A stretch of DNA of 60,923 nucleotides, the filler included, from Jimgerdemannia flammicorona (taxonomy: Eukaryota): the NCBI GenBank assembly GCA_003990765.1. It is 2 parts of 2 records of this genome, joined end to end, with 100 filler letters (N's around TTAATTAATTAA, not from the genome) between each part and the next. Parts side by side here need not be neighbours in the genome. Positions count along the whole stretch, not along the records: positions 1 to 30,428 come from RBNJ01000444.1; positions 30,529 to 60,923 come from RBNJ01000445.1. One strand, 5' to 3'. The notes beneath the pieces are model-generated. The model was not told where the DNA came from. It saw nothing but the letters and a program-made list of their open reading frames with translations, and did not search any database. A program made the translations under genes and the position numbers. Each line of letters opens with the position of its first letter. Within the stretch, counting starts at the first letter, position 1. This document shows positions 1-60,923 of the stretch, in pieces.

Positions 1-37
1 GGGGGCAGGTTGGTGGGCAGGTCGGCGGGCAGGTTGG

Positions 38-365
38 TGGAGGGAGCGTGCAAAATTTGCGGCCCTCCGCTGACAGCAAGGGGCAGCCCCAAGCCGCAAG
101 TGTCTGGGTCAGAGGGGGAGGCAGAGGGAGCACGCAAAATTTGCAGCCCTCCACCAGCAGCGAGGGGCAGCCCCAAGCTGTTAGCGCCCGGGTCAGTGGG
201 CGGAGTCGGTTGGCGGGTGGGGCAGGCGGAGGGAGCACACAAAATTTGCAGCCCTCCGCCAGTGGTGTAGGGGCAGCCCCAAGCCGCCAAGGAGTCCAGG
301 GCGGAGGGTGCTTCTGGCGGTCGGAGAGTGCTTCTGGCGGTCGGAGGGCATTTTCGGTGGTCGAA
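38..365. repeat. GC-rich tandem repeats: three ~85-105 bp units (GAGGGAGCRYRCAAAATTTGCRGCCCTCC...GGGGCAGCCCCAAGC) then three ~20 bp units (GGAGRGTGCTTCTGGCGGTC)
   Basis: Units start near 39, 125 and 228; the 20-mers lie at ~303-362. The ORFs 10..270 and 48..413 are by-products of the repeat. Confidence 0.85.
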
Positions 366-459
366 GTCGCTGGTTCGGGTCCCACGGGCACCCCGGCCCT
401 GCATAACGGCTAAGCTAGTGCTACATAAGAGGCGCCCGGCCCAACCCCCCCACATAAGA

Positions 460-545
460 CTGCCCAACCTGCACAAAATGGCTGCCTAACCCTCACGAAA
501 GATTGCCTAACCCTCACGAAAGATTGCCTAACCCTCACAAAAACT
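460..545. repeat. 21-bp tandem repeat (TGCCTAACCCTCACGAAAGAT) x3 plus a degenerate copy
   Basis: Copies at 483, 504 and 525; degenerate copy at ~461. Confidence 0.9.
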
Positions 546-2596
546 GCTCCACCCGCCGGTCCCAGGCCTTGATGAGCCTGTCATCCATTGTGAGTGTGAC
601 GACTGTTGTGTCCGAGCTCTCCTCAAAGGCGATGGTACCGTGGTGGTCATGTGGTTGGAATAGGACGGCCGTGTTGGCCACAAACGGGACACCGAAACCA
701 TAGGTGAGGTTGTACCAGACTCCGCCGCTGTCCTCCCAGGTTGGGCCCTTCCTTTCCGGGACGTAAAACATTACCGGGGTGACGTTGTTGTCTGTGTGTG
801 TGGGCAGAGAAAGGTTGCGCCCAACATATTCTGATGTGATGTGAGCGTACGGTTGGGTGAACCCTTGGCCCAGGACCTCATACTGCTAGGCTGTGCTGGT
901 GGATACCTGCCCTTGGTCCAGCCCTGGGAGCCCCAGCTTGGAAACCTGCCAAAACAGATGGCAACCAGTTAGTCCTTTTTGGGTTCGGGGGGCAGAAACC
1001 CCCCGGGCCGCAAAAACCCCCCGGGCTGCAGCACCCTGAAAGAGCGGAGCTCCTCACCTCATACAGCATGCTAAATTGCGCCAGGAATGTACGTACAGCC
1101 ACGCCGAGGTCACCACCAAGCTGGCCTGCCGTACGCTCTACCAATCTGCTCAAAGAACCCCAGATCATAGCCGCCATCGCCGCACAGGCTGTGTCGTGCT
1201 CGCGCGCAGTTTGCTCTTTGACGACACTTCTAAAGTTCCGGTAGGGGTACAGAATCTTGTGCATCCCTAGAATTGTATCAAAAAGAGTATGTCGGCGAAG
1301 AGTGTGATTTATCTGAGAAGGGGTTAAAAAAAAAGGGAGATGAGTGCGGGGGATTTCGGAACCCACCCTTCACCAGTGTTGCAGTATACCCAATTCCCAT
1401 CCAAACCCCCCCTCCTTGCTTTTTTCGCCCCCTCTTCCCTGCCACCTGGTATTTGACGCAATCCTCACAAATCTCGTTGATGTGGCAGTGAAGCTCGTCA
1501 CCATAGAGGTTCCTTACCACCATCGCAACCACCTCTCCACGTTCATTAATAAAGATATGGTTCTCTTCGTCATTGGTTACTCCTGCTGGCCAATGGACCC
1601 CTTGGTCGAGTATGATTGGCTCTGATTCGAATGTAGACCCCCAAGCCTTGATGACGATGCTGGTACTGCTCATGCTGAATATCTTGCCCTCGAATTTCTC
1701 TATTTGATCAGACGCCGGACGTGGTTGAACTCGGGTAACTTTGAACTCTCCTTTCCACTGGAACTGAGCCCTGATCTGAGGGACCGAGATAAGTATGCGG
1801 ACGGGTTGCGTGTGGGCAGGTTGCATGTGGGCAGGTTGCGGGTGGCATGCGGGCGGGTTGCGTGCGGGCAGGCGGGTTGCATGCAGATGGGTTGTATGCG
1901 GGTTGCATACGGGTTGCGTGTGGGTGTGGGTGTTTTTTAGGGGGAGACCACGTAAAAATGAAATTAAATAAAACATGGAGATGGGTATTTCAGAAAAAGA
2001 GCGTGAGTGAGTGAGCTGCATGCCAACAAGTTGCATGCCGACGAGTTGCACACCGACAAGTTGCACGAGTTGCACAAGAATTGCTCACGAAGGCTTGCTT
2101 CTGTTCCTTTTGAGACCTCCGCCACACGATGCATTGACTCAACAGCTCAGCCACCAAAGGCATGCCCCGCAATGTCCGCCAGCCTTTCTTCATCTTGACC
2201 AGATGTTGCGAATAAAGTTGGCAGATCTCGCCATAGAGCTGTGGACCCTGAGAAAAGCACGAGGTAAATTGGGTCATGCTGGGGAAGTTTAAATAAATAA
2301 ACACAAGTAAACAAGTGGCGGCTGAGTGAGCAACCTACATCTACTATTGGCTGCTCCAAAAAGGCTGCCGCATACATAGCTGTGAGGTCTGTGAATTCCG
2401 AGGTCCGAAGGGCCACCGTGAGTTGTTGCCGGAATTCTCCCTCATCCCCACCATCGCCATCACCACTGCCACTGCCACCGCCATCACCCCTTTGGCTCTC
2501 GATGAGCAGCTTGTGTGCTGTCCATATGAGAAAGAATCTAACATTGTCAGCAGAGAGTGTGTTTCCACCTCGAATACTCCCTCTTTTGACGATCAT
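535..2596 (-). pseudogene. Spliced TET/JBP-like 2-oxoglutarate/Fe(II) dioxygenase gene, ~481 codons, one in-frame TAG at 886-888 (pseudogene or recently disrupted copy)
   Basis: Exons 2596-2339, 2247-2089, 1775-1367, 1266-1058 and 945-535. All four introns are GT..AG with matching phases; intron 4 has a GACTAAC branch site. The joined protein reads FINERGEVVAMVVRNL...GGVWMGIGY...KLGLPGL...LSLPTHTDNNVTPVMFYVP...GGVWYNLTYGFGVPFVANTAVLFQPHDHHGT, i.e. HxD, a GG-beta strand and a distal H in the order of the fungal TET/JBP double-stranded beta-helix. Confidence 0.72.
1795..2076. repeat. Intronic short tandem repeats (GGGTTGCRTG-type and RAGTTGCAYRCCRAC-type)
   Basis: Lie inside predicted intron 2 (2088-1776) and explain several spurious ORFs there. 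Confidence 0.8.
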
Positions 2597-2797
2597 TGCA
2601 GGGTGAAAAATGAGTAGACTGGACCAATGTACGAATTTAGGGCTGCTGTTTTGTTTGCTCGTGATGCGGCAGGAAAGAACAAAGAAAAAGAACAAAGAAA
2701 AGAGAGGGAACAAAGGAAAGAGTGATGTCACCAAAGTGCGGCAGGAAAAAAAAACAAGAGCGAAATGAACAAAAGAAAGGGTGACGTCACCAAAGAT

Positions 2798-2994
2798 TTC
2801 AATCCGAATGGATCAATCCAGATGGGTCAATCCAGATGGGTCAATCCAGATGGATCAATCCGGATGGATCAATCTGGATCAATCTGGATCAATCCGGATC
2901 AGATCACGAGACCAATCCAAGTTGATTCGAATCCATCACATGATGAATCTGAATCGAATCTCATCCGGATCAACTCCATTCATTCGGAGCACTA
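2798..2994. mobile_element. Putative DNA-transposon end: GATCAATCC(A/G)GAT subterminal repeats ending in ...CGGAGCACTA (5'-TAGTGCTCCG on the minus strand)
   Basis: Dense direct and inverted GGATC/GATCC repeats. At 2995 the sequence switches abruptly into the middle of a family-B LTR region. Confidence 0.4.
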
Positions 2995-3899
2995 TTTATC
3001 AGCAAGGTTGGCAGAGTGATCAGAGTTGGCAGAGATTCTTGGTTCGAGATCATATCATCATCAGAGGAATCATTGTCTTCTACTTCATCTTCATCAAATC
3101 AGATTATATTATAGACATCCTTTATGGCATATCTGACTTGGAGCATTTGCAGGATATAGTCATCAGGGTGCAGAAAGATTCTATCTGTAGTCTGGACATA
3201 CTTGAGATACTTGTGGTTGAGTTCTTGTATCATATCATCAATTTGGCCATAAGACAGAGTAGCAACCATTTTGGCAGTAGTAACTCGAAGGTAGAGAATA
3301 AAGGTGCTGTACTCATAAAAGAATTCTTGATGTTTGCGAGCAATGAGTTTCTGGTATTGAGATATCTGGATAATATCTGTATTATGATAGTATTCGACCA
3401 TATCTTCCAGGAGGTAGCCAATCTAGTAGTAGTTTGAGATTTGTCCAATTCAGTAGACTTCACTAAGTATGTTCAGAGTATTCCATTAGGCTTCTATAAA
3501 GTAGAGAGGTGCTAAGCTATAGATATTCATAAGGAGCAGAGGGGGTGTGGCTTAGTTGATAATAGCATTCCAAATGTCAGTACAGATGTGGTTATAGATC
3601 TTAGTAGTCATATTTGTATATGTTCAGAAGTTATGGTTGTTGTTTGTTTTGGTTCTCTGTTTTGACATATCTTGGTACTTGGTATATATATATTTGGTCC
3701 TAATTGATAAGATCCTGTTTATATAAGTCTTATATTCTATGACTTTATATTGACTCAGCTTTATGCACTGTGACTTCGGTTTGACTCAGCTTTGTAATCT
3801 TGCAGGTGATTTCCAGATTTGTTTAGAGGTTACATGTGATTTCAGTGGCTTGTTCAGAGGGTGACATGTGATTTTGGTGGCTTGGAGGTTGTGTGCTTA
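2995..3899 (-). mobile_element. Gypsy family B fragment (B0): 3' region and part of the LTR, including the best-preserved ORF3 (ATG 3611)
   Basis: Aligns to 11930-12560 and 26000-26293; 3800-3899 matches 27720-27800 downstream of the B2 chromodomain. Confidence 0.85.
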
Positions 3900-6800
3900 C
3901 AGGGTGAAACTTCTTAACTTTGAGAGTGATGTCTGGTTCTTGTTCCTCCTCATTATTGTTGTCAGCTTGAAGCTCTGGAGGCTGGTCAACTTCTTCAGCT
4001 TCCCTTTTTGCTTCAGCAACTTCTTGCTCATACTTTTGTTAGCAGATTTTCCTAACTTTACTAATATAGGACCAGCAGTCATTCAGGTGTTCATAGTAGT
4101 ACATTCTAGTACTATAGAGGTATCTTCTTTGAGAGGCATAGCTATTGATGATCTTATTGTACTACTGCTTATCTGTGAGCTTGAGTGTCTTGTTCTTATT
4201 CTTATTCTTATTCACCAAGTGCATAAAGACTTCTGTATCCTTTTTATCTTCTTTTTTTATGTCTGGTAGAACTCCTTTATAGACATTGATAGAGACTCAT
4301 ACCTTTCTTCCTCTATAGTTGATTTGCATCTTCTGGGCATTGAGATCAATGATGGCCTTGGCCTTATAAAGTCATTGGTTGCCAATGAGGATGTCATAGT
4401 TGGTGGCACTTATAATAATCATATCTACTGAGATGGTAGCTCCTCCAATCTTGATGGAGACTTCTTAGATCTTGCCAAGAGAGGTAGCTCATGTACTATC
4501 TGCTGTGATATAGACTATCTTGGTAGACTCTTCAATATCCCAGCCTAGGCAGTCAATTGTCTTCTTACTCATAAAGTATCCTTCAATACTAGTATCAATA
4601 ATAGCATTAAAGATATAATCTTCAATCTGATATAGGGTATAGGCTGATGTCTTATGCTGATCTTCAGATTCTTTATCTGAATCTTCTTGATTATCTTCTT
4701 ATATATTGTGAGCTTTGATAATCTTGTACTCTTGATTCTTAGCAATAGTTGCAAGTCCTACTCTCAACTGCTGTCTGAAGACAGAGACTTCAGCTAGTTG
4801 TCCAAAAGTAGCATTGACCTTCTATTCCTTGAGGTCCTTATAGATATCATACTGGTGGATCTTGGTCTTATACAGCTTCTGTTCTTTCTTGCTTTCACTT
4901 TCTTCTGAGACTAGAGTAGTATCTTCAATAATTTAGCAGATAGCTTCATATAACTCTATATCTTAATCAATCTCCTTGAGTTAGGTCTTGCTTTGAATAG
5001 TGATAGTTGAGATCTTCTTTGGTCTTCCAACTGACTTATAGTTGCTCTTCTTATCATAGGGCTTGAACCAGGTTCTGGCATCTTTAGTAATAGGGTAGAA
5101 TTTGGACTCCTTGTAGTATTCTTCATTATCAGTATCACCAATCTCCTCAATGACTACTATATTAGTTTGTTCTCTGGTTCTGGTAGCATTGCTTGGTTGG
5201 GCTTTGCATCTTGTTTTGATCATGTAACTCTTTGCATAGTGGCCTTCTTCTCTACATCTGAAGTATGTGATATTGCATTCTTCTATAACAGCTACAAATC
5301 TCTGTACTGATCTCCTGTTGGCACTTCAGACTTTTTTAACAACATCACTAAGATATGCAGTTATCTTTTTTTATTTTTATTTTTTATAGTTACTTGGACT
5401 CTGTCTTTATTACCAGTCTATGAATAAGTATATAATATCACTACCTACTATCTGATCCCCATAGGGGAGCCTCTCCCCACCCCTTCATGAATAAAGATCA
5501 CTCTCTCACCAATGACTCCAACTCTCCTACCACTCTGTCCACAGATTTTCTCCACCAAGCAGCACCTCCGACCCCTCTGCAGCTCCCAACCAAGCCACCA
5601 GCCTGTCAAGGTGTCCTCTATAAGTCTCTGCCACCATGAAAACCAGCTCCCCAAGCTCTATCACCTCCCATCCTCAAAAACAAATAACCAGTGACCAGCT
5701 AGCCCAACCCAAATAGCCAACACCCAGCCTAAGGTAATCCACTCCTTTCCTACCCCTCCTACCAATCGATCCCTCAAGTCCTCCCACCTCTCCCATACTT
5801 CATCTCTCCTATGCCTCACCCCCAAGTGGTCCCCAATGATATGCAGTTATCTTAGCAAACTGCTTAGTGAGTTCCTCCATTAGGTCAGCTTTGGCTATCT
5901 TGGGGGTAGGTGGGAATAGTTGTCTGTTTATAACTATAGCAGGTATGATACTGGTTGGCTTTGATAACTCTATCTTAATATCAGTTATTTTCTCCATTGA
6001 GTATTCAGCAGGGTGTCTGGCAGTATAATATCTCTGTACAAAGACCACTTTCTGGTCAAGAGTCAGAGCAGTTGAGGTAGACTGGATTGTTAGGGCAATT
6101 TCAGGGTAAACTTCTTTGAGGAAGATTGAATCAGCTATTTAGTTCTTGAGGTAGTCATCATAGTTAGCCAAGATAATTTAGTGGCAGATTTGGATATAGA
6201 ATAAGTTAGAATCTTCACTAAGTCTTTGGCAGATAGTGTTGAGTTGATTCTTAAGAGCTTGCTTGATATCTTTAGTATAATATATAGTTCTGAGGAAGGT
6301 CTTTATGTTAGTAAGTCTGGCTACACTAGTATTAACAATAGTAGCTGTATTGAACTTATCTCTGGCAGGTCCCCTGAGGCTGACTAGTAGAAGGGCCAAT
6401 TATATATCTATATTGAGGGCTCATATGATAGCAAATTGTTCAAAGTCTTTAATGAAGATCAGGATTGACTCTTCAGTAGTATATCTATAGAATGTAGAGA
6501 GATATATTTCCATCTTATCTTAAATTCTTGCAAGAGTGACTCTTGTAGTCAGGGTAGTTATTGTGGTGGTTATTTGTTTTTCAGCTTAAAAGTGAGAGAT
6601 TCATCTTGAATTATCAGTCAATGGGCACTAAGTTGTCATATAGTGGTCACTGAGTTCTTCAAATATATCAGATTCTCTCCAAGATATATCTCTTAGACTA
6701 ACCTCAAGTTTGTTATAAGCAAGTTCTTATTGGAGTATCTTTCTAAGGTCTTATAGTCCTCAAACTTCTTATCTTTAAACTGTCTTATTATCTCTTAGAT

Positions 6801-7470
6801 TGCTTGCATGGAATTGAGAGTAAGTGAACTGGAACTGACTTTATTTCAAAGGAAATACATAAGAGAAGTATTTATATAAAATATAATTCAATAGTTGCTA
6901 AAATATAAAGCTAAATATAAATTCCAATAACTAAATAAAATACTGGAATACAGAAAACTACAGTTGTCAGTATAGATTCCAGTGTTGGTACAGATGGTTG
7001 TACAAGTTCAGAGTGCTGATAAAATTTTGGTGGTACAGAAAAAGGATGCTGAAAGAATTCTGAGTTATAAAAGATCAGAATGCCAGTAGAAGGATTAACT
7101 GTTATATAGGAAAAGAATGGTGTATTTCATATATATCATATGAGATGATATCATTACCAATGATGTCATCATGTTTGGTAGTAGAGAGAACAAGGAGATC
7201 AGGGGCTCTCCAGTCTATGAGGTCCTCTTCTATAAAATAAGAGACAAATGTAGAGTCTTGGAGAGTTGCTACTACTGCAGTTTCTTGATTCTTCTTTTAT
7301 ATTCCTCAAGATATCTGTCTTGTAGTCTCAATGACTTATAGTTAGTCACTATGACTCATCTTGTAGCCTGGGTGAGTCATGCCATATGATCTTCTTATAC
7401 TCTGATCTAGTAATTTATAAGGAAAGACTGTCTTTTGTACTGATGTCATCATTCTGAGATCACTATTATA
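3900..7470 (-). mobile_element. Gypsy family A copy A1: 5' LTR (6634-7470, with internal deletion near 7265), PBS, gag, protease and Zn module; truncated just before the dUTPase core
   Basis: Colinear with 46770-50546; PBS remnant at ~6613-6630; interrupted by a LINE fragment. Confidence 0.9.
5368..5837 (-). mobile_element. 5'-truncated LINE copy (3' end of ORF2, 3' UTR, degenerate poly(A)) inserted in A1 gag
   Basis: Matches the 3' ends at 30530-30990 and 60430-60890. Perfect TSD GATATGCAGTTATCTT at 5352-5367 and 5838-5853. Confidence 0.95.
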
Positions 7471-8024
7471 ATAAATAGAAATTATCAAAATAATATTAAA
7501 AAATAGATACTATAAATATAATAATACTCACTTTTACTATTTTAAGTAATATCAACAAATATACTAGAGTTATACTATAGTAAGTTAAAATTAGTAACTT
7601 CTATTATCTATAGATTAATTAGTAAGAGTTTTTTTTTCATCTGCTCTCTTTTTTTTTAAAAAAAAGAAAATAAAAATAAAATAAAAATACTTATTAGTAT
7701 TTATATTTTAACAATAGATACTACTAATAAAATTATTGAAGTTGACTATAAGAAGTATACTATTACTGAAAAAATCACTTTCATCTTCAGAACAAGTAAG
7801 ATTTTACTAACTAATATACTTGATAATATATAACTTAAAAAAAAAATATAAGTTTCTATATCTAATCTAGTAACTAATTAGCAATAAAGCTCTTACTATA
7901 ATAATATAGCTAGAGAAAGATAAGAAAGACAAGACAAGGTATTAGAATAAGTAATAAAATAAGAAGTTAAACTTTAAAATAATAGTTACTAAATATATTT
8001 ATTTTGAGTATACTATTATATATC

Positions 8025-8210
8025 CAACTATTTGAGTATATATATTGAATATATATATTGTTCATATATATATTGGATATATATATATATTGAGTATATA
8101 TTGAGCATATATATTGAATATATATATTAGATATATATTGAGTATATATATTAGTTATATATATTAGGCATATATATTAGATATGTATATATATTAAATA
8201 TATATATTCA
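8025..8210. repeat. TA-rich minisatellite (TATATATTGRRY units)
   Basis: Directly visible ~12-bp periodic array. Confidence 0.85.
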
Positions 8211-8217
8211 TGCTGAC

Positions 8218-9405
8218 CTCTTTCTCCACTACCTTACTAGTTACAAGGTTTGGTAGGCAACCTTCCGAGTCCTCTTTCCCCTATTATTACTCCCTCTACC
8301 TCAGGTTGGTTTGCTGTACCTGCATGGATATAGTGGGAGGAGGGCAATGGTGATGAGTTGCCCTTTTATTGGTGTCAGATCAGTGTCTTCTCTACTTTTT
8401 CATGGTTTCTAGTATCTTCAGCTGTATCTGGAGTGCATCCGTTTTGGTGCAGCACCTTCTTCCTTTTGCCATTACTAACAAGAAGCTGTCTCAGTATATC
8501 ACAGGTTATATAGGGAGTTGGCTGACCTTGGGCATCAAGTGCTCAGTATAGGTTACCTGCAGATCCTCAGTGCCTGTGGTGGGGCCCTCTGGCTTTGGCA
8601 AGCTTTTTGGCAAGCATGATTCTGGTATAGGTGACTGTTTTTAGATATTGTCAGAATGGGAGGGGAGATGGCTGTCACAGATAGGAGGATGGGTGATAAC
8701 AGTGAACTAGTAGGGTGCCAGACTGGGGGTGGTTATCAGGGCTGGGGTAGATAATATTTCAGTGGGGCCTTTCAATTGGCTGGTGGAGGGTGGAGTAGTA
8801 CAGGGGTTGACATCCTGGCTGTATCCAACTGGAACTAGGAGCTGATGCAGCAATGTAATTGAGGCCCACAGGCTTGGAGAGTGGGGCCTTCCTCATTTGG
8901 CAGTACCTAACTAGAACCAGGAGCTGACATGGCAATGTGATCAAGGCCCACAGACTCGGGGAGTAAGAGTGGGGTCTTTTCTGGTCCTAGCCCATATATA
9001 AGTCCTTTGCAGAAGGTTTTATATATAAGTCCTTTACTCACCCACTTTGAATCTGCTTTACTTTCTATTGGTTAGTTGGGGAGTTTTTTCTTTATCTCAG
9101 GCTTTCTTTTGGGGTTCAGGAGACTATTCTTTATTCAGTCCTGGTGCTGCTATATCTGATGCATAGGTGTGCTCTCGCATGTAAATGATGATCTAGCCCT
9201 GGTGAGCAGACAAGTCTAGTCTATGTCATGGGGGTCAACATAGCCAGTGTTTGACAGATATAGCTGGAGCAGTGGGACTGCTGGATAGTTTAGTAGCCTA
9301 GGTTCATGAGGAGATATTGTTCAGTAGATAGTGGGAGAGAGTTTTGGCCTATATAGTCTAGGTTCTCTTCTAATAAAAATCTGTGAGACTATGAGTCTGT
9401 TAAAA

Positions 9406-9406
<1 letters not shown>
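8218..9406 (+). mobile_element. ~1.2-kb non-autonomous poly(A) retroposon (SINE-like or LINE-derived)
   Basis: The 5' end TCTTTCTCCACTACC...TTTGGTAGGCA resembles the LINE 5' end. The 3' end GTTTTGGCCTATATAGTCTAGGTTCTCTT-AATAAA-...-An matches the reverse complement of 54601-54700. No long ORF. Confidence 0.65.
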
Positions 9407-9439
<33 letters not shown>

Positions 9440-9484
9440 TAGATATATAACTTAAGAATTGCTTATTTCCTTACTATTTATTTT

Positions 9485-9860
9485 TTTAAGTCAGATAAAA
9501 TCTATACTTTGTAGTTTTTTTGATATTTATTTCTAAAGAGTAGTAGTCAAGGCTTACTCACCTCACTCACTTCAATATCTTACTTACTGCTAGTTTACTA
9601 TATTGCTCATTTATTATTTTCTTGCTTATCTACTTACTATTCTTTTACTCACTCACTTACTCACTATTCAAGTTAGGTAAATTCTATATTTTGTAGTTTT
9701 TTGGAGGATTGTACTCATATATTTCTAATGCTCATTTCCAATATCTTTTTATCTATTTTTTCAAGTCAGGTAAAATCTATACTTTGTAATTTTTTTAATA
9801 CTTATTTCTAGAGAATATTGCTTATATATTTTCAAGACTTACTTATTTTGCTCACTTTAA
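9485..9860. repeat. Degenerate dispersed repeats (AGTCAGRTAAAATCTATACTTTGTARTTTTTT) x3 with CTTACTCAC-type spacers
   Basis: Copies at ~9489, ~9670 and ~9764. Confidence 0.7.
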
Positions 9861-10132
9861 TATCTTATCTTATAATAGTTACTACTTATATAGATTATAA
9901 ATAAACTACTTTACTACATATAAGTTCTTAGCCTCTCATCTTAAGATATATAATATAGTAAAATCATTATTTATAATTCTATATCATATATAATACTACC
10001 TATCAGATATTATATAATATTACTTCTCAGCCTTCTCCTAAACTGAATTACTATATAATACTATAGTAATTTTATTATATCATATATATTGAAAAGAAAA
10101 ATACAGAATATTTATCTATAGAATACTTAACT

Positions 10133-10201
10133 AAAAAAAAAAAAAAAAAAAAAAATTTTAATTAAAAAAAAATAAAAAAAAAAAAAAAAAAAAAAAAAAA
10201 A
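10133..10201 (+). repeat. Interrupted poly(A) tract, possibly a retroposon tail
   Basis: A-rich run; no TSD recognised. Confidence 0.6.
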
Positions 10202-11399
10202 CTTCAATTCAAAGCTCTAAAATATATTTGTCAGTAAACAGAATAATAGAATACCACCTTTCTCTTATATACTTATTAACAGTATATATCTCAATCCCTT
10301 TATCATATATATTATATCAACTAGATAGCTAATTACTATCTAGTATTTGGCTAATACTATCTTATCTCTATTAGTATAATAATTAAAGATAATAATAGTT
10401 ATTAAGTTCTTTAGGTCTTTACTCTTATCTGGATGAAATTTTAGCTATCTCTATTCAGACTTACAAGATATCAATATTATATAATACTATGATCAGAATA
10501 GCTATATCTGAAACCATAGTACATATATGTATATCTCTAACTCATTATTACCTAGATATGGATCAATTTGAATATTACAGTACTACTAAAAGATATCTAG
10601 AAAGTAATACTGAAACAGTCTATACAGATATTCAAACAGTAGTATAAGTCTCTAGTAGCTACTAAGTGAGTCTTTCTTATATTTAGTAATATATGATAGA
10701 GATCACAAAATAGCTTTAGTAGATTATTCTATTATTTCTATTATAAAAGAGTTACTTATTAAAGTATCATTACATAGTTTTGAGAGAGTTTTCTAAAAGT
10801 TCTAGATATTCTGGAAGACTATTTTCTTTGAGGTCAAGATTAATTTCATATAAAGTATATCCTCTATACTTATTAATTTCAAGATTAAATTAATGTCTCA
10901 ACTAAAGTCCTTTTTTGAACTAGTTCTGAATGTTCAGAATTTTCTATATTTCAGAAAGTTTAAAAAACTAAAACTAGCTTAGTTGAATCAGTATATTACT
11001 ACAGATAATATCTAATTAGAAAATTTCAGAATTTAGTTAAAAGAGAGATCTAATAGAGTATGAATTTACTTAAAAGTAGTTTGTGGGTTATTAGATAGAT
11101 TTATTTACTATTCATGATATTGCTATACTAGAAGTAGTTATATAAAGAGATATTTGTATGAGGAAAAGTATTTATCTGGATTCTTATCTATTTTTATCTA
11201 TTTAAGTCTGAGTTTTTAAGATCTGGAGGAGTAGGTATTTATACTAATGAGGGGCTATCTGGACTATGCTAAATATGGATATAGCACTTAATACTTTGAT
11301 AAGTCAGAATGCAGTTATATAGTATAAGTATGAACTGATATATGTATATATCAAGAGATCATCTAACTACTGAGTCAGTATGTAGTTATATTATATAAG

Positions 11400-12547
11400 A
11401 CTAATCTAACTATACTAATAACTGTTAGACTATCTATAGATTTAGATACTGTCTGAGTATTCTTCAATGAGATCACTATCAATGATATTATCTCTAATGA
11501 AGTAGTTATCTAAAAAGAGCAGTTCTTGGATTATACATATCTTCTTATTTATTTATATAATAGTATATTGGAACCATATCACTGTTCTATAGGATAGTAT
11601 CATCTATCTCATATACTGAGTAAGGTGTTGGTGGGCAGAGAAGAGGTATATTGTCTTCACTTTTATCAGATTTGCTATCTGCATATCTTTGGTAGATTAT
11701 AGTACTATATATTATAGAGTTATAGTAAGCTAATAGCTATGGTTTGTTTTATGTATTTATATTCAGAAGATAGAGTTGTTGGTTTAATCTCAAGAGTTGT
11801 CTAGAGATATAGATTGTATTCTCTGGTCTCTTTATTATAGTTGAAGTAATTAGGTATAAATGTAGATTGATACTTATACTAGTGGTCATTGTCTCAATAG
11901 ATCTTATAGATAGTTATAAACTGTTGTAAGTTTATTAGCAGAATTGGTGAGATAATCAGAATTGATAGAGATTCTTAGCTAGAGGTCATGTTGGTATTGG
12001 AGGAATTATTATCTTCTATATTATCATTATTGAACTGAATTATATTATAAATATCTTTTATGATATATCTAACTTGGGGCATTTGTAGGATATGATTATC
12101 AGGATAAAAAAAGAATCTATCTATAGTTTGAATATACTTAATATACATATAGTTGAGTTCTTATATCATATTATCAATTTGGCCATAAGACAGAATGACA
12201 ATTATTTCAGTAGTAGCAACTTGGAGATAGGAAATAAAGGTGTTATACTTGTAAAAGAGTTCTTAATATTTATAGACAATGAGTTTCTAATGTTAAGACA
12301 TCTGAGTAATATTTATATCATAGTGATGTTCAACTATATCTTCAAAGAGATAGTCAATCTAGTAGTAGTTTGAGATTTGTCTGATTTGATAGACTTTGCT
12401 AAATATGTTTAGAGTATTTTATTGAGCTTCTATGAAATAGAGGAGTACCAGGCTATGGATATTCATAAAGGGTAGGAGAGGTGTGGCTTGGTTGATAATA
12501 GTATTCCAAATGTCAGTATAGATATGGTTGTAGATCTCAGTAGTCAT
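11400..12547 (-). pseudogene. Family B accessory ORF3 (decayed), largely inside the LTR
   Basis: Homologous to 3611->2995 (MTTKIYNHICTDIWN...YYxIGYLL...IARKHQEFF...); the 3' end is approximate. Confidence 0.6.
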
Positions 12548-12659
12548 AGTTGTGTATATATTTAAAAAATATAGTTGTTTGTTTTGATTTATTATAGTTC
12601 TTTATTTCAATATATGTATGGTATTTTTAATATATGTATATACATATGTACATTTGTGG

Positions 12660-15600
12660 GTCTTCTCCTTTATTGATGATAAAGAAGACTAGTATATTAT
12701 AGAGTAATATATATACTAGATCTGATGAAACCTTATTCTAAAAGTTTATCAATTTTCTTCTTAAGTGTGTCAATTTCTCTAGAAGATATATGGTAGATTG
12801 ACTTGAAGCCTGGCTTAGTATCTAGGATAGTCTTAATTATATAGTCAACTACTTATTTAGGTGATAGACCTTTTGAGAGTTTCTTTGGAAATATGTCTCA
12901 GAATTTCTAGAGTAGGAGTCTAATATAACTATCAACTTTGGAAAAGTCTTCTTCAAGATTCTCAGGTTCTCCTTTAGATAGCCATATAGAGATAGCAAAG
13001 AGAGAATATTTTTTGACTAGTTTCTTGAGTTGTAGCTTATTGATATGGGTGATCTTTGAGCCTGAATTGCTAGAACTGAGTAGGTCTTTTTTGTCTTATG
13101 TACATAGTTTGAAATTGTGGCATTCTTTCTTAATAGTTAGAGAATGGTTTACTCAATTGATCATAAGGTTCTCTTGCTTTAACCATGATGTCTCAAAGAT
13201 GATCTCATTGTCAGAAAGTAATATAATTTGCAGAGTAATATATATCTAGTAGTTACCAATTCTGAAGAGTAGATTATAGACTTTCTTGCTAATGATGTAT
13301 GAGATTCTGTTTGCTGTTTCTTCATTAATGAAATTGTCTGAGATATTACTGTCTATCATGATCTTGATGAGTACTTAATTAACAAAAGCTTAGAGAGTAA
13401 GTAGTTTGTCTGATCTAATGGTGGTAATTTCAGTTATAGGAGATTTTCTTTCCTTTTGTTGATTCTTCTTTAGGCTAGTTTATTAATACAAGAGAAGTAA
13501 TTATCAATTATTTGAGAAGAGTATATCACAATATTATGAGGGCATCAGTCACTTAGTACAAATCTATCTTTGATTTTTTTATAGAATTATTCCTTCTTAT
13601 TTGTAATAGATTGGACTGGGGTCTTGTTTGATAAGCCAAATCCTTTAGATCCTTAAATAGTAGGTAGTAGTTCAGAAACTTCCTTGACTATCAGAGTTGA
13701 TTTAATTTTCTTAAATAGGATCTAAGCAATATAATAATTAATAGAGATCTTGAATAGTATCCAACTATGGTTTTGAATAAAGATAATAATTTTGTCTATA
13801 TATATAATCTTTATCAATGACTTCTCCTTCTACTGAGAGTCCTTTTAATACTAGACTATTGTAACAACATATTCTTCCAACATATTCTTCAGGAATTTGA
13901 ATACTAATTCCTATATAGACTTGCTTGACTTCTTGGTTGAAAACTGTAACTTATTCAGATTACATCTAGCTGTTTTTTGGCTTTCTTTTATTGGGCCATA
14001 GCTGTTGTTCTTAACTTGACAAAGTTTAGTATCTTGGTAATCAGATTGTTGAGATGATGCAGAGTAGTAACAGTAGCTTAAGTTATAGTATGGAGTTTTT
14101 GATTAGGGCAAACACTGACTATATATCTCATCTTTCAGCAATAGAAGTATGCTCTGTTTTTTCTGAGTTTATTTCTTTCTCCTTCAGTGAGTTTCTTGGT
14201 TGAGTAGGTTCTGGATTTCAAGATATCTATAAGATAGATATAGAGAGAGCTTAGGATACTTCATACTTGGGTTCTTCTTTATTGGTCTAAGATTTTTCCT
14301 TATTATTAAATTGTCTTCAAGGCAGAATTGATTCAGCTGTTAGAATTTGCTTAATCATAGTCTTAATTCTTACCAGGCACTATTATTAGTAATCACAACC
14401 AACTGAGTATTCTTATTCTCAGATCTTTCTTATGAGTCATTCTAGTAATATATCAAATAAATGGTCTGCTCTTATATTATTTCTTACTTCATCATTGATA
14501 ATATATCCTAGACCAACAGTGTTCAAGAATGACTTGAGTTTTATATAGAAGATTTCAAATTCCTCTTTACTATATATATTAAATTTGAGATTGTAGAGTT
14601 TTACTCAGGATTCAGCAATCAGGGTTTCACTATAATATTGAGCAATTATGAGTTGTTTGAGTCCAGGAGCTACAGGGTGGTCTTCATATCCTACAGTATT
14701 ATTTGTTATATTTTAGATAATGACTATCAGTCAGGTGTCTCATATGAGGGGTTTTTCAGAAAGTATTTATCACTATTCTTCAGCAAGTTCTTGGAAGAAT
14801 GTAATAACTCAATAGATATAAGTCATAGTAGTAGCAAAGAGTTGTTTGATAGTATAGTCTTAATTATTTGTCAGAAAGCAATCAGCAACTTATTTATTAG
14901 TCTATTGATTGGCTTCAAAATTAATATCAACTATACTAATAAAGCTTTAGACTTCTTATATAGTATCATTAAAGATAGATAGACTCTGACTTTTTGTTAG
15001 TTAGGTCTGTTTAGCTAGAGTAGTAATAGTTGCTACCATTATAGCTATCTGGGCCATAAGATCTAGAATTTATTAGTTTATCATATTATTTACTGAAGAT
15101 AGTTGGACTATTAGTAGTAGGGTTACTAGTATGACTTGAGATACTAGTGTAGAGTACTTTAAGTCTATATAAGTTACTGAAGTAACTATTGTAGATCTAG
15201 TATAAGGGCTTAAGATAACTGTCTGTTGTTCTGTGGGTATATTTTGTCCTGAGGTAGATATGTCTTCTTTGACAGTATAATTAGGATCAAATTCAGTGAG
15301 ATATTTCTTCTCCTCTTCACTTAGGTTCCTATATAATTGGGTTTATTTAGTATTGAAGTAGATAGTATCAGTTATATATCAAATTTCAGATAGACTTAAA
15401 TCAAGAGCTAGTTCTATCTCAGTATCAGTTTCAGTTATAGGTAAAGTTATAGTTAGGTCTATTTCTGGCTCAGAGTTAGATTATTGATAAAGAGTTTCTC
15501 TGATTTCTTCTTTAAGAATATAGTAGGCCTTGCAATTCTGGAAATAGTAATATAAGATAGTCTTAGTCCTGATATGGTGATAGTTAGTAGAGTTGACCTA

Positions 15601-15900
15601 CTTAGCTATAGAGGCTTGGGTTTCATGAGATACTAAGATTAGGAAGATAGCTGCCAGTTATTCTAAGTTGCTCAGATTTATAGAGCTTATGAAACTCTTA
15701 TTGAGAAGAGTAAAGAAGGCTTCTATAAGACCTTCTTTATCTTAACTTGTGAGGTATAGAGTAAGGAGTTTAGTATATAGGGTTTTACCTATTTACTGAT
15801 TTAATTAAAGTACTTCTTTTTATGAGTAAAGCCTGTCCCACTTATTATAGATATAGAGATCAAATTGTCCTTATACATTAGATTCAATTTGCTCTAGATT
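12660..15900 (-). pseudogene. B1 gag (CCHC ~14110-14155), dUTPase (~13635-14035), Zn module (~13475-13595), aspartic protease (~13200-13410), RT N-terminal stub
   Basis: Decayed motifs GLSVEGEVID and GSKGFG (dUTPase), IKIMIDSNISDNFI (protease), DIFPKKLSKGLSPK (RT start); many C>T stop codons. Confidence 0.8.
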
Positions 15901-18338
15901 GTCAGATGATTTATGAATAAATTCCCGTTCAGAGGTTGAGCTTTATACTAACTTATAAGAATTCCAATAAGAGGTTGTAGCTAGATGAGAAAGCATTTTA
16001 AAGTAAAATTGGATTATAAACTACTACTATTAAGTTATAAGAGAGTTACTTATTAAAGTATTATTACATAGTTCTGGAAGAGTTTTCTAAAAGTTCTGAA
16101 TATTCTGGAAGACTATTTTCTTTAAGATTAAGATTAATTTCATAGAGTATATTCTCTATGCTTATTGATTTCAAGATTAGATTGATATCTCAACTAAAGT
16201 CTTTTTTCAGACTAGTTCTAGATGTTTGGAATTTTTCATATTTTAGGAAGTTTAAGAAACTAACACTAGCTTAATTGAATTAGCATATTACTATAGATAA
16301 TACTTAATTAGAAAATTTTAGAATTTAGTTAGAAGTGAGATCTAATAGGATGTAGATTTACTTAAGAGTAGTTTGTGAGTTATTAGATAGATTTATATAC
16401 TATTCATAATATTGCTATATTAGTAGATAGTTGTGTGAAGGGATATTTGTATAAGGGAAAGTGTTTATCTGGGTTCTTATCTATTCTTATCTATTTGAGT
16501 CTGAGTTTCTAAGATCTGGAAGAGTGGGTATTTATACTAATGAGAAGCTATCTAAACTATACTAAATATAGATATAGTACTTAGTACTTTGATGAGTCAG
16601 AATGCAGTCATATAGTACAAGTGTGAACTGATATATTAAGAGATTTTCTGACTACTGAGTCAGTATACAATATAATAGTGACCTCAGAATAATGACATCA
16701 GTATAGGAGACAGCCTTTCCTTATAAGCCATCAGATCAGAGTATAAGAAGATTATATAGCATGACTTACTCAGACTACAAGATGAGCAATGATAACTAAC
16801 TGTGAGTCATTGTGACTATAAGATAGATATCTTGAGGAATATAAAAGAAGAATCAAGAAACCACAGTAGCAGCAATCCAAACAAAGCTCACAGAAATAGT
16901 TCAAAAGACTTACCACAAATAAAATGTCTGCTGCTCACCAAACCTTAAGATCCAGGAACCACTAAGGCCTCTTAGTCTAGAAAAGGATATTCTAAGACAT
17001 CTGAAGAGCCATAAGGATCTACACTACAAGGACTCCTAGTATCAATCTGGGTACTGGTGACCCTTATCATTATATTCTCTACTGTTGAGAAATGGAAACA
17101 AGAATCACTATTGCTACCAAATGTCTCCAGATGTGGTAAGAATATGAAATTCTGCTGGAAATTCTCTCAAGTTAGCCCTCAAGAGCTATAAGATACCACT
17201 CTTATAGATATATATGAAATAAGGATAGCCAAGAAGATTCATTAGATCTTCAGGCATACACCATGGTCAATTTCCAACTTAGAGTATACCAGAGTCTCAG
17301 ACTTCAGAGATCTGTCAGCTTGTTATATCAATATACTAGAAGTCATAATAGCTATAGAGGTCCAGTCTACTATCACCCTCAATAGTGATAAGATAGAAGA
17401 GTTCTGGTATTCCATCCTCCAGAACAATTCAGATCAGTTTCTGCAAGGATTGATCTCAGTATTCCAAGGCCCCAGCATCCAGGTTAGACCTCTCCAAGAC
17501 TCCACATTTGTTCCTTATTTTGTAGAAGAGAATGTCATAGATTGGAGAGCCCTTGCCACTGCCAAATGTGATGATGTCATTAGTGATGATACATATCATC
17601 ACACACAACATATATGAAATGTACAATCTATGCAACAAGATAGACAAAATATACATAGATCTTATCTCCTTCAGTAATGATAAGAATGAAACCCCCATGG
17701 TTCTGAACATTCTACTTTAAAGTTCTTGGTGATACCAAATTCTGCCAGCATTCTTTTCTAGTATAACAATTAATCCTTCTACTGGTATTCTGATCTTATA
17801 TAACTCAGAATTCTTCTAGCATTCTTTTCCTATACTACCAAATTCTACCAGTACTCTGAACTTATGCAACAATACTAGAATCTGTACCAATAACTATAGT
17901 TTTCTATGTTCTAGTATTTTATTTGGTTATTGAAATTTATACTTAGCTTTATATCTTAGCAACTATTGAATTATATTTTATATAAATACCCCTCTTATTT
18001 CCTTCAAAATAAAGTCAGTTCTAGTTCACTTACTCTCAATTCTATACAATTAATATAAGAGATAATAAGACAGTTTAAAAATAAGAAGTTTGAGAACTAT
18101 AAGATCTTAGGAAGGTACTCTAATAAGAACTTGCTTATAAAAAACTTGAGTTAGTCTAAGAGATATACTTTGAAGAGAATCTGATGTATTTGAAGAACTC
18201 AGTAACCACTATATGACAACTTGGTGCCTATTGACTGGTGATTCAAGATGAATCCCTCACTTTCAAGCTGAAAAATGAACAACTACCACAATAACTACCC
18301 TGACTACAAGAGTTACCCCTGCAAGAACTCAAGACAAG

Positions 18339-21300
18339 ATGGAAATGCATCTCTCTACATTCTATAAATATACTACTGAAGAGTCAATCCTGATCTTTAT
18401 TAAAGACTTTGAACAATTTGCCACTGTATGAGCCCTCAACATGGATGCACAATTGGCCCTTCTACCAGTTAGCCTCAGAGGATCTACCAGAGACAAGTTC
18501 AATATAGTCACCATTGCTAATACTAGTGCAGCCAGACTTATCAATATGTATAAAGACCTTCCTCAAAACTATATACTATACTGAAGAGATTAAGCGAGCT
18601 CTCAAGGATCAACTTAACACTATCTGCCAGAGACTTAGTAAAGATCCTAACTCATTTTATACCTGAATCTATCACCAGATTGTCTTGGCTGGCTATGATG
18701 ACTACCTCAAGGAACAAATAGTGGATTCAACCTTTCTCAAAGAAGTTTACTCTGAAATTGTCCTAGCAATCTAGTCTACCCCAGCTGCACTGACTCTTGA
18801 TCAGAAAGTGGTCTTTACACAGAGATATTAAACTGCCAGATACTCTGCTGAATACTCAATGGAGAAAATAACTGGCATCAAGATGGAGCCATCAAAGCCA
18901 ACTAGTATCATACCCACCACAGTTATAAACAGATAACTATCTCTACCTACTTCTAAGGCAGCCAAAGCTGATCCAGTAGAGGAACTCACCAAGTAGTTTG
19001 CCAAGATGACTATACACCTTGGTGATATTGTTAGAGAAGTCCAAAGTACCAACAGGAGACCAGTACAGAGATTTGCAGCTGCTACAGAAGAATGCAATAT
19101 CACATACTTCAGATATAGAGAAGAAGACCACTATACAAAGAGTTGCATGACTGAAACAAGACACAAAACCCAACCAAGTAATATTACCAGAACTAGAGAA
19201 CAAACCAATGCAGTAGTCATCAAAGAGATTGGTGATACTGATGATGAAGAATACTATGAAGAGTCTAAATTCTGCCCTGTCACTGAAGATGCCAGAACTC
19301 AGTCCAAGCCCTATGATGGGAAGAGCAACTACAAGCCAGTTGGAAGACCAAAGAAGACCCCAGCTATCACTATTTAAAGTAAGACCCAACCTAAGGAGAT
19401 TGATCAAGATATAGAGTTAGATAAAGCTGCCTACCAAATTATTGAAGGCACTACTCCAGTCTCAGGAGAAAGTAAAAGCAAGAAGAAATAGAAGCTATAC
19501 AAGACTAAGATCTACTAGTATAATATCTACAAGAACCTCAAGAAACAGAAGGTCAATGCTACTTTTGGACAACTAGCCAAAGTCTCTGCCTTTAGACAGC
19601 AGTTGAGAGTAGGACTTACAACCACTATCAAGAACTAAGAATACAAGATCATAGAAGCTCACAATATACAAAAAGATGATCAAAAAGACTTAGGTGAAGA
19701 ATCTGAAGACCAGCACAAAAAATCAGCCTATATTCTATATCAGATTGAAGATTATATCTTTGATACCATCATTGATACCAGTGCTGAAGGATGCCTCATG
19801 AGCAAGAAGACAATTGACTGCCTAGGCTGGGATATTGAAGAGTCCACCAAGATAGTCTATGTTATAGCAGATGGTACATAAGCTACCCCCCTTAGTAAAA
19901 TCTGATAAGATAGGAGGAGCTACTATCTCAGTAGATATGATTGTTATAAGCACTACTAATTATGACATCCTCATTGGCAACCAATGGCTTCACAAGGCCA
20001 GAGCCATCATTGACCTCAATACTCAGAAGATGCAGATCAACTATAGAGGAAGAAAGGTATGAGTCTCTATCAATATTCACAAAGGAGTTCTACCAGACAT
20101 AGAGGAAGGAGATAAAGAGGACACAGAAGTCTTCATATACTTAGTGAACAAGAACAAGAACAAGACACCCAAGCTTACAGATAAGCAGTAGTACAACAAG
20201 ATCATTGATAGCTATACCCCTCAAGGAAGATGCCTCTATAGTACTAGGATATACTGCTCTGAACACCTGAATGACTGCTGGTCCTATATCAGTGAAGTCA
20301 GGAAAATCTGCCAACAGAAGTATGAGCAAGAAGCTGCTGAAGTAAAAAGGAAAGCTGAAGAAGATGACTAGCCCCCAGAGCTTCAAGCTGACAGTGATAA
20401 TGAGGAGGAACAAGAACTAGACATCATCCTCAAGATCAAGAAGTTTTACCCTGAAGCTAAGATCCCAGAATACAAGACTGAAGGAGCCATAAGAATGGAC
20501 CTTGCCAGTATTCAAGATGCTACCCTCAAACTACAGACCACTACTCTACTTGGTACCAGAACTGGAGTCAAGTTGCCAGAGAACTATACTGGAATTATCA
20601 AGACCAGGAGTAGTCTGGCCAAAAGTAAAATCTCAGTTAAAGAAGGAGTAATTGACCCTAATTATACTGGTGAGATCTTTCTCATAGTCAGGAATCACAA
20701 CCCCACCCCATTTGAAGTCAAGAAGTATGACAGGATTGGCCAGATGCTGATCCATAAAATCAAGAAGCCCAAGATCACTAAAGCCATCAAACTCATCAAG
20801 ACTAAGAGAGAAGAACAAGGCTTTGGATCTACTAGAAGAGGAGTCTATACTACCACCAAGATTACCAAACTTGAGTATAAGAAAGACAAGAACCAGAATA
20901 AGTACACATATACCATTAGAGAAAACTTTCTCTTAGAAGAACAAATTCTCAAGATCCTATACCAGAATGAAGAAGTACTTACTACAAACTTCAGAGATAT
21001 CCACAATCAAGAACCTAAGTACTATCATAAAGTTGACACCAGTGATACCAAGCCCATCTACCAAAAGGCCAGATCTATACCACCTGCCTACAGAGAAAGA
21101 CTGCAAGCAGAACTCAAGAAAATAGAAGAAGCTAGAATCATCAAGCAAGCTATCAGTCTCTGGGCTTCACTCATTGTCCTTGCCCCAAAGAAAGGAAGCA
21201 AGTCTGGAGAGTTTGCCCCAAGACTCTGTATTAACTACAGAAAGCTCAATACAATCATCAAGAAAGATAGGCAGCCCTTACCAAATATTTCAGAAATTCT

Positions 21301-23586
21301 TACCACTCTTGGAAGTAAAGCCAAATACTATACTACCTTGGATCTGTTCTCAGGCTTCTATTAGATTAGTCTCACTCAAGATGCCAGTGAGAAATCAGCC
21401 TTTATTATACCTGATACCACCTATATCTACCTGCAAATGCCATTTGGAATATGTAATACCCCAGTAAGTTTTCAGCAAATGATGAACAGAGTCTTTAGCA
21501 ATGAGATTGAAAAATAGCTCTTTATATTGATGATGTAATCATTTTCAGTAATACTATATGGGAATATGTCAACTATATATAGCTAGTCCTCAAGAAGCTC
21601 AAGAACATGGCCTCTACATCAAGCCTAAGAAGTATAAGTTTGTAGCTCAGAAAATCACCTATCTAGGATACCTCATCAACCAGACTAGAATCTATACAAA
21701 CTCTATGAAGATTGAGGCTGTTGTAGCCTACCCAAGACTCAGAACAACCACAGAAGTCTATACCTTTCTTGAACTAGCCTCCTACTATAGACGATTCATC
21801 AAAGGATACTCTAATATTATATGTAGTGCCTATCTATAAGCTACTGAAGAAGGAAACCAAATTTGAATGGACCAAGGAATGCCAAGAAACCTTCAATGAA
21901 CTCAAGACCAGATTGATCCAAGCACTCATCCTCAGAAGATCAGATTGGAACCTAGAGTTCATCCTGCAGACAGATGCAAGTGCTATAGGACTTGGAGCAG
22001 TTCTAGCTCAGAAAAAAGATGGACATGAATATGTTATCTCCTATATAAGCCAAGGTAACCATGGAGCAAAACAGAACTATGAGTCATACAAGCTTGAATG
22101 CTTAGTAGTAGTTTGAGTAGTAGATAAGTTCCACTACTACCTAGCCAGGAAACACTTCACTATTCAAACAGATTATTCTGCTCTTGCCTGGCTATTCTAT
22201 ACTCTGAACCCCAAAGAAATATATGCCAGATGGATTTACAGGCTGCAAGAGTATGACTGTACTATCAAGCATCACTCAGAAAGAACTAATGTCAATACTG
22301 ATGCACTCTCAAGGATACCCTCATTAAGACTATTTAATATAAATAAAGAGTTATACTATGGATTAATCAGCTATCTTGGGCAGTAGAAGATGCCCAACCA
22401 TCTTAAACTCTGGACAATCACTATCATCAACTGGACTTGGAAACAGTTTGAACTAGACAACACTATACTCAGAAAAGGAGGAAAGCTTATAATATCTGAA
22501 CATAAGAAGTATCAAGTAATGAAGAAAGTATATAAACAAGGATATCTAGGAGAAATCAATATATATAACAAGGTAAGAAGAACTATGTGGTGGCCTAAGA
22601 TAGAAAAAGACCTGTACCAATTTGTCAAAGGGTGTGATAAGTACCAAAAACAGAAATAAGATCAATAAGACCAAGTACCTGAGTCATCAAGAATTGAGCC
22701 TATCTCCTTCCACTACATTGCAATAGATATCATTGGGCCACTACCAGTAATACTATCAGGAAACTGCTATATTATAGTTATTGTAGACCTCTTTATCAAA
22801 TAGATAGAAGCAGGAGCATTACAAGAAGCCAATGCCTTCTCTATAACTGACTTCCTATACTGAGAAATTATCTGCCACTATAAGACACTAAAGTAAATTA
22901 CTACAGACTGCAGCACAGAATTTGTCAATTGATTCCACAAGATAATATATTAGAAATATAAGATTTAGTATATCAAGACTACTATATACCACCCTCAAGG
23001 AAATAGATAGATAGAGAGAATCAACAAGACCCTCAAGAACATCCTAGTGAAGATCTCAGACATATATGAGAATTGAGATAACTATCTCCCAACTGCCCTC
23101 TCTGTCTTATGAGATATATAGTCACAGAGTACACACTTTACCCCAAGAGAACTGCTCTTCAGAGAAGAAGATTCTAATGAAACCTTAGCTACAAATCTAG
23201 ACCTAACTTGGAGATAGATTGACTCAGAAATCCAGAGACTATACAAAATCAGAAAGAAGGCTGAAGATTATATCATCAAGTTATAAGTATTGATAAAGAA
23301 GAATGCAGAAAAGAATTACAAGACCTTAGAATCCATCCAAATCAGAGAAAAGGTTCTACTGTATCAAAATATAGTAGAAGTCTCATAGTCATGAAAACTG
23401 GAGCCCAAATAAGAAGAACTCTTCTATATACAAGATATCAAGAGAACTACCTTCTGGCTTAGAAAACTCTCAGAGACCATACTACCTACCATAATATATA
23501 GAAACAGACTCAAGAAGTATCATAAACCTATATAAGAGAAGTAAAATATAATGACCACCTGCAAGGTTCTAGTCTACAAATCATAA
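18339..23586 (+). pseudogene. A2 single-frame gag-pol: CCHC, protease, Zn module, dUTPase (~20420-20845), RT, RNase H, integrase
   Basis: Motifs IIDTSA; GIIKTRSSLAK/GVIDPNYTGEI/GFGST; APRLCINYRKLN; LDLFSGF; MPFGICN; YIDD; LQTDASAIGLGAVL; DIIGPLP; YHPQGN. Confidence 0.95.
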
Positions 23587-23597
23587 CAGTATGTCCC

Positions 23598-24960
23598 ATG
23601 ATTAGCAAGCAATCTGTCTGGACCATTCTCTAAGGGATACAGCACTAGCAACTACTCATCTATGAGATTTTCAAAGCTAGAGGAGTTTGAACTATCAACT
23701 AATTAGTCAAGATCAGAATCAGGCCCTTACTTTATATAAAGAGAGTAACTCTTCACCATTACACCAAAATATATAGGAAAGATGCCAGCCTATAAATACT
23801 ACTTTTTAACCCCCTGCCAGAGGTTATGGGATCAGCAAATTTTTCAGGACTAAACCAATGAATAAGGACATTCAAGAAGATCCTTATTCAAGAGAAAGAT
23901 GTAATGATGATTTCAGAATAATAACATCAGTATGGGAGACAGGCTTTTCTTATAAGCCACTAGATCAGAGCACAAGAAGATTATATAGCATAACTCACCC
24001 AGGCTACAAGATGAGCAATAATGACCAATTGTGAGTCATTGTGACCACAAGACAGATATCTTGAGGAATATAAAAGAAGGATCAAGAAACCACAGTAGCA
24101 GTAATCCAAACAAAGCCTACAGAAATAGTTCAAAAGACTTACTACAAACAAAATACCTACCACTCACCAAACCTCAAGGTCTAGAAACCACCAAGGCCCC
24201 TCAGTCTAGAAAAGGATAATCTAAGACATTTAAAGAGCCATAAAGACTTACACCATAAGGACTCCTAGTGTCAACCTGAGTACTGGTGACTCTTATCATT
24301 ATATTCTCTACTACTAAGAAATGGAAACAAGAATCACTATTGCTACCAAATACCTCCAGATGTAATAAGAATATAAAATAGGAAACCTTCTCTGTCAGAA
24401 ATTCTCTCAAGCCAGCCCTTAAGAGCTATAAGATACCACTCCCATAGATATATATACATGAAATAAGGACAGCCAAGAAGATTTATCAGATCTTCAGGCA
24501 TGCACTATAGTTGATCCCCAACTTGAAGTATACTAGAGTCTCAGACTTTAGAGATCTGTTAGCCTGTTATATTAATATACTAGAAGCCATAATAGCTACA
24601 GAGGTTCAGTCTACTATCACCCTCAATAATGATGAGATAGAAGAGTTCTGATATCTCATTCTCTAGAAAAACTCAGATCAGTTCCTACAAGGATTGATCT
24701 CAACATTCCAAGGCCCCAGTATCCTGATTAGACCTCCTCAAGACTCTACATTTGTTCCTTATTTTGTAGAAGAGAATGTCATAGATTGGAGAGCCCCTGC
24801 CACTGCTGAATATGATGACATCATTGGTAATAATATCATCTCATATAATATATACAAAACACATGATCTATATGACAAGATAAATGAAATATTCACAGAT
24901 CTTATCTCCTTCAGTAATGATAAGAATGAAGCCTCTATGGTTCTGAACATTCTGTTATAA
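23598..24960 (+). pseudogene. A2 accessory ORF3, starting after integrase and reading through the PPT into the 3' LTR
   Basis: Frame MISKQSVWTIL...PLPEVMGSANFSGL...YLEEYKRRIKK...AKKIYQIFRH...IDWRAP...LISFSNDKNEASMVLNILL. Interrupted mainly by stops that revert to CAA/CAG/CGA, plus small indels. Confidence 0.7.
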
Positions 24961-26293
24961 AGTTCTTGATGATACCAAATTCTGTCAGCATTCTTTTCCT
25001 ATGTAACAGTTAATCCTTCTACTGGTATTCTGATCTTGTATGACTCAGAATTCTTCCAGTATCCTTTTCCTATACTACTGAATTCTATCAGTACTCTGAA
25101 CTTGTGTAACTATCTATACCAATACTGAAATGTACTGACAACTGTATTTCAGTATTTTATTTGGTTATTGGAATTTATATTTAGCTTTATATCTTAACAG
25201 CTATTGAATTATATTTTATATAAATACCCCTCTTATTTCCTTCAAAATAAAGTTAGTTCTAGTTTACTTACTCTTAATTCTACACAAGCAATCTAAGAGA
25301 TAACAAGACAGTTTAAAGATAAGAAGTTTGAGGACTATAAGACCTTAGGAAGGCACTCCAATAAGAACTTGCTTATAATAAACTTGAGTTAGTCTAAGAG
25401 ATATACTTTGAAGAGAATCTGATATATTTGAAGGACTCAGTAACTACTATATAACAATAGTTATATCATATAAGACTAATCTAACTATACTAATGACTGC
25501 TAGGCTATCTATAAATTTAGATGCTATCTGGATATTCTTCAATAAGATTACTATTGATGATATTATCTCTGATGAAATAGTTGTTTAAGAAGTGTGGTTC
25601 TTGAATTATATCTCCTTGTTCATTCATATAGTAGTATGTTGAAACCATATCACCATTCCATAGAATAATATCATCTATCTTATATACTGAGTAAGATATT
25701 AGTGAGCAGAGAAGAGATGTATTATCTTCACTTTTATCAGATTTGCTGTCTGCATATCTTTGATAGGTTATAGTACTATATGTATATTATAAGATTATAG
25801 TAAGCTGGTAGTTGTGGTTTATTTTGTTCATACTTAGAAGGTGGAGTTGTTAGTTTGATCTTAAGAGTTGTCTGGAGATATAGATTGTGTTCTCTAGTCT
25901 CTTTATTATAGTTGAAGTAATTAGATATAAATACAGATTGATACTCATATCAGTGGTCATTGTCTCAATAGATCTTATAGGTGGTTATGAACTATTATAA
26001 GTTCATTGATAGAGTTGGTAGAGTGATCAGAGTTGGCAGAGATCCTTAGCTAGAGGTCATATCTTCTGCTTCATCATTATTAAACTAGATTATATTATAG
26101 ACATCCTTTATGATATATTCAACTTAGGGCATTTGTAAGATGTGGTCATTAGAATAAGAGAAGGATCTGTCTGTAGTTTGAACATACTCAATATACTTAT
26201 AGTTGAGTTCTTATACTATATCATCAATTTGGTCATAGAATAGAGTGTTAACCATTTCAGTAGTAGTAACTTAGAGGTAGAGAATAAAGATAC

Positions 26294-29200
26294 TGTAAGA
26301 GGGTTACTTATTAGAGTAACCATTATATAGTTCTAGAAGAGTTTTCTGAAAGTTCTAGATATTCTAGAAGACTATTTTCTTAAGGTTAAGATCAATTTCA
26401 TATAGAGTATGTCCTCTATACTTATTGATTTCAAGATCAGATTGATATCTCAACTAAAGTCCTTATTTAGACTAGTTCTAGATGTTCAGGATTTTCTGTA
26501 TTTCAGAAAGTTCAAGAAACTAAGACCAGCTTAGTTGAATTGGCATATCACTACAGACAATACTCAATTAGAAAATTTTGTGATAAGGTTAGGAGTGGGA
26601 CCTAATGAGGAGCAGATTTACTTAAGAGTGGTTTGTGGGTTATTAAATAGGTTTATTTGCTATTCATGATATTACTATACTAGGAGTAGTTATAAAGAGA
26701 TATTGTGGGAAAGTGTTCAGAAGTTATATTCAGATTGTTCTGTATATGTATTTAAGTCTGAGATTCTGAGGTCTGGAGGAGGGGATATTTATACTAGTGG
26801 GAGGCTATCTAGACTATACTAAATATAGATATATTACTTAGTATCTTACTGAGTCAGAATATAGTTATATAGTACAAGTATGATCTGATATATTAAGAGA
26901 TTATCTGACTGCTAAGTCATTTCACAGTTATGTCATATAAGACTAATCTAACTATATTAATGACTACTAAGCTATTTATAGATTTAGATACTATCTGGAT
27001 AGTCTTTAATGATATCACTATTAATGATATTATCTCTGGTAAAGTCTGAGCAGTTTTCTGACTTCTGATATCATTAGTTTCAAAGGTGTTGTCACCTCTA
27101 TCTCTTGTAAAATTAAGGCTATCCTTAATGGTAGTGGTTGTATAAGAATAATAGGTCTTGGTTCTCTTTTTTTTTTTTAGACTGCTGGTGCATTTGTGAG
27201 GACTGGCCATTCTTGTCTAGAGCAAGAGCTCTCATTATCATGGCTAGGGGTTCAAACCTCTCAGAAATGATATTTTCTGTAATCTAAGACAATTTTTAGT
27301 AGTAATATCTGTCATATAGATGGGCTTGAGATTGGTTTTGATAATGTTAGCTTTCTTGAGTTCAGATGAAGTATCTGTCATTCTCCAATAGAAGTGATAC
27401 AGATAGAGTAAATAGAGTTGTTCAAATGCATTTTGCTTCTACTAAGTGATGAGATTTTATATAGTTATAGTATATCTTAATCTTGAGTTGATAAGTATAG
27501 TTTGTAAACCTTTAATGGATGAGATAGAGTTCTTCTTATCTCAGTTTGAGTTTGGTACTTTAGTTTCTTTTTATAATAGTACAATATACCAAAACTAGTT
27601 ATGAGGTTCAGGGTTAGTCTTATAGTTATAGTACTTCTTCTGGTATTCTTGTGTCTTGGCAGTAGGTTCTCATATATGCTGGTGTATTTTGTATAATTAG
27701 GTGATCTCTTCAGTAACTTGTTTTATAGTCTCACATGTGATTTCCAAATTAGTTCTGAGAGTAATATGTGATTTCAGTAGCTTAGAGGTTATATACTTAT
27801 AACTCTCACCTTCTTAGTTTTTGACATCCTCATTGAGGCCTTCTAATTTGATCTAGTGTTATTATACTATTTGGATAGTTCTTGTGGCTGTGTTTATTGA
27901 GAATTTGTTCAACTTTGTATTCTTCTTGGTCATTAATAATGACAGATGTAGGTGGTTTTACAGTTCAGTTCAGAAATATGTCTCAGACTTTCTGGGATAA
28001 GGGTCTAACATGGCTGTCAACTTTGGAAAAGTCTTTTTTGAGATTTTTGAATTCTTCTTTAGATGGGCAGATAGAGATAATAAAGAGAGAACATTTCTTG
28101 ACCAATTTCTTGAACTATAGCTTATTGATATAGGTGATCTTCAGTTCAGAGTTACTAGAACTGAGTGGGTCTTTTTTGCCTTATAATTTGAAATTGTAGT
28201 GTTCTTTCTTGATAGTCAGAGAATGGTTTACCCAATCAATCATAAGGTTCTCTTATTTTAACTATAGGGTCCCAAGGATGATTTTATTGTCAGGAAGTGA
28301 TATAATTTAGAGGGTAACATGTACTCAGTCTAATTCAGAAGAGTAGGTTGTAGACTTCTTTGCTAATAACATGAGAGATTCCATCAGCTATAGCAACTGC
28401 TTGAGTCTGTTATACTGGAGAGGTCAGAACCTTGAGTCTGTTGGCTGTTTCTTTATTGATGAAGTTATCTGAGGCACCACTGTCTATCATAATCTTGACA
28501 GGTACTTGATTGACAAAAGCTTGGAGTGTAAGCAGTTTGTCTGATCTAATGGTAGTAATTTCTATTATAGGAGCTTTCCTTCTATTGGTTTTTCTTTAAA
28601 CCAGTTCATTGGTACAAAAGAAGTAATTATCAATTATTCAAAAAGAGTACATTCTAATGCCATAAGAGCATTGGCCACTTAGTATAAATCTATCTTTGAT
28701 TTTCTTGTAGAATTGTTCTTCCTTATTCATCATAGGTTAAGTTGGGACCTTATTTGATGAGCCAAATCCTCTAGATTCTCAAATGGTAGGCAGTAGTTCA
28801 GGGACTTTCTTGACTGTCAGAGTTGACTCAATTTTTTCAAATAGAATTTGGGCAATATAGAAACCAGTGGGGATTTTGAAGGGTGTCCAACTATAGTTTT
28901 GGATGAGGACAATGATTTTGTCTATATAATTCTCATCAATGACTCCTCCTTCTACTGAGAGTCCTTTCAATACTAGGCTGCTGTAACAGCATATTCTTTC
29001 AACATGTCCTTCAGAGATTTGGATGCTGATTCCTGTGTAGACTTGCTTGATTTATCAGTTGAAAACTATAGCTTCTTTGGCTATATATGTAGGTCATATC
29101 TAGCTACTTTTTGACTTCTTTTGGTTGGGGCCTTAGCAGTTAGCCTTAACTTGACAAAGTTCAATATCTTGGTAGTCAGATTATTGAGGTAGTACAGAGT

Positions 29201-30420
29201 GGTAACAGTTGCCTATATTGCTGTTTAGAGTTTTTGGTTAGGGCAGACACTGGTCATATATTCTGTCTTTCAGTAATAGAGTATTCTCTGCTTCTTTGAA
29301 GTTCATTTCTTTCTTCTTCTGTGAGTTTCTTGAAGGTATTTGGCTGAGTAGATTCAGGATTTCAGGGTATCTACAATGTGGATATGGTGGGAGCTCAGGA
29401 TGCTTCATGCTTAGGTTTCTCTTTCTTAGTCCAAGTCCTTTTCTTGTTGTTAAATTATCTTCAAGGCAGAATTGGTCCAGCTGTTAGGATTTACTTGACC
29501 ATAGTCTTGATTCTTACCAGGCACTATTGTTGGTAGTCACAATCAACTGAGTGTCCTTATTCTCAGATTTTTCTTATAAGTCATTCAGATAGTATATCAA
29601 ATAAATGGTCTGCTCTTGTACTATTTTATACTTCATCATTGGCAATATATCCTAGACCAATAGTATTCAGGAGTGACTCAAGTTTTGTACAGAAGGTTTT
29701 GAATTCCTCCTTGCCATGTATATCAAACTTGAGATTGTAGAGTTTAACTTAAGATTTGGTGATTATAGTTTTACTGTAATATTGAGCAATCATGAGTTAT
29801 TTGAGTCTAGGGGCTGCAGGATGGGCTCCATATCCTGGGGCATTATTTGCTACATTTTGGGCAATAACTGCAGGTCAGGTATCCTATGTGAGGGTTTTTT
29901 CAGAAAGGGTTTACTACTATTCTTCAGCAGGTCCTTGGAAGAATATAACAACTTGGCAGACATAGGCTGTAGTAGTAGCAAAGAGTTGTTCCAGAGTATA
30001 GTCTTGATTATTTATTAGAAGGTAGTCAGTAACTTGCTCATTGGTCTATTGATTGGCTTTGAAGTTGGTATCAACTATACTAATAAAGCTTTGGACTTAT
30101 GCAATACTATTGAAGGTAGGTAGGCTCAGATTTTTTGTTGGTCAGATCTGTTCAGCTAAGGTAGTAATGGTTGCTGCCATTATGGCTATCTGGGCTGTGA
30201 GATCTAGAATCTGTTGGTTTGTCATATTGTTTACTGAAGATGGTTGGACTACTGGTAGTGGTGTTACTGGTACTATTTGAGGTACTGGTGCAGAGTGTGA
30301 TGGTATTCTTTGGATCTGTATAAGTTGCTAAAGTAATAGTTGTAGGTCTGGGGTGAGGGCTTGATAGATAGCTATTTGTTGCTGTATAGGTATGTTCTGT
30401 CCTGATGAAGATATGTCTCT
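26294..30420 (-). mobile_element. Gypsy family B copy B2 (chromovirus-like) inserted in the B1 LTR; internal deletion joins the RT start to the chromodomain; cut off by poly(T) and the contig end
   Basis: LTR begins TGTAAGAGGG at 26294. Chromodomain-like PPTSVIINDQEEYKVEQILNKH at ~27810-27965; protease IMIDSGASDNFI at ~28460-28500; dUTPase ~28760-29165; CCHC remnant ~29235-29290. Confidence 0.85.
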
Positions 30421-30428
30421 TTTTTTTT

Positions 30429-30528
30429 NNNNNNNNNNNNNNNNNNNNNNNNNNNNNNNNNNNNNNNNNNNNTTAATTAATTAANNNNNNNNNNNNNNNN
30501 NNNNNNNNNNNNNNNNNNNNNNNNNNNN
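30429..30528. other. Assembly spacer N..TTAATTAATTAA..N (stop codons in all six frames)
   Basis: N runs flank the palindromic 12-mer at 30473-30484. Confidence 0.95.
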
Positions 30529-30595
30529 TTTTTAAAGTCATTTGGACTCTATCTTTATTATCAGTCTATGAATAAGTATACAATATCACCACCCA

Positions 30596-33500
30596 CTATT
30601 CGATCCCCATAGGGGGGCCCCTCCCCACCTCTTCCTGTATAAAGACCACCCTCTCACCAATGACTCCAACTCTCCCACCACTCTGACCACAGATTTTCAC
30701 CACCAAGCAGCGCCTCTGACCCCCCTGCAGCCCCCAACCAAGCCACCAGCCTGTCAAGGTGTCCTCCATAAGGCACTGCCACCATGATAACCGGCTTCCC
30801 AAGCTCTGTCGCCTCTCCTCCTCAAATACAAATAGCCAGTGACTGGCCAGCCCAACCTAAATAGCCAATACCCAGCCTAAAGTAATCCACTCCACTCCTA
30901 CCCCTCCTACCAATCAATCCCTCAGATCTTCCCATCTCCTGCATACATCATCACCCCTATACCTCACCCCCAAGTGGTCCCCAATGGCCTGCCAAAAGTC
31001 TCTCAACACCTCACACTCCCCTAGCCAATGTTCTGATGTCTGTACAAATCCCTCTTCCTGCCCTACATTATGGCACTCCTCATAGTCGAAGCAGCCCCCT
31101 ATGACAAGGTGTCCTGAGTAGAAGTTAAGCATCACATTTCTCCTCAGCACGTGCCACCAGATCATCCAGTACTTCGGCAGCATCCATTTTTTCACTGCGG
31201 TACTCTAGGTCCAAACTCCATACCAGTTCCACTCCTCTCCAATTTCAACTCCTTGCCAACCACTAGGCCACAGATCCTGGCCTGGCCCCCTTTGGCATTC
31301 TACTCCATCACTAATGTCGAACTCAGGTAAAGGTACGCTGCTCAGTAGAATGCCATCCCATCTCTACATCACCAGGCCCCAAGCCCTCTTCCCCTCATTC
31401 TCCTGCCAGCGAATACCAATGCGGTGTGCCCCCTCTGCTATCCCCCACCAGAAGCCTTTATATCGCAATTGTGCAGTGTTCTGAAGCCCAACTAATGAAA
31501 GAAGATCACCAGTCGAGTCTCTTGGTGATAACCATCTCTCCCAGACCTTCTGCAGCAGGGGAATCCAACCCCCTCCATGCAACTCTACTGTCCTCTTAAG
31601 CCACCATGCCCTCAAGCAGTATAGTCATTTGAGGAAGTCCACCAGTCTAAGACCACCTCTTGCCACCAGTAGGGACAAAGTCTCCCAACCAATCTGACTC
31701 CGTCTGCCAGCCCAAATCCATCTCTTGGCTACCTTTACCAATCTCTTCACCACCCAGGCTAGGAAGTCCAGATGATAAGCCAAATACTACAGCTTCGGCA
31801 GTCAGTATACATACATTCAAAATCGAGATCCTTCCTGCCAGAGAGAAGTGTCTTCCCCCCCAACCCCATAGGTCCTCCTCCCAAATTCCAACCCTCTGCT
31901 CCCACCACAGTCTAGGCAGAATAGACCCATAAACCAACAAATAGATACCCAAGTACCACACCACCTCTCCAGTGGGGACAATTGTTCCAATAACCTCTCT
32001 GCCCACCAGGCTGTTGCCCAGCACCATTGTTTCGCACTTGTGCCAATTCAGCTTCACCCCAGAGTTCTCCTCATACCACTTCACTGTCTTCTTGAGCTCC
32101 TCGACATTAGCAATTACTCTCAAACCAACCACTATGTCATCCACAAAGGCTCCAACTTTCCAGCCAACTCCATAGATAGAGAGCCCCACTATCCTCCACC
32201 GAATTCTGTCCACTAGAGGTTCTAAAGAGAGAGCATACAAAATGGGGGACAGTGGGTCCCCCTGGGGCACTCCCCTACTCAGAGGGAATGCTACCCCTCT
32301 ATGCCCATTACACAAGAGCGCAGTCCTACTCCCTTCCAGTAGGCTGACCATCGCTGACCGAAATGGGACTAGAACCCCAATTCTATCTAATACTTTCACC
32401 AGCCAGACTCTCCGCACCCGGTCATAAGCCTTCTCCTGGTCCAAGAAGACAAGATGCCCATCCAGTCCACAGGCTCTAGCACCTTCAATAATGCCATGTA
32501 CCCAGGCTGTACCATCTCTAATAAGCTGACCCCCTATGAAGCCCCTCTGCTCAACACCAACAATTTGCTAGGCTACCTTCTGGAGCCTTGTGACCACCAC
32601 CTTAGTCACCAATTTTCAGTCCATATCTAGCAATATTATCGGCTGCCAGTTCTTCCAATCCTCTCACCTTTCTTTGTTCTTATAAAGCAGCATCACCAGC
32701 CTAAGATCCTGCTCCCCCACCCATCTCCCTGACTGCAATATAAAATCACACAGTGCTGTCAACTCCCCCAACATGCCCAGGACTCCAACCATTCGCTTCT
32801 AGAAGTCCCAGAGTAGGCCATCCTCCCCAGGCACTATACCCGAGGCTGTCATGGCAAGAACCTAGTAGATCTTATCCTCTTTTACAGGTATCACTAGGTC
32901 ACCTAGTCTCTCAGCTTGTGGTGGGTACCAATCTTCCAATGTTTGGTCAATGGCTGTAGCATCTGCCCCACCCTCCTCCTCACTCCACAATCTACTTCAT
33001 TGCTCCTTCAGCGTTCCAAGGATATCCTATACACCATATACTAGCACACCATCTGAGTCAAGCATCCCTTCTCACCGCTGCTGTACCCTTCTTGCTCGAA
33101 GTGTCCTCGTGAGAAACTTAGAAGGCCTCTCCCCTTCCTCCAGCCCCTGCCAATGAAGCCATGCTATCAGGCCTTGCATTCTTGACTCTTCCTCTTCCCG
33201 CAGCATCTGTTGTAGTTTCCCAACCTCCATCTTTACCCTCATTATTCTCTAATCCTCTTATCCCTCCACTACTACCAGTCTCGCTCATTCCTCCAGGAAC
33301 CTAGTCAATCTAGTAGAGGCCCAATGTACTCTCCACCTACGCTGCCTCTCAGCCTCTCTGTCAGCCTCACTCCAGTACATCCTGGCCATCTCTTTCATCC
33401 TCACCCACCAAACCCCAATTGGGGCACCTTCCTACTGCCAGTTCTCCACCTTCAGCTAAATGTCTTTCACCCACTCCTCCCACTGGGACTCATCATCCAT

Positions 33501-34256
33501 CAAGGAGGAATTTAGGCACCAATGTCCAGGCCCATCACCACTTCCCCCAAAACACCCCTGTCCCAAAAGGCCCCAGTGATCTGACCACAGACACCATTCC
33601 ACCTCTAGCATCTTCCAAACATCACAGCCCTAACAGTTGGCTATCAGAATCCAGTCAATCCTTGTCCCCAGGCCTCCAGCCCAATGTGTATATACCCTCC
33701 TGTCCCCCCAGTACTCTCTACCAGCATCCACCAGTGCTCCTAGCCTTTCGACTTCCTCTCACATCACCAGCCCCCCACTCCTGCTCTCAGTACCCTGTCC
33801 TCCATTAGTTCTATCCAACCATATATCCCAAACCATATTGAAATCTCCTCCAAGCATATCCACCCCAGCTTCAGCAAGGATCTCACTCTCCTGGAGCCCT
33901 TTCACCCAATCCACATGCTCCCCCCATATAGCAGGGCAGTAACAGGAGCCAACTATAACTGGCTCCCAACCTGCATGAATCCACTCACCCCAGACCAGTC
34001 TCTCCCCCCAGCTCCTCACATCCCTTATCTCCCCTCTGCCTTTCTGAATCAGAATCCTGACCTTGCTGTTCCAAATCGCTATGCCTCCCCATTTCTTTGT
34101 CCATTCCATCCTATCAGAATCATCCTCACACCTGACATCCTGCAAGAGGAAGAGATTGGCCTCCAATCTCTTCAGCCAAGTAAAAATATTCCTACATCTA
34201 ACTGCACCCCTTAGCCCATTCACATTCAAAGAAAAAATGTTGGTTGTACTGTTCAT
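30596..34256 (-). pseudogene. LINE ORF2: APE endonuclease, reverse transcriptase, C-terminal Cys/His domain (disrupted)
   Basis: FSLNVNGL, LLQDV, GGDFN, DQEKAYDRV, GVPQGDPLSPILY, FVDD, CFDYEEC..EHWLGEC. Confidence 0.95.
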
Positions 34257-34286
34257 AATGAAATACAGTTTGTTCTCAGTTGGTCT

Positions 34287-36307
34287 CTACTGCTCCATAC
34301 TCATCTCCTCCTATGCCATGTCCAGATTATGTTCAGCCATCACCTCCTCCTCTTCAGCCCTCTGAGCCTCCAATCCAGCCAATAGCTCATTCATCTCCTC
34401 ATCAGCCTTCTCCTCAAACTCCTCTCTGTACTCGATATAAGCCTCCTGCCAAAGCTGCAACCCATGATACTTGTTCCAACAGTACTCAGCCCTCTCCCCA
34501 GCAATAACTGCCATCTCTACCTCCCGCTCCTTGTCCACCTCATACCCTTCCTCCTCTAGATACACTGCAAGAATTTCTGCCTTCAGTGCCATCGCCACTC
34601 CTTCCCCCTGCAAAATTCTCATCCAGTACTTGTCACCCATCCCACGCAAGTCCACCTTCCCCAACTCTTCTGCTGTCAGGTTATTCATCATCTGGCATAT
34701 TCAAAGTAGGTTCCCCACCTCCTTCCCACCAGGAGTCACCAGCCTCCCTCTGTCCAGTATCGTGGTGTCAGCTCCGGCACTCGTATCCTCATCCCACACC
34801 TCTGGGACATCCACCAGTTCCTCCTCCCTGGCCGCCACTACTTGATCCCCATTTAATACCTCCAGAATGCTGAATTTCACCTGCTGGGTCCCCAGCATCG
34901 TCACATCCTCCCCAATCTTGTTTCTGGAAGCCGGGCCATGCCTGATAAGAGGGGAAGAAGTGGGGGAGTTCTCCCAGACTTCATCCCAAACCTCCAAGGT
35001 GTCATCCATATATGGGTTGCTAGTCTTCACCTCTTTCACCTTCCCTGTCTCCACCCCATCATCCCCACTCCTCTTGCCAGCCCAGATACTCGCTCTGGCC
35101 CCTACTGCACCCATCTTCTTGCTCGCATCTTTCTGTGGTCCACCCCCCAGTTTAGCCAGCAGATCCTTCTGTCTCTTCCACCCCTAAGCCCTTTTTCACT
35201 GTATCTTGTCTACTCGAATCCTCTTTCCATCCACCACCTCCAGGTGTGTCAACTCTTCGAAAGTCTTCCAGGCCTTAGCTCACTACTCTATAGCCCCATC
35301 CAGTTCCTCCAGTGCTTCCAATAAATCCTCTTCCTCCTCTTCACTTCCTTTCACCCTTGTCACCTTGTACAGGATCGCTCCCCAAACCATTACCGAAGGC
35401 CAGTCCCTCGCCTTCCTAGTAGCCTCTTTCCTAGCCAGCCGAATCCTCACATCCACATCCCCAGTCCTGAGCATGGTCCCCTCCCAGACCCTGAATCCAA
35501 TATCCACCACCTCTCCATACTCCACCATGACATCCTCCACTCTCTTATCTCCATCGCTGTCACCATGGGTACTCCTTTCACCAGCAGTTGGACCACCCTT
35601 AGATCTCATTTCAAACACCTTGCCATTAGTACACACACCTCCCCAACCACCAACCCAACCTTCAGTACCTTCTCCAGCAGTTCAGCCTCCTCAAAACCCA
35701 CCTCCACAACCTCCAGTTTCTTCAGAAATTTCACCAAGGCAGCTCCTGCTACCTGCTTAGTGATAAACCCCAGCACCATTTTCACTGTCACTGCTAAGCT
35801 CCAGAAGCACAGTGTAACCATGAATGTTGAGATCGATTTCTTGAGTAACAGGGCTACTGCTAGACCCATCATGCCATCTGCCAAATCTCCTTGTCTTCCA
35901 AGCCCCAGCCACTCAGCCTTGCTAACAGCCATCACATCTGGATTTTTTTCCAGATTAGCAGTCCCATCACCATCAGCAGTCACACTCCTCCCAGCTGCTA
36001 CTCCCCCAGCTTCACTGCCCCCCCTTCTAAGGGCCACTCCCCCCCACCCTGCTGCCTTCTCATTCTCCTTGCCCCTCCTCAGCCAGCCCTCCAGCCCCAA
36101 TACCTACTGCCTCCCCTTCACCATCTCTGCAAAGCTCGCCCTCCCAGACCCCTGACCTCTACCAGTACCTCCCCCCCTTCCTCGTCCACCTGCCAGCAGC
36201 CCCCTCATACTCACCCTCAGGCCTGGACCCCTCCCAACTTGCTGCCATTCAAAAGCACTTGGGACATCCTGCTCAATACGTACCTTAGCTTGCCTATCAG
36301 TTGTCAT
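34287..36307 (-). pseudogene. LINE ORF1 (Gly/Glu-rich, disrupted)
   Basis: ORF pieces colinear with L3 ORF1; lies immediately upstream of ORF2. Confidence 0.85.
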
Positions 36308-37299
36308 GTTGTTAGTCTCTTTGCTCCAAAAATGATATTGTGAGTGCCTTCCAAAGGTTGTGTAATCTGAGTGGTACTGGAGAAAGATGTTCTGAAAATT
36401 ATTATAATTATTCTAATATAATTATTGTTTTTATATAATAGTAAATCTTTATTTTGACTTCAGATTAATAAAAAATATTATATATACTATCTACTCTTAT
36501 AGCTTCAATCTCTTTTATAGTCTCTGCTCTTAATTTAAAAATTTTATATAAATTTAAAGATAAAATTATTTTTATTTCAAATTGATAGAAAGTATATATA
36601 ATTTTCTTTTATAGCTTTGATATTTTCTATAACTTTGATCTTTACTCTAAATTTCAGAGTATATATTAGTAAATAGGTTTAAATTTTAAAAATATCTTAG
36701 ATAAATATATTAAAATCTAACTCAATCTTATTTAACTTCTTTAAAATTAATATATAGTTACATATATATATAATAATAATAATTTAGATATATTATATAT
36801 AATTATATTTTCTTTATTTTGTTTTATAATATAATAAGCAAATATTATAGTATAGTCAGATAATATACAAAATACTTAGTATAGTTATCTCACATAGTTA
36901 CTCTTATATACTACTTATTATATAAATAGTCTGATATACTAAATTAGAATAAATTTCATTCTTACTAAGAATACTGATACTGTTGAGATATATATATCTA
37001 TACTTAATAGATATACCTGTTCTCTAAAGGAATATCTTTCTAAATTAACATTACTATATCTATAATTATCTAGAATACTCCAGATATTTAAGTAAATAAA
37101 TCTCAATCTGAAAATCTGAATTCAAAAGCAAAAGATAAGTCTGTCTAATATATTTTGAGAGATATATTTATCTAGAGTCACTTGATTTAGAAAGAATTAC
37201 AATACTTATAAGAAATATCTGCTCTAAAACTACTATTTAGAAGATTATAAACTTTATTCTAATTTGTACTCTAGTCTACTTTTTAATATAAAAGAAGTC

Positions 37300-37480
37300 T
37301 ACTGATTTTGGTATACTTGCCAGACTAAGCAAAAAGAGAAATCTATTATATTTTAATATACTTGCCAGACTAAGCCAGAAGAGAAATCTATTATATTTTA
37401 ATATGCCTACTAGACTAAGTCAGAAGAACTTAAGAAATCTATTATATTTTTAATATACTTATCAGATTAAGCCTAAAGAA
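37300..37480. repeat. ~45-bp tandem repeat in the family C 5' leader (TATACTTGCCAGACTAAGC..AAGAGAAATCTATTATATTTTAA) x4
   Basis: Directly visible; related motif in element D at 54130-54245. Confidence 0.85.
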
Positions 37481-40400
37481 AAGTTTACTCTACTTTAACT
37501 AAAGTCAGTCAGTTAGATATACCTTTACAGTGAGCTTATTTATGTAAATAAAGCAGTTAACTAATATAACTTTATCAAAGAAGTCTGTTGATTTTGATCT
37601 GCTTACCAAATTAAGTCTATATTCAAGAACTCTATCATTTTGGTCTACTTGTTAGACAAAGTCTAAAGAATTATATATTTAAAGAAATCTGCCAAACTTA
37701 CTATATTCTATAAAATCCATATTTAATAATCTATACTATTTAGAGAAATCTGCTAAATTTACTATAATAAACCAAATTTACTTATTAAAAAAATTACTAA
37801 AATTATTTATATTATATAAATAAGAGAACTTATACATATCTTTAGAATTAAAAATCTTTAAATATATATTTTAATACTTTTTGGTAAAGTAACTTAGAGT
37901 TCAAGTCAATCTACATAGCTGCTCCAACCTTGTAATTTGTCTTTATTGAGTCAGTATATTATATTTGAAGGCTTAACTAAGAAGATTTTCAATCTATATA
38001 ACTTTTTAACTCATTAAAACCCAATAGCTAAACTGGATATATTTGATATGACACTAATCTCTACTATTATAGAAGAATGAATCATCAGCAGTATTTGGAT
38101 AAGAAGTGAAGTAATTATCTTAAGACTTGCTAACTCTCTATTATCAGAAAGATCTTAACCAGAGACTAGCACAATCAAATTCTCAACTAGTACTAGCTCA
38201 ATCACTAAGAGTATAGCTTGTAAATACTCCAGAAACACTAGTAGACTTATTATCAAGAGATCTAATCCAGCTAGAACAACTAGACAATATATATATATAG
38301 AAAACTCTATCTAAATCTATATAAGACCTTAAAGATCACATTGTCTAATTTTGATTTCTTTTGAAAGTTCCACCTATCTCACTTTTACCTGGACTAGCAA
38401 ATTCTCCAAGCCCTGTATCTTCAAGAATACCAAAACATATTCTAATACTCCAAAGATCAAGTATACATTCTTCAACTTTAAGTAGCTTAACTAGACTTAG
38501 TATACATATCTATAATAAGTGAAATAGATTCAGAAACTAAAGAAGAATTAGAAGACAGTGACAAAAAATAGTAGTACTACTACTCATATTTGCAGAATAT
38601 CCAGAAGAAGATCTAAGAGAATTCCTAGTTACTCTAATATAATCCTTGATATCAACTAGATAAAGAAAATAAATATAGTCATTGATATTGACTAATAGAT
38701 ACTCAAATTCAACTATAGAGAAAAGAAGTACTGAATTAAGATAATCAGCTATAAGCAATTTAAGAAAAAGAAGAAGATTACTATCCAAGAAGAATATACC
38801 AGTAGTAAAAAATCTATAACAAAAAAAGAGAAAGAATCTGAAGATAGAAATAACCCTAGACTTTACTCATAAATCAATCTAGTAGATAATAGGTTAGAAG
38901 ATAATATATAAGTATAAGATATACATATACTATTCTCATTATAATTAGAGCTATTGCAAGATAAACTAAAAAATGCCCCACTGCTTAAGAATTCTGAATA
39001 CTCTTCAAAGATCATTAAAATAAGAAACTCATCTGATATAGACTAAATGTAGAAAAAGAAAGAAGAAATACAATTACTTATATAATACATCTGACCCCAC
39101 AACTGAAGCTACAGAAGTATAAGCAATCAGGAGACAAGAAACAGTTAAAAAAGATATTTCTGAACTTTAAACTAATCTCTTAAGATGACTCTCACTGAAT
39201 ACTATCAGAAGATAATGATCTCTAGAATACTGAAGAAGAATTAAGTATAGTTACTATTATCTCAAGATAAGAAACAAATCAGAAGTAAGCTTTTTAGCTA
39301 AAAAGATATATACTAGTATTAAATAGTCTTTTAATTTTCTCAGAACTATTACTATTAGTCTCACTTACTAGATCAGTAAGAAAGACAAAGATACCCTGAA
39401 CTAGCATCTTTTATAATTATTATATAGATAATTATATTTTAAGAAATAATACAATATTGGCAAATTAATTATATGAGAAGAGCTACTTTATCTATATAGA
39501 AGTTTAGTCTTTAACTATTCTTCTCTCTATCTATAATAGAGATAGCTACTAATTTCTAAGATAGTAAGGAGTTAATAATTAAAAACAGTACTTCTAAGCA
39601 ATAGAATACTATGGTTATGAAAAACACCCAAGCTGTCAAATCTGTCAGCATGAGAAGATATACCTTAGCTAAGATATCATAATATATATACTTAAAAGAA
39701 GAGATAATATAACTAAAATTCAGAAAAAACAAGTCAAGAGACTAATAAAAAATATTCTTAAGATCTATAATCTAGAAGATGACATCCTAGCTCTCATTAG
39801 ATATATAACTTGCTAAGAATAGAGAGAGGATATCATCAACTTCATAAAAGCCCTAGACCCTACTAAAAAAAGAGAAATTAACTATCTCTGATATCTCTCT
39901 ACTAGAGTTAGATATATAATCACATCTCAATATTAGAGCATAGAGACTTACAACTATAGAAACCTCAGCTCAAGGACAATCTGCTCTCAGTAAGGATATT
40001 GTATAGTATATCTTACTATATTCTGAAGCCAGACCCCTAATGAAAGTCCACAGGAAAATATAGGCTATAATCTTTATAATCTCTAAGATAAAACTATCAG
40101 TCCTAGAAGTATAGTACTCTTTAATATAGAACTTACTATGCAGCCACTCCAAGAAACTTACATTTAACTGATCTCAAGATCTGGACTTACAAAACAAGAA
40201 TTCACTATAGAAAAAAGAATAATAGATTCTAGATATATAGACAAAATCAAGATTATTCTGAAAAATGTAGCTCTGAATAAATTCAAATCTATAGAGAAGA
40301 GAAAATTTCCCAAGTAGTCTTCATGAAGGTCAAGATATTCTAACTTCAGAAAGTTCTGAATTACATAATCTAAGACATAAGACAGATCAAAGGATTTAGA

Positions 40401-42272
40401 AGCTTAGACAAAAGAAGATACATCTCTTTTAAGTTAATTGCTTTAAGAGTAATATACTCTAACAAGTATACTACCAACTAGTCAAACTTCTTAAGAATCT
40501 CATCCTAGAACCAGGAGAGCAGACTATCTTTGAAATATTTATACTACCAGATTCCAGAAATCTCTTCTTTAAATCAAATGAAGATCTCAGAAACCTTAAT
40601 ATAGAAAGATATATATTTTCTAATAAGATGAACTCTATATATTCTTGAGCAACTAACAAAAGCTAAAATAGCTTCATTTTACTAAAAGGAATCATCATAG
40701 GCTATCTGGTGTCTTATCTTAATTAGATATATAGAGAAGTCTATAAACTAAATCTATTGAGAAATAGTAAAAAGTCTTAGAAGAAAGAAATGACCTCTCT
40801 GTGACTCAGGATAAAGTAAAGCCTTTTATTAATTTTAGAGAAGAACTGATATCTCAGCAATAGTAGTAACTAGTATAAATATCAGAATATCTTTACTAGA
40901 GACTATAGCAATATGCTATACAATTTACAGTATAAATATAGGAAATACAACACCCATCTGATAGAAACCTTATAGAATACCCCACTACCTAAAGATATTT
41001 AAGAAAGAACATATTTACAATAGAGTTATTTGACTCTCTACTAGCTTTTAGATTAGTCCTATACTTATTGTACTAAAGAAAAAAGAATGGAGACTTTATA
41101 TAGATTATAGAAAACTCAACTCAGTAATAAAAAAAAAAAAGCTTATTCTTTACTCCAAATTGATGATCTCTTATATTAACTACAAAATATCAGATACTTC
41201 AGTAGTATAGATCTCAAGAACATTCAAAAGACAGCCTTTCTTGCCCTAGAAAAACTGTTTAAATATCTCTAACTACTCTTTAGACTCTGCTATACTCTCT
41301 CAACCTTTCAGAGAATGATAAACTCAATCTATACTCTTCTGATCTACTATTGTCTAATTATCTATATAGATGATCCCAATATTTATTTAGTGAACTTCAA
41401 AGAATATTTACAATATTTATCAGCTTATCTAAAAGAACCACCTGAGACTTAATACTAAGAAGTACTACTTTGGAAAACAGAAACTCAAATTTCTTAGATT
41501 TATAGTCTCTAAAAAAGGAACTCATATAGATCTAAAGAAAACTAAGAAGATCAACAACTGGCCAGTACTCAAAACTCCAAAAGAAGTACTATTATTTCTG
41601 ATACTAGTATTTTACTATAGAAGATTTATTAAGAATTTTATTCAAATTATCACACTAATCTGAACCTTTTTTAAGAAAGAACTACTATATATAAATAAAA
41701 AGAACTATAAGAACTAACCTTTAAAGAACTCAAGTACTACATAACTACTTATATAACCCAACTTGCAGAAGCTATTTATCTTATATATTATCACATAGTG
41801 GTTGCTGAGTCCTTCAAATATACCAGATTCTCTTCAAGATGTATGTATCTCATAGACTAACTTAAGTTTGTTATAAGCAAGTTCTTATTGGAGTGCCTTC
41901 CCAAGATCTTATAGTCCTCAAACTTCTTATCTTTAAACTGTCTTGTTATCTCTTAGATTGCTTGCAAGGAAGTGTGTATATTGTACTGAGAGGAACTGAC
42001 TTTATTTCAGAGGAAATAAGAGGGGTATTTATACAAAATATAATTCAATGGTTGCTAAGATATAAAGCTAAATATAAATTCCAATAACTAAAACTACTAA
42101 GTTCCAGAGCTGGTACTGATGGTTGTACAGGTTCAGGATGCTGGCATTATTTAGTATTATATCAAAATGCCGGTGCTGGAACAATTTTGCATCACCTCAG
42201 AATACCAGTGCTGGCATTATCCAGTGTTACATAAGAATACCAGTGCTGGTATTATTCAGTATAATAAAGAAC

Positions 42273-43618
42273 TTAGAGCAGAAAGTTCAGGACCATGGGA
42301 GCTTCATCCTCGTTATCATCATCACTGAAGGAGATGAGATCCATGGACTCATCATATAGGTTGTACATTTCACATATGTCGTGTGGGATGACATCATCAT
42401 GTTCAGCAGGGAAATCGGGAACAAGATCTGGAGCTCTCCAGTCTATGAGGTTCTCTTTCACAAAATAGGGAATGAATGTGGGATCTTGGGGAGGTCTAAC
42501 CTAGATGCTTGGGCCTTGGAATACTGAGATCAATCCTTGCAGGAACTGGTCTGGGTTGTCCTGAAGGATAGGGTGCCAGAAGTCTTCTACTTCTTTGCTG
42601 TTGAGGGTGATAGTAGACTGGGCTTCTGTAGCCACCCTGGCTTCTAGTACATTAATACAGTGAGATGACAGGTCTCTGAAGTCTGAGACTCTGACATACT
42701 CCAAGTTGGGGATCGACCATAGTATATGCCTGAAGATCTGATGGATCTTCTTAGCTGTCCTCATTTCACGTATGTCCATGGGAGTGGCATCTTGTAGCTC
42801 TTGGATGCTGGCCTGTGGGAACTCCTGGCAGAGGAGGTTTTCTATTTCATACTCCTGCCACATTTGGAGGCATTCGGTAGCAATGGTGATCCTTGTTTCC
42901 ATTTCACGGCAGTAGAGAATGAAGTGATAAAGGTCTGCAGTACCCAGGTTGACACTAGGAGTCCTTCTTGAGTGGGTCCTCATAGCTCTTCTGATGTCTT
43001 GGAACATCCTTTCCTCGACTAAGATACCTTGGTGATTCCTTGACCTTGAGGTTTGGTGTGCAGCAGGTATTTTGTTTATGGTAAGTCTTTGAGCTATTTT
43101 GGGATTGGTGGTTCTTATTTGTTGCTACTACTGCAGTTCCTTGATTCTTCTTTTATATTCTTCAAGATGCTTGTACTATGGTCACAATGACTCACAGTTG
43201 GTCATCATTACTCATCTCATATATGTACCATATGATCTTCTTGTGCTCCGATCTGGTGGCTTGCAAGGAAAGGCTGTCTCCTGTGCTGATATCATCATTC
43301 TGGAGTCACCATTACATCTTCCTCCTGAATAAGGATCTTCCTGAGCATCCTTATTCATTGGTCCAGTCCTGAAAAATTTGCTGATTCCATAACCTCTGGC
43401 AAGGGATCGAAAACTGGTATTTATGGGCTAGCATCTTCCCTTTGTATTTTGGCATAATGGTGAAGGGTCACTCCCTTCATATAGAGCAAGGGCCTGATTC
43501 TGATCTTGATCAATCAGTTGACAGTTCGAACTCTTCTGACTTTGAAAGTCTCATAGATGAGTAGTTGTCAGTGCTGTATCCCTTAGAGAATGGTCCAGAC
43601 AGATAGCCTGCTGGTCAC
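42273..43618 (-). pseudogene. A3 accessory ORF3, mostly within the 3' LTR; its LTR part is duplicated at 49488-50312
   Basis: ORFs 42501..43007 and 42273..42461 are one frame separated by a single TAG; homologous to 23598-24960. Confidence 0.75.
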
Positions 43619-43629
43619 AGAACATGCTG

Positions 43630-46600
43630 TTACAATTCATGGACTAGAACCTTGCAGGCAGTCATCATGTTTTGCTTCTCTTGTATAGGTTTGTGATACT
43701 TCTTGAGTCTGTTCCTATATACCATGGTAGGCAGTATGGTCCCTGAGATTTTTCTAAGCCAGAAGGTAGTTCCCTTGATATCTTGCATGTAGAAGGGTCT
43801 TTCCCATTTGGGCTCCAGTTTTCATGACCATGAGGCTTCTACCATATTTCGATACAGTAGAACCTTTTCTCCAATTCGGATGGGTTCTAGGGCCTTGTGA
43901 TTCTTTTCTGCATTCTTCCTTATTAGCGCTTGTGACTTGATGATGTAATCTTCAGCCTTCTTCCTGATTTGGTGTAGTTTCTGGATTTCTGCATCAATCC
44001 ATCTCCAAGTTAGGTCTAGATTTGTGGCTGAGGTTCCATCAGAATCTTCTTCTCCAAAGAGCAGCTCTCTTGGGGTAAAATGTGTACTTTGTGACTGTAT
44101 GTCTTATAGGACAGAGAGAGCAGTTGGGAGATAGTTATCCCAATTCTCATATGTCTCTGAGATCTTCACTAGAATGTTCTTAAGGGTCTTGTTAGTTCTC
44201 TCTGTCTGTCCATTTCCTTGAGGGTGGTACATGGTGGTCTTGATGTGCTGGATCTTGTATTTCTGATACATTATCTCATAGAATCCATTGACAAATTCTG
44301 TGCCATAGTCTGTTGTAATTTGCTTTGATGTCTTATAGTGGCAGATGATTTCTTGATGTAGGAAGTTAGCTATAGAGAGGGCATTGACTTCTTGTAATGC
44401 TCCTGCCTCTATCCATTTGGTGAAGAGGTCTACAATAACTATAATATAGTGGTTTCCTGATAGTGTCACTGGTAGTGGTCCAATGATATCCATTGCAATG
44501 TGGTAGAAGGGAATAGGCTCAATTCTTGATGACCCAGGTACCTGGTCTTGCTGATCTTGTTTCTGTTTTTGGCACTTGTCACACTCTTTGACAGTCTTCT
44601 TCCATCTTGAGCCACCACATGGTACTTCTTGCCTTATTGTATATGTTGGTTCCTCCTAAGTACCCTTGCTCATGTACTTCCTTCATTACTTGATACTTCT
44701 TGTGTTCAGATATTACTAGCTTTCCTCCTTTTCTAAGTGTAGTGTTGTCTAATTCAAACTGTTTCCAAGTCTGGTTGATGATGGTGATTGTCCAGGGTTC
44801 AAGGTGGTTGGACATCTTCTGCTGCCTAAGGTAGCTGACTAATCCATAGTATAGCTCCTTATTCATGTTGAATAATCTTGATGAGGGTGTTTCAGGGTGT
44901 CCTTGAGAGTGCATCGGCATTGGTGTTGGTCTTTCCTGAGTGGTGCTTGACAGTACAGTCATACTCTTGCAGCTTGTAGATCTATCTGGCATATATTTCT
45001 TTGAGGTTCAGAGTGTGGAATAGCCAGGCAAGAGCAGAATGGTCTGTTTGAATAGTGAAGTATTTCCCAGCTAGGTAGTAGTGGAACTTGTCTACTGCTC
45101 AAACTACTGCTAAGCATTCAAGCTTGCATGACTCATAGTTCTATTCTGCTCCACAGGTACCTTGGCTTGCATAGGAGATGACATATTCATGTCTATCTTT
45201 CTTCTGAGCTAGGACTGCTCCAAGTCCTATAGCACTTGCATCTGTCTGCAGGATGAATTCTAGATTCCAGTCTGGTCTTCTGAGAATGGGTGCTTGGGTC
45301 AATCTGGTCTTGAGTTCATTGAAGGTTTCTTGGCACTCCTTGGTCCATTTGAATTTGGTCTCCTTCTTCAGTAGCTTGTAGATAGGTACTGCAATGTTGG
45401 AGTATCTTTTGATGAATCTTCTGTAGTAGCTGGCCAGTCCAAGGAAGGCATGGACTTCTGTAGTTATTCTGGGTCTTGGGTAGGCTGCAACAGCCTCAAT
45501 CTTCATGGAGTCTGTGTGGATTCTGGTCTGGTTGATGAGGTGTCCTAGGTAGGCAATTTCTTGAGCTGAAAACTTATATTTCTTGGGCTTGATGTAGAGG
45601 CCATGCTCCTTGAGCCTCTTGAGGGCTAGCTGTATGTGATTGATATGTTCCCATATAGTGTTGCTGAAGATGATCACATCATCAATATATATAGACAAAG
45701 AGCCATTTTCCAATCTCATTGCTGAAGACTCTGTTCATCATTTGCTGGAAACTTGCTGAGGCATTGCATATTCCAAATAGTATTTGCAGATAGATATAGG
45801 TGGCATCAGGTGTGATAAAGGCTGATTTCTCACTGGCATCTTGAGTGAGACCAATCTGATGGAAGCCTGAGAACAGATCCAAGGTGGTGTAGTATTTGGC
45901 TTCACTTCCAAGGGTGGTAAGGATTTCTTAAATATTCAGCAAGGGCTGCCTATTCTTCTTAGTAATGGTATTGAGTTTCCTGTAGTCAATGCAGAGTCTT
46001 AGTGCAAACTCTCCAGGCTTGCTTCCTTTCTTCAGAGCTAGGACAATGAGTGAGGCCCAGGGGCTGATAGCTTGCTTGATGATTCTAGCTTCTTTTATTT
46101 CCTTGAGTTCGGCTCACAGCCACTCTCTGTAGGCAGGTGGTATGGGTCTGGCTTTCTGGTAGATAGGCTTGGTATCACTAGTATCAACTTCATGATAGTA
46201 CTTAGGTTCTTGATTGTGGATATCCCTGAAGTCTGTAGCAAGTACTCCTTCATTCTGGTGCAGGATCTTGAGAAGTTGTTCCTCCAGGGGAAAGTTTTCT
46301 CCAATGGTATATATGTGCTTGTTCTGGTCCTTGTCTTTCTTGTACTCAAGTTCAGTAATCTTGATGGCAGCATAGGCTCCTCTTCCAGTAGATCCAAAGC
46401 CTTGTTCTCCTCTCTTGATCTTGATGAGTTCAATGGCTTCTATGATCTTGGGCTTCTTGATTTCATGGATCAGCATCTGGCCAATCCTGTCATGCTTCTT
46501 GACTTCAAAGAGGGTGGTGTGGTTGTGATTTCTGACTATGAGGAAGATCTCACCAGTGTAATCAGAGTCAATTACTCTTCCTTCAACTAAGATTTCACTT

Positions 46601-48887
46601 TTGGCCAGACTGCTCCTGGTCTTGATAATTCCAGCATGGTTTTCTGGTAGCTTGACTCCAATTCCAGTGCCAAGTAGGGTGGTGGTTTGTGGTTCAAGGG
46701 TAGTATCTTGAATGCTGGTAAGGTCCATTCCTATGGCTCCTTCAGTCTTATATTCTGGGATCTTGGCTTCAGGGTGAAACTTCTTGACCTTGAGGGTGAT
46801 GTCTGATTCTTGTTCCTTCTCATTGTTACTGTCAGCTTGAAGCTCTGGGGGCTGGTCATCTTCTTCAGCTTTCCTTTTTGCTTCAGCAGTTTCTTGCTCA
46901 TGTTTCTATTGGTGGATTTTCCTGACTTCACTGATACAGGACCAGCAGTCATTCAGGTGTTCGGAGCAGTACATCCTAGTACTATGGGGGCATCTTCCTT
47001 GAGGGGCATACCTATCAATAATCTTGTTGTACCACTGCTCATCTGTGAGCTTGGGTGTCTTGCTCTTGTTCTTGTTCACCAAGTGCATAAAGACCTCTGT
47101 ATCCTCTTCATCTCCTTTCTCCATATCTGGTAGGACTCCTTTGTGGACATTAATAGAGACTTGTACCTTTCTTCCTCTGTAGTTGATCTACATCTTCTAG
47201 GCATTGAGGTCAATGATGGCCTTGGCCTTGTGAAGCCATTGGTTGCCAATGAGGATATCATAGTTGGTGGCACTTGTAACAATCATGTCTATTGGGATGG
47301 TAGCTCCTCCTATCTTGATGGAGACTTCACGGATTTTGCCAAGAGGGGTAGCTCATGTACCATCTGCTATGACATAGACCATCTTGGTGGACTCTTCAAT
47401 ATCCCAACCTAGGCAGTCAATTGCCTTCTTACTCATGAGGCATCCTCCAGCACCAGTATCAATGATGGCATTAAAGATACAGTCTTTGATCTGGTAGAGG
47501 GTATAGGCTGATGTCTTGCGCTGATCTTCAGATTCTTCACCTGAGTTCTCAGATTCTTCCTGTGCATTGTGAGCTTCTACAATCTTATACTCTTGATTTT
47601 TGGCAGTAGTTGCAAGTCCTACTCTCAACTGCTATCTGAAGGCAGGGACTTCAGCTAGCTGTCCAAAAGTGCATTGACCTTCTGTTCCTTGAGGTCCTTC
47701 TAGATATCATACTGGTGAATCTTGGTCTTGCACAGCTTCTGTTTCTTCTTGCTTTTGCTTTCTCCTGAGACTGGAGTAGTGCTTTCTATGATTTGGTGGG
47801 CAGCTTCATCTAACTCCATGTCTTGATCAATCTCCTCAGGTTGGGTCTTGCTTTGGATAGTGACAGCTGGGGTCTTCTTTGGTCTTCCAACTGGCTTACT
47901 GTTGCTCTTCTTGTCATAGGGCTTGGACTGGGTTCTGGTACCTTTAGTGGTAGAGTAGAATTCAAGCTTCTTGTAGTATTCTTCATTATCAGTGTCACCG
48001 ATCTCCTCAATGACTACTGCATTGGTTTGTTCTCTGGTTTTGCTAGTATTGCTTGGTTGGGCTTTGCATCTTGTTTCAGTCATGCAACTCTTTACATAGT
48101 GGCCTTCTTCTCTACATCTGAAGCATGTGATATTGTGTTCTTCTGTAGTAGCTGCAAATCTCTGCACTGGTCTCCTGTTGGCACTTCGGACTTCTCTAAC
48201 AACATCACCAAGGTATACAGTCATCTTGGCAAACTGCTTGGCAAGTTCCTCCACTGGGTCAGCTTTGGCTATCTTGGGGGTAGGTGGGGTTGGTTGTCTG
48301 TTTATGACTGTGGCAGGTAAGATACTAGTTAGCTTTGATGGCTCCATCTTGATGCCAGTTATTTTCTCTATTGAGTGTTTGGCAGGGTGTCTGGCAGTCC
48401 AATATCTCTGTGCAAAGACCACTTTCTGATCAAGGGTCAGTGCAGCTGGGGTAGACCAGATTGCTAGAGCAATTTTAGGGTGAACTCCTTTGAGGAAGAT
48501 TGAATCCGCTATTTGTTCCTTGAGGTGGTCATCATAGCCAGCCAAGACAATCTGGTGGCAAATTTGAGTATAGAATAAGTTGGGATCTTCACTAAGTCCC
48601 TGGCAGATAGTATTGAGTTGATCCTTGAGAGCTTGCTTGATCTCTTCGGTATAATATGTTATTCTGAGGAAGACCTTCATGTTGGCAAGTTTGGCTGCAC
48701 CAGCATCAGCAATGGTAGCTGCATTGAACTTGTCTCTGGCAGGTCCTCTGAGGCTGACTGGTAGAAGGGCCAATTGAGCATCCACACCAAGGGCTCATAT
48801 GGCAGTGAATTGTTCAAAGTCTTCAATGAAGGTCAGGATTGACTCTTCAGTAGTATATCTATAGAATATGGGGGAATGCATTTCCAT
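43630..48887 (-). pseudogene. A3 gag-pol: CCHC (CFRCREEGHYVKSC), protease (AIIDTGA), Zn module, dUTPase, RT (YIDD), RNase H, integrase
   Basis: Clear domain motifs in ORFs 47700..48785, 47353..47628, 46114..46728, 45141..45719 and 44104..44493. Confidence 0.97.
46380..46800 (-). CDS. dut: Trimeric dUTPase domain within the A3 polyprotein
   Basis: Motifs I-V: AIGMDL, KTRSSLA, GRVIDSDYTGEI, RIGQML, RGEQGFGSTG. Confidence 0.93.
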
Positions 48888-51527
48888 CTTGTTTTGAATT
48901 CTTGCAGGGGTGACTCTTGTAGTCAGGGTAGTTGTTGTGGGGGTTGTTCATTTTTCAGCTTGAAAGTGAGAGATTCATCTTGAATCACCAGCCAATGGGC
49001 ACCAAGTTGTCACGTAGTGGTTACTGAGTCCTCTAAATATACCAGATTCTTTTCAAGATATATCTCTTAGACTAACTCAAGTTTATTATAAGCAAGTTCT
49101 TATTGGAGTGTCTTCCCAAGGTCTTATAATTCTCAAACTTCTTATCTTTAAACTATCTTGTTATCTCTTAGATTGCTTGCAAGGAAGTGTGTATATTGCA
49201 CTGAGAGGAACTGACTTTATTTCAAAGGAAATAAGAGAGGTATTTATACAAAATATAATTCAATGGTTGCTAAGATATAAAGCTAAATATAAATTCCAAT
49301 AACTAAAACTACTAAGTTCCAGGACTGGCACTGATGGTTGTACAGGTTCAGGATACTGGCATTATTTAGTGTCACATCAAAATGCAGGTGCTGAAACAAT
49401 TTCGCATCACCTCAGAATATCAGTACTGGCATTATCCAGTATTACATGAGAATACTGGTGCTGGTATTATTCAGTATAACAAAGAACTTAGAGCAGAAAG
49501 TTCAGAACTATAGGAGCTTCATCCTCATCATCATCATCACTGAAGGAGATGAGATCCGCAAACTCATTGTATAGGTCATGCATTTTGTGTATGTTGTACG
49601 GAATGACATCATCACCAATAATATCATCATGTTTGGTGGGGAAATCAGGAACAAGATCTGGAGCTCTCCAGTCTATGAGGTTCTCTTCCACAAAATAGAA
49701 AATGAATGTGGGGTCTTGGGGAGGTTTAACCTAGATGCTTGGGCCTTGGAATACTGAGATCAATCCTTGCAGGAACTGGTCTGGGTTGTCCTGAAGGATA
49801 GGATGCCAGAAGTCTTCTTCTTCTTCACTGTTGAGGGTGATAGTGGACTGGACTTCTGTAGCCACCCTGGCTTCTAGTGCATTGATACAGTGAGATGACA
49901 GATCTCTGAAGTCTGAGACTCTGACATACTCCAAGTTGGAGATCAACCATAGTGCATGCCTGAAGATCTGATGGATCTTCTTAGCTGTCCTCATTTCGCA
50001 TATATCCATGGGAGTGGCATCTTGTAGCTCTTAAGTGCTGGCCTGTGGGAACTCTCGGTAGAGGAGATTTCCTATTTTGTACTCCTGCTACATTTGGAGG
50101 CATTTGGTAGCAATGGTGATTCTTGTTTCCATTTCATAACAATAGAGAATGAAGTGATAAAGGTCTGCAGTACCCAGGTTGACACTAGGAGTCCTTTTTG
50201 AGTGAGTCCCCATAGCTCTTCTGATGTCTTGGAACATCCTTTCCTTGACCGAGATACATACCTTGGTGATTTCTTAACCTTGAGGTTTAGCATATAGCAG
50301 GCATTTTATTTATGGTAAGTCTTTGAGCTATTTTGAGATTGGTGGTTCTTGTTGGTTGCTGCTACTGTGGTTCCTTGATCCTTCTTTTATATTCTTCAGG
50401 ATGCTTGTACTGTGGTCACAATGACTCACAGTTGGTCATCATTGCTTATCTCATATGCTATATGATCTTCTTATACTCCGATCTGGTGGCTTACAAGGAA
50501 AGACTGTCTCCTGTATTGATGTCATCATTCTGGGGTCACTGTTATAATATAGATATCTCTAAAGATGGCCTTAGAGTATTTCTAGTCTAAAAAGAATCTG
50601 ATCAATAGTACTATATGATAACTTATATAAGCTGAGTTATCAATAAATAGTAAATCAACTATGATAGTACTAAATTGAAATGTCTTGTAGTCTATAGGCT
50701 ATCATTCTGTTTAAGTACTATTTTATCAAAAAAAGATTTACTTTGAAAACTAATTATACTGCTCTTAAATAGATATTTAACTATAAGGAACCTACTGGAA
50801 TTCTTATCTACTAGATCTCAATATTATAAGATTATAAAATTGCCATTATTCATAAAGCAGAGAAAGCTCACAACAATGTTAATATAAGTACTTTTCTGAT
50901 AAATCTAATAAATTAGAATAAGGATATACCTCAGAACTATATCTTAAAAGAGTTTTTATAACTACTAAAATACATAAAGACCTCATCTGATAAAAATATC
51001 AGAAAGTCTACCAAGGACAGATAAATATAGAAAATAAGCTATAAATAATATACTAATACTAGCTCTATCTTAGAATATAAGTCAGAGATATATGTACTTA
51101 AAAAATATAATATCTGTCAGAAGTATCAAGAAAAGAACTATCAGATACTATTATAATTAATTATACCACTAGTCTATATTTTTCAAGGATAGAGAGTAAA
51201 TATTATTAGATCTCTACCAGTTATACTAAGGAGAAAAAAATATATCTTAGTATTTATAGAATATCTGACCAAATGGCCCAAAGCTTTTTCAATAAATTAC
51301 TAATATCTTGATTATTGTGAGCCTCCTCCAAAACTTCATACTCAGATATAAACTCTCAGAAGAACTTATCTCAGACTGTGGTATAGAATTTATTAATAAG
51401 TTAATTATAACTTATATAGATTTACAGGATCTACTTAAAATAAACTATATCATATTATCCTCAAATTAATAATATAATAGAATGAATCAGACCATCAAGA
51501 AAGAACTTGCCTGAGTTAATCCTACTA

Positions 51528-51991
51528 TATAACAGTTCCAGTTTCTTTAAGAGGAAGTGGCTAAATCTGGAAGTTCTGGTTGGTCTAAAGTAGCTCAAAG
51601 AGATACTTGAAGGTTCAAGTGTTCTTGAAGGATTTCTGGAAGAAAATATTCTGAGCTTTATTTAGGCAGAGAACAAGGATATTTATATATAATCTAAAAG
51701 AAAGATCTAGAAGGATCTTGGAAAGAAAGAGAAATGCCAAGAAATAGGTTCTTAGCAAGCTGACTAATACTATTCTACAATGTTCTGAAAGGTTCCATAA
51801 CTAGCTGAGATAAGATACTTGGCACCAAGGAAAGACAAAAATGTTCTAGTAGTATCTGGGTGCTGAGAGAGGATTTCTAAGCAAGTAGAAGGTACTGGAA
51901 TATAGTAGAATATTTAAGAAATGATAAGAAAAAACTGACTAAAAGATGCAAAAAATATACTAAGACTAAATATGACTGTGAAATTGTTACA
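51528..51991. mobile_element. Solo LTR (464 bp) of another family, inserted in the element C integrase
   Basis: Termini T(A)TAACAGTTCC...GAAATTGTTACA; 5-bp TSD TACTA (51523-51527, 51992-51996); removing it restores the host frame VNPTN(W)DLCL. Confidence 0.9.
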
Positions 51992-52436
51992 TACTAACTG
52001 AGACCTCTGCTTATCTGAAATTCTATAGAAAATTCAAAACTCCCTTATAATCTCTATTAAACAAAAGTTATTTAAGATAATGTTTACTAAAAAAAACTAG
52101 AACTACTGACTATGAGAACCTCAGAGAACTCCTCAAAAAGGCAGAACAATTGCAAAATCAAGCTTGAGTTTAGTTAATCAAGACTCAGAATAAGTAGAAA
52201 AAGTACTATAATAAAAAACAGAAGAATTAGAAGATTAAATTGAAAATTAAGTCCTTATTTGGAGAAGCAGAATCAAATCTAACTTTATTACCAAATTAGA
52301 GTCTAAATGGAAAGAATCTTATCTTATATATAATATTAAAGAAACTAGTATCTATATAAGAAGTATAAATAAATATATATATCTTAAAAACCCCAGTCTA
52401 TATCATCTATCTTAAGATATATCTCTTCTCAATATA

Positions 52437-52950
52437 ATGAACCAGAAGATTGACCAGTATCTTCAGACTCTTGTTCTTAGTTTCCTCTAAGCTCTGCCAG
52501 TTCCTCTATTTCAGTTCTGTGAAGTCTAAGAAATCTATCTCCAATAGATCTAAATATACCAGAAGAACCTCACTTTAATACATATAACAGTTGCTTCAGA
52601 CTCACTAACTACAGGTCTACTATATTATTAGACTATAACTGAAGCTTCAGAACAAGTATATATCAAAAATACTACAGGTCTCTTCTGAAGGAATATTCTA
52701 GTATCTGATAGACTCTATACTATATATACAAGCAAAACCCCTCAGCCCTTATCTAAGCTAAGTTTAGTCTGATTGATATATATATAATAGACAAATCTAG
52801 CTATCTACCAGAGGATCATCAATCAAGTTGAAATTCTGTTCTTTGAAGAAAAAAAAGAATTCTTAGAATAGAGTAATCTAGATATAGAAGAAGATGATAG
52901 TATAGGCATAGATACTAAAGATACTTATAGATACTAAAATAATAACTAAA
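52437..52950 (+). pseudogene. Family C accessory ORF3 between integrase and the 3' LTR
   Basis: MNQKIDQYLQTLVLSFLxALPVPLFQF...GLLYY...VSDRLYT...PSALI...acidic tail DIEEDD. Confidence 0.55.
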
Positions 52951-53741
52951 GAACAGTCTGAGGACAGACTATCCTTTAGTGAGAGCTGATATACAAAATA
53001 CCTAGTATAGTTATTCTATATAGTTATCCTCATATACTACTTATTATATAAATAGTCTAATTACTAAATTAGGACAAAATCCATTTTTACCAGGAATACT
53101 TATACTACTAAGATATATCTGTACCTGATAGGTACATCTGTTTCCTAAAGGAACACCTTTCTAAACTAGCATTACTATATATTTTATAATTATTCAGATA
53201 GTAACTATACTAGTATCATAGAAATTTTTGATAATAGTGTTACAAATTGTTAAATCTGGAAGATTAAAACTGACCATACTTCCCCAGCATGAAATATAGA
53301 TGCATATGAGCAAAGCAGACCACAAAAAATGAATCATGAAACAGCAGGCTCTAGGAAAATTATGCTGCAACCTTAACATTTATAACCACCAAACCCCATC
53401 ATCCTAACTTATCCACCACCCATAAATAAATGAACAACTGAGGTGCCACCTCTCTTGCCACCTTTGTGCCATGGTCTTGATATATCTTATTATAATTGGA
53501 ATCCATAGTCATGTAAGAATTCTACCACCAGCTTGATGAACACTGTTGGAACTCAGAGAAATGGTTGCTTAGCATCTTATGCATTACTGCCTCAAACAAA
53601 TATTATGCTGTTAGGGCCAGATTTGAGATATATATAAGAAAATGGCACAATTCTGCCATGTTGTATAAAGCAAAAGGTCATACATGGCCTTGATAATTTT
53701 GGGCATGGAAAGATATATATATCAAAATGTACCACTTAAAT

Positions 53742-54597
53742 TATAACTCAGATAACATGAATACATAGCATAGTAACCAAACACAGTAACTATTGCTGTG
53801 GAAAACTGTATAAATAGCCAGACTACCAGATAAGGTATATCTATATAGAACTTATATACCTGTGCCAGACCTATACATTTATGCTGGATCTACACAACTT
53901 GCCATAAGTAGCAAATCTATAGTTAGCTATATAGCAACCAGATAGCAACCACAATGTATAAAATATCTCAGAGATAAGAGTGAATAAACCTCAGTCTAAA
54001 TTGAATCCAAAGTAAAAGTCAAGTCTGCCTACTATACTTTGAGAGGAACTTTACAGCCACTGCTAGGAGATTGTGAGCAAAGCATTTCTTTCTACTTTAG
54101 TCCACTTTCTGATACAAAGAGTTTGTTATATTTTTGATTTACTTACCAGATAAGCCTGAAGAACTTTACCACCTTTTGAGAAATCCACTGCTTAAGGAAT
54201 AAGCCACTATGTTTTGGTTTGCTTACCAGATAAGCCTGAAGATTTGCTGCCCAAGTTCAAGAAAGAACTTTGCCACTATTTTCAAGTTATCTATATTCTC
54301 AGAAAACCTGATCCTTATCACCAAGCCAGTCTATCTGATGCAACTTCACAGTGGAGTCAGTCTATGATGTAACTCCACACAAACAAAGCCAGTCTTTGAC
54401 ATAACTTGTCAAGAATCTGAGTTATTAGTTTGTTCCAAATAAGCCTGATTCAGGAAGAATCTGTCATCAGTATTATTCTTAGTAAGCTGCCAATTTAGAA
54501 AGAATCCATGCCATCCTCTATTCTCACCTGGTATAGAAGAATCTGCAATATTTAAGAAGTCTACCAATTTAAGAGAATCTGCACCCAAATCAAGTTA

Positions 54598-54638
<41 letters not shown>

Positions 54639-55127
54639 GACTCAAAGTCTCACAGATTTTTATTAAAAGAGAACCTAGACTATATAGGCCAAAACCCTCC
54701 CCCACTACTCATCAAGTACTGCCTCTTTATTAACCTAGACTAATTATTGTCCAGTAGCTCAACTATATTAGGTACAGCAGGGCCTATGTTGGCCTGTACC
54801 TCATTTGGCACACCATGCCCTTCCTACCACCAGGGGGAACTCAGCCATATGCTAATGACTGAAAGTGCATGCCCCCAAATTGAGTTATCTGCCAAATTGC
54901 ACCATTACTTAGAAATTACATACTTTTGGAGATTGCTATACTACACAAGAGATTGTTATATAGAAATCACATACTTTTGAAGATTGATACCCAAGAAGGA
55001 AAACTGTTAAATTGCCAGATCATTATATATAAGGAACACCTATACTACATACCCAAAATTGCCACTATACACAGAGAACTATCCCAATTAGGAAATCAAC
55101 ATATAAATCACTCACATGAGTCAATAC
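53742..55127 (+). mobile_element. Element D: 5' LTR (~53742-53953) and leader of a family C relative, interrupted by a SINE-like copy and by LINE L3
   Basis: 53956-54048 aligns with 37070-37165; shares the CTTACCAGATAAGCC leader repeats. Confidence 0.6.
54601..54873 (-). mobile_element. 5'-truncated copy of the non-autonomous poly(A) retroposon
   Basis: Poly(T) at 54601-54633; 3' end matches 9330-9406; 17-bp TSD CCCAAAT(CA/TG)AGTTATCT at 54584-54600 and 54874-54890. Confidence 0.85.
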
Positions 55128-55210
55128 ATATCTTTCTCCAGTAACATTCAGGTTATACAACCCTTTGGTAACACTTTCGACACAGTTTCTGGAGAAAAGC
55201 TACTAGTATC

Positions 55211-57140
55211 ATGGCAACCAATGAGCATCCGGAGGTGCATACTGGGCAGGGTGGCCCTGGAGCATTTGAATGGCAGCAAGTGGGGAGAGGCCCCGGCTTG
55301 GGGGGAAGTATGAGGGGCCTGCTGGCGGGGGGCCACAGTGGAGGAGGGGGTGGAGCTAGCAGTCAAGGGGCTGGCAGGGTGAGCTTTGTGGAGAAGGTGA
55401 AGGGGGGTTGGTAGGGAGCTAGACTGGAGAGCTGGCTGAGAGGGGGGAAGGTACCAGTGGCGGCTACCAGGCAGCAACCTCTTGGGGGTACCTCTCTAGC
55501 AGGCCATAGGAGGAGCTGGGGGGGTAGCAGCTGGGGCGGAGACTGCTGATGGGGGTGTGACGGGTGATCTGGAAAAAAATCTAGATGGGACTGCTGATGG
55601 TGAGCCAAGCAGTGGGAAGGGCACGAGGCCCAGGGACCTGGCGGATGGTATAACAGGACTGGCAGTGGCTCCATTACTCAAGAAGTCGATCTTGGCATTC
55701 GCAGTCATGTTGTGCTTCCGGGGCTTAGTGGTGATGGCAAAAATGGTGTTGGGGCTTATCACTAAGCAGGTGGCGGGAGCGGCTTCGGTGAAGTTTCTGA
55801 AGGGACTGGAGGGGGTGGAGGTGGGATTTGAGGAGGTTGAACCACTGGAGGAGGCACTGAAGGTTGGGTTGGTGGTTGGGGAGGTGTGTGTTCTAATGGC
55901 AAGGTGTTTGAAATGGGATCCGAGGGTGGTCCAACTGCTGGTGAAAGGAGTACCCATGGTGACGGTGATGGAGACGAGGAAGAGAGTGGAGGATATTATG
56001 GCGGAGTACGGAGAGGTGGTGGATATCGGTTTCAGGGTCTGGGAAGGGACCACGCTCAGGACTGGGGATGTGGATGTGAAGATTCGGCTGGTGAGGAAAG
56101 AGGCTACTGGGAAGACGAGGGACTGGCCTTCGGTGTTGGTCTGGGGAGCCTTCCTGTGCAAGGTGACATAGGTGAAAGGAAGTGAAGAAGAGGAGGAAGA
56201 TTTATTGGAAGTGCTGGAGGAGCTGGATGGGGCTGTGGAACAGCGAGCTAAGATCTGGAAGACTTTCGAGGAGTCAACACTCCTGGAGGTGGTGGATGGA
56301 AAGAGGATTCGAGTGGACAAGGTGTAGTGGGAAAGGGCTCAGGGGCAGAAGAGGCAGAAGGATCTGCTGGCTAAGCTGGGGGGTGGACCACAGAAGGATG
56401 CAAGCATGAAGACAGGTGCAGAAGGGGCCGGGGTGAGTGTCTGGGCTGGTGAGAGGAATGGGAATGATGGGGCAAAGTCAGGGAAGGCTAAGGAGGCGAA
56501 GATTAGCAACCTATATGCTGACAGCATCTTGGAGGTTTGGGATGTCAACTGGGAGAATTCCCCCACCCCTTCCCCTCTTATCAGGCGTGGCCTGGCTTCC
56601 AGGAACAAGTCTGGGGAGGACATGACAATGCTGGGGACCCAGCAGGTGAAATTTAGCATTCCGGAGATATTGGATGGAGGGAGGCCGGCGACCCCTGGTG
56701 GAAAGGAGGTGGGGAACCTACTTTGGATGTACTGGATGATGAATAATCTGGCGGCAGAAGAGCTGGGGGAGGTGGACTTGTGTGGGATGAGTGACAAGTA
56801 CTGGACGAGAATCTTGTAGGGGGAAGGAGTGGCGATAATGCTGAAGGCAGAAATTCTCATGGTATATCTGGAGGAGGAAGGGTATGAGGTGGATAAGGAG
56901 AGGGAGGCAGAGTTGGCAGTGGTCACTGGGGAGAAGGCTGAGTACTGTTGGAACAGGCAGCATGGGTTGCAGCTTTGGCAGGAGGCTTGCATCAAGTACC
57001 GAGAGGAGTTTGAGGAGAAGGCTGATGAGGAGATAAATGAGCTGTTGGCTGGACTGGAGGCTCAGAGGGCTGAAGAGGAGGAGGTGATGGCTGAACATAA
57101 TCTGGACACGGTGCAGGAGGAGAGGGGCATGGAGCAGTAG
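55211..57140 (+). pseudogene. LINE ORF1 (disrupted)
   Basis: ORF pieces 55211..55414, 55557..56171, 56406..56819 and 56829..57140, colinear with L2 ORF1. Confidence 0.85.
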
Positions 57141-57170
57141 GGATTGACTGAGAACAAACCATATTTTACT

Positions 57171-60100
57171 ATGAACAGTACAACCAATATTTTTTCTTTG
57201 AATGTGAATGGGCTGAGGGGCACGGTTCAATGCAGGAACATTTTTATTTGGTTGAAGGGATTGGAGGCTGATCTCTTCCTCTTGCAGGATGTCAGGTGTA
57301 AGGATGATGCTGATAGGATGGAATGGACTAAGGAATGAGGCAGTATGGCAACTTGAAACAGCAAGGTCGGGATTCTGGTTCAGAAAGGCAGAGGGGAGAT
57401 AAAGGATGTGAGGAGCTGGGGGGAGAGACTGGTCTGGGGTGAGTGGATTCATGCAGATTGGGAGCCGGTCACTGTTGGCTTCTGTTACTGCCCTGCTATG
57501 TGGGGGGAGTGTGTGGATTGGGTGAAAGGGCTCCTAGAGAGTGGGATCTTGCTGAAGCTGGGTTGGATATGCTTGGAGGAGATTTCAATATGGTTTGGGA
57601 TGTACAGCTGGATAGAACTGATGGAGGATGGGGTGTGGAGAGCAGGAGTGGGGGGTTAGCAATGTGGGAGGAGGTTGAAAGGCTAGGAGCACTGGTGGAT
57701 GCTGGTAGGGAGCACTGGGGGGACAGGAGGGTATATACGTATTGGGCTAGAGGTCTGGAGATGAGGATTGACTGGATTCTGATGGCCAACTATTGGGGTC
57801 GTGATGTTTGGAAGGTGATAGAGGTAAAATGGTATCTGTGGTCAGATCACTGAGGCCTCTTGGGACAGGGGTGTTTTGGGGGAAGTAGAGATGGGCCTGG
57901 ACATTAGTGCCTAAATTCCTCCTTGTTGGATGATGAGGCCCAGTGGGAGGAGTGGGTGAAAGACATTCAGCTGAAGGTGGCGAATTGGTGGCAGGAAGGG
58001 ACCACGATTGGAGTTCGGTGGATGAGGATGAAAGAGATGGCCAGGATATATTGGAGCAAGGCTGGCAGAGTGGCTGGGAAGCAGCGAAGGCAGAAAGTGC
58101 ATTGGGCTTCTACTAGATTGACTAGGCTCCTGGAGGAGTGGGTGAGACTGGTGGCAGTGGAGGGAGAAGAGGATTGGAGAATAATGAGGGTAAGGATGGA
58201 GGTTGGGGAACTGCAACAGGTGCTGCAGGAAGAGGAAGAGTCAAGGGTGCAAGACCTGGTGGCGCGGCTTTGTTGGCAGGGGCTGGAGGAAGGGGAGAGG
58301 CCTTCCAAGTTTCTCACAAGGACACTTTGAGCAAGAAGGGTACAGCAGCAGTGGGAAGGGGTACTTGGCTCAGATGATGTACTAGTACATGGAGTACAGG
58401 ACATCCTTGGAATGCTGAAGGTGTGATGGAGTGAATTGTGGAGTGAGGAGGAGGGTGGGGCAGATGCTACAGCCATTGACCAAACATTAGAAGATTGGCA
58501 CCCACTACAAGCTGAGGGACTAGGTGACCTGGTGATGCCTGTAAAGGAGGATGAGATCTACCAGGTTCTTGTCGCGACATCCTTGGGTACGGTGCCTGGG
58601 GAGGATGGCCTCCCCTGGGACTTCTGGAAGTGAATGGTTGGAGTCCTGGGCATATTAGGGGAGTTGACAGACTGTGTGACTCTATATTGCAGTCAGGGAG
58701 ATGGGTGGGGAAGCAAGACCTTGGACTGGTGATGCTGCTTTATAAGAACAAGGAAAGGCAAGAGAATTGGAAGAACTGGCGGCTGATAATGTTACTAGAT
58801 ATGGACAGGAAGTTGGTAACTAAGGTGGTGGTCACAAGGCTACAGAAGGTAGCCCAGCAAATTGTAGGTATTGAGCAGAGGGGTTTCATAGGAGGTCAGC
58901 TTATTAGAGATGGCATGGCCTGGGTACATGGAGTTATTGAAGGTGCTCGAGCCTGTAGACTAGATGGGCATCTTGTCTTCTTGGATCAGGAGAAGGCTTA
59001 TGACCAGGTGTGGTGAGTCTGGCTGGCAAAAGTATTAGATAGAATTGGAGTTCCAGGCCCATTGCGGTCGGCAATGGTCAGCCTACTGGAAAGGAGTAGG
59101 GCTGTGCTCGTGTGCAATGGGCATCGAGGGGTGGCTTTCCCTCTGGGTAGGGGAGTGCCCCAGGGGGACCCACTGTTCCCCATTTTGTATGCTCTTTCCT
59201 TGGAACCTCTAATGGATAGGATTCGGTGGAAGATCGTGGGACTCTCTATCTATGGTGTTGGCTGGAAGGTTGGGGCCTTTGCAGATGACATGGTGGTTGG
59301 TTTAGGAGTGACTACGGATGTCGAGGAGCTCCAGAAGACAGTGGAGTGGTATGAGGAGAACTCTGGGGCGAAGCTGAATTGGCACAAGTACGAAACAATA
59401 GTGCTGGGCAATGGCTTGGTGGGTGGAGAAGTTATTGAAACAATTGTCCCCACTGGAGAGGCAGTGTGGTACTTGGACATCTATTTGTCAGTCTATGGGT
59501 CTGTTTTGCCCAGGCTGTAGTGGGAGCAGAGGATTGGAATTTGGGAGGAGGACCTGCAGGGTTGGGGGGGTAGACACTTCTCTCTGGCAGGAAGGATCTT
59601 GATTTTGAATGTATACTGGCTGCCGAAGCTATGGTATTTGGCCTATCATCTGGACTTCCCAGCCTGAGTAGTGAAGAGATTGGTGAAGGTGGCCAAGGGA
59701 TGGATTTGGGCTGGCAGGCGGAGTCAGATTGATTGGGAGACTTTGTCCCTACCAGTGGTGAGAGGTGGTCTGGGACTGGTGGACTTCCCCAAAAGACTAC
59801 ACTGCTTGAGGACTTGGTGGCTGAGGAGGGCAGTGGAGTTGCATGGAGGGGGCTGGGTCCCCTTGCTGCAGAAGATATGGGAGAGGCGGACATCACCTAG
59901 AGGCTTGACTGGTGATCTTCTTTCATTAGTTGGGCTTCAGAACACTGCACAACTGAGATATAAAGGCTTCTGGTGGGGGATAGCCAAGGGGGCACACCGC
60001 ATTGGTATTCGCTGGCAAGGGGATGAGGGGGAGAGGGCCTGGGACCCAGCAATGTGGAGATGGGATAGCATTCTTCTGAGAGGCATGCCTTTACTGGAGT

Positions 60101-60825
60101 TCAACATTAGTGATGGCATCGAATGCCAAAGGGGTCCAGGCCAGGATCTGTGGCCTAGTTGTTGGCAAGGAGTTGGAATTGGTGAGGAGTGGGACTGGCA
60201 TGGGGTTTGGACCTGGAGTGCCACAGTGAAAAATTGGATGCCGCCGAAGTACTGGGTAGTCTGGTGGTATATGCTGAGGAGGAATGTGATGCTTAACTTC
60301 CGCTCAGGACACCTTGTTGTAGGGGGCTGCTTTGACTATGAGGAGTGCCATAATGTAGAGCAGGAAGGGGGATTGGTACAGACGCTGGAATATTGGCTAG
60401 GGGAGTGTGAGGTGTTGGGAGACTTTTGGCAGGCTGTTGGGGACTGCTTGGGGGTAAGGCGTAGGGGTGACGATGTACGGGGGAGGTGGGAGGACCTGAG
60501 GGATCAATTGATAGGAGGGGTTGGGGAAGAGTGGCTTACTCTAGGTTGGGTGTTGGCTATTTGGGTTGGGCTGGCCAGCCACTGGCTATTTGTATTTGAG
60601 GAGGAGAAGCGACAGAGCTTGGGGAGCCGGTTAGTGAGGTGGCAGTTCCTTATGGAGGATACCTTGACAGGCTGGTGGCTTAGTTGGGGGCTACAGGGGG
60701 GTCAGAGGTGCCGCTTAGTGGTAAAAATCTGTGGTCAGAGTGGTGGGAGAGTTGGAGTTGTTGGTGAGAGGGTGGTCTTTATATGTAACAAGGTGGGGTG
60801 GGGCCCCCCGATGGGGATCGGATAG
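57171..60825 (+). pseudogene. LINE ORF2: APE endonuclease, RT, C-terminal domain (disrupted)
   Basis: MNSTTNIFSLNVNGL, GGDFN, RIDWIL..WSDH, PGEDGLP, DQEKAYD, GVPQGDPL, FADD. Confidence 0.95.
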
Positions 60826-60884
60826 TGGGTGGTGATATTGTATACTTATTCATGGACTGGTAATAAAGACGGAGTCCAAGGGAC

Positions 60885-60923
<39 letters not shown>

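What the first reader, a model, noticed from the sequence alone, without database searches (positions are those of the whole stretch)
535..2596. Hidden five-exon TET/JBP-like DNA dioxygenase gene next to a cytosine-hypermutated TE cluster
Seen: five separate ORF fragments join through four canonical, phase-consistent GT-AG introns (2338-2248, 2088-1776, 1366-1267, 1057-946) into ~481 codons. The C-terminus has HTD...GG-x-W-x-N-L-x-Y-G-F...AVLF...HHGT, preceded by GGVWMGIGY and LGLPGL. Established: TET/JBP enzymes use HxD...H to oxidise 5mC or T, and fungal members are often cargo of KDZ and Plavaka transposons. Inference: this is a divergent TET/JBP-type gene, possibly an anti-silencing cargo gene. 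The usual 2OG-binding Arg after the distal His is not evident (HHGT...DTTVVTLTM), and the N-terminal ~200 aa are unassigned.
Basis: partly seen in the sequence, partly recalled or inferred. Interest (0 to 1): 0.85.

Follow-up and report, generated by a model that had tools for sequence, protein, structure and literature searches.

The report
Broken copy of Tet-like dioxygenase gene

Summary
The exon chain on the minus strand is real in part. The five pieces join in frame through four GT..AG introns. They carry an in-frame TAG at 888-886, upstream of the catalytic motifs. An intron-free 374-aa relative (P0004) and a genomic relative (L001) confirm three of the four introns. Exon 1, intron 1 and the first 28 codons of exon 2 have no support. 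The likely start is the ATG at 2163, giving four exons and 367 codons.

No Pfam or PDB sequence match was found, and two AlphaFold runs failed. The family is tiny: 7 hits among 1.84 billion representatives. One hit, Moniliophthora perniciosa MPER_04261, matches the family profile (hhalign 97.4%, E 1.3e-11). By eye it is about 65% identical to the "PE-type" transposon-borne TET/JBP-like dioxygenases of Kojima 2025 (PMC12730594, Table S1).

The window has HTD where PE-type has HxE, then a distal His and a mostly conserved Arg 21 residues later. Soil-metagenome contigs show many variants, and nearly all read TGG (Trp) where the window has TAG.

Verdict: a decayed copy from a divergent branch of a known kind. 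Interest is modest.

The parts
2089..2163 (-). Supported first coding exon. The probable start codon is ATG 2163-2161 (MPLVAELLSQ...).
   Evidence: P0004 begins MPAKLLDFLDQ and aligns here within one residue. L001 has the matching ...KLKKEF|intron|ARHQF joint.
1776..2088 (-). It holds short tandem repeats.
   Evidence: Five of the 12 listed indels among related contigs lie here.
1367..1775 (-). Second coding exon (IRAQFQW...GGVWMGIGYTATLVK).
   Evidence: Collinear with P0004 residues 27-167 and with the L001 exon 748-1182.
1267..1366 (-).
   Evidence: Ungapped joint ...LVKG|MHKIL against P0004 ...YAKGMHCRI. L001 and L002 have an intron at the same place.
1058..1266 (-). Third coding exon (MHKILYPYRNF...FSMLYE).
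946..1057 (-).
   Evidence: L001 and L002 have an intron between P0004 residues 226 and 238.
535..945 (-). Last coding exon with the catalytic core. The stop is TGA 537-535.
   Evidence: phmmer hits P0002 (82% identity), P0003, P0004, P0005, P0006 and P0007.
886..888 (-). In-frame TAG (nonsense). Relatives and most related contigs read TGG (Trp).
   Evidence: P0002 has W here. At 887 the other letter makes up depth 215.3 of 225.3 in X1, 30.3 of 35.3 in X3 and 9.67 of 9.67 in X14.
790..798 (-). HTD, the proposed Fe(II)-binding His and Asp (H281 and D283 of the four-exon model).
   Evidence: H and D are invariant in 6 of 6 rows of A5. P0006 has HTE and P0005 has HVN.
640..642 (-). Distal His of HGT (H333), 50 residues after the Asp.
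   Evidence: Invariant in A5. It aligns with the HGV His of phage Cooper gp2 relatives.
577..579 (-). Arg (R354), 21 residues after the distal His. Candidate 2-oxoglutarate-binding Arg (inferred).
   Evidence: The same ...VT..RL block is seen by eye in the PE-type sequences of Kojima 2025, Table S1.
2164..2596 (-). Open frame with GT..AG but no homology; probably 5' leader or promoter.
   Evidence: No match. A 4-nt deletion at 2290 is seen in related contigs.
2799..2901 (.). Tandem arrays upstream of the gene: a 14-nt unit x5.4 and a 10-nt unit x3.7. CATCA-CA-TGATG lies at 2934-2945. Possibly subterminal repeats of a DNA transposon (speculative).
   Evidence: The termini motif is compared with the PlavakaB termini quoted in Kojima 2025 section 3.2.2.
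2995..12589 (.). Neighbour: a hypermutated LTR retrotransposon, with LTR-like copies at about 2995-3654 and 11931-12589.
   Evidence: blastn 77% identity over 663 nt. CpG observed/expected is 0.05 and GC is 0.33. Gag and protease remnants were seen by eye in the translation printed.

Best explanation
Window 2163-535 (minus strand) is a four-exon, 367-codon gene copy from a small fungal family. The family is a divergent relative of the 'PE-type' TET/JBP-like 2-oxoglutarate/Fe(II) dioxygenases that fungal DNA transposons carry.

Inferred mechanism for an intact copy: His281 and Asp283 (PTHTD) and His333 (HGT) bind Fe(II), Arg354 holds 2-oxoglutarate, and the enzyme oxidises a methylated base in DNA. 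The substrate is most likely 5-methylcytosine, which would counter methylation-based silencing of the element that carries the gene.

The window's own copy cannot make that enzyme. A Trp codon has become TAG 30 codons before the HTD motif. About a dozen further transitions, mostly at CpG, have changed residues relative to the commoner variants.

Shown here: the exon structure, the stop codon, homology within the family and to MPER_04261, and the many sequence variants.

Inferred: the fold, the metal and cofactor ligands, the DNA substrate and the transposon carriage.
For: Gene structure.

The stop is a mutation of Trp. P0002 has W there, and position 887 reads C in nearly all related contigs.

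The window copy is decayed. In 29 of the 40 best-supported differences the window has A or T where the others have G or C, and 20 of those 29 are at CpG. In the listed exonic differences the window carries 14 amino-acid changes, including GCG>GTG four times.

Family: 7 of 1,835,955,588 representatives reach E<=1e-3, and one of them (P0008) is a low-complexity repeat.

Link to PE-type. The family profile against MPER_04261 (P0006) gives hhalign probability 97.4%, E 1.3e-11. P0006 against the Helitron2-1_LB PE-type domain printed in Kojima 2025 Table S1 gives 64 of 98 identical positions without gaps. I counted this by eye. The paper (sections 3.2.3, 3.4 and 4.2 read) ties PE-type to CMD1, NgTET and CcTET by structure comparison (e-values <1e-5).

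Other leads. ESM Atlas nearest named clusters are PF20515 'Tet-like 2OG-Fe(II) oxygenase' (0.96 with 15% of members carrying it; 0.88 with 72%) and PF12851 Tet_JBP (0.91 and 0.90) (one source). The best hhalign alignment to phage Cooper gp2 relatives puts PTHxD on PYHRD and HGT on HGV (P 0.013).

Many variants exist. 794 contig pieces of run X1 lie on 400-2800 at 85-100% likeness, introns and flanks included, and 171 of 177 listed kinds of change are transitions. In another lineage, L002 is a copy of L001 with two in-frame stops (20 differences in 2690 columns, 18 transitions, 13 at CpG). The P0005 cluster has 28 members.
Against: No Pfam family matches at E<=10 for any exon or any of five relatives. 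This includes Tet_JBP, PF20515 and every other 2OG-Fe(II) family. No PDB sequence match was found.

Both AlphaFold models are unusable (mean pLDDT 36.8 and 35.9), so the double-stranded beta-helix fold is not shown here.

The profile match to phage Tet_JBP has a probability of only 3.3%.

The PE-type hallmark HxE is not met (the window has HTD). The P0006-to-PE-type step is a count by eye, not a computation.

No transposase, inverted termini or target duplication were found. The only adjacent mobile element is an LTR retrotransposon, and the paper reports that no retrotransposon carries a Tet gene.

Contig depth in a metagenome is not a copy number. The variants could come from many strains rather than many copies.
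Confidence: 0.65

Rival explanations
1. The family is a 2-oxoglutarate/Fe(II) oxygenase, or another cupin-like protein, that does not act on DNA. It could be a small-molecule or protein hydroxylase. On this reading the HxD...H pattern reflects only superfamily-level kinship, not TET/JBP function.
For: No TET-specific profile matches. The match to phage Tet_JBP is weak (probability 3.3%). No fold was obtained. Even the published PE-type group has no tested activity (Kojima 2025 section 4.2).
Against: No other 2OG-Fe(II) Pfam family matches either. The only named neighbours in ESM Atlas are Tet-like. The published PE-type relatives resemble CMD1, NgTET and CcTET in structure. The behaviour as many decaying variants fits transposon-borne Tet genes better than a metabolic enzyme.
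Confidence: 0.2
2. One reading: exon 1 and intron 1 are real and give a lineage-specific N-terminal extension of about 114 residues.
For: The frame is open and intron 1 has GT..AG in phase. None of the 12 listed indels falls in exon 1.
Against: Residues 1-114 match nothing. P0004 starts within one residue of the Met at 2163. Exon 1 is low-complexity in part (the GDGGGSGSGDGDGGDEGE stretch). With 258 nt, only about 1.3 of 12 indels would be expected there, so seeing none says little.
Confidence: 0.12
3. The gene is functional in the organism, and the TAG is an assembly or sequencing error, or a rare allele.
For: It is the only frame-breaking lesion in the four supported exons. Nearly all related contigs read TGG.
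Against: A minority of depth in X1 (about 10 of 225.3) and X3 (about 5 of 35.3) does not carry the other letter at 887. The window copy also carries many other transitions away from the majority, as expected of a decaying copy.
Confidence: 0.07

Closest known systems
PE-type TET/JBP-like dioxygenases of fungal DNA transposons (Kojima 2025, Biology 14:1741, PMC12730594). [quoted passage not shown]
   Same: The block order is shared, seen by eye in Table S1 and through P0006: GE.V.VV.RN ... G....G.S/TAG ... LP..D..G ... P.H.[DE]N ... GG.[FW]Y ... G..V...ANT.......D.HGT ... V/LT..RL. The spacing between the carboxylate and the distal His is similar. Neither group is found by Pfam. Both occur as multiple decaying copies. 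Fungal origin.
   Different: The window has HxD where PE-type has its hallmark HxE. Identity to the PE-like P0006 is only about 30-37%. No transposase or element termini are seen here. Relatives include an AT-rich lineage (L001, L002) that may lie outside the taxa listed in the paper (not established).
Pfam PF20515 (2OG-FeII_Oxy_6, 'Tet-like 2OG-Fe(II) oxygenase' of Basidiomycota) and CcTET of Coprinopsis cinerea (the AG-type of Kojima 2025).
   Same: Nearest named ESM Atlas clusters. HxD...H pattern. Fungal, multi-copy and associated with transposons.
   Different: No HMM match at E<=10. The AG-type sequences printed in Table S1 share no blocks with this family by eye beyond HxD and H.
Pfam PF12851 Tet_JBP (for example Mycobacterium phage Cooper gp2, NgTet1, TET1-3, JBP1/2).
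   Same: The best profile-profile alignment puts PTHxD on PYHRD, GG on GG and HGT on HGV with matching spacing.
   Different: Statistically weak (P 0.013, probability 3.3%). No HMM match. Cooper gp2 itself scores below the Pfam gathering threshold (26.6 against 34.9 bits).

Membership tests
Pfam Tet_JBP (PF12851) | Match to the family HMM at or above the gathering score | tested here: not met
   No family at E<=10 for the five exon translations or for P0002-P0006.
Pfam Tet_JBP (PF12851) | HxD ... H metal triad in register with a known member | tested here: inconclusive
   hhalign of A2 against A8 (phage Cooper gp2 relatives) aligns PTHxD with PYHRD and HGT with HGV, but P is 0.013 and probability 3.3%.
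Pfam Tet_JBP (PF12851) | Double-stranded beta-helix fold | tested here: inconclusive
   Two AlphaFold2 runs on P0004 with 9- and 10-row alignments gave mean pLDDT 36.8 and 35.9. No fold search was run on them.
Pfam Tet_JBP (PF12851) | Arg after the distal His that binds 2-oxoglutarate | tested here: inconclusive
   R354 lies 21 residues after H333. R is in that column in 5 of 7 rows. P0009 has it one column earlier and L001 lacks it. Its role is inferred.
Pfam PF20515 (2OG-FeII_Oxy_6, Tet-like, Basidiomycota) | Match to the family HMM | tested here: not met
   No match at E<=10. There are only ESM Atlas feature neighbours.
PE-type TET/JBP-like (Kojima 2025) | Sequence homology to PE-type domains | tested here: met
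   Window exon against P0006: E 6.2e-6. Family profile against P0006: 97.4%, E 1.3e-11. P0006 against the printed PE-type domain: 64 of 98 identical, counted by eye, not computed.
PE-type TET/JBP-like (Kojima 2025) | HxE in place of HxD (called the hallmark in section 3.4) | tested here: not met
   The window, P0002 and P0003 have HTD. P0004, P0009 and L001 have HVD. Only P0006 has HTE.
PE-type TET/JBP-like (Kojima 2025) | Carried inside a DNA transposon with a transposase, termini and target duplication | not testable with these tools
   The window ends 534 bp past the stop codon, no genome is held, and there is no paralogue in the window. Only tandem arrays and a CATCA..TGATG motif lie upstream.
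PE-type TET/JBP-like (Kojima 2025) | Predicted structure similar to CMD1, NgTET and CcTET | tested here: inconclusive
   The models are too poor. No AlphaFold DB library was on hand.

The most novel reading that the evidence does not exclude
This family is a fourth, so far undescribed type of fungal Tet-like dioxygenase. It bears HxD, is sister to the PE-type, and has three intron positions conserved between a GC-rich and a very AT-rich fungal lineage. On this reading it is an old, vertically kept or repeatedly mobilised gene family that spreads as multi-copy elements and decays by CpG transitions. Its range may reach beyond the three fungal classes where transposon-borne Tet genes have been reported.
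Probability: 0.4. Interest if true: 0.45.

Novelty: new variant of a known kind. Interest (0 to 1): 0.35.

Why it matters
Transposon-borne Tet-like enzymes are thought to let mobile elements escape cytosine-methylation silencing in fungi. The most divergent group, the PE-type, was recognised only in 2025 and has no tested activity.

This locus adds a still more divergent HxD branch that standard profiles miss. It shows that such genes decay by the CpG transitions that their enzyme might be expected to counter. It also gives a set of natural variants, intact and broken, that could be used to test activity.

The window's own copy is a pseudogene, so its direct biological weight is small.

Tried and rejected
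- **Pfam.** Scans of all exon translations and five relatives found nothing at E<=10.
- **PHROGs.** The scan gave only chance-level rows.
- **PDB by sequence.** The A1 profile found nothing. P0006 gave one chance-level row, Rv1738, E 0.3.
- **Word-index protein searches.**
  - Exon 3 against longer proteins found nothing.
  - P0004 found only P0009.
  - The A1 profile found only P0004 itself.
- **AlphaFold2.** Two runs on P0004 gave pLDDT 36.8 and 35.9. Both are unusable, so no fold search was run.
- **Metagenome scan.** The three-row alignment gave L001 and L002.
- **Whole genome.** None is held, so copy number and element ends could not be measured.
- **RNA evidence.** No RNA holder is listed, and no spliced joint was seen in the contigs laid. 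This says nothing about expression.
- **Flank scan for a transposase.** I did not resend it. By eye the printed translation shows remnants of retroelement gag, zinc knuckle and protease, and nothing I could recognise as a DNA-transposase remnant.
- **Rejected: a 21-nt mini-intron that would skip the TAG.** It is too short, and relatives have Trp there within a continuous alignment.
- **Earlier findings of this scan.** Nothing on this genome or sequence. Two Naegleria Tet-in-transposon notes serve only as background.
- **Supplementary sequences.** The sequences of Kojima 2025 were read and compared by eye only.

Full report
**1. The observation**

The total is 1446 nt, and the quoted motifs are all there.

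It lies in the last exon, 30 codons upstream of the HTD motif. No second copy of the gene lies elsewhere in the 60.9-kb window.

**2. How much of the exon chain is real**

A phmmer search used the last exon, with the TAG read as X. It ran against 1,835,955,588 representative proteins and found only 7 hits at E<=1e-3. One of them, P0008, is a low-complexity repeat.

P0004 is a 374-aa protein from a 1702-nt contig and has no introns. The joined window protein aligns with it collinearly from residue 120 to 449. There is no gap at the exon 2/3 and 3/4 joints and a 5-residue gap at the 4/5 joint.

Two metagenome loci, L001 and L002, are genomic relatives. They are interrupted at the same three places, and the first of these joints is seen directly in the DNA.

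Among related contigs from public runs, all 12 listed insertions and deletions fall in the predicted introns or upstream of 2596. Nine are in introns and three are upstream; none is in an exon. Seven more were not shown.

P0004's first residues, MPAKLLDFL, align within one residue of the window's MPLVAELLS, whose ATG is at 2163-2161. The supported model is therefore four exons and 367 codons. The longer model is not excluded, but it has no support.

**3. The copy is broken**

- P0002, which is 82% identical, has Trp where the window has TAG.
- At plus-strand position 887, nearly all related contigs read C, which gives TGG. The depths are 215.3 of 225.3 in X1, 30.3 of 35.3 in X3 and 9.67 of 9.67 in X14.
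- In 29 of the 40 best-supported differences, the window has A or T where the others have G or C. Twenty of those 29 are in CpG context.
- The listed exonic differences include 14 amino-acid changes. Four are Ala to Val by GCG>GTG, and one is Arg to Gln by CGG>CAG.

The window holds a decaying copy. The pattern of decay is the one expected from deamination of methylated CpG.

**4. What the family is**

Standard tests fail:

- No Pfam family matches at E<=10 for any exon or for five relatives.
- PHROGs gave nothing meaningful.
- PDB gave nothing by sequence.
- Two AlphaFold2 runs with 9 or 10 rows gave mean pLDDT 36.8 and 35.9, so I made no fold search.

Three lines still point to Tet-like dioxygenases.

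(a) One phmmer hit, P0006 (E 6.2e-6), is the hypothetical protein MPER_04261 of Moniliophthora perniciosa. A profile of the other family members matches it with hhalign probability 97.4% and E 1.3e-11.

Kojima 2025 (PMC12730594) bears on this hit. I read the abstract, sections 3.2, 3.4 and 4.2, the figure legends and parts of Table S1. [quoted passage not shown] It states three things about them:

- HHpred sees them only weakly (E 1.4 to CMD1).
- Their AlphaFold DB models resemble CMD1, NgTET and CcTET (e-values <1e-5).
- HxE replaces HxD as their hallmark.

The PE-type domains printed in Table S1 line up with P0006 without gaps over 98 positions, and I count 64 identical positions by eye. They share the blocks seen in the window...GE.V.VV.RN......P.H.[DE]N......GG.[FW]Y......ANT......D.HGT......VT..RL.... 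I did not type those published sequences into a tool, so this step is by eye only.

(b) The ESM Atlas places both P0004 and the window's last exon nearest to Basidiomycota clusters. Some of these carry PF20515 ('Tet-like 2OG-Fe(II) oxygenase') and others are phage clusters carrying PF12851 Tet_JBP. These are leads and count as one source.

(c) I fetched a member of Tet_JBP, Mycobacterium phage Cooper gp2, and its relatives. The best profile-profile alignment with the family puts PTHxD on PYHRD, GG on GG and HGT on HGV. It is weak, though (P 0.013, probability 3.3%).

**5. Proposed catalytic anatomy (inferred)**

- His281 and Asp283 are in PTHTD, and His333 is in HGT. Asp283 and His333 are 50 residues apart. 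H, D and H are invariant in 6 of 6 rows of alignment A5.
- P0006 has HTE and P0005 has HVN.
It is R354, 21 residues after the distal His, present in 5 of 7 rows. The PE-type sequences share it by eye.

**6. Context**

The gene region keeps much of its CpG (observed/expected 0.66, GC 0.53). From about 2971 onward the window is a cluster of retroelements with CpG observed/expected of 0.00-0.08 and GC of 0.27-0.37.

The immediate right-hand neighbour is an LTR retrotransposon with LTR-like copies at about 2995 and 11931 (77% identity).

Upstream of the gene lie 14-nt and 10-nt tandem arrays (2799-2901) and a CATCA-CA-TGATG motif (2934-2945). The motif recalls the PlavakaB termini quoted in the paper. 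With one copy and a window that ends 534 bp past the stop codon, this is speculation.

Related contigs from a soil metagenome cover the whole laid stretch 400-2800, introns and flanks included. There are 794 pieces in run X1, with up to 15 contigs at one site. Of the 177 listed kinds of change, 171 are transitions. Many variants therefore exist. Whether they are copies in one genome or many strains cannot be told from contigs.

In the AT-rich lineage, L002 is a copy of L001 with two in-frame stops. The two differ at 20 places in 2690 columns; 18 are transitions and 13 are at CpG. The P0005 cluster has 28 members at 90% identity or more. This is the behaviour of a multi-copy, decaying element.

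**7. Verdict**

The gene is a Tet-like dioxygenase relative, but it has four supported exons, not five, and this copy is a pseudogene. Its 'cargo' status is unproven, and its nearest relatives are already in print (2025).

It fails the PE-type hallmark (HxD, not HxE) and all Pfam tests. I therefore file it as a divergent variant of a known kind rather than a member of a named family. Interest is modest.

Noticed in passing
window 2995-12589: A hypermutated LTR retrotransposon. Its LTR-like ends (about 2995-3654 and 11931-12589) are 77% identical. Gag zinc-knuckle and aspartic-protease remnants on the minus strand were seen by eye in a printed translation. CpG observed/expected is 0.05.
   Followed up: partly
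window 30529-36200 and 55319-60892: Two inverted copies (80-88% identical) of an element with a reverse-transcriptase ORF (31650-32567, minus strand). GC is about 0.51 and the GC skew is very strong and opposite in the two copies (about -0.4 to -0.5 and +0.3 to +0.5). A 458-nt piece also lies at 5381-5838. The cause of the skew is unexplained.
   Followed up: partly
window 20375-21364 (+) and 46117-46905 (-): Retroelement ORFs with a dUTPase domain (Pfam E 1.5e-24 and 1.2e-28). Near the second lie integrase, RT/RNase H and zinc-knuckle ORFs (44107-48794, minus strand). This looks like a dUTPase-bearing LTR retrotransposon in two copies.
   Followed up: no
window 2971-30500, 36200-42000, 49500-55000: Near-total loss of CpG (observed/expected 0.00-0.05), with GC of 0.27-0.37 and an excess of CpT/ApG (1.4-1.7). 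TpA/ApT is near 1. This looks like CpG-centred hypermutation and not classical CpA-directed RIP.
   Followed up: partly
window 40-205, 302-346, 447-547: GC-rich tandem repeats just downstream of the gene's stop codon: an 84-nt unit x2, a 20-nt unit x2.2 and a 21-nt unit x4.8. The window's left edge cuts whatever follows.
   Followed up: no
window 1802-1925 and 2017-2065: Short tandem repeats (units of 11-37 nt) fill much of the 313-nt intron. Related contigs differ here by deletions of 2, 15 and 28 nt.
   Followed up: no
L001 2320-2945 and L002 2474-2755: Downstream of the Tet-like gene, the two AT-rich metagenome loci share another interrupted ORF pair (93 and 94 aa) of unknown family. The whole 2.7-kb overlap is about 99% identical between contigs from two different metagenomes.
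   Followed up: no
L002 about 1187 and 1880: L002 carries two in-frame stops in the Tet-like gene (Trp to stop, and Arg CGA to TGA) relative to L001. This is the same kind of transition decay as in the window.
   Followed up: yes

Follow-up and report, generated by a model that had tools for sequence, protein, structure and literature searches.

The window, i.e., the whole 60,923-nucleotide stretch of Jimgerdemannia flammicorona DNA that was analysed, contains nested, hypermutated Gypsy LTR retrotransposons of three families, A, B, and C. In family A, direct LTRs, a polypurine tract, a PBS, gag, and pol, the Ty3/Gypsy criteria, are all present, and the domain order is gag-PR-dUTPase-RT-RH-IN. 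Family B, as represented by copy B1, is an internally deleted Gypsy derivative retaining only dUTPase, PR, and an N-terminal RT stub, while in family C a dUTPase domain, a weak RNase H match, and a translation that looks integrase-like by eye are found. An earlier note on this DNA had claimed that each family carries an extra sense ORF after pol, these ORFs belonging to one uncharacterised accessory family. None of them is open: the A2 span claimed contains 9 stops in 448 codons in its best frame, the A1 span at least 23, the ORF of fragment B3 5 in 205 codons, that of B1 7 in its first 205 codons, and the C stretch 11 in 171 codons.

The damage to the copies in the window is RIP-like hypermutation. 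Transitions account for 1202 of the 1377 A1/A2 differences, adenine is the commonest base following C/T variant sites, and TpA/ApT amounts to 0.76-1.12. CpG observed/expected is 0.00-0.08 in four measured Gypsy copies (A1, A2, B1, and C), as compared with 0.20 in a GC-rich reverse-transcriptase element and 0.66 in the flank; because of this strong CpG loss, deamination other than RIP-type may contribute, too. Every accessory-gene copy in the window is broken by C->T or G->A stops, lost starts, or frameshifts, and the stops in the A and B genes fall at R, Q, or W positions of their relatives. In family A, the following features were located:

41788-43314, minus strand: 3' LTR of A2, 1527 nt, starting with TGTAATGG right after the polypurine tract AGGAGGAAGA and ending ...GTGACA
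49007-50544, minus strand: 5' LTR of A2, from the LTR pair analysis and a reading of the termini
42273-43070, minus strand: best-preserved copy of the A gene, in the A2 3' LTR (LTR positions 245-1039), 265 codons plus stop
49488-50264, minus strand: A gene in the A2 5' LTR, frameshifted near the N-terminus and interrupted by 3 internal stops
16670-18219, plus strand: 5' LTR of A1, with a gene copy at 16924-17720 (ATG kept, 3 frame pieces, 8 internal stops)
23899-25457, plus strand: 3' LTR of A1, with a gene copy at 24153-24960 (ATA for ATG, 2 frame pieces, 11 internal stops)
7093-7272, minus strand: A gene fragment in what remains of the 5' LTR of A3, a truncated copy (3895-7473)
43150-43157, minus strand: TATAAAAG motif, a consensus match that precedes the start of the A gene by about 87 nt
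42001-42033, minus strand: second TATA-like box TATAAATA and AATAAA (LTR positions 1282 and 1309), consensus matches downstream of the A gene

All four full A LTRs thus contain the gene, as does one LTR fragment. In the A2 3' LTR, the gene copy scores 532.7 bits by profile search; its start ATG has changed to ATA, it contains one internal TAG, and its longest open stretch is 207 aa (43124->42501). The two LTRs of A2 (41788-43309 and 49007-50539) are 89.4% identical. The polypurine tract precedes the gene, so that all of the gene's roughly 265 codons fall within U3 and are copied into both LTRs. The span originally assigned to the A ORF comprises about 300 nt of pol-LTR spacer, passes through the polypurine tract into the LTR (start at 43314), and for the remainder lies within this 1.53-kb LTR; its start had been placed about 550 nt too far upstream. 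With the ORF beginning 244 nt inside the LTR, it is not located "after pol" in the usual sense. The TATAAAAG motif is invariant in all four full A LTRs, and the context of the gene start is AAAATG. The second TATA-like box and the AATAAA would represent the main promoter and the poly(A) signal of the element.

Ten database relatives of the A gene, at 29-82% identity, share its start and stop and differ by in-frame indels; all of them come without genomic context and from a protein library that admits open copies only, which implies an ascertainment bias. Five (P0003-P0007) are 60-82% identical to the A gene and four more range down to 29%; they start with MPA or MPP and finish with ...LNFLL. 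Fixed differences between A1 and A2 are distributed over the three codon positions as 33:9:45 in the ORF (p=1e-5), compared with 27:34:24 in the LTR outside the ORF (p=0.39). For the A1 versus A2 lineages, dN/dS is 0.21 in frame (136 of 265 codons), hence not neutral, while the control values are 0.66 and 1.90 for the alternative frames and, downstream, 0.93, 1.06, and 0.37. Transversions alone (8:3:8) show no significant skew by codon position in the A ORF. As judged from these comparisons, the A gene is a genuine gene of about 265 codons under purifying selection. The codon-position skew could partly reflect context-dependent hypermutation.

On the opposite reading, the ORFs would not be genes but frames that happen to be open within non-coding U3 or spacer DNA, and the database "proteins" would be LTR fragments called as genes by automatic annotation. 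Such an interpretation could draw on the broken state of all copies in the window, on the relatives being located on contigs of 778-1625 nt and named "hypothetical protein" only, and on the lack of a matching domain or fold in Pfam, PDB, and Foldseek. Proteins at 29-46% identity nevertheless retain frame, start, and conserved blocks, the low dN/dS is confined to the ORF frame, and second codon positions are depleted inside the A ORF only. The non-gene reading is therefore largely refuted already and is regarded as extremely improbable.

In family B, the ORF is positioned across the LTR boundary:

11894-12547, minus strand: B ORF in B1, entering U3; its start, MTTEIYN, precedes the LTR start of B (about 12258) by about 290 nt
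2970-3611, minus strand: B ORF in fragment B3, which adjoins a truncated A copy
26010-26318, minus strand: B ORF represented by its C-terminal part alone (profile positions 94-203), located where the B1 5' LTR begins

The presence of only the C-terminal part in the B1 5' LTR implies that the B LTR begins within the ORF; with the boundary at about codon 95-100, a complete B gene would be present in the 3' copy only. The claim of an extra sense ORF after pol thus holds for the sense orientation in the A LTRs, B1, and B3, while its location has to be revised for both families. The similarity between B3 and B1 stops at 2995, from where unmutated GC-rich DNA follows, and the ORF is absent from the 3' end of B2. 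One intact relative, P0008, is known, which is 75% identical and has the same start, and the differences between B1 and B3 are split over the three codon positions as 55:29:60 (p=0.003). With one relative and a codon-position skew, the case for conservation and purifying selection of the B ORF is weaker than that for A.

For family B, coding on the antisense strand, as reported for brtn of Boty elements (PMC7264820), has to be considered. The codon-position skew is symmetric and does not separate the sense from the antisense frame; the exact complementary frame contains 2 stops in B3, compared with 5 in sense, and 8 in B1, compared with 7, and an open antisense frame of 222 aa is found at 2769-3437 on the plus strand. 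It is, on the other hand, the sense frame that has the relative P0008 with the same start and that matches the A family, while the antisense ORF of B has no Pfam match and the antisense frames of A contain 10-24 stops. Antisense coding is accordingly rated as very improbable.

The relationship between the A and B proteins was assessed with a profile of eight A relatives from which the window sequence was left out. Against P0008, this profile scores 16.3 bits (E 2.6e-7) over 120 collinear residues, a value reached by none of 1000 shuffles; reversed P0008 gives 0.2 bits, and the best non-A match in a six-frame scan of the window is 2.8 bits. Two sub-profiles score 6.8 and 7.9 bits, from which the signal is seen to be additive. 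In the profile-profile comparison, hhalign aligned A and B over 117 columns with E 3.8e-4, the proteins being about 20% identical over 117-119 columns. Pairwise comparison of individual A members with P0008 gave, for three of six members, scores reached by 2-6 of 1000 shuffles. The link was missed by BLASTP of A versus B (E 27), and a library-wide profile search returned A-type proteins only. Including the mutated window copies in the B profile weakened the hhalign result to E 0.069, a value reached by 4 of 300 column shuffles. When compared with the A profile, these B copies score 0.4 bits (B3; 69 of 1000 shuffles) and -1.3 bits (B1; 346 of 1000).

The peptides on which the gapless 31-residue A/B alignment of the earlier note was built do exist, TAKKIHQ... 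at 42758->42666 and IARKHQ... at 3344->3252, both on the minus strand, and the first seven residues of the former recur at 49988 in the other A2 LTR. As written in the window, the alignment contains 7 identical positions and scores 9 with BLOSUM62, and 300 of 300 shuffles contained a better ungapped 31-mer; a local alignment of the A2 LTR copy with the B3 ORF, scoring 43 versus 32.8+-5.1, is likewise at chance level (15 of 300 shuffles). The register itself is recovered significantly through the unmutated relatives, the match of the A profile to P0008 falling in that same register. From these profile comparisons, A and B are concluded to share a homologous N-terminal domain of about 120 aa. 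It is of note for such repeats that the homology is visible only via unmutated relatives and not from the window letters.

A rival to inheritance is the exchange of the module between unrelated Gypsy lineages by recombination or capture. An exchange would account for the different position of the dUTPase (PR-dUTPase-RT in A, dUTPase-PR-RT in B), for the different position of the gene relative to the LTR boundary, and for the distribution of the B module (12589->11931), which has different flanks in B1 and B3 and is missing in B2. Against this, the A and B proteins share the mentioned 20% identity, compared with 32-44% in the few alignable gag-pol segments; the accessory proteins being no closer than those segments, there is no sign of a recent transfer. 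The A and B LTRs have no DNA similarity. Furthermore, the uncommon dUTPase is common to all three families, so that the shared gene is accounted for by vertical descent at least as well as by exchange, and the label of "three different lineages" overstates their independence. A module shared by A and B, as originally suggested, is upheld; its exchange is considered unlikely.

Membership of family C in the same protein family is another matter. The proposed C ORF (52437-52950, plus strand) is the spacer that separates the end of C pol from the 3' LTR of C, whose start is at 52977 or earlier. Its three frames contain 12, 15, and 16 stops, terminal ones included, and none is distinctly open. The motif VSDRLYTxYKQNPSALI, on which the C match had been based, is at chance level, and its halves are in different frames (VSDRLYT at 52701, YKQNPSALI at 52727), so that a frameshift would be needed. 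The best profile score of C, 0.9 bits, is within the noise of the window, where mutated true members also score near zero. It could therefore be argued that C carries the same gene in a form too mutated to score, the miss being uninformative when genuine B copies in the window do no better. Consistent with this, C has a dUTPase domain and a 540-nt spacer between pol and LTR, and two short collinear matches (NQKIDQYLQTLV to qDnpdqfLqgli and SPIDLNIPEEPHF to ppirvrvpqdptf) point to the most conserved block of A; against the A profile, the score of frame 2 was reached by 4 of 500 shuffles and that of frame 0 by 22 of 500. These two matches are, however, in different frames, are spaced about 15 residues wider than in A, would cover only the C-terminal half of the A protein, and, at 0.5 and -1.7 bits, rank below several unrelated window matches (up to 2.8 bits), while neither the B profile nor pairwise alignment raises C above chance. 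Together with the stops noted above, this makes a family spanning A, B, and C doubtful. What stands of the original proposal is one accessory family in A and B, supported by both the profile search and the profile-profile comparison.

The A protein consists of the N-terminal domain common to B, a strongly conserved central block, and an acidic tail; its arginine-rich N-terminus is not conserved in P0011 or B. The acidic C-terminal region, previously claimed for all three families, is evident in A, with a net charge of -16 to -21 in the C-terminal third, and in B3 (-11), and is weak in C (-7). The maximum 19-residue Kyte-Doolittle mean is at most 1.05 in A relatives and 1.26 in B3, i.e., no transmembrane-like window is present in A or B, in agreement with the view that the protein is not env-like. 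In the structural model of the A protein, a helical core is predicted with pLDDT 64-79 (mean over the protein 50.7). The accessory protein looks soluble and mostly helical with an acidic tail. Searches for known relatives returned no Pfam family at E<=10, no PDB match with the A profile, and, with the low-confidence model as query, nothing in Foldseek at E<=0.001; Atlas scores were <=0.88.

The gene might also be a transduced fragment of a host gene, given that retroelements are able to capture host sequence (PMC7264820). Two library searches, run with the "longer" length class left out, returned no relative of more than 342 aa and no named host family, and the gene is present in every A LTR of the window and in two element families. 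This origin is accordingly held to be very improbable.

Retroviral accessory genes located in or overlapping U3 are exemplified by MMTV sag, HIV nef, and foamy-virus bel/tas. Like these, the gene described here occupies the U3 of the 3' LTR, and a trans-acting, non-structural role would be conceivable for its product; unlike them, it belongs to a retrotransposon without env, its suggested promoter inside the LTR is a consensus match only, and the protein has no sequence or fold similarity to Sag, Nef, or Bel/Tas in the searches listed. Among fungal elements, brtn is reportedly an additional gene of Boty-like Gypsy elements in Botrytis and Sclerotinia, described by Zhao et al. in 2011. The resemblance, which is one of description, lies in a fungal Gypsy element that carries, close to its 3' end, an additional gene without known function; brtn is antisense, while the A/B gene is sense. 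Additional ORFs in sense orientation, lying between pol and the 3' LTR and termed aORF-3S or env-like, are documented for Gypsy elements such as Athila and Bagy2 (Vicient and Casacuberta 2020, PMC7264820). With aORF-3S, the A and B genes have in common the gag-pol strand, the position at the 3' end of the element, the presence in most copies of a family, and a function which in aORF-3S is, according to that source, mostly unknown. They differ in lying wholly inside the LTR (A) or across its start (B) instead of in the pol-LTR gap, in the hydropathy scan showing neither transmembrane segment nor signal peptide, and in a host that looks fungal, the hosts of aORF-3S being plants. Fungal Gypsy elements containing dUTPase have been described from Postia, Phanerochaete, and Tuber (Tmt1), with the domain at variable positions in pol as is the case here (Novikova et al. 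2010, PMC2864245); in a figure legend of that work, some fungal elements are listed with an "add. ORF" whose function is unknown. For one possible function, CERV of the Gypsy-type element Cer1 of C. elegans may serve as a model by analogy. It is a non-env third protein which is nuclear and acts on the element's own RNA, and it is made from a spliced mRNA of a nematode element (PMC10309623).

Summarizing, the probable explanation is that A and B are distantly related, dUTPase-bearing Gypsy elements which both inherited a sense accessory gene at their 3' end. In intact elements, the gene would be expressed from the 3' LTR region; alternatively, any A LTR might express it by means of its own TATA box, the AAAATG start, and the downstream AATAAA. 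The protein would act in trans in the nucleus, promoting expression of the element itself. For the function, the earlier note had put forward a transactivator, a silencing suppressor, or a movement factor; the leading guess here is an activator or adaptor using the acidic tail, while a part in handling unspliced RNA or in counteracting silencing would be nearly as likely. A more far-reaching reading, which is taken to be quite unlikely as a whole, would regard each A LTR as a self-contained gene (TATA box, AAAATG start, 265-codon ORF, and poly(A) signal) upstream of the element promoter. Solo LTRs, too, would then express a trans factor serving the dUTPase-bearing fungal Gypsy clade, for example, by activating the LTRs of the clade or blunting host silencing; the family would be old and would span B- and C-types, and the U3 boundary would have slid across the gene during evolution.

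The extra genes known in LTR retrotransposons come chiefly from plants and animals, and most of them lack an assigned function. To these, the inherited accessory gene of A and B would add a protein family of fungal Gypsy elements that is conserved, under selection, and unannotated; with its different position relative to the LTR in two lineages, it would provide a natural example of the shift of a U3 boundary across a gene. With the whole A gene inside the LTR, solo LTRs would gain coding potential. Heavily hypermutated copies hide such genes, and unmutated relatives reveal the homology; for genome annotation, this would mean that fungal "long LTRs" of about 1.5 kb may contain genes.

The earlier note on this DNA had placed one uncharacterised "ORF3" family after pol in three Gypsy lineages, referred to here as A, B and C. 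That observation is real yet imprecisely described. On sequence comparison, an uncharacterised accessory gene family is common to two dUTPase-bearing Gypsy families, A and B, rather than to three, C not being confirmed as a member. The gene is situated in or across the long terminal repeat (LTR), rather than simply after pol, and its copies in the window are dead; none of the A, B and C stretches is an open reading frame, all of them carrying stops. Self-comparison and regional Pfam scans revealed LTR retrotransposons that are nested in one another across the window; Pfam coverage comprised these regional scans and an ORF list rather than the complete six-frame window. The copies and their parts are the following.

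16670-25457 (+), A1; LTRs 16670-18219 and 23899-25457, identity 85.8%
41788-50546 (-), A2; LTRs 41788-43314 and 49007-50544, identity 89.4%
3895-7473, A3, a truncated A copy
16035->12258 (-), internal sequence of B1; 3' LTR ~12258->10741
26313->25458 and 16666->16035 (-), 5' LTR of B1, in two pieces interrupted by the A1 insertion
30422->26296 (-), B2
3654->2995 (-), B3, a 660-nt fragment
~36388-41787 and 50547-54600 (+), C, interrupted by A2
36853-37480 and 52977-54163 (+), LTR pieces of C
20372-21364 (A1), 46350-46770 (A2), ~28750-29090 (B2) and ~40030-40290 (C), dUTPase domains

Both insertions are clean. A1 lies inside the 5' LTR of B1 (16666/25458), its flanks being contiguous in the B1 3' LTR at 11381/11383, and A2 interrupts C in its RNase H region (41787/50547). 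Family B is found on the minus strand and has an internal deletion. The hypermutation of the Gypsy copies is RIP-like because of a transition excess (1202 of the 1377 differences between A1 and A2, or 87%), a CpA context in most of these, and CpG depletion, the observed/expected ratio being 0.00-0.08 in A1, A2, B1 and C, the four Gypsy copies for which it was measured. In comparison, this ratio is 0.66 in the unique flank and 0.20 in a GC-rich element with a reverse transcriptase. Such hypermutation makes a filamentous fungus the probable host. The hypermutated repeat block ends exactly at 2995. The left flank (1-2995) has a GC content of 54-57%, a CpG observed/expected ratio of 0.66 and short peptide-like tandem repeats; its ORFs of 221-268 aa gave no Pfam match.

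In A2, Pfam identifies the domain order gag (with zinc knuckle), protease, dUTPase (E 3.5e-27), RT, RNase H and integrase. The A LTR begins with TGTAATGG, immediately 3' of the polypurine tract AGGAGGAAGA, and is followed by the primer-binding site TGGTGCCCATTGG. The span that had been assigned to an A "ORF3" after pol (43618->42273 in A2, 23598-24960 in A1) includes both the polypurine tract and the beginning of the LTR. Over its first ~550 nt stops are found in every frame, and the remainder is LTR sequence, so that the same "ORF" is also present in the 5' LTRs. A long stretch free of stops occurs only once, in the A2 3' LTR (207 aa, 43124->42501). The gene proper, a frame of about 265 codons, has its ATG 244 nt into the LTR and its stop at LTR position 1039 of 1527. 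Its start context is AAAATG, the ATG being retained in two of the four copies and replaced by ATA in the other two. The motif TATAAAAG precedes the start by ~87 nt and does not vary among the four LTRs, and downstream of the gene there follow a second TATA-like box (LTR position 1282) and AATAAA (1309). These motifs are consensus matches only, and they would fit a U3 gene that could be transcribed alone from any A LTR. The gene copy in the A2 3' LTR (43070->42273) starts with ATA and contains one TAG, and the other copies, one in each of the three remaining LTRs, are interrupted by 3-11 internal stops and at most 2 frameshifts.

As judged from its relatives and its substitution pattern, the A frame is a real gene. 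Searching with the frame of the A2 LTR yielded, among 243 candidates, five proteins of 161-271 aa with 60-82% identity, and a profile run against 1.84 billion representatives again gave five proteins, four of them new, including P0010 (46% identity), P0011 (40%) and P0012 (29%); the "longer" and "shorter" length classes were left out of the protein search, so fused forms may exist. The starts MPAAR, MPALR or MPPIR share one position in P0004, P0010 and P0011, and the ending motif ...LN(F/I)LL is present in six of the eight aligned proteins, P0011 having a variant and extending beyond it. All length differences among the relatives are in-frame, long blocks such as WNPILQDNPDQFLQGLISVFQGPSIQVRPPQDPTFVPYF are conserved, and the stops in the window copies coincide with Q, R or W of the relatives. 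Fixed A1/A2 differences, that is, sites which are alike in both LTRs of each element and unlike between the elements, are distributed over codon positions 1:2:3 as 33:9:45 in the ORF (p=1e-5), a skew that context-dependent hypermutation can imitate in part, and as 27:34:24 in the rest of the LTR (p=0.39); transversions alone in the ORF are 8:3:8, which is not significant. The dN/dS ratio between A1 and A2 (Nei-Gojobori method, restricted to the 136 of 265 codons on which the two LTRs of each element agree) is 0.21 in the frame of the gene, which is not neutral. The two alternative frames give 0.66 and 1.90; downstream of the gene, values of 0.93, 1.06 and 0.37 were obtained.

In family B, the copies B3 and B1 have a common ORF with the start MTT(K/E)IYN at 3611 and 12547, respectively. 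The B profile matches at 26318->26010, where the 5' LTR of B1 begins directly after the LTR end of B2, with profile positions 94-203 only, and the B LTR therefore starts in the middle of the ORF. The first ~95-100 codons are internal sequence and the remainder is U3; the ORF is complete only in the 3' copy, and the U3 boundary, measured against the gene, lies ~535 nt apart in A and B. Differences between B1 and B3 are distributed over the codon positions as 55:29:60 (p=0.003). A coding strand of B that is antisense is retained as a minor rival because the exactly complementary frame of B3, with 2 stops, is more open than the sense frame. The sense reading is preferred, and the one database protein of this type, P0008 (128 aa), has 75% identity to the sense ORF and the same start; a repeat search with an alignment returned P0008 only. 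The B module is absent from B2 according to DNA comparison and a profile search of the window. An open 222-aa frame at 2769-3437 (+), the exact complement of the B3 ORF, crosses position 2995 into unmutated GC-rich DNA and is without Pfam match.

Homology of the A and B genes was sought both in the window copies and in database proteins. In window letters, 15 of 300 shuffles were as good as the pairwise alignment of A with B, and the three window ORFs aligned locally with one another no better than chance. The LTRs and spacers of A, B and C had no match to each other as DNA at E<=1e-3, and the A profile scored 0.4 bits on B3 and -1.3 bits on B1. When the B profile included the mutated window copies, hhalign gave E 0.7; with a richer A profile against the B profile it gave E 0.069, with 4 of 300 column shuffles as good, which is suggestive only. 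BLASTP of P0004 against P0008 found no match. The profile of eight A-type database proteins, when compared with P0008, scored 16.3 bits (E 2.6e-7 for that one comparison), with profile positions 19-140 aligned to residues 7-126. None of 1000 shuffled P0008 sequences was as good (mean -0.67+-1.37), the reversed protein scored 0.2 bits, and the best non-A match to the A profile in the six-frame window scored 2.8 bits. Taken separately, the close half of the A family scores 6.8 bits and the distant half 7.9 bits; the signal is therefore additive. The profile-profile comparison of A with P0008 alone by hhalign was significant (E 3.8e-4 over 117 columns). In pairwise alignments of P0008, 4, 2 and 6 of 1000 shuffles were as good for P0003, P0010 and P0011, and 53, 132 and 643 for P0004, P0005 and P0012, respectively. 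The ungapped 31-residue alignment of A with B reported earlier was right in its register, which is recovered via P0008, but is not significant in window letters (7 identities, BLOSUM62 score 9), where 300 of 300 shuffles yield a better ungapped 31-mer. In that register, AKKIHQ.F...IP.L...LS of A stands with ARKHRELF...IPRL...LS of B, preceded by YEIG..L and YQIGRLL. Homology between A and B comprises the N-terminal ~120 residues only; acidity is the only trait shared by the C-terminal halves.

In family C, 52437-52950 corresponds to the spacer from the end of pol to the LTR. Against the A profile, one frame scored 0.9 bits (4 of 500 shuffles as good) and another -0.5 bits (22 of 500), and the B profile and pairwise alignment remained at chance level in this stretch. 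The C motif that had been quoted as a single peptide consists of two halves in different frames. The two short matches (DQYLQTLV to DQFLQGLI; PIDLNIPEEPHF to the PQDPTF block) are collinear; each is in a frame of its own, the distance between them is too large, and unrelated matches in the window outrank them. Since mutated true members likewise score near zero, C can, from its sequence, be neither included in the family nor excluded from it.

The peptides quoted earlier are all present in the window; an acidic C-terminal region is borne out for the A-type and B proteins (C-terminal third, net -9 to -21), and hydropathy agrees that there is no membrane anchor, no hydrophobic segment of sufficient length being found. 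The first 40 residues contain 9-10 K+R in the closest A relatives, P0003 and P0004, and 4-6 in more distant ones. AlphaFold2 gave a poor model of P0003 with eight sequences (mean pLDDT 50.7, pTM 0.43), in which the core is predicted, at low confidence, to be helical; the best Foldseek match of this model in the PDB had E 0.69. Seven Pfam queries with the ORF3 stretches returned no match at E<=10; ATG5_HBR, found by Pfam in two of the eight relatives (best E 0.088), was taken as noise. The highest-scoring ESM Atlas matches (0.88 and 0.83) pointed to no family, PDB sequence searches gave no match for the A profile and three, all with E >= 1.1, for P0008, and the A profile matched neither gag nor pol in the window. 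The accessory protein might be a nuclear, trans-acting helper promoting the expression of its own element, a role to which we commit only weakly because no domain, solved structure, fold or gag/pol match was obtained.

Additional ORFs in sense and antisense orientation have been reviewed for plant LTR elements, and Boty of Botrytis carries the antisense gene brtn (PMC7264820). In Cer1 of C. elegans, CERV is required for export of the Cer1 genomic RNA (PMC10309623). For fungal Gypsy elements, a dUTPase whose position varies and an "add. ORF" without a name have been described (PMC2864245); no sense gene inside a fungal Gypsy LTR was described in the literature covered, a non-exhaustive set in which some figures and supplements were unreadable.

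The dUTPase domain is common to all three Gypsy families in the window and differs in position among them. It is located between protease and RT in A, upstream of protease in B2 (E 1.8e-15) as opposed to downstream in A, and upstream of the DSG motif and RT in C (E 5.2e-9; motif order read by eye). At ~27700-27973 (-), B2 contains a chromodomain-like stretch, ..EEYKVEQILNKH.., recognized in translation only and without Pfam match. Its location directly after the RT N-terminus suggests an internal deletion which would have fused RT to the integrase end. The next ~750 nt are unlike B1 and do not contain the B ORF. A GC-rich (51%) element is present in two inverted copies that are ~88% identical, 30529-36388 (-) and 55130-60892 (+); it has a strong GC skew, an RVT_1 domain (E 6e-20) and no visible hypermutation. 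Two 44-N runs (30429-30472 and 30485-30528) adjoin the start of this element and are probably an assembly gap where the repeat begins, and a 470-nt piece of it (5367-5836) breaks up the truncated A3.
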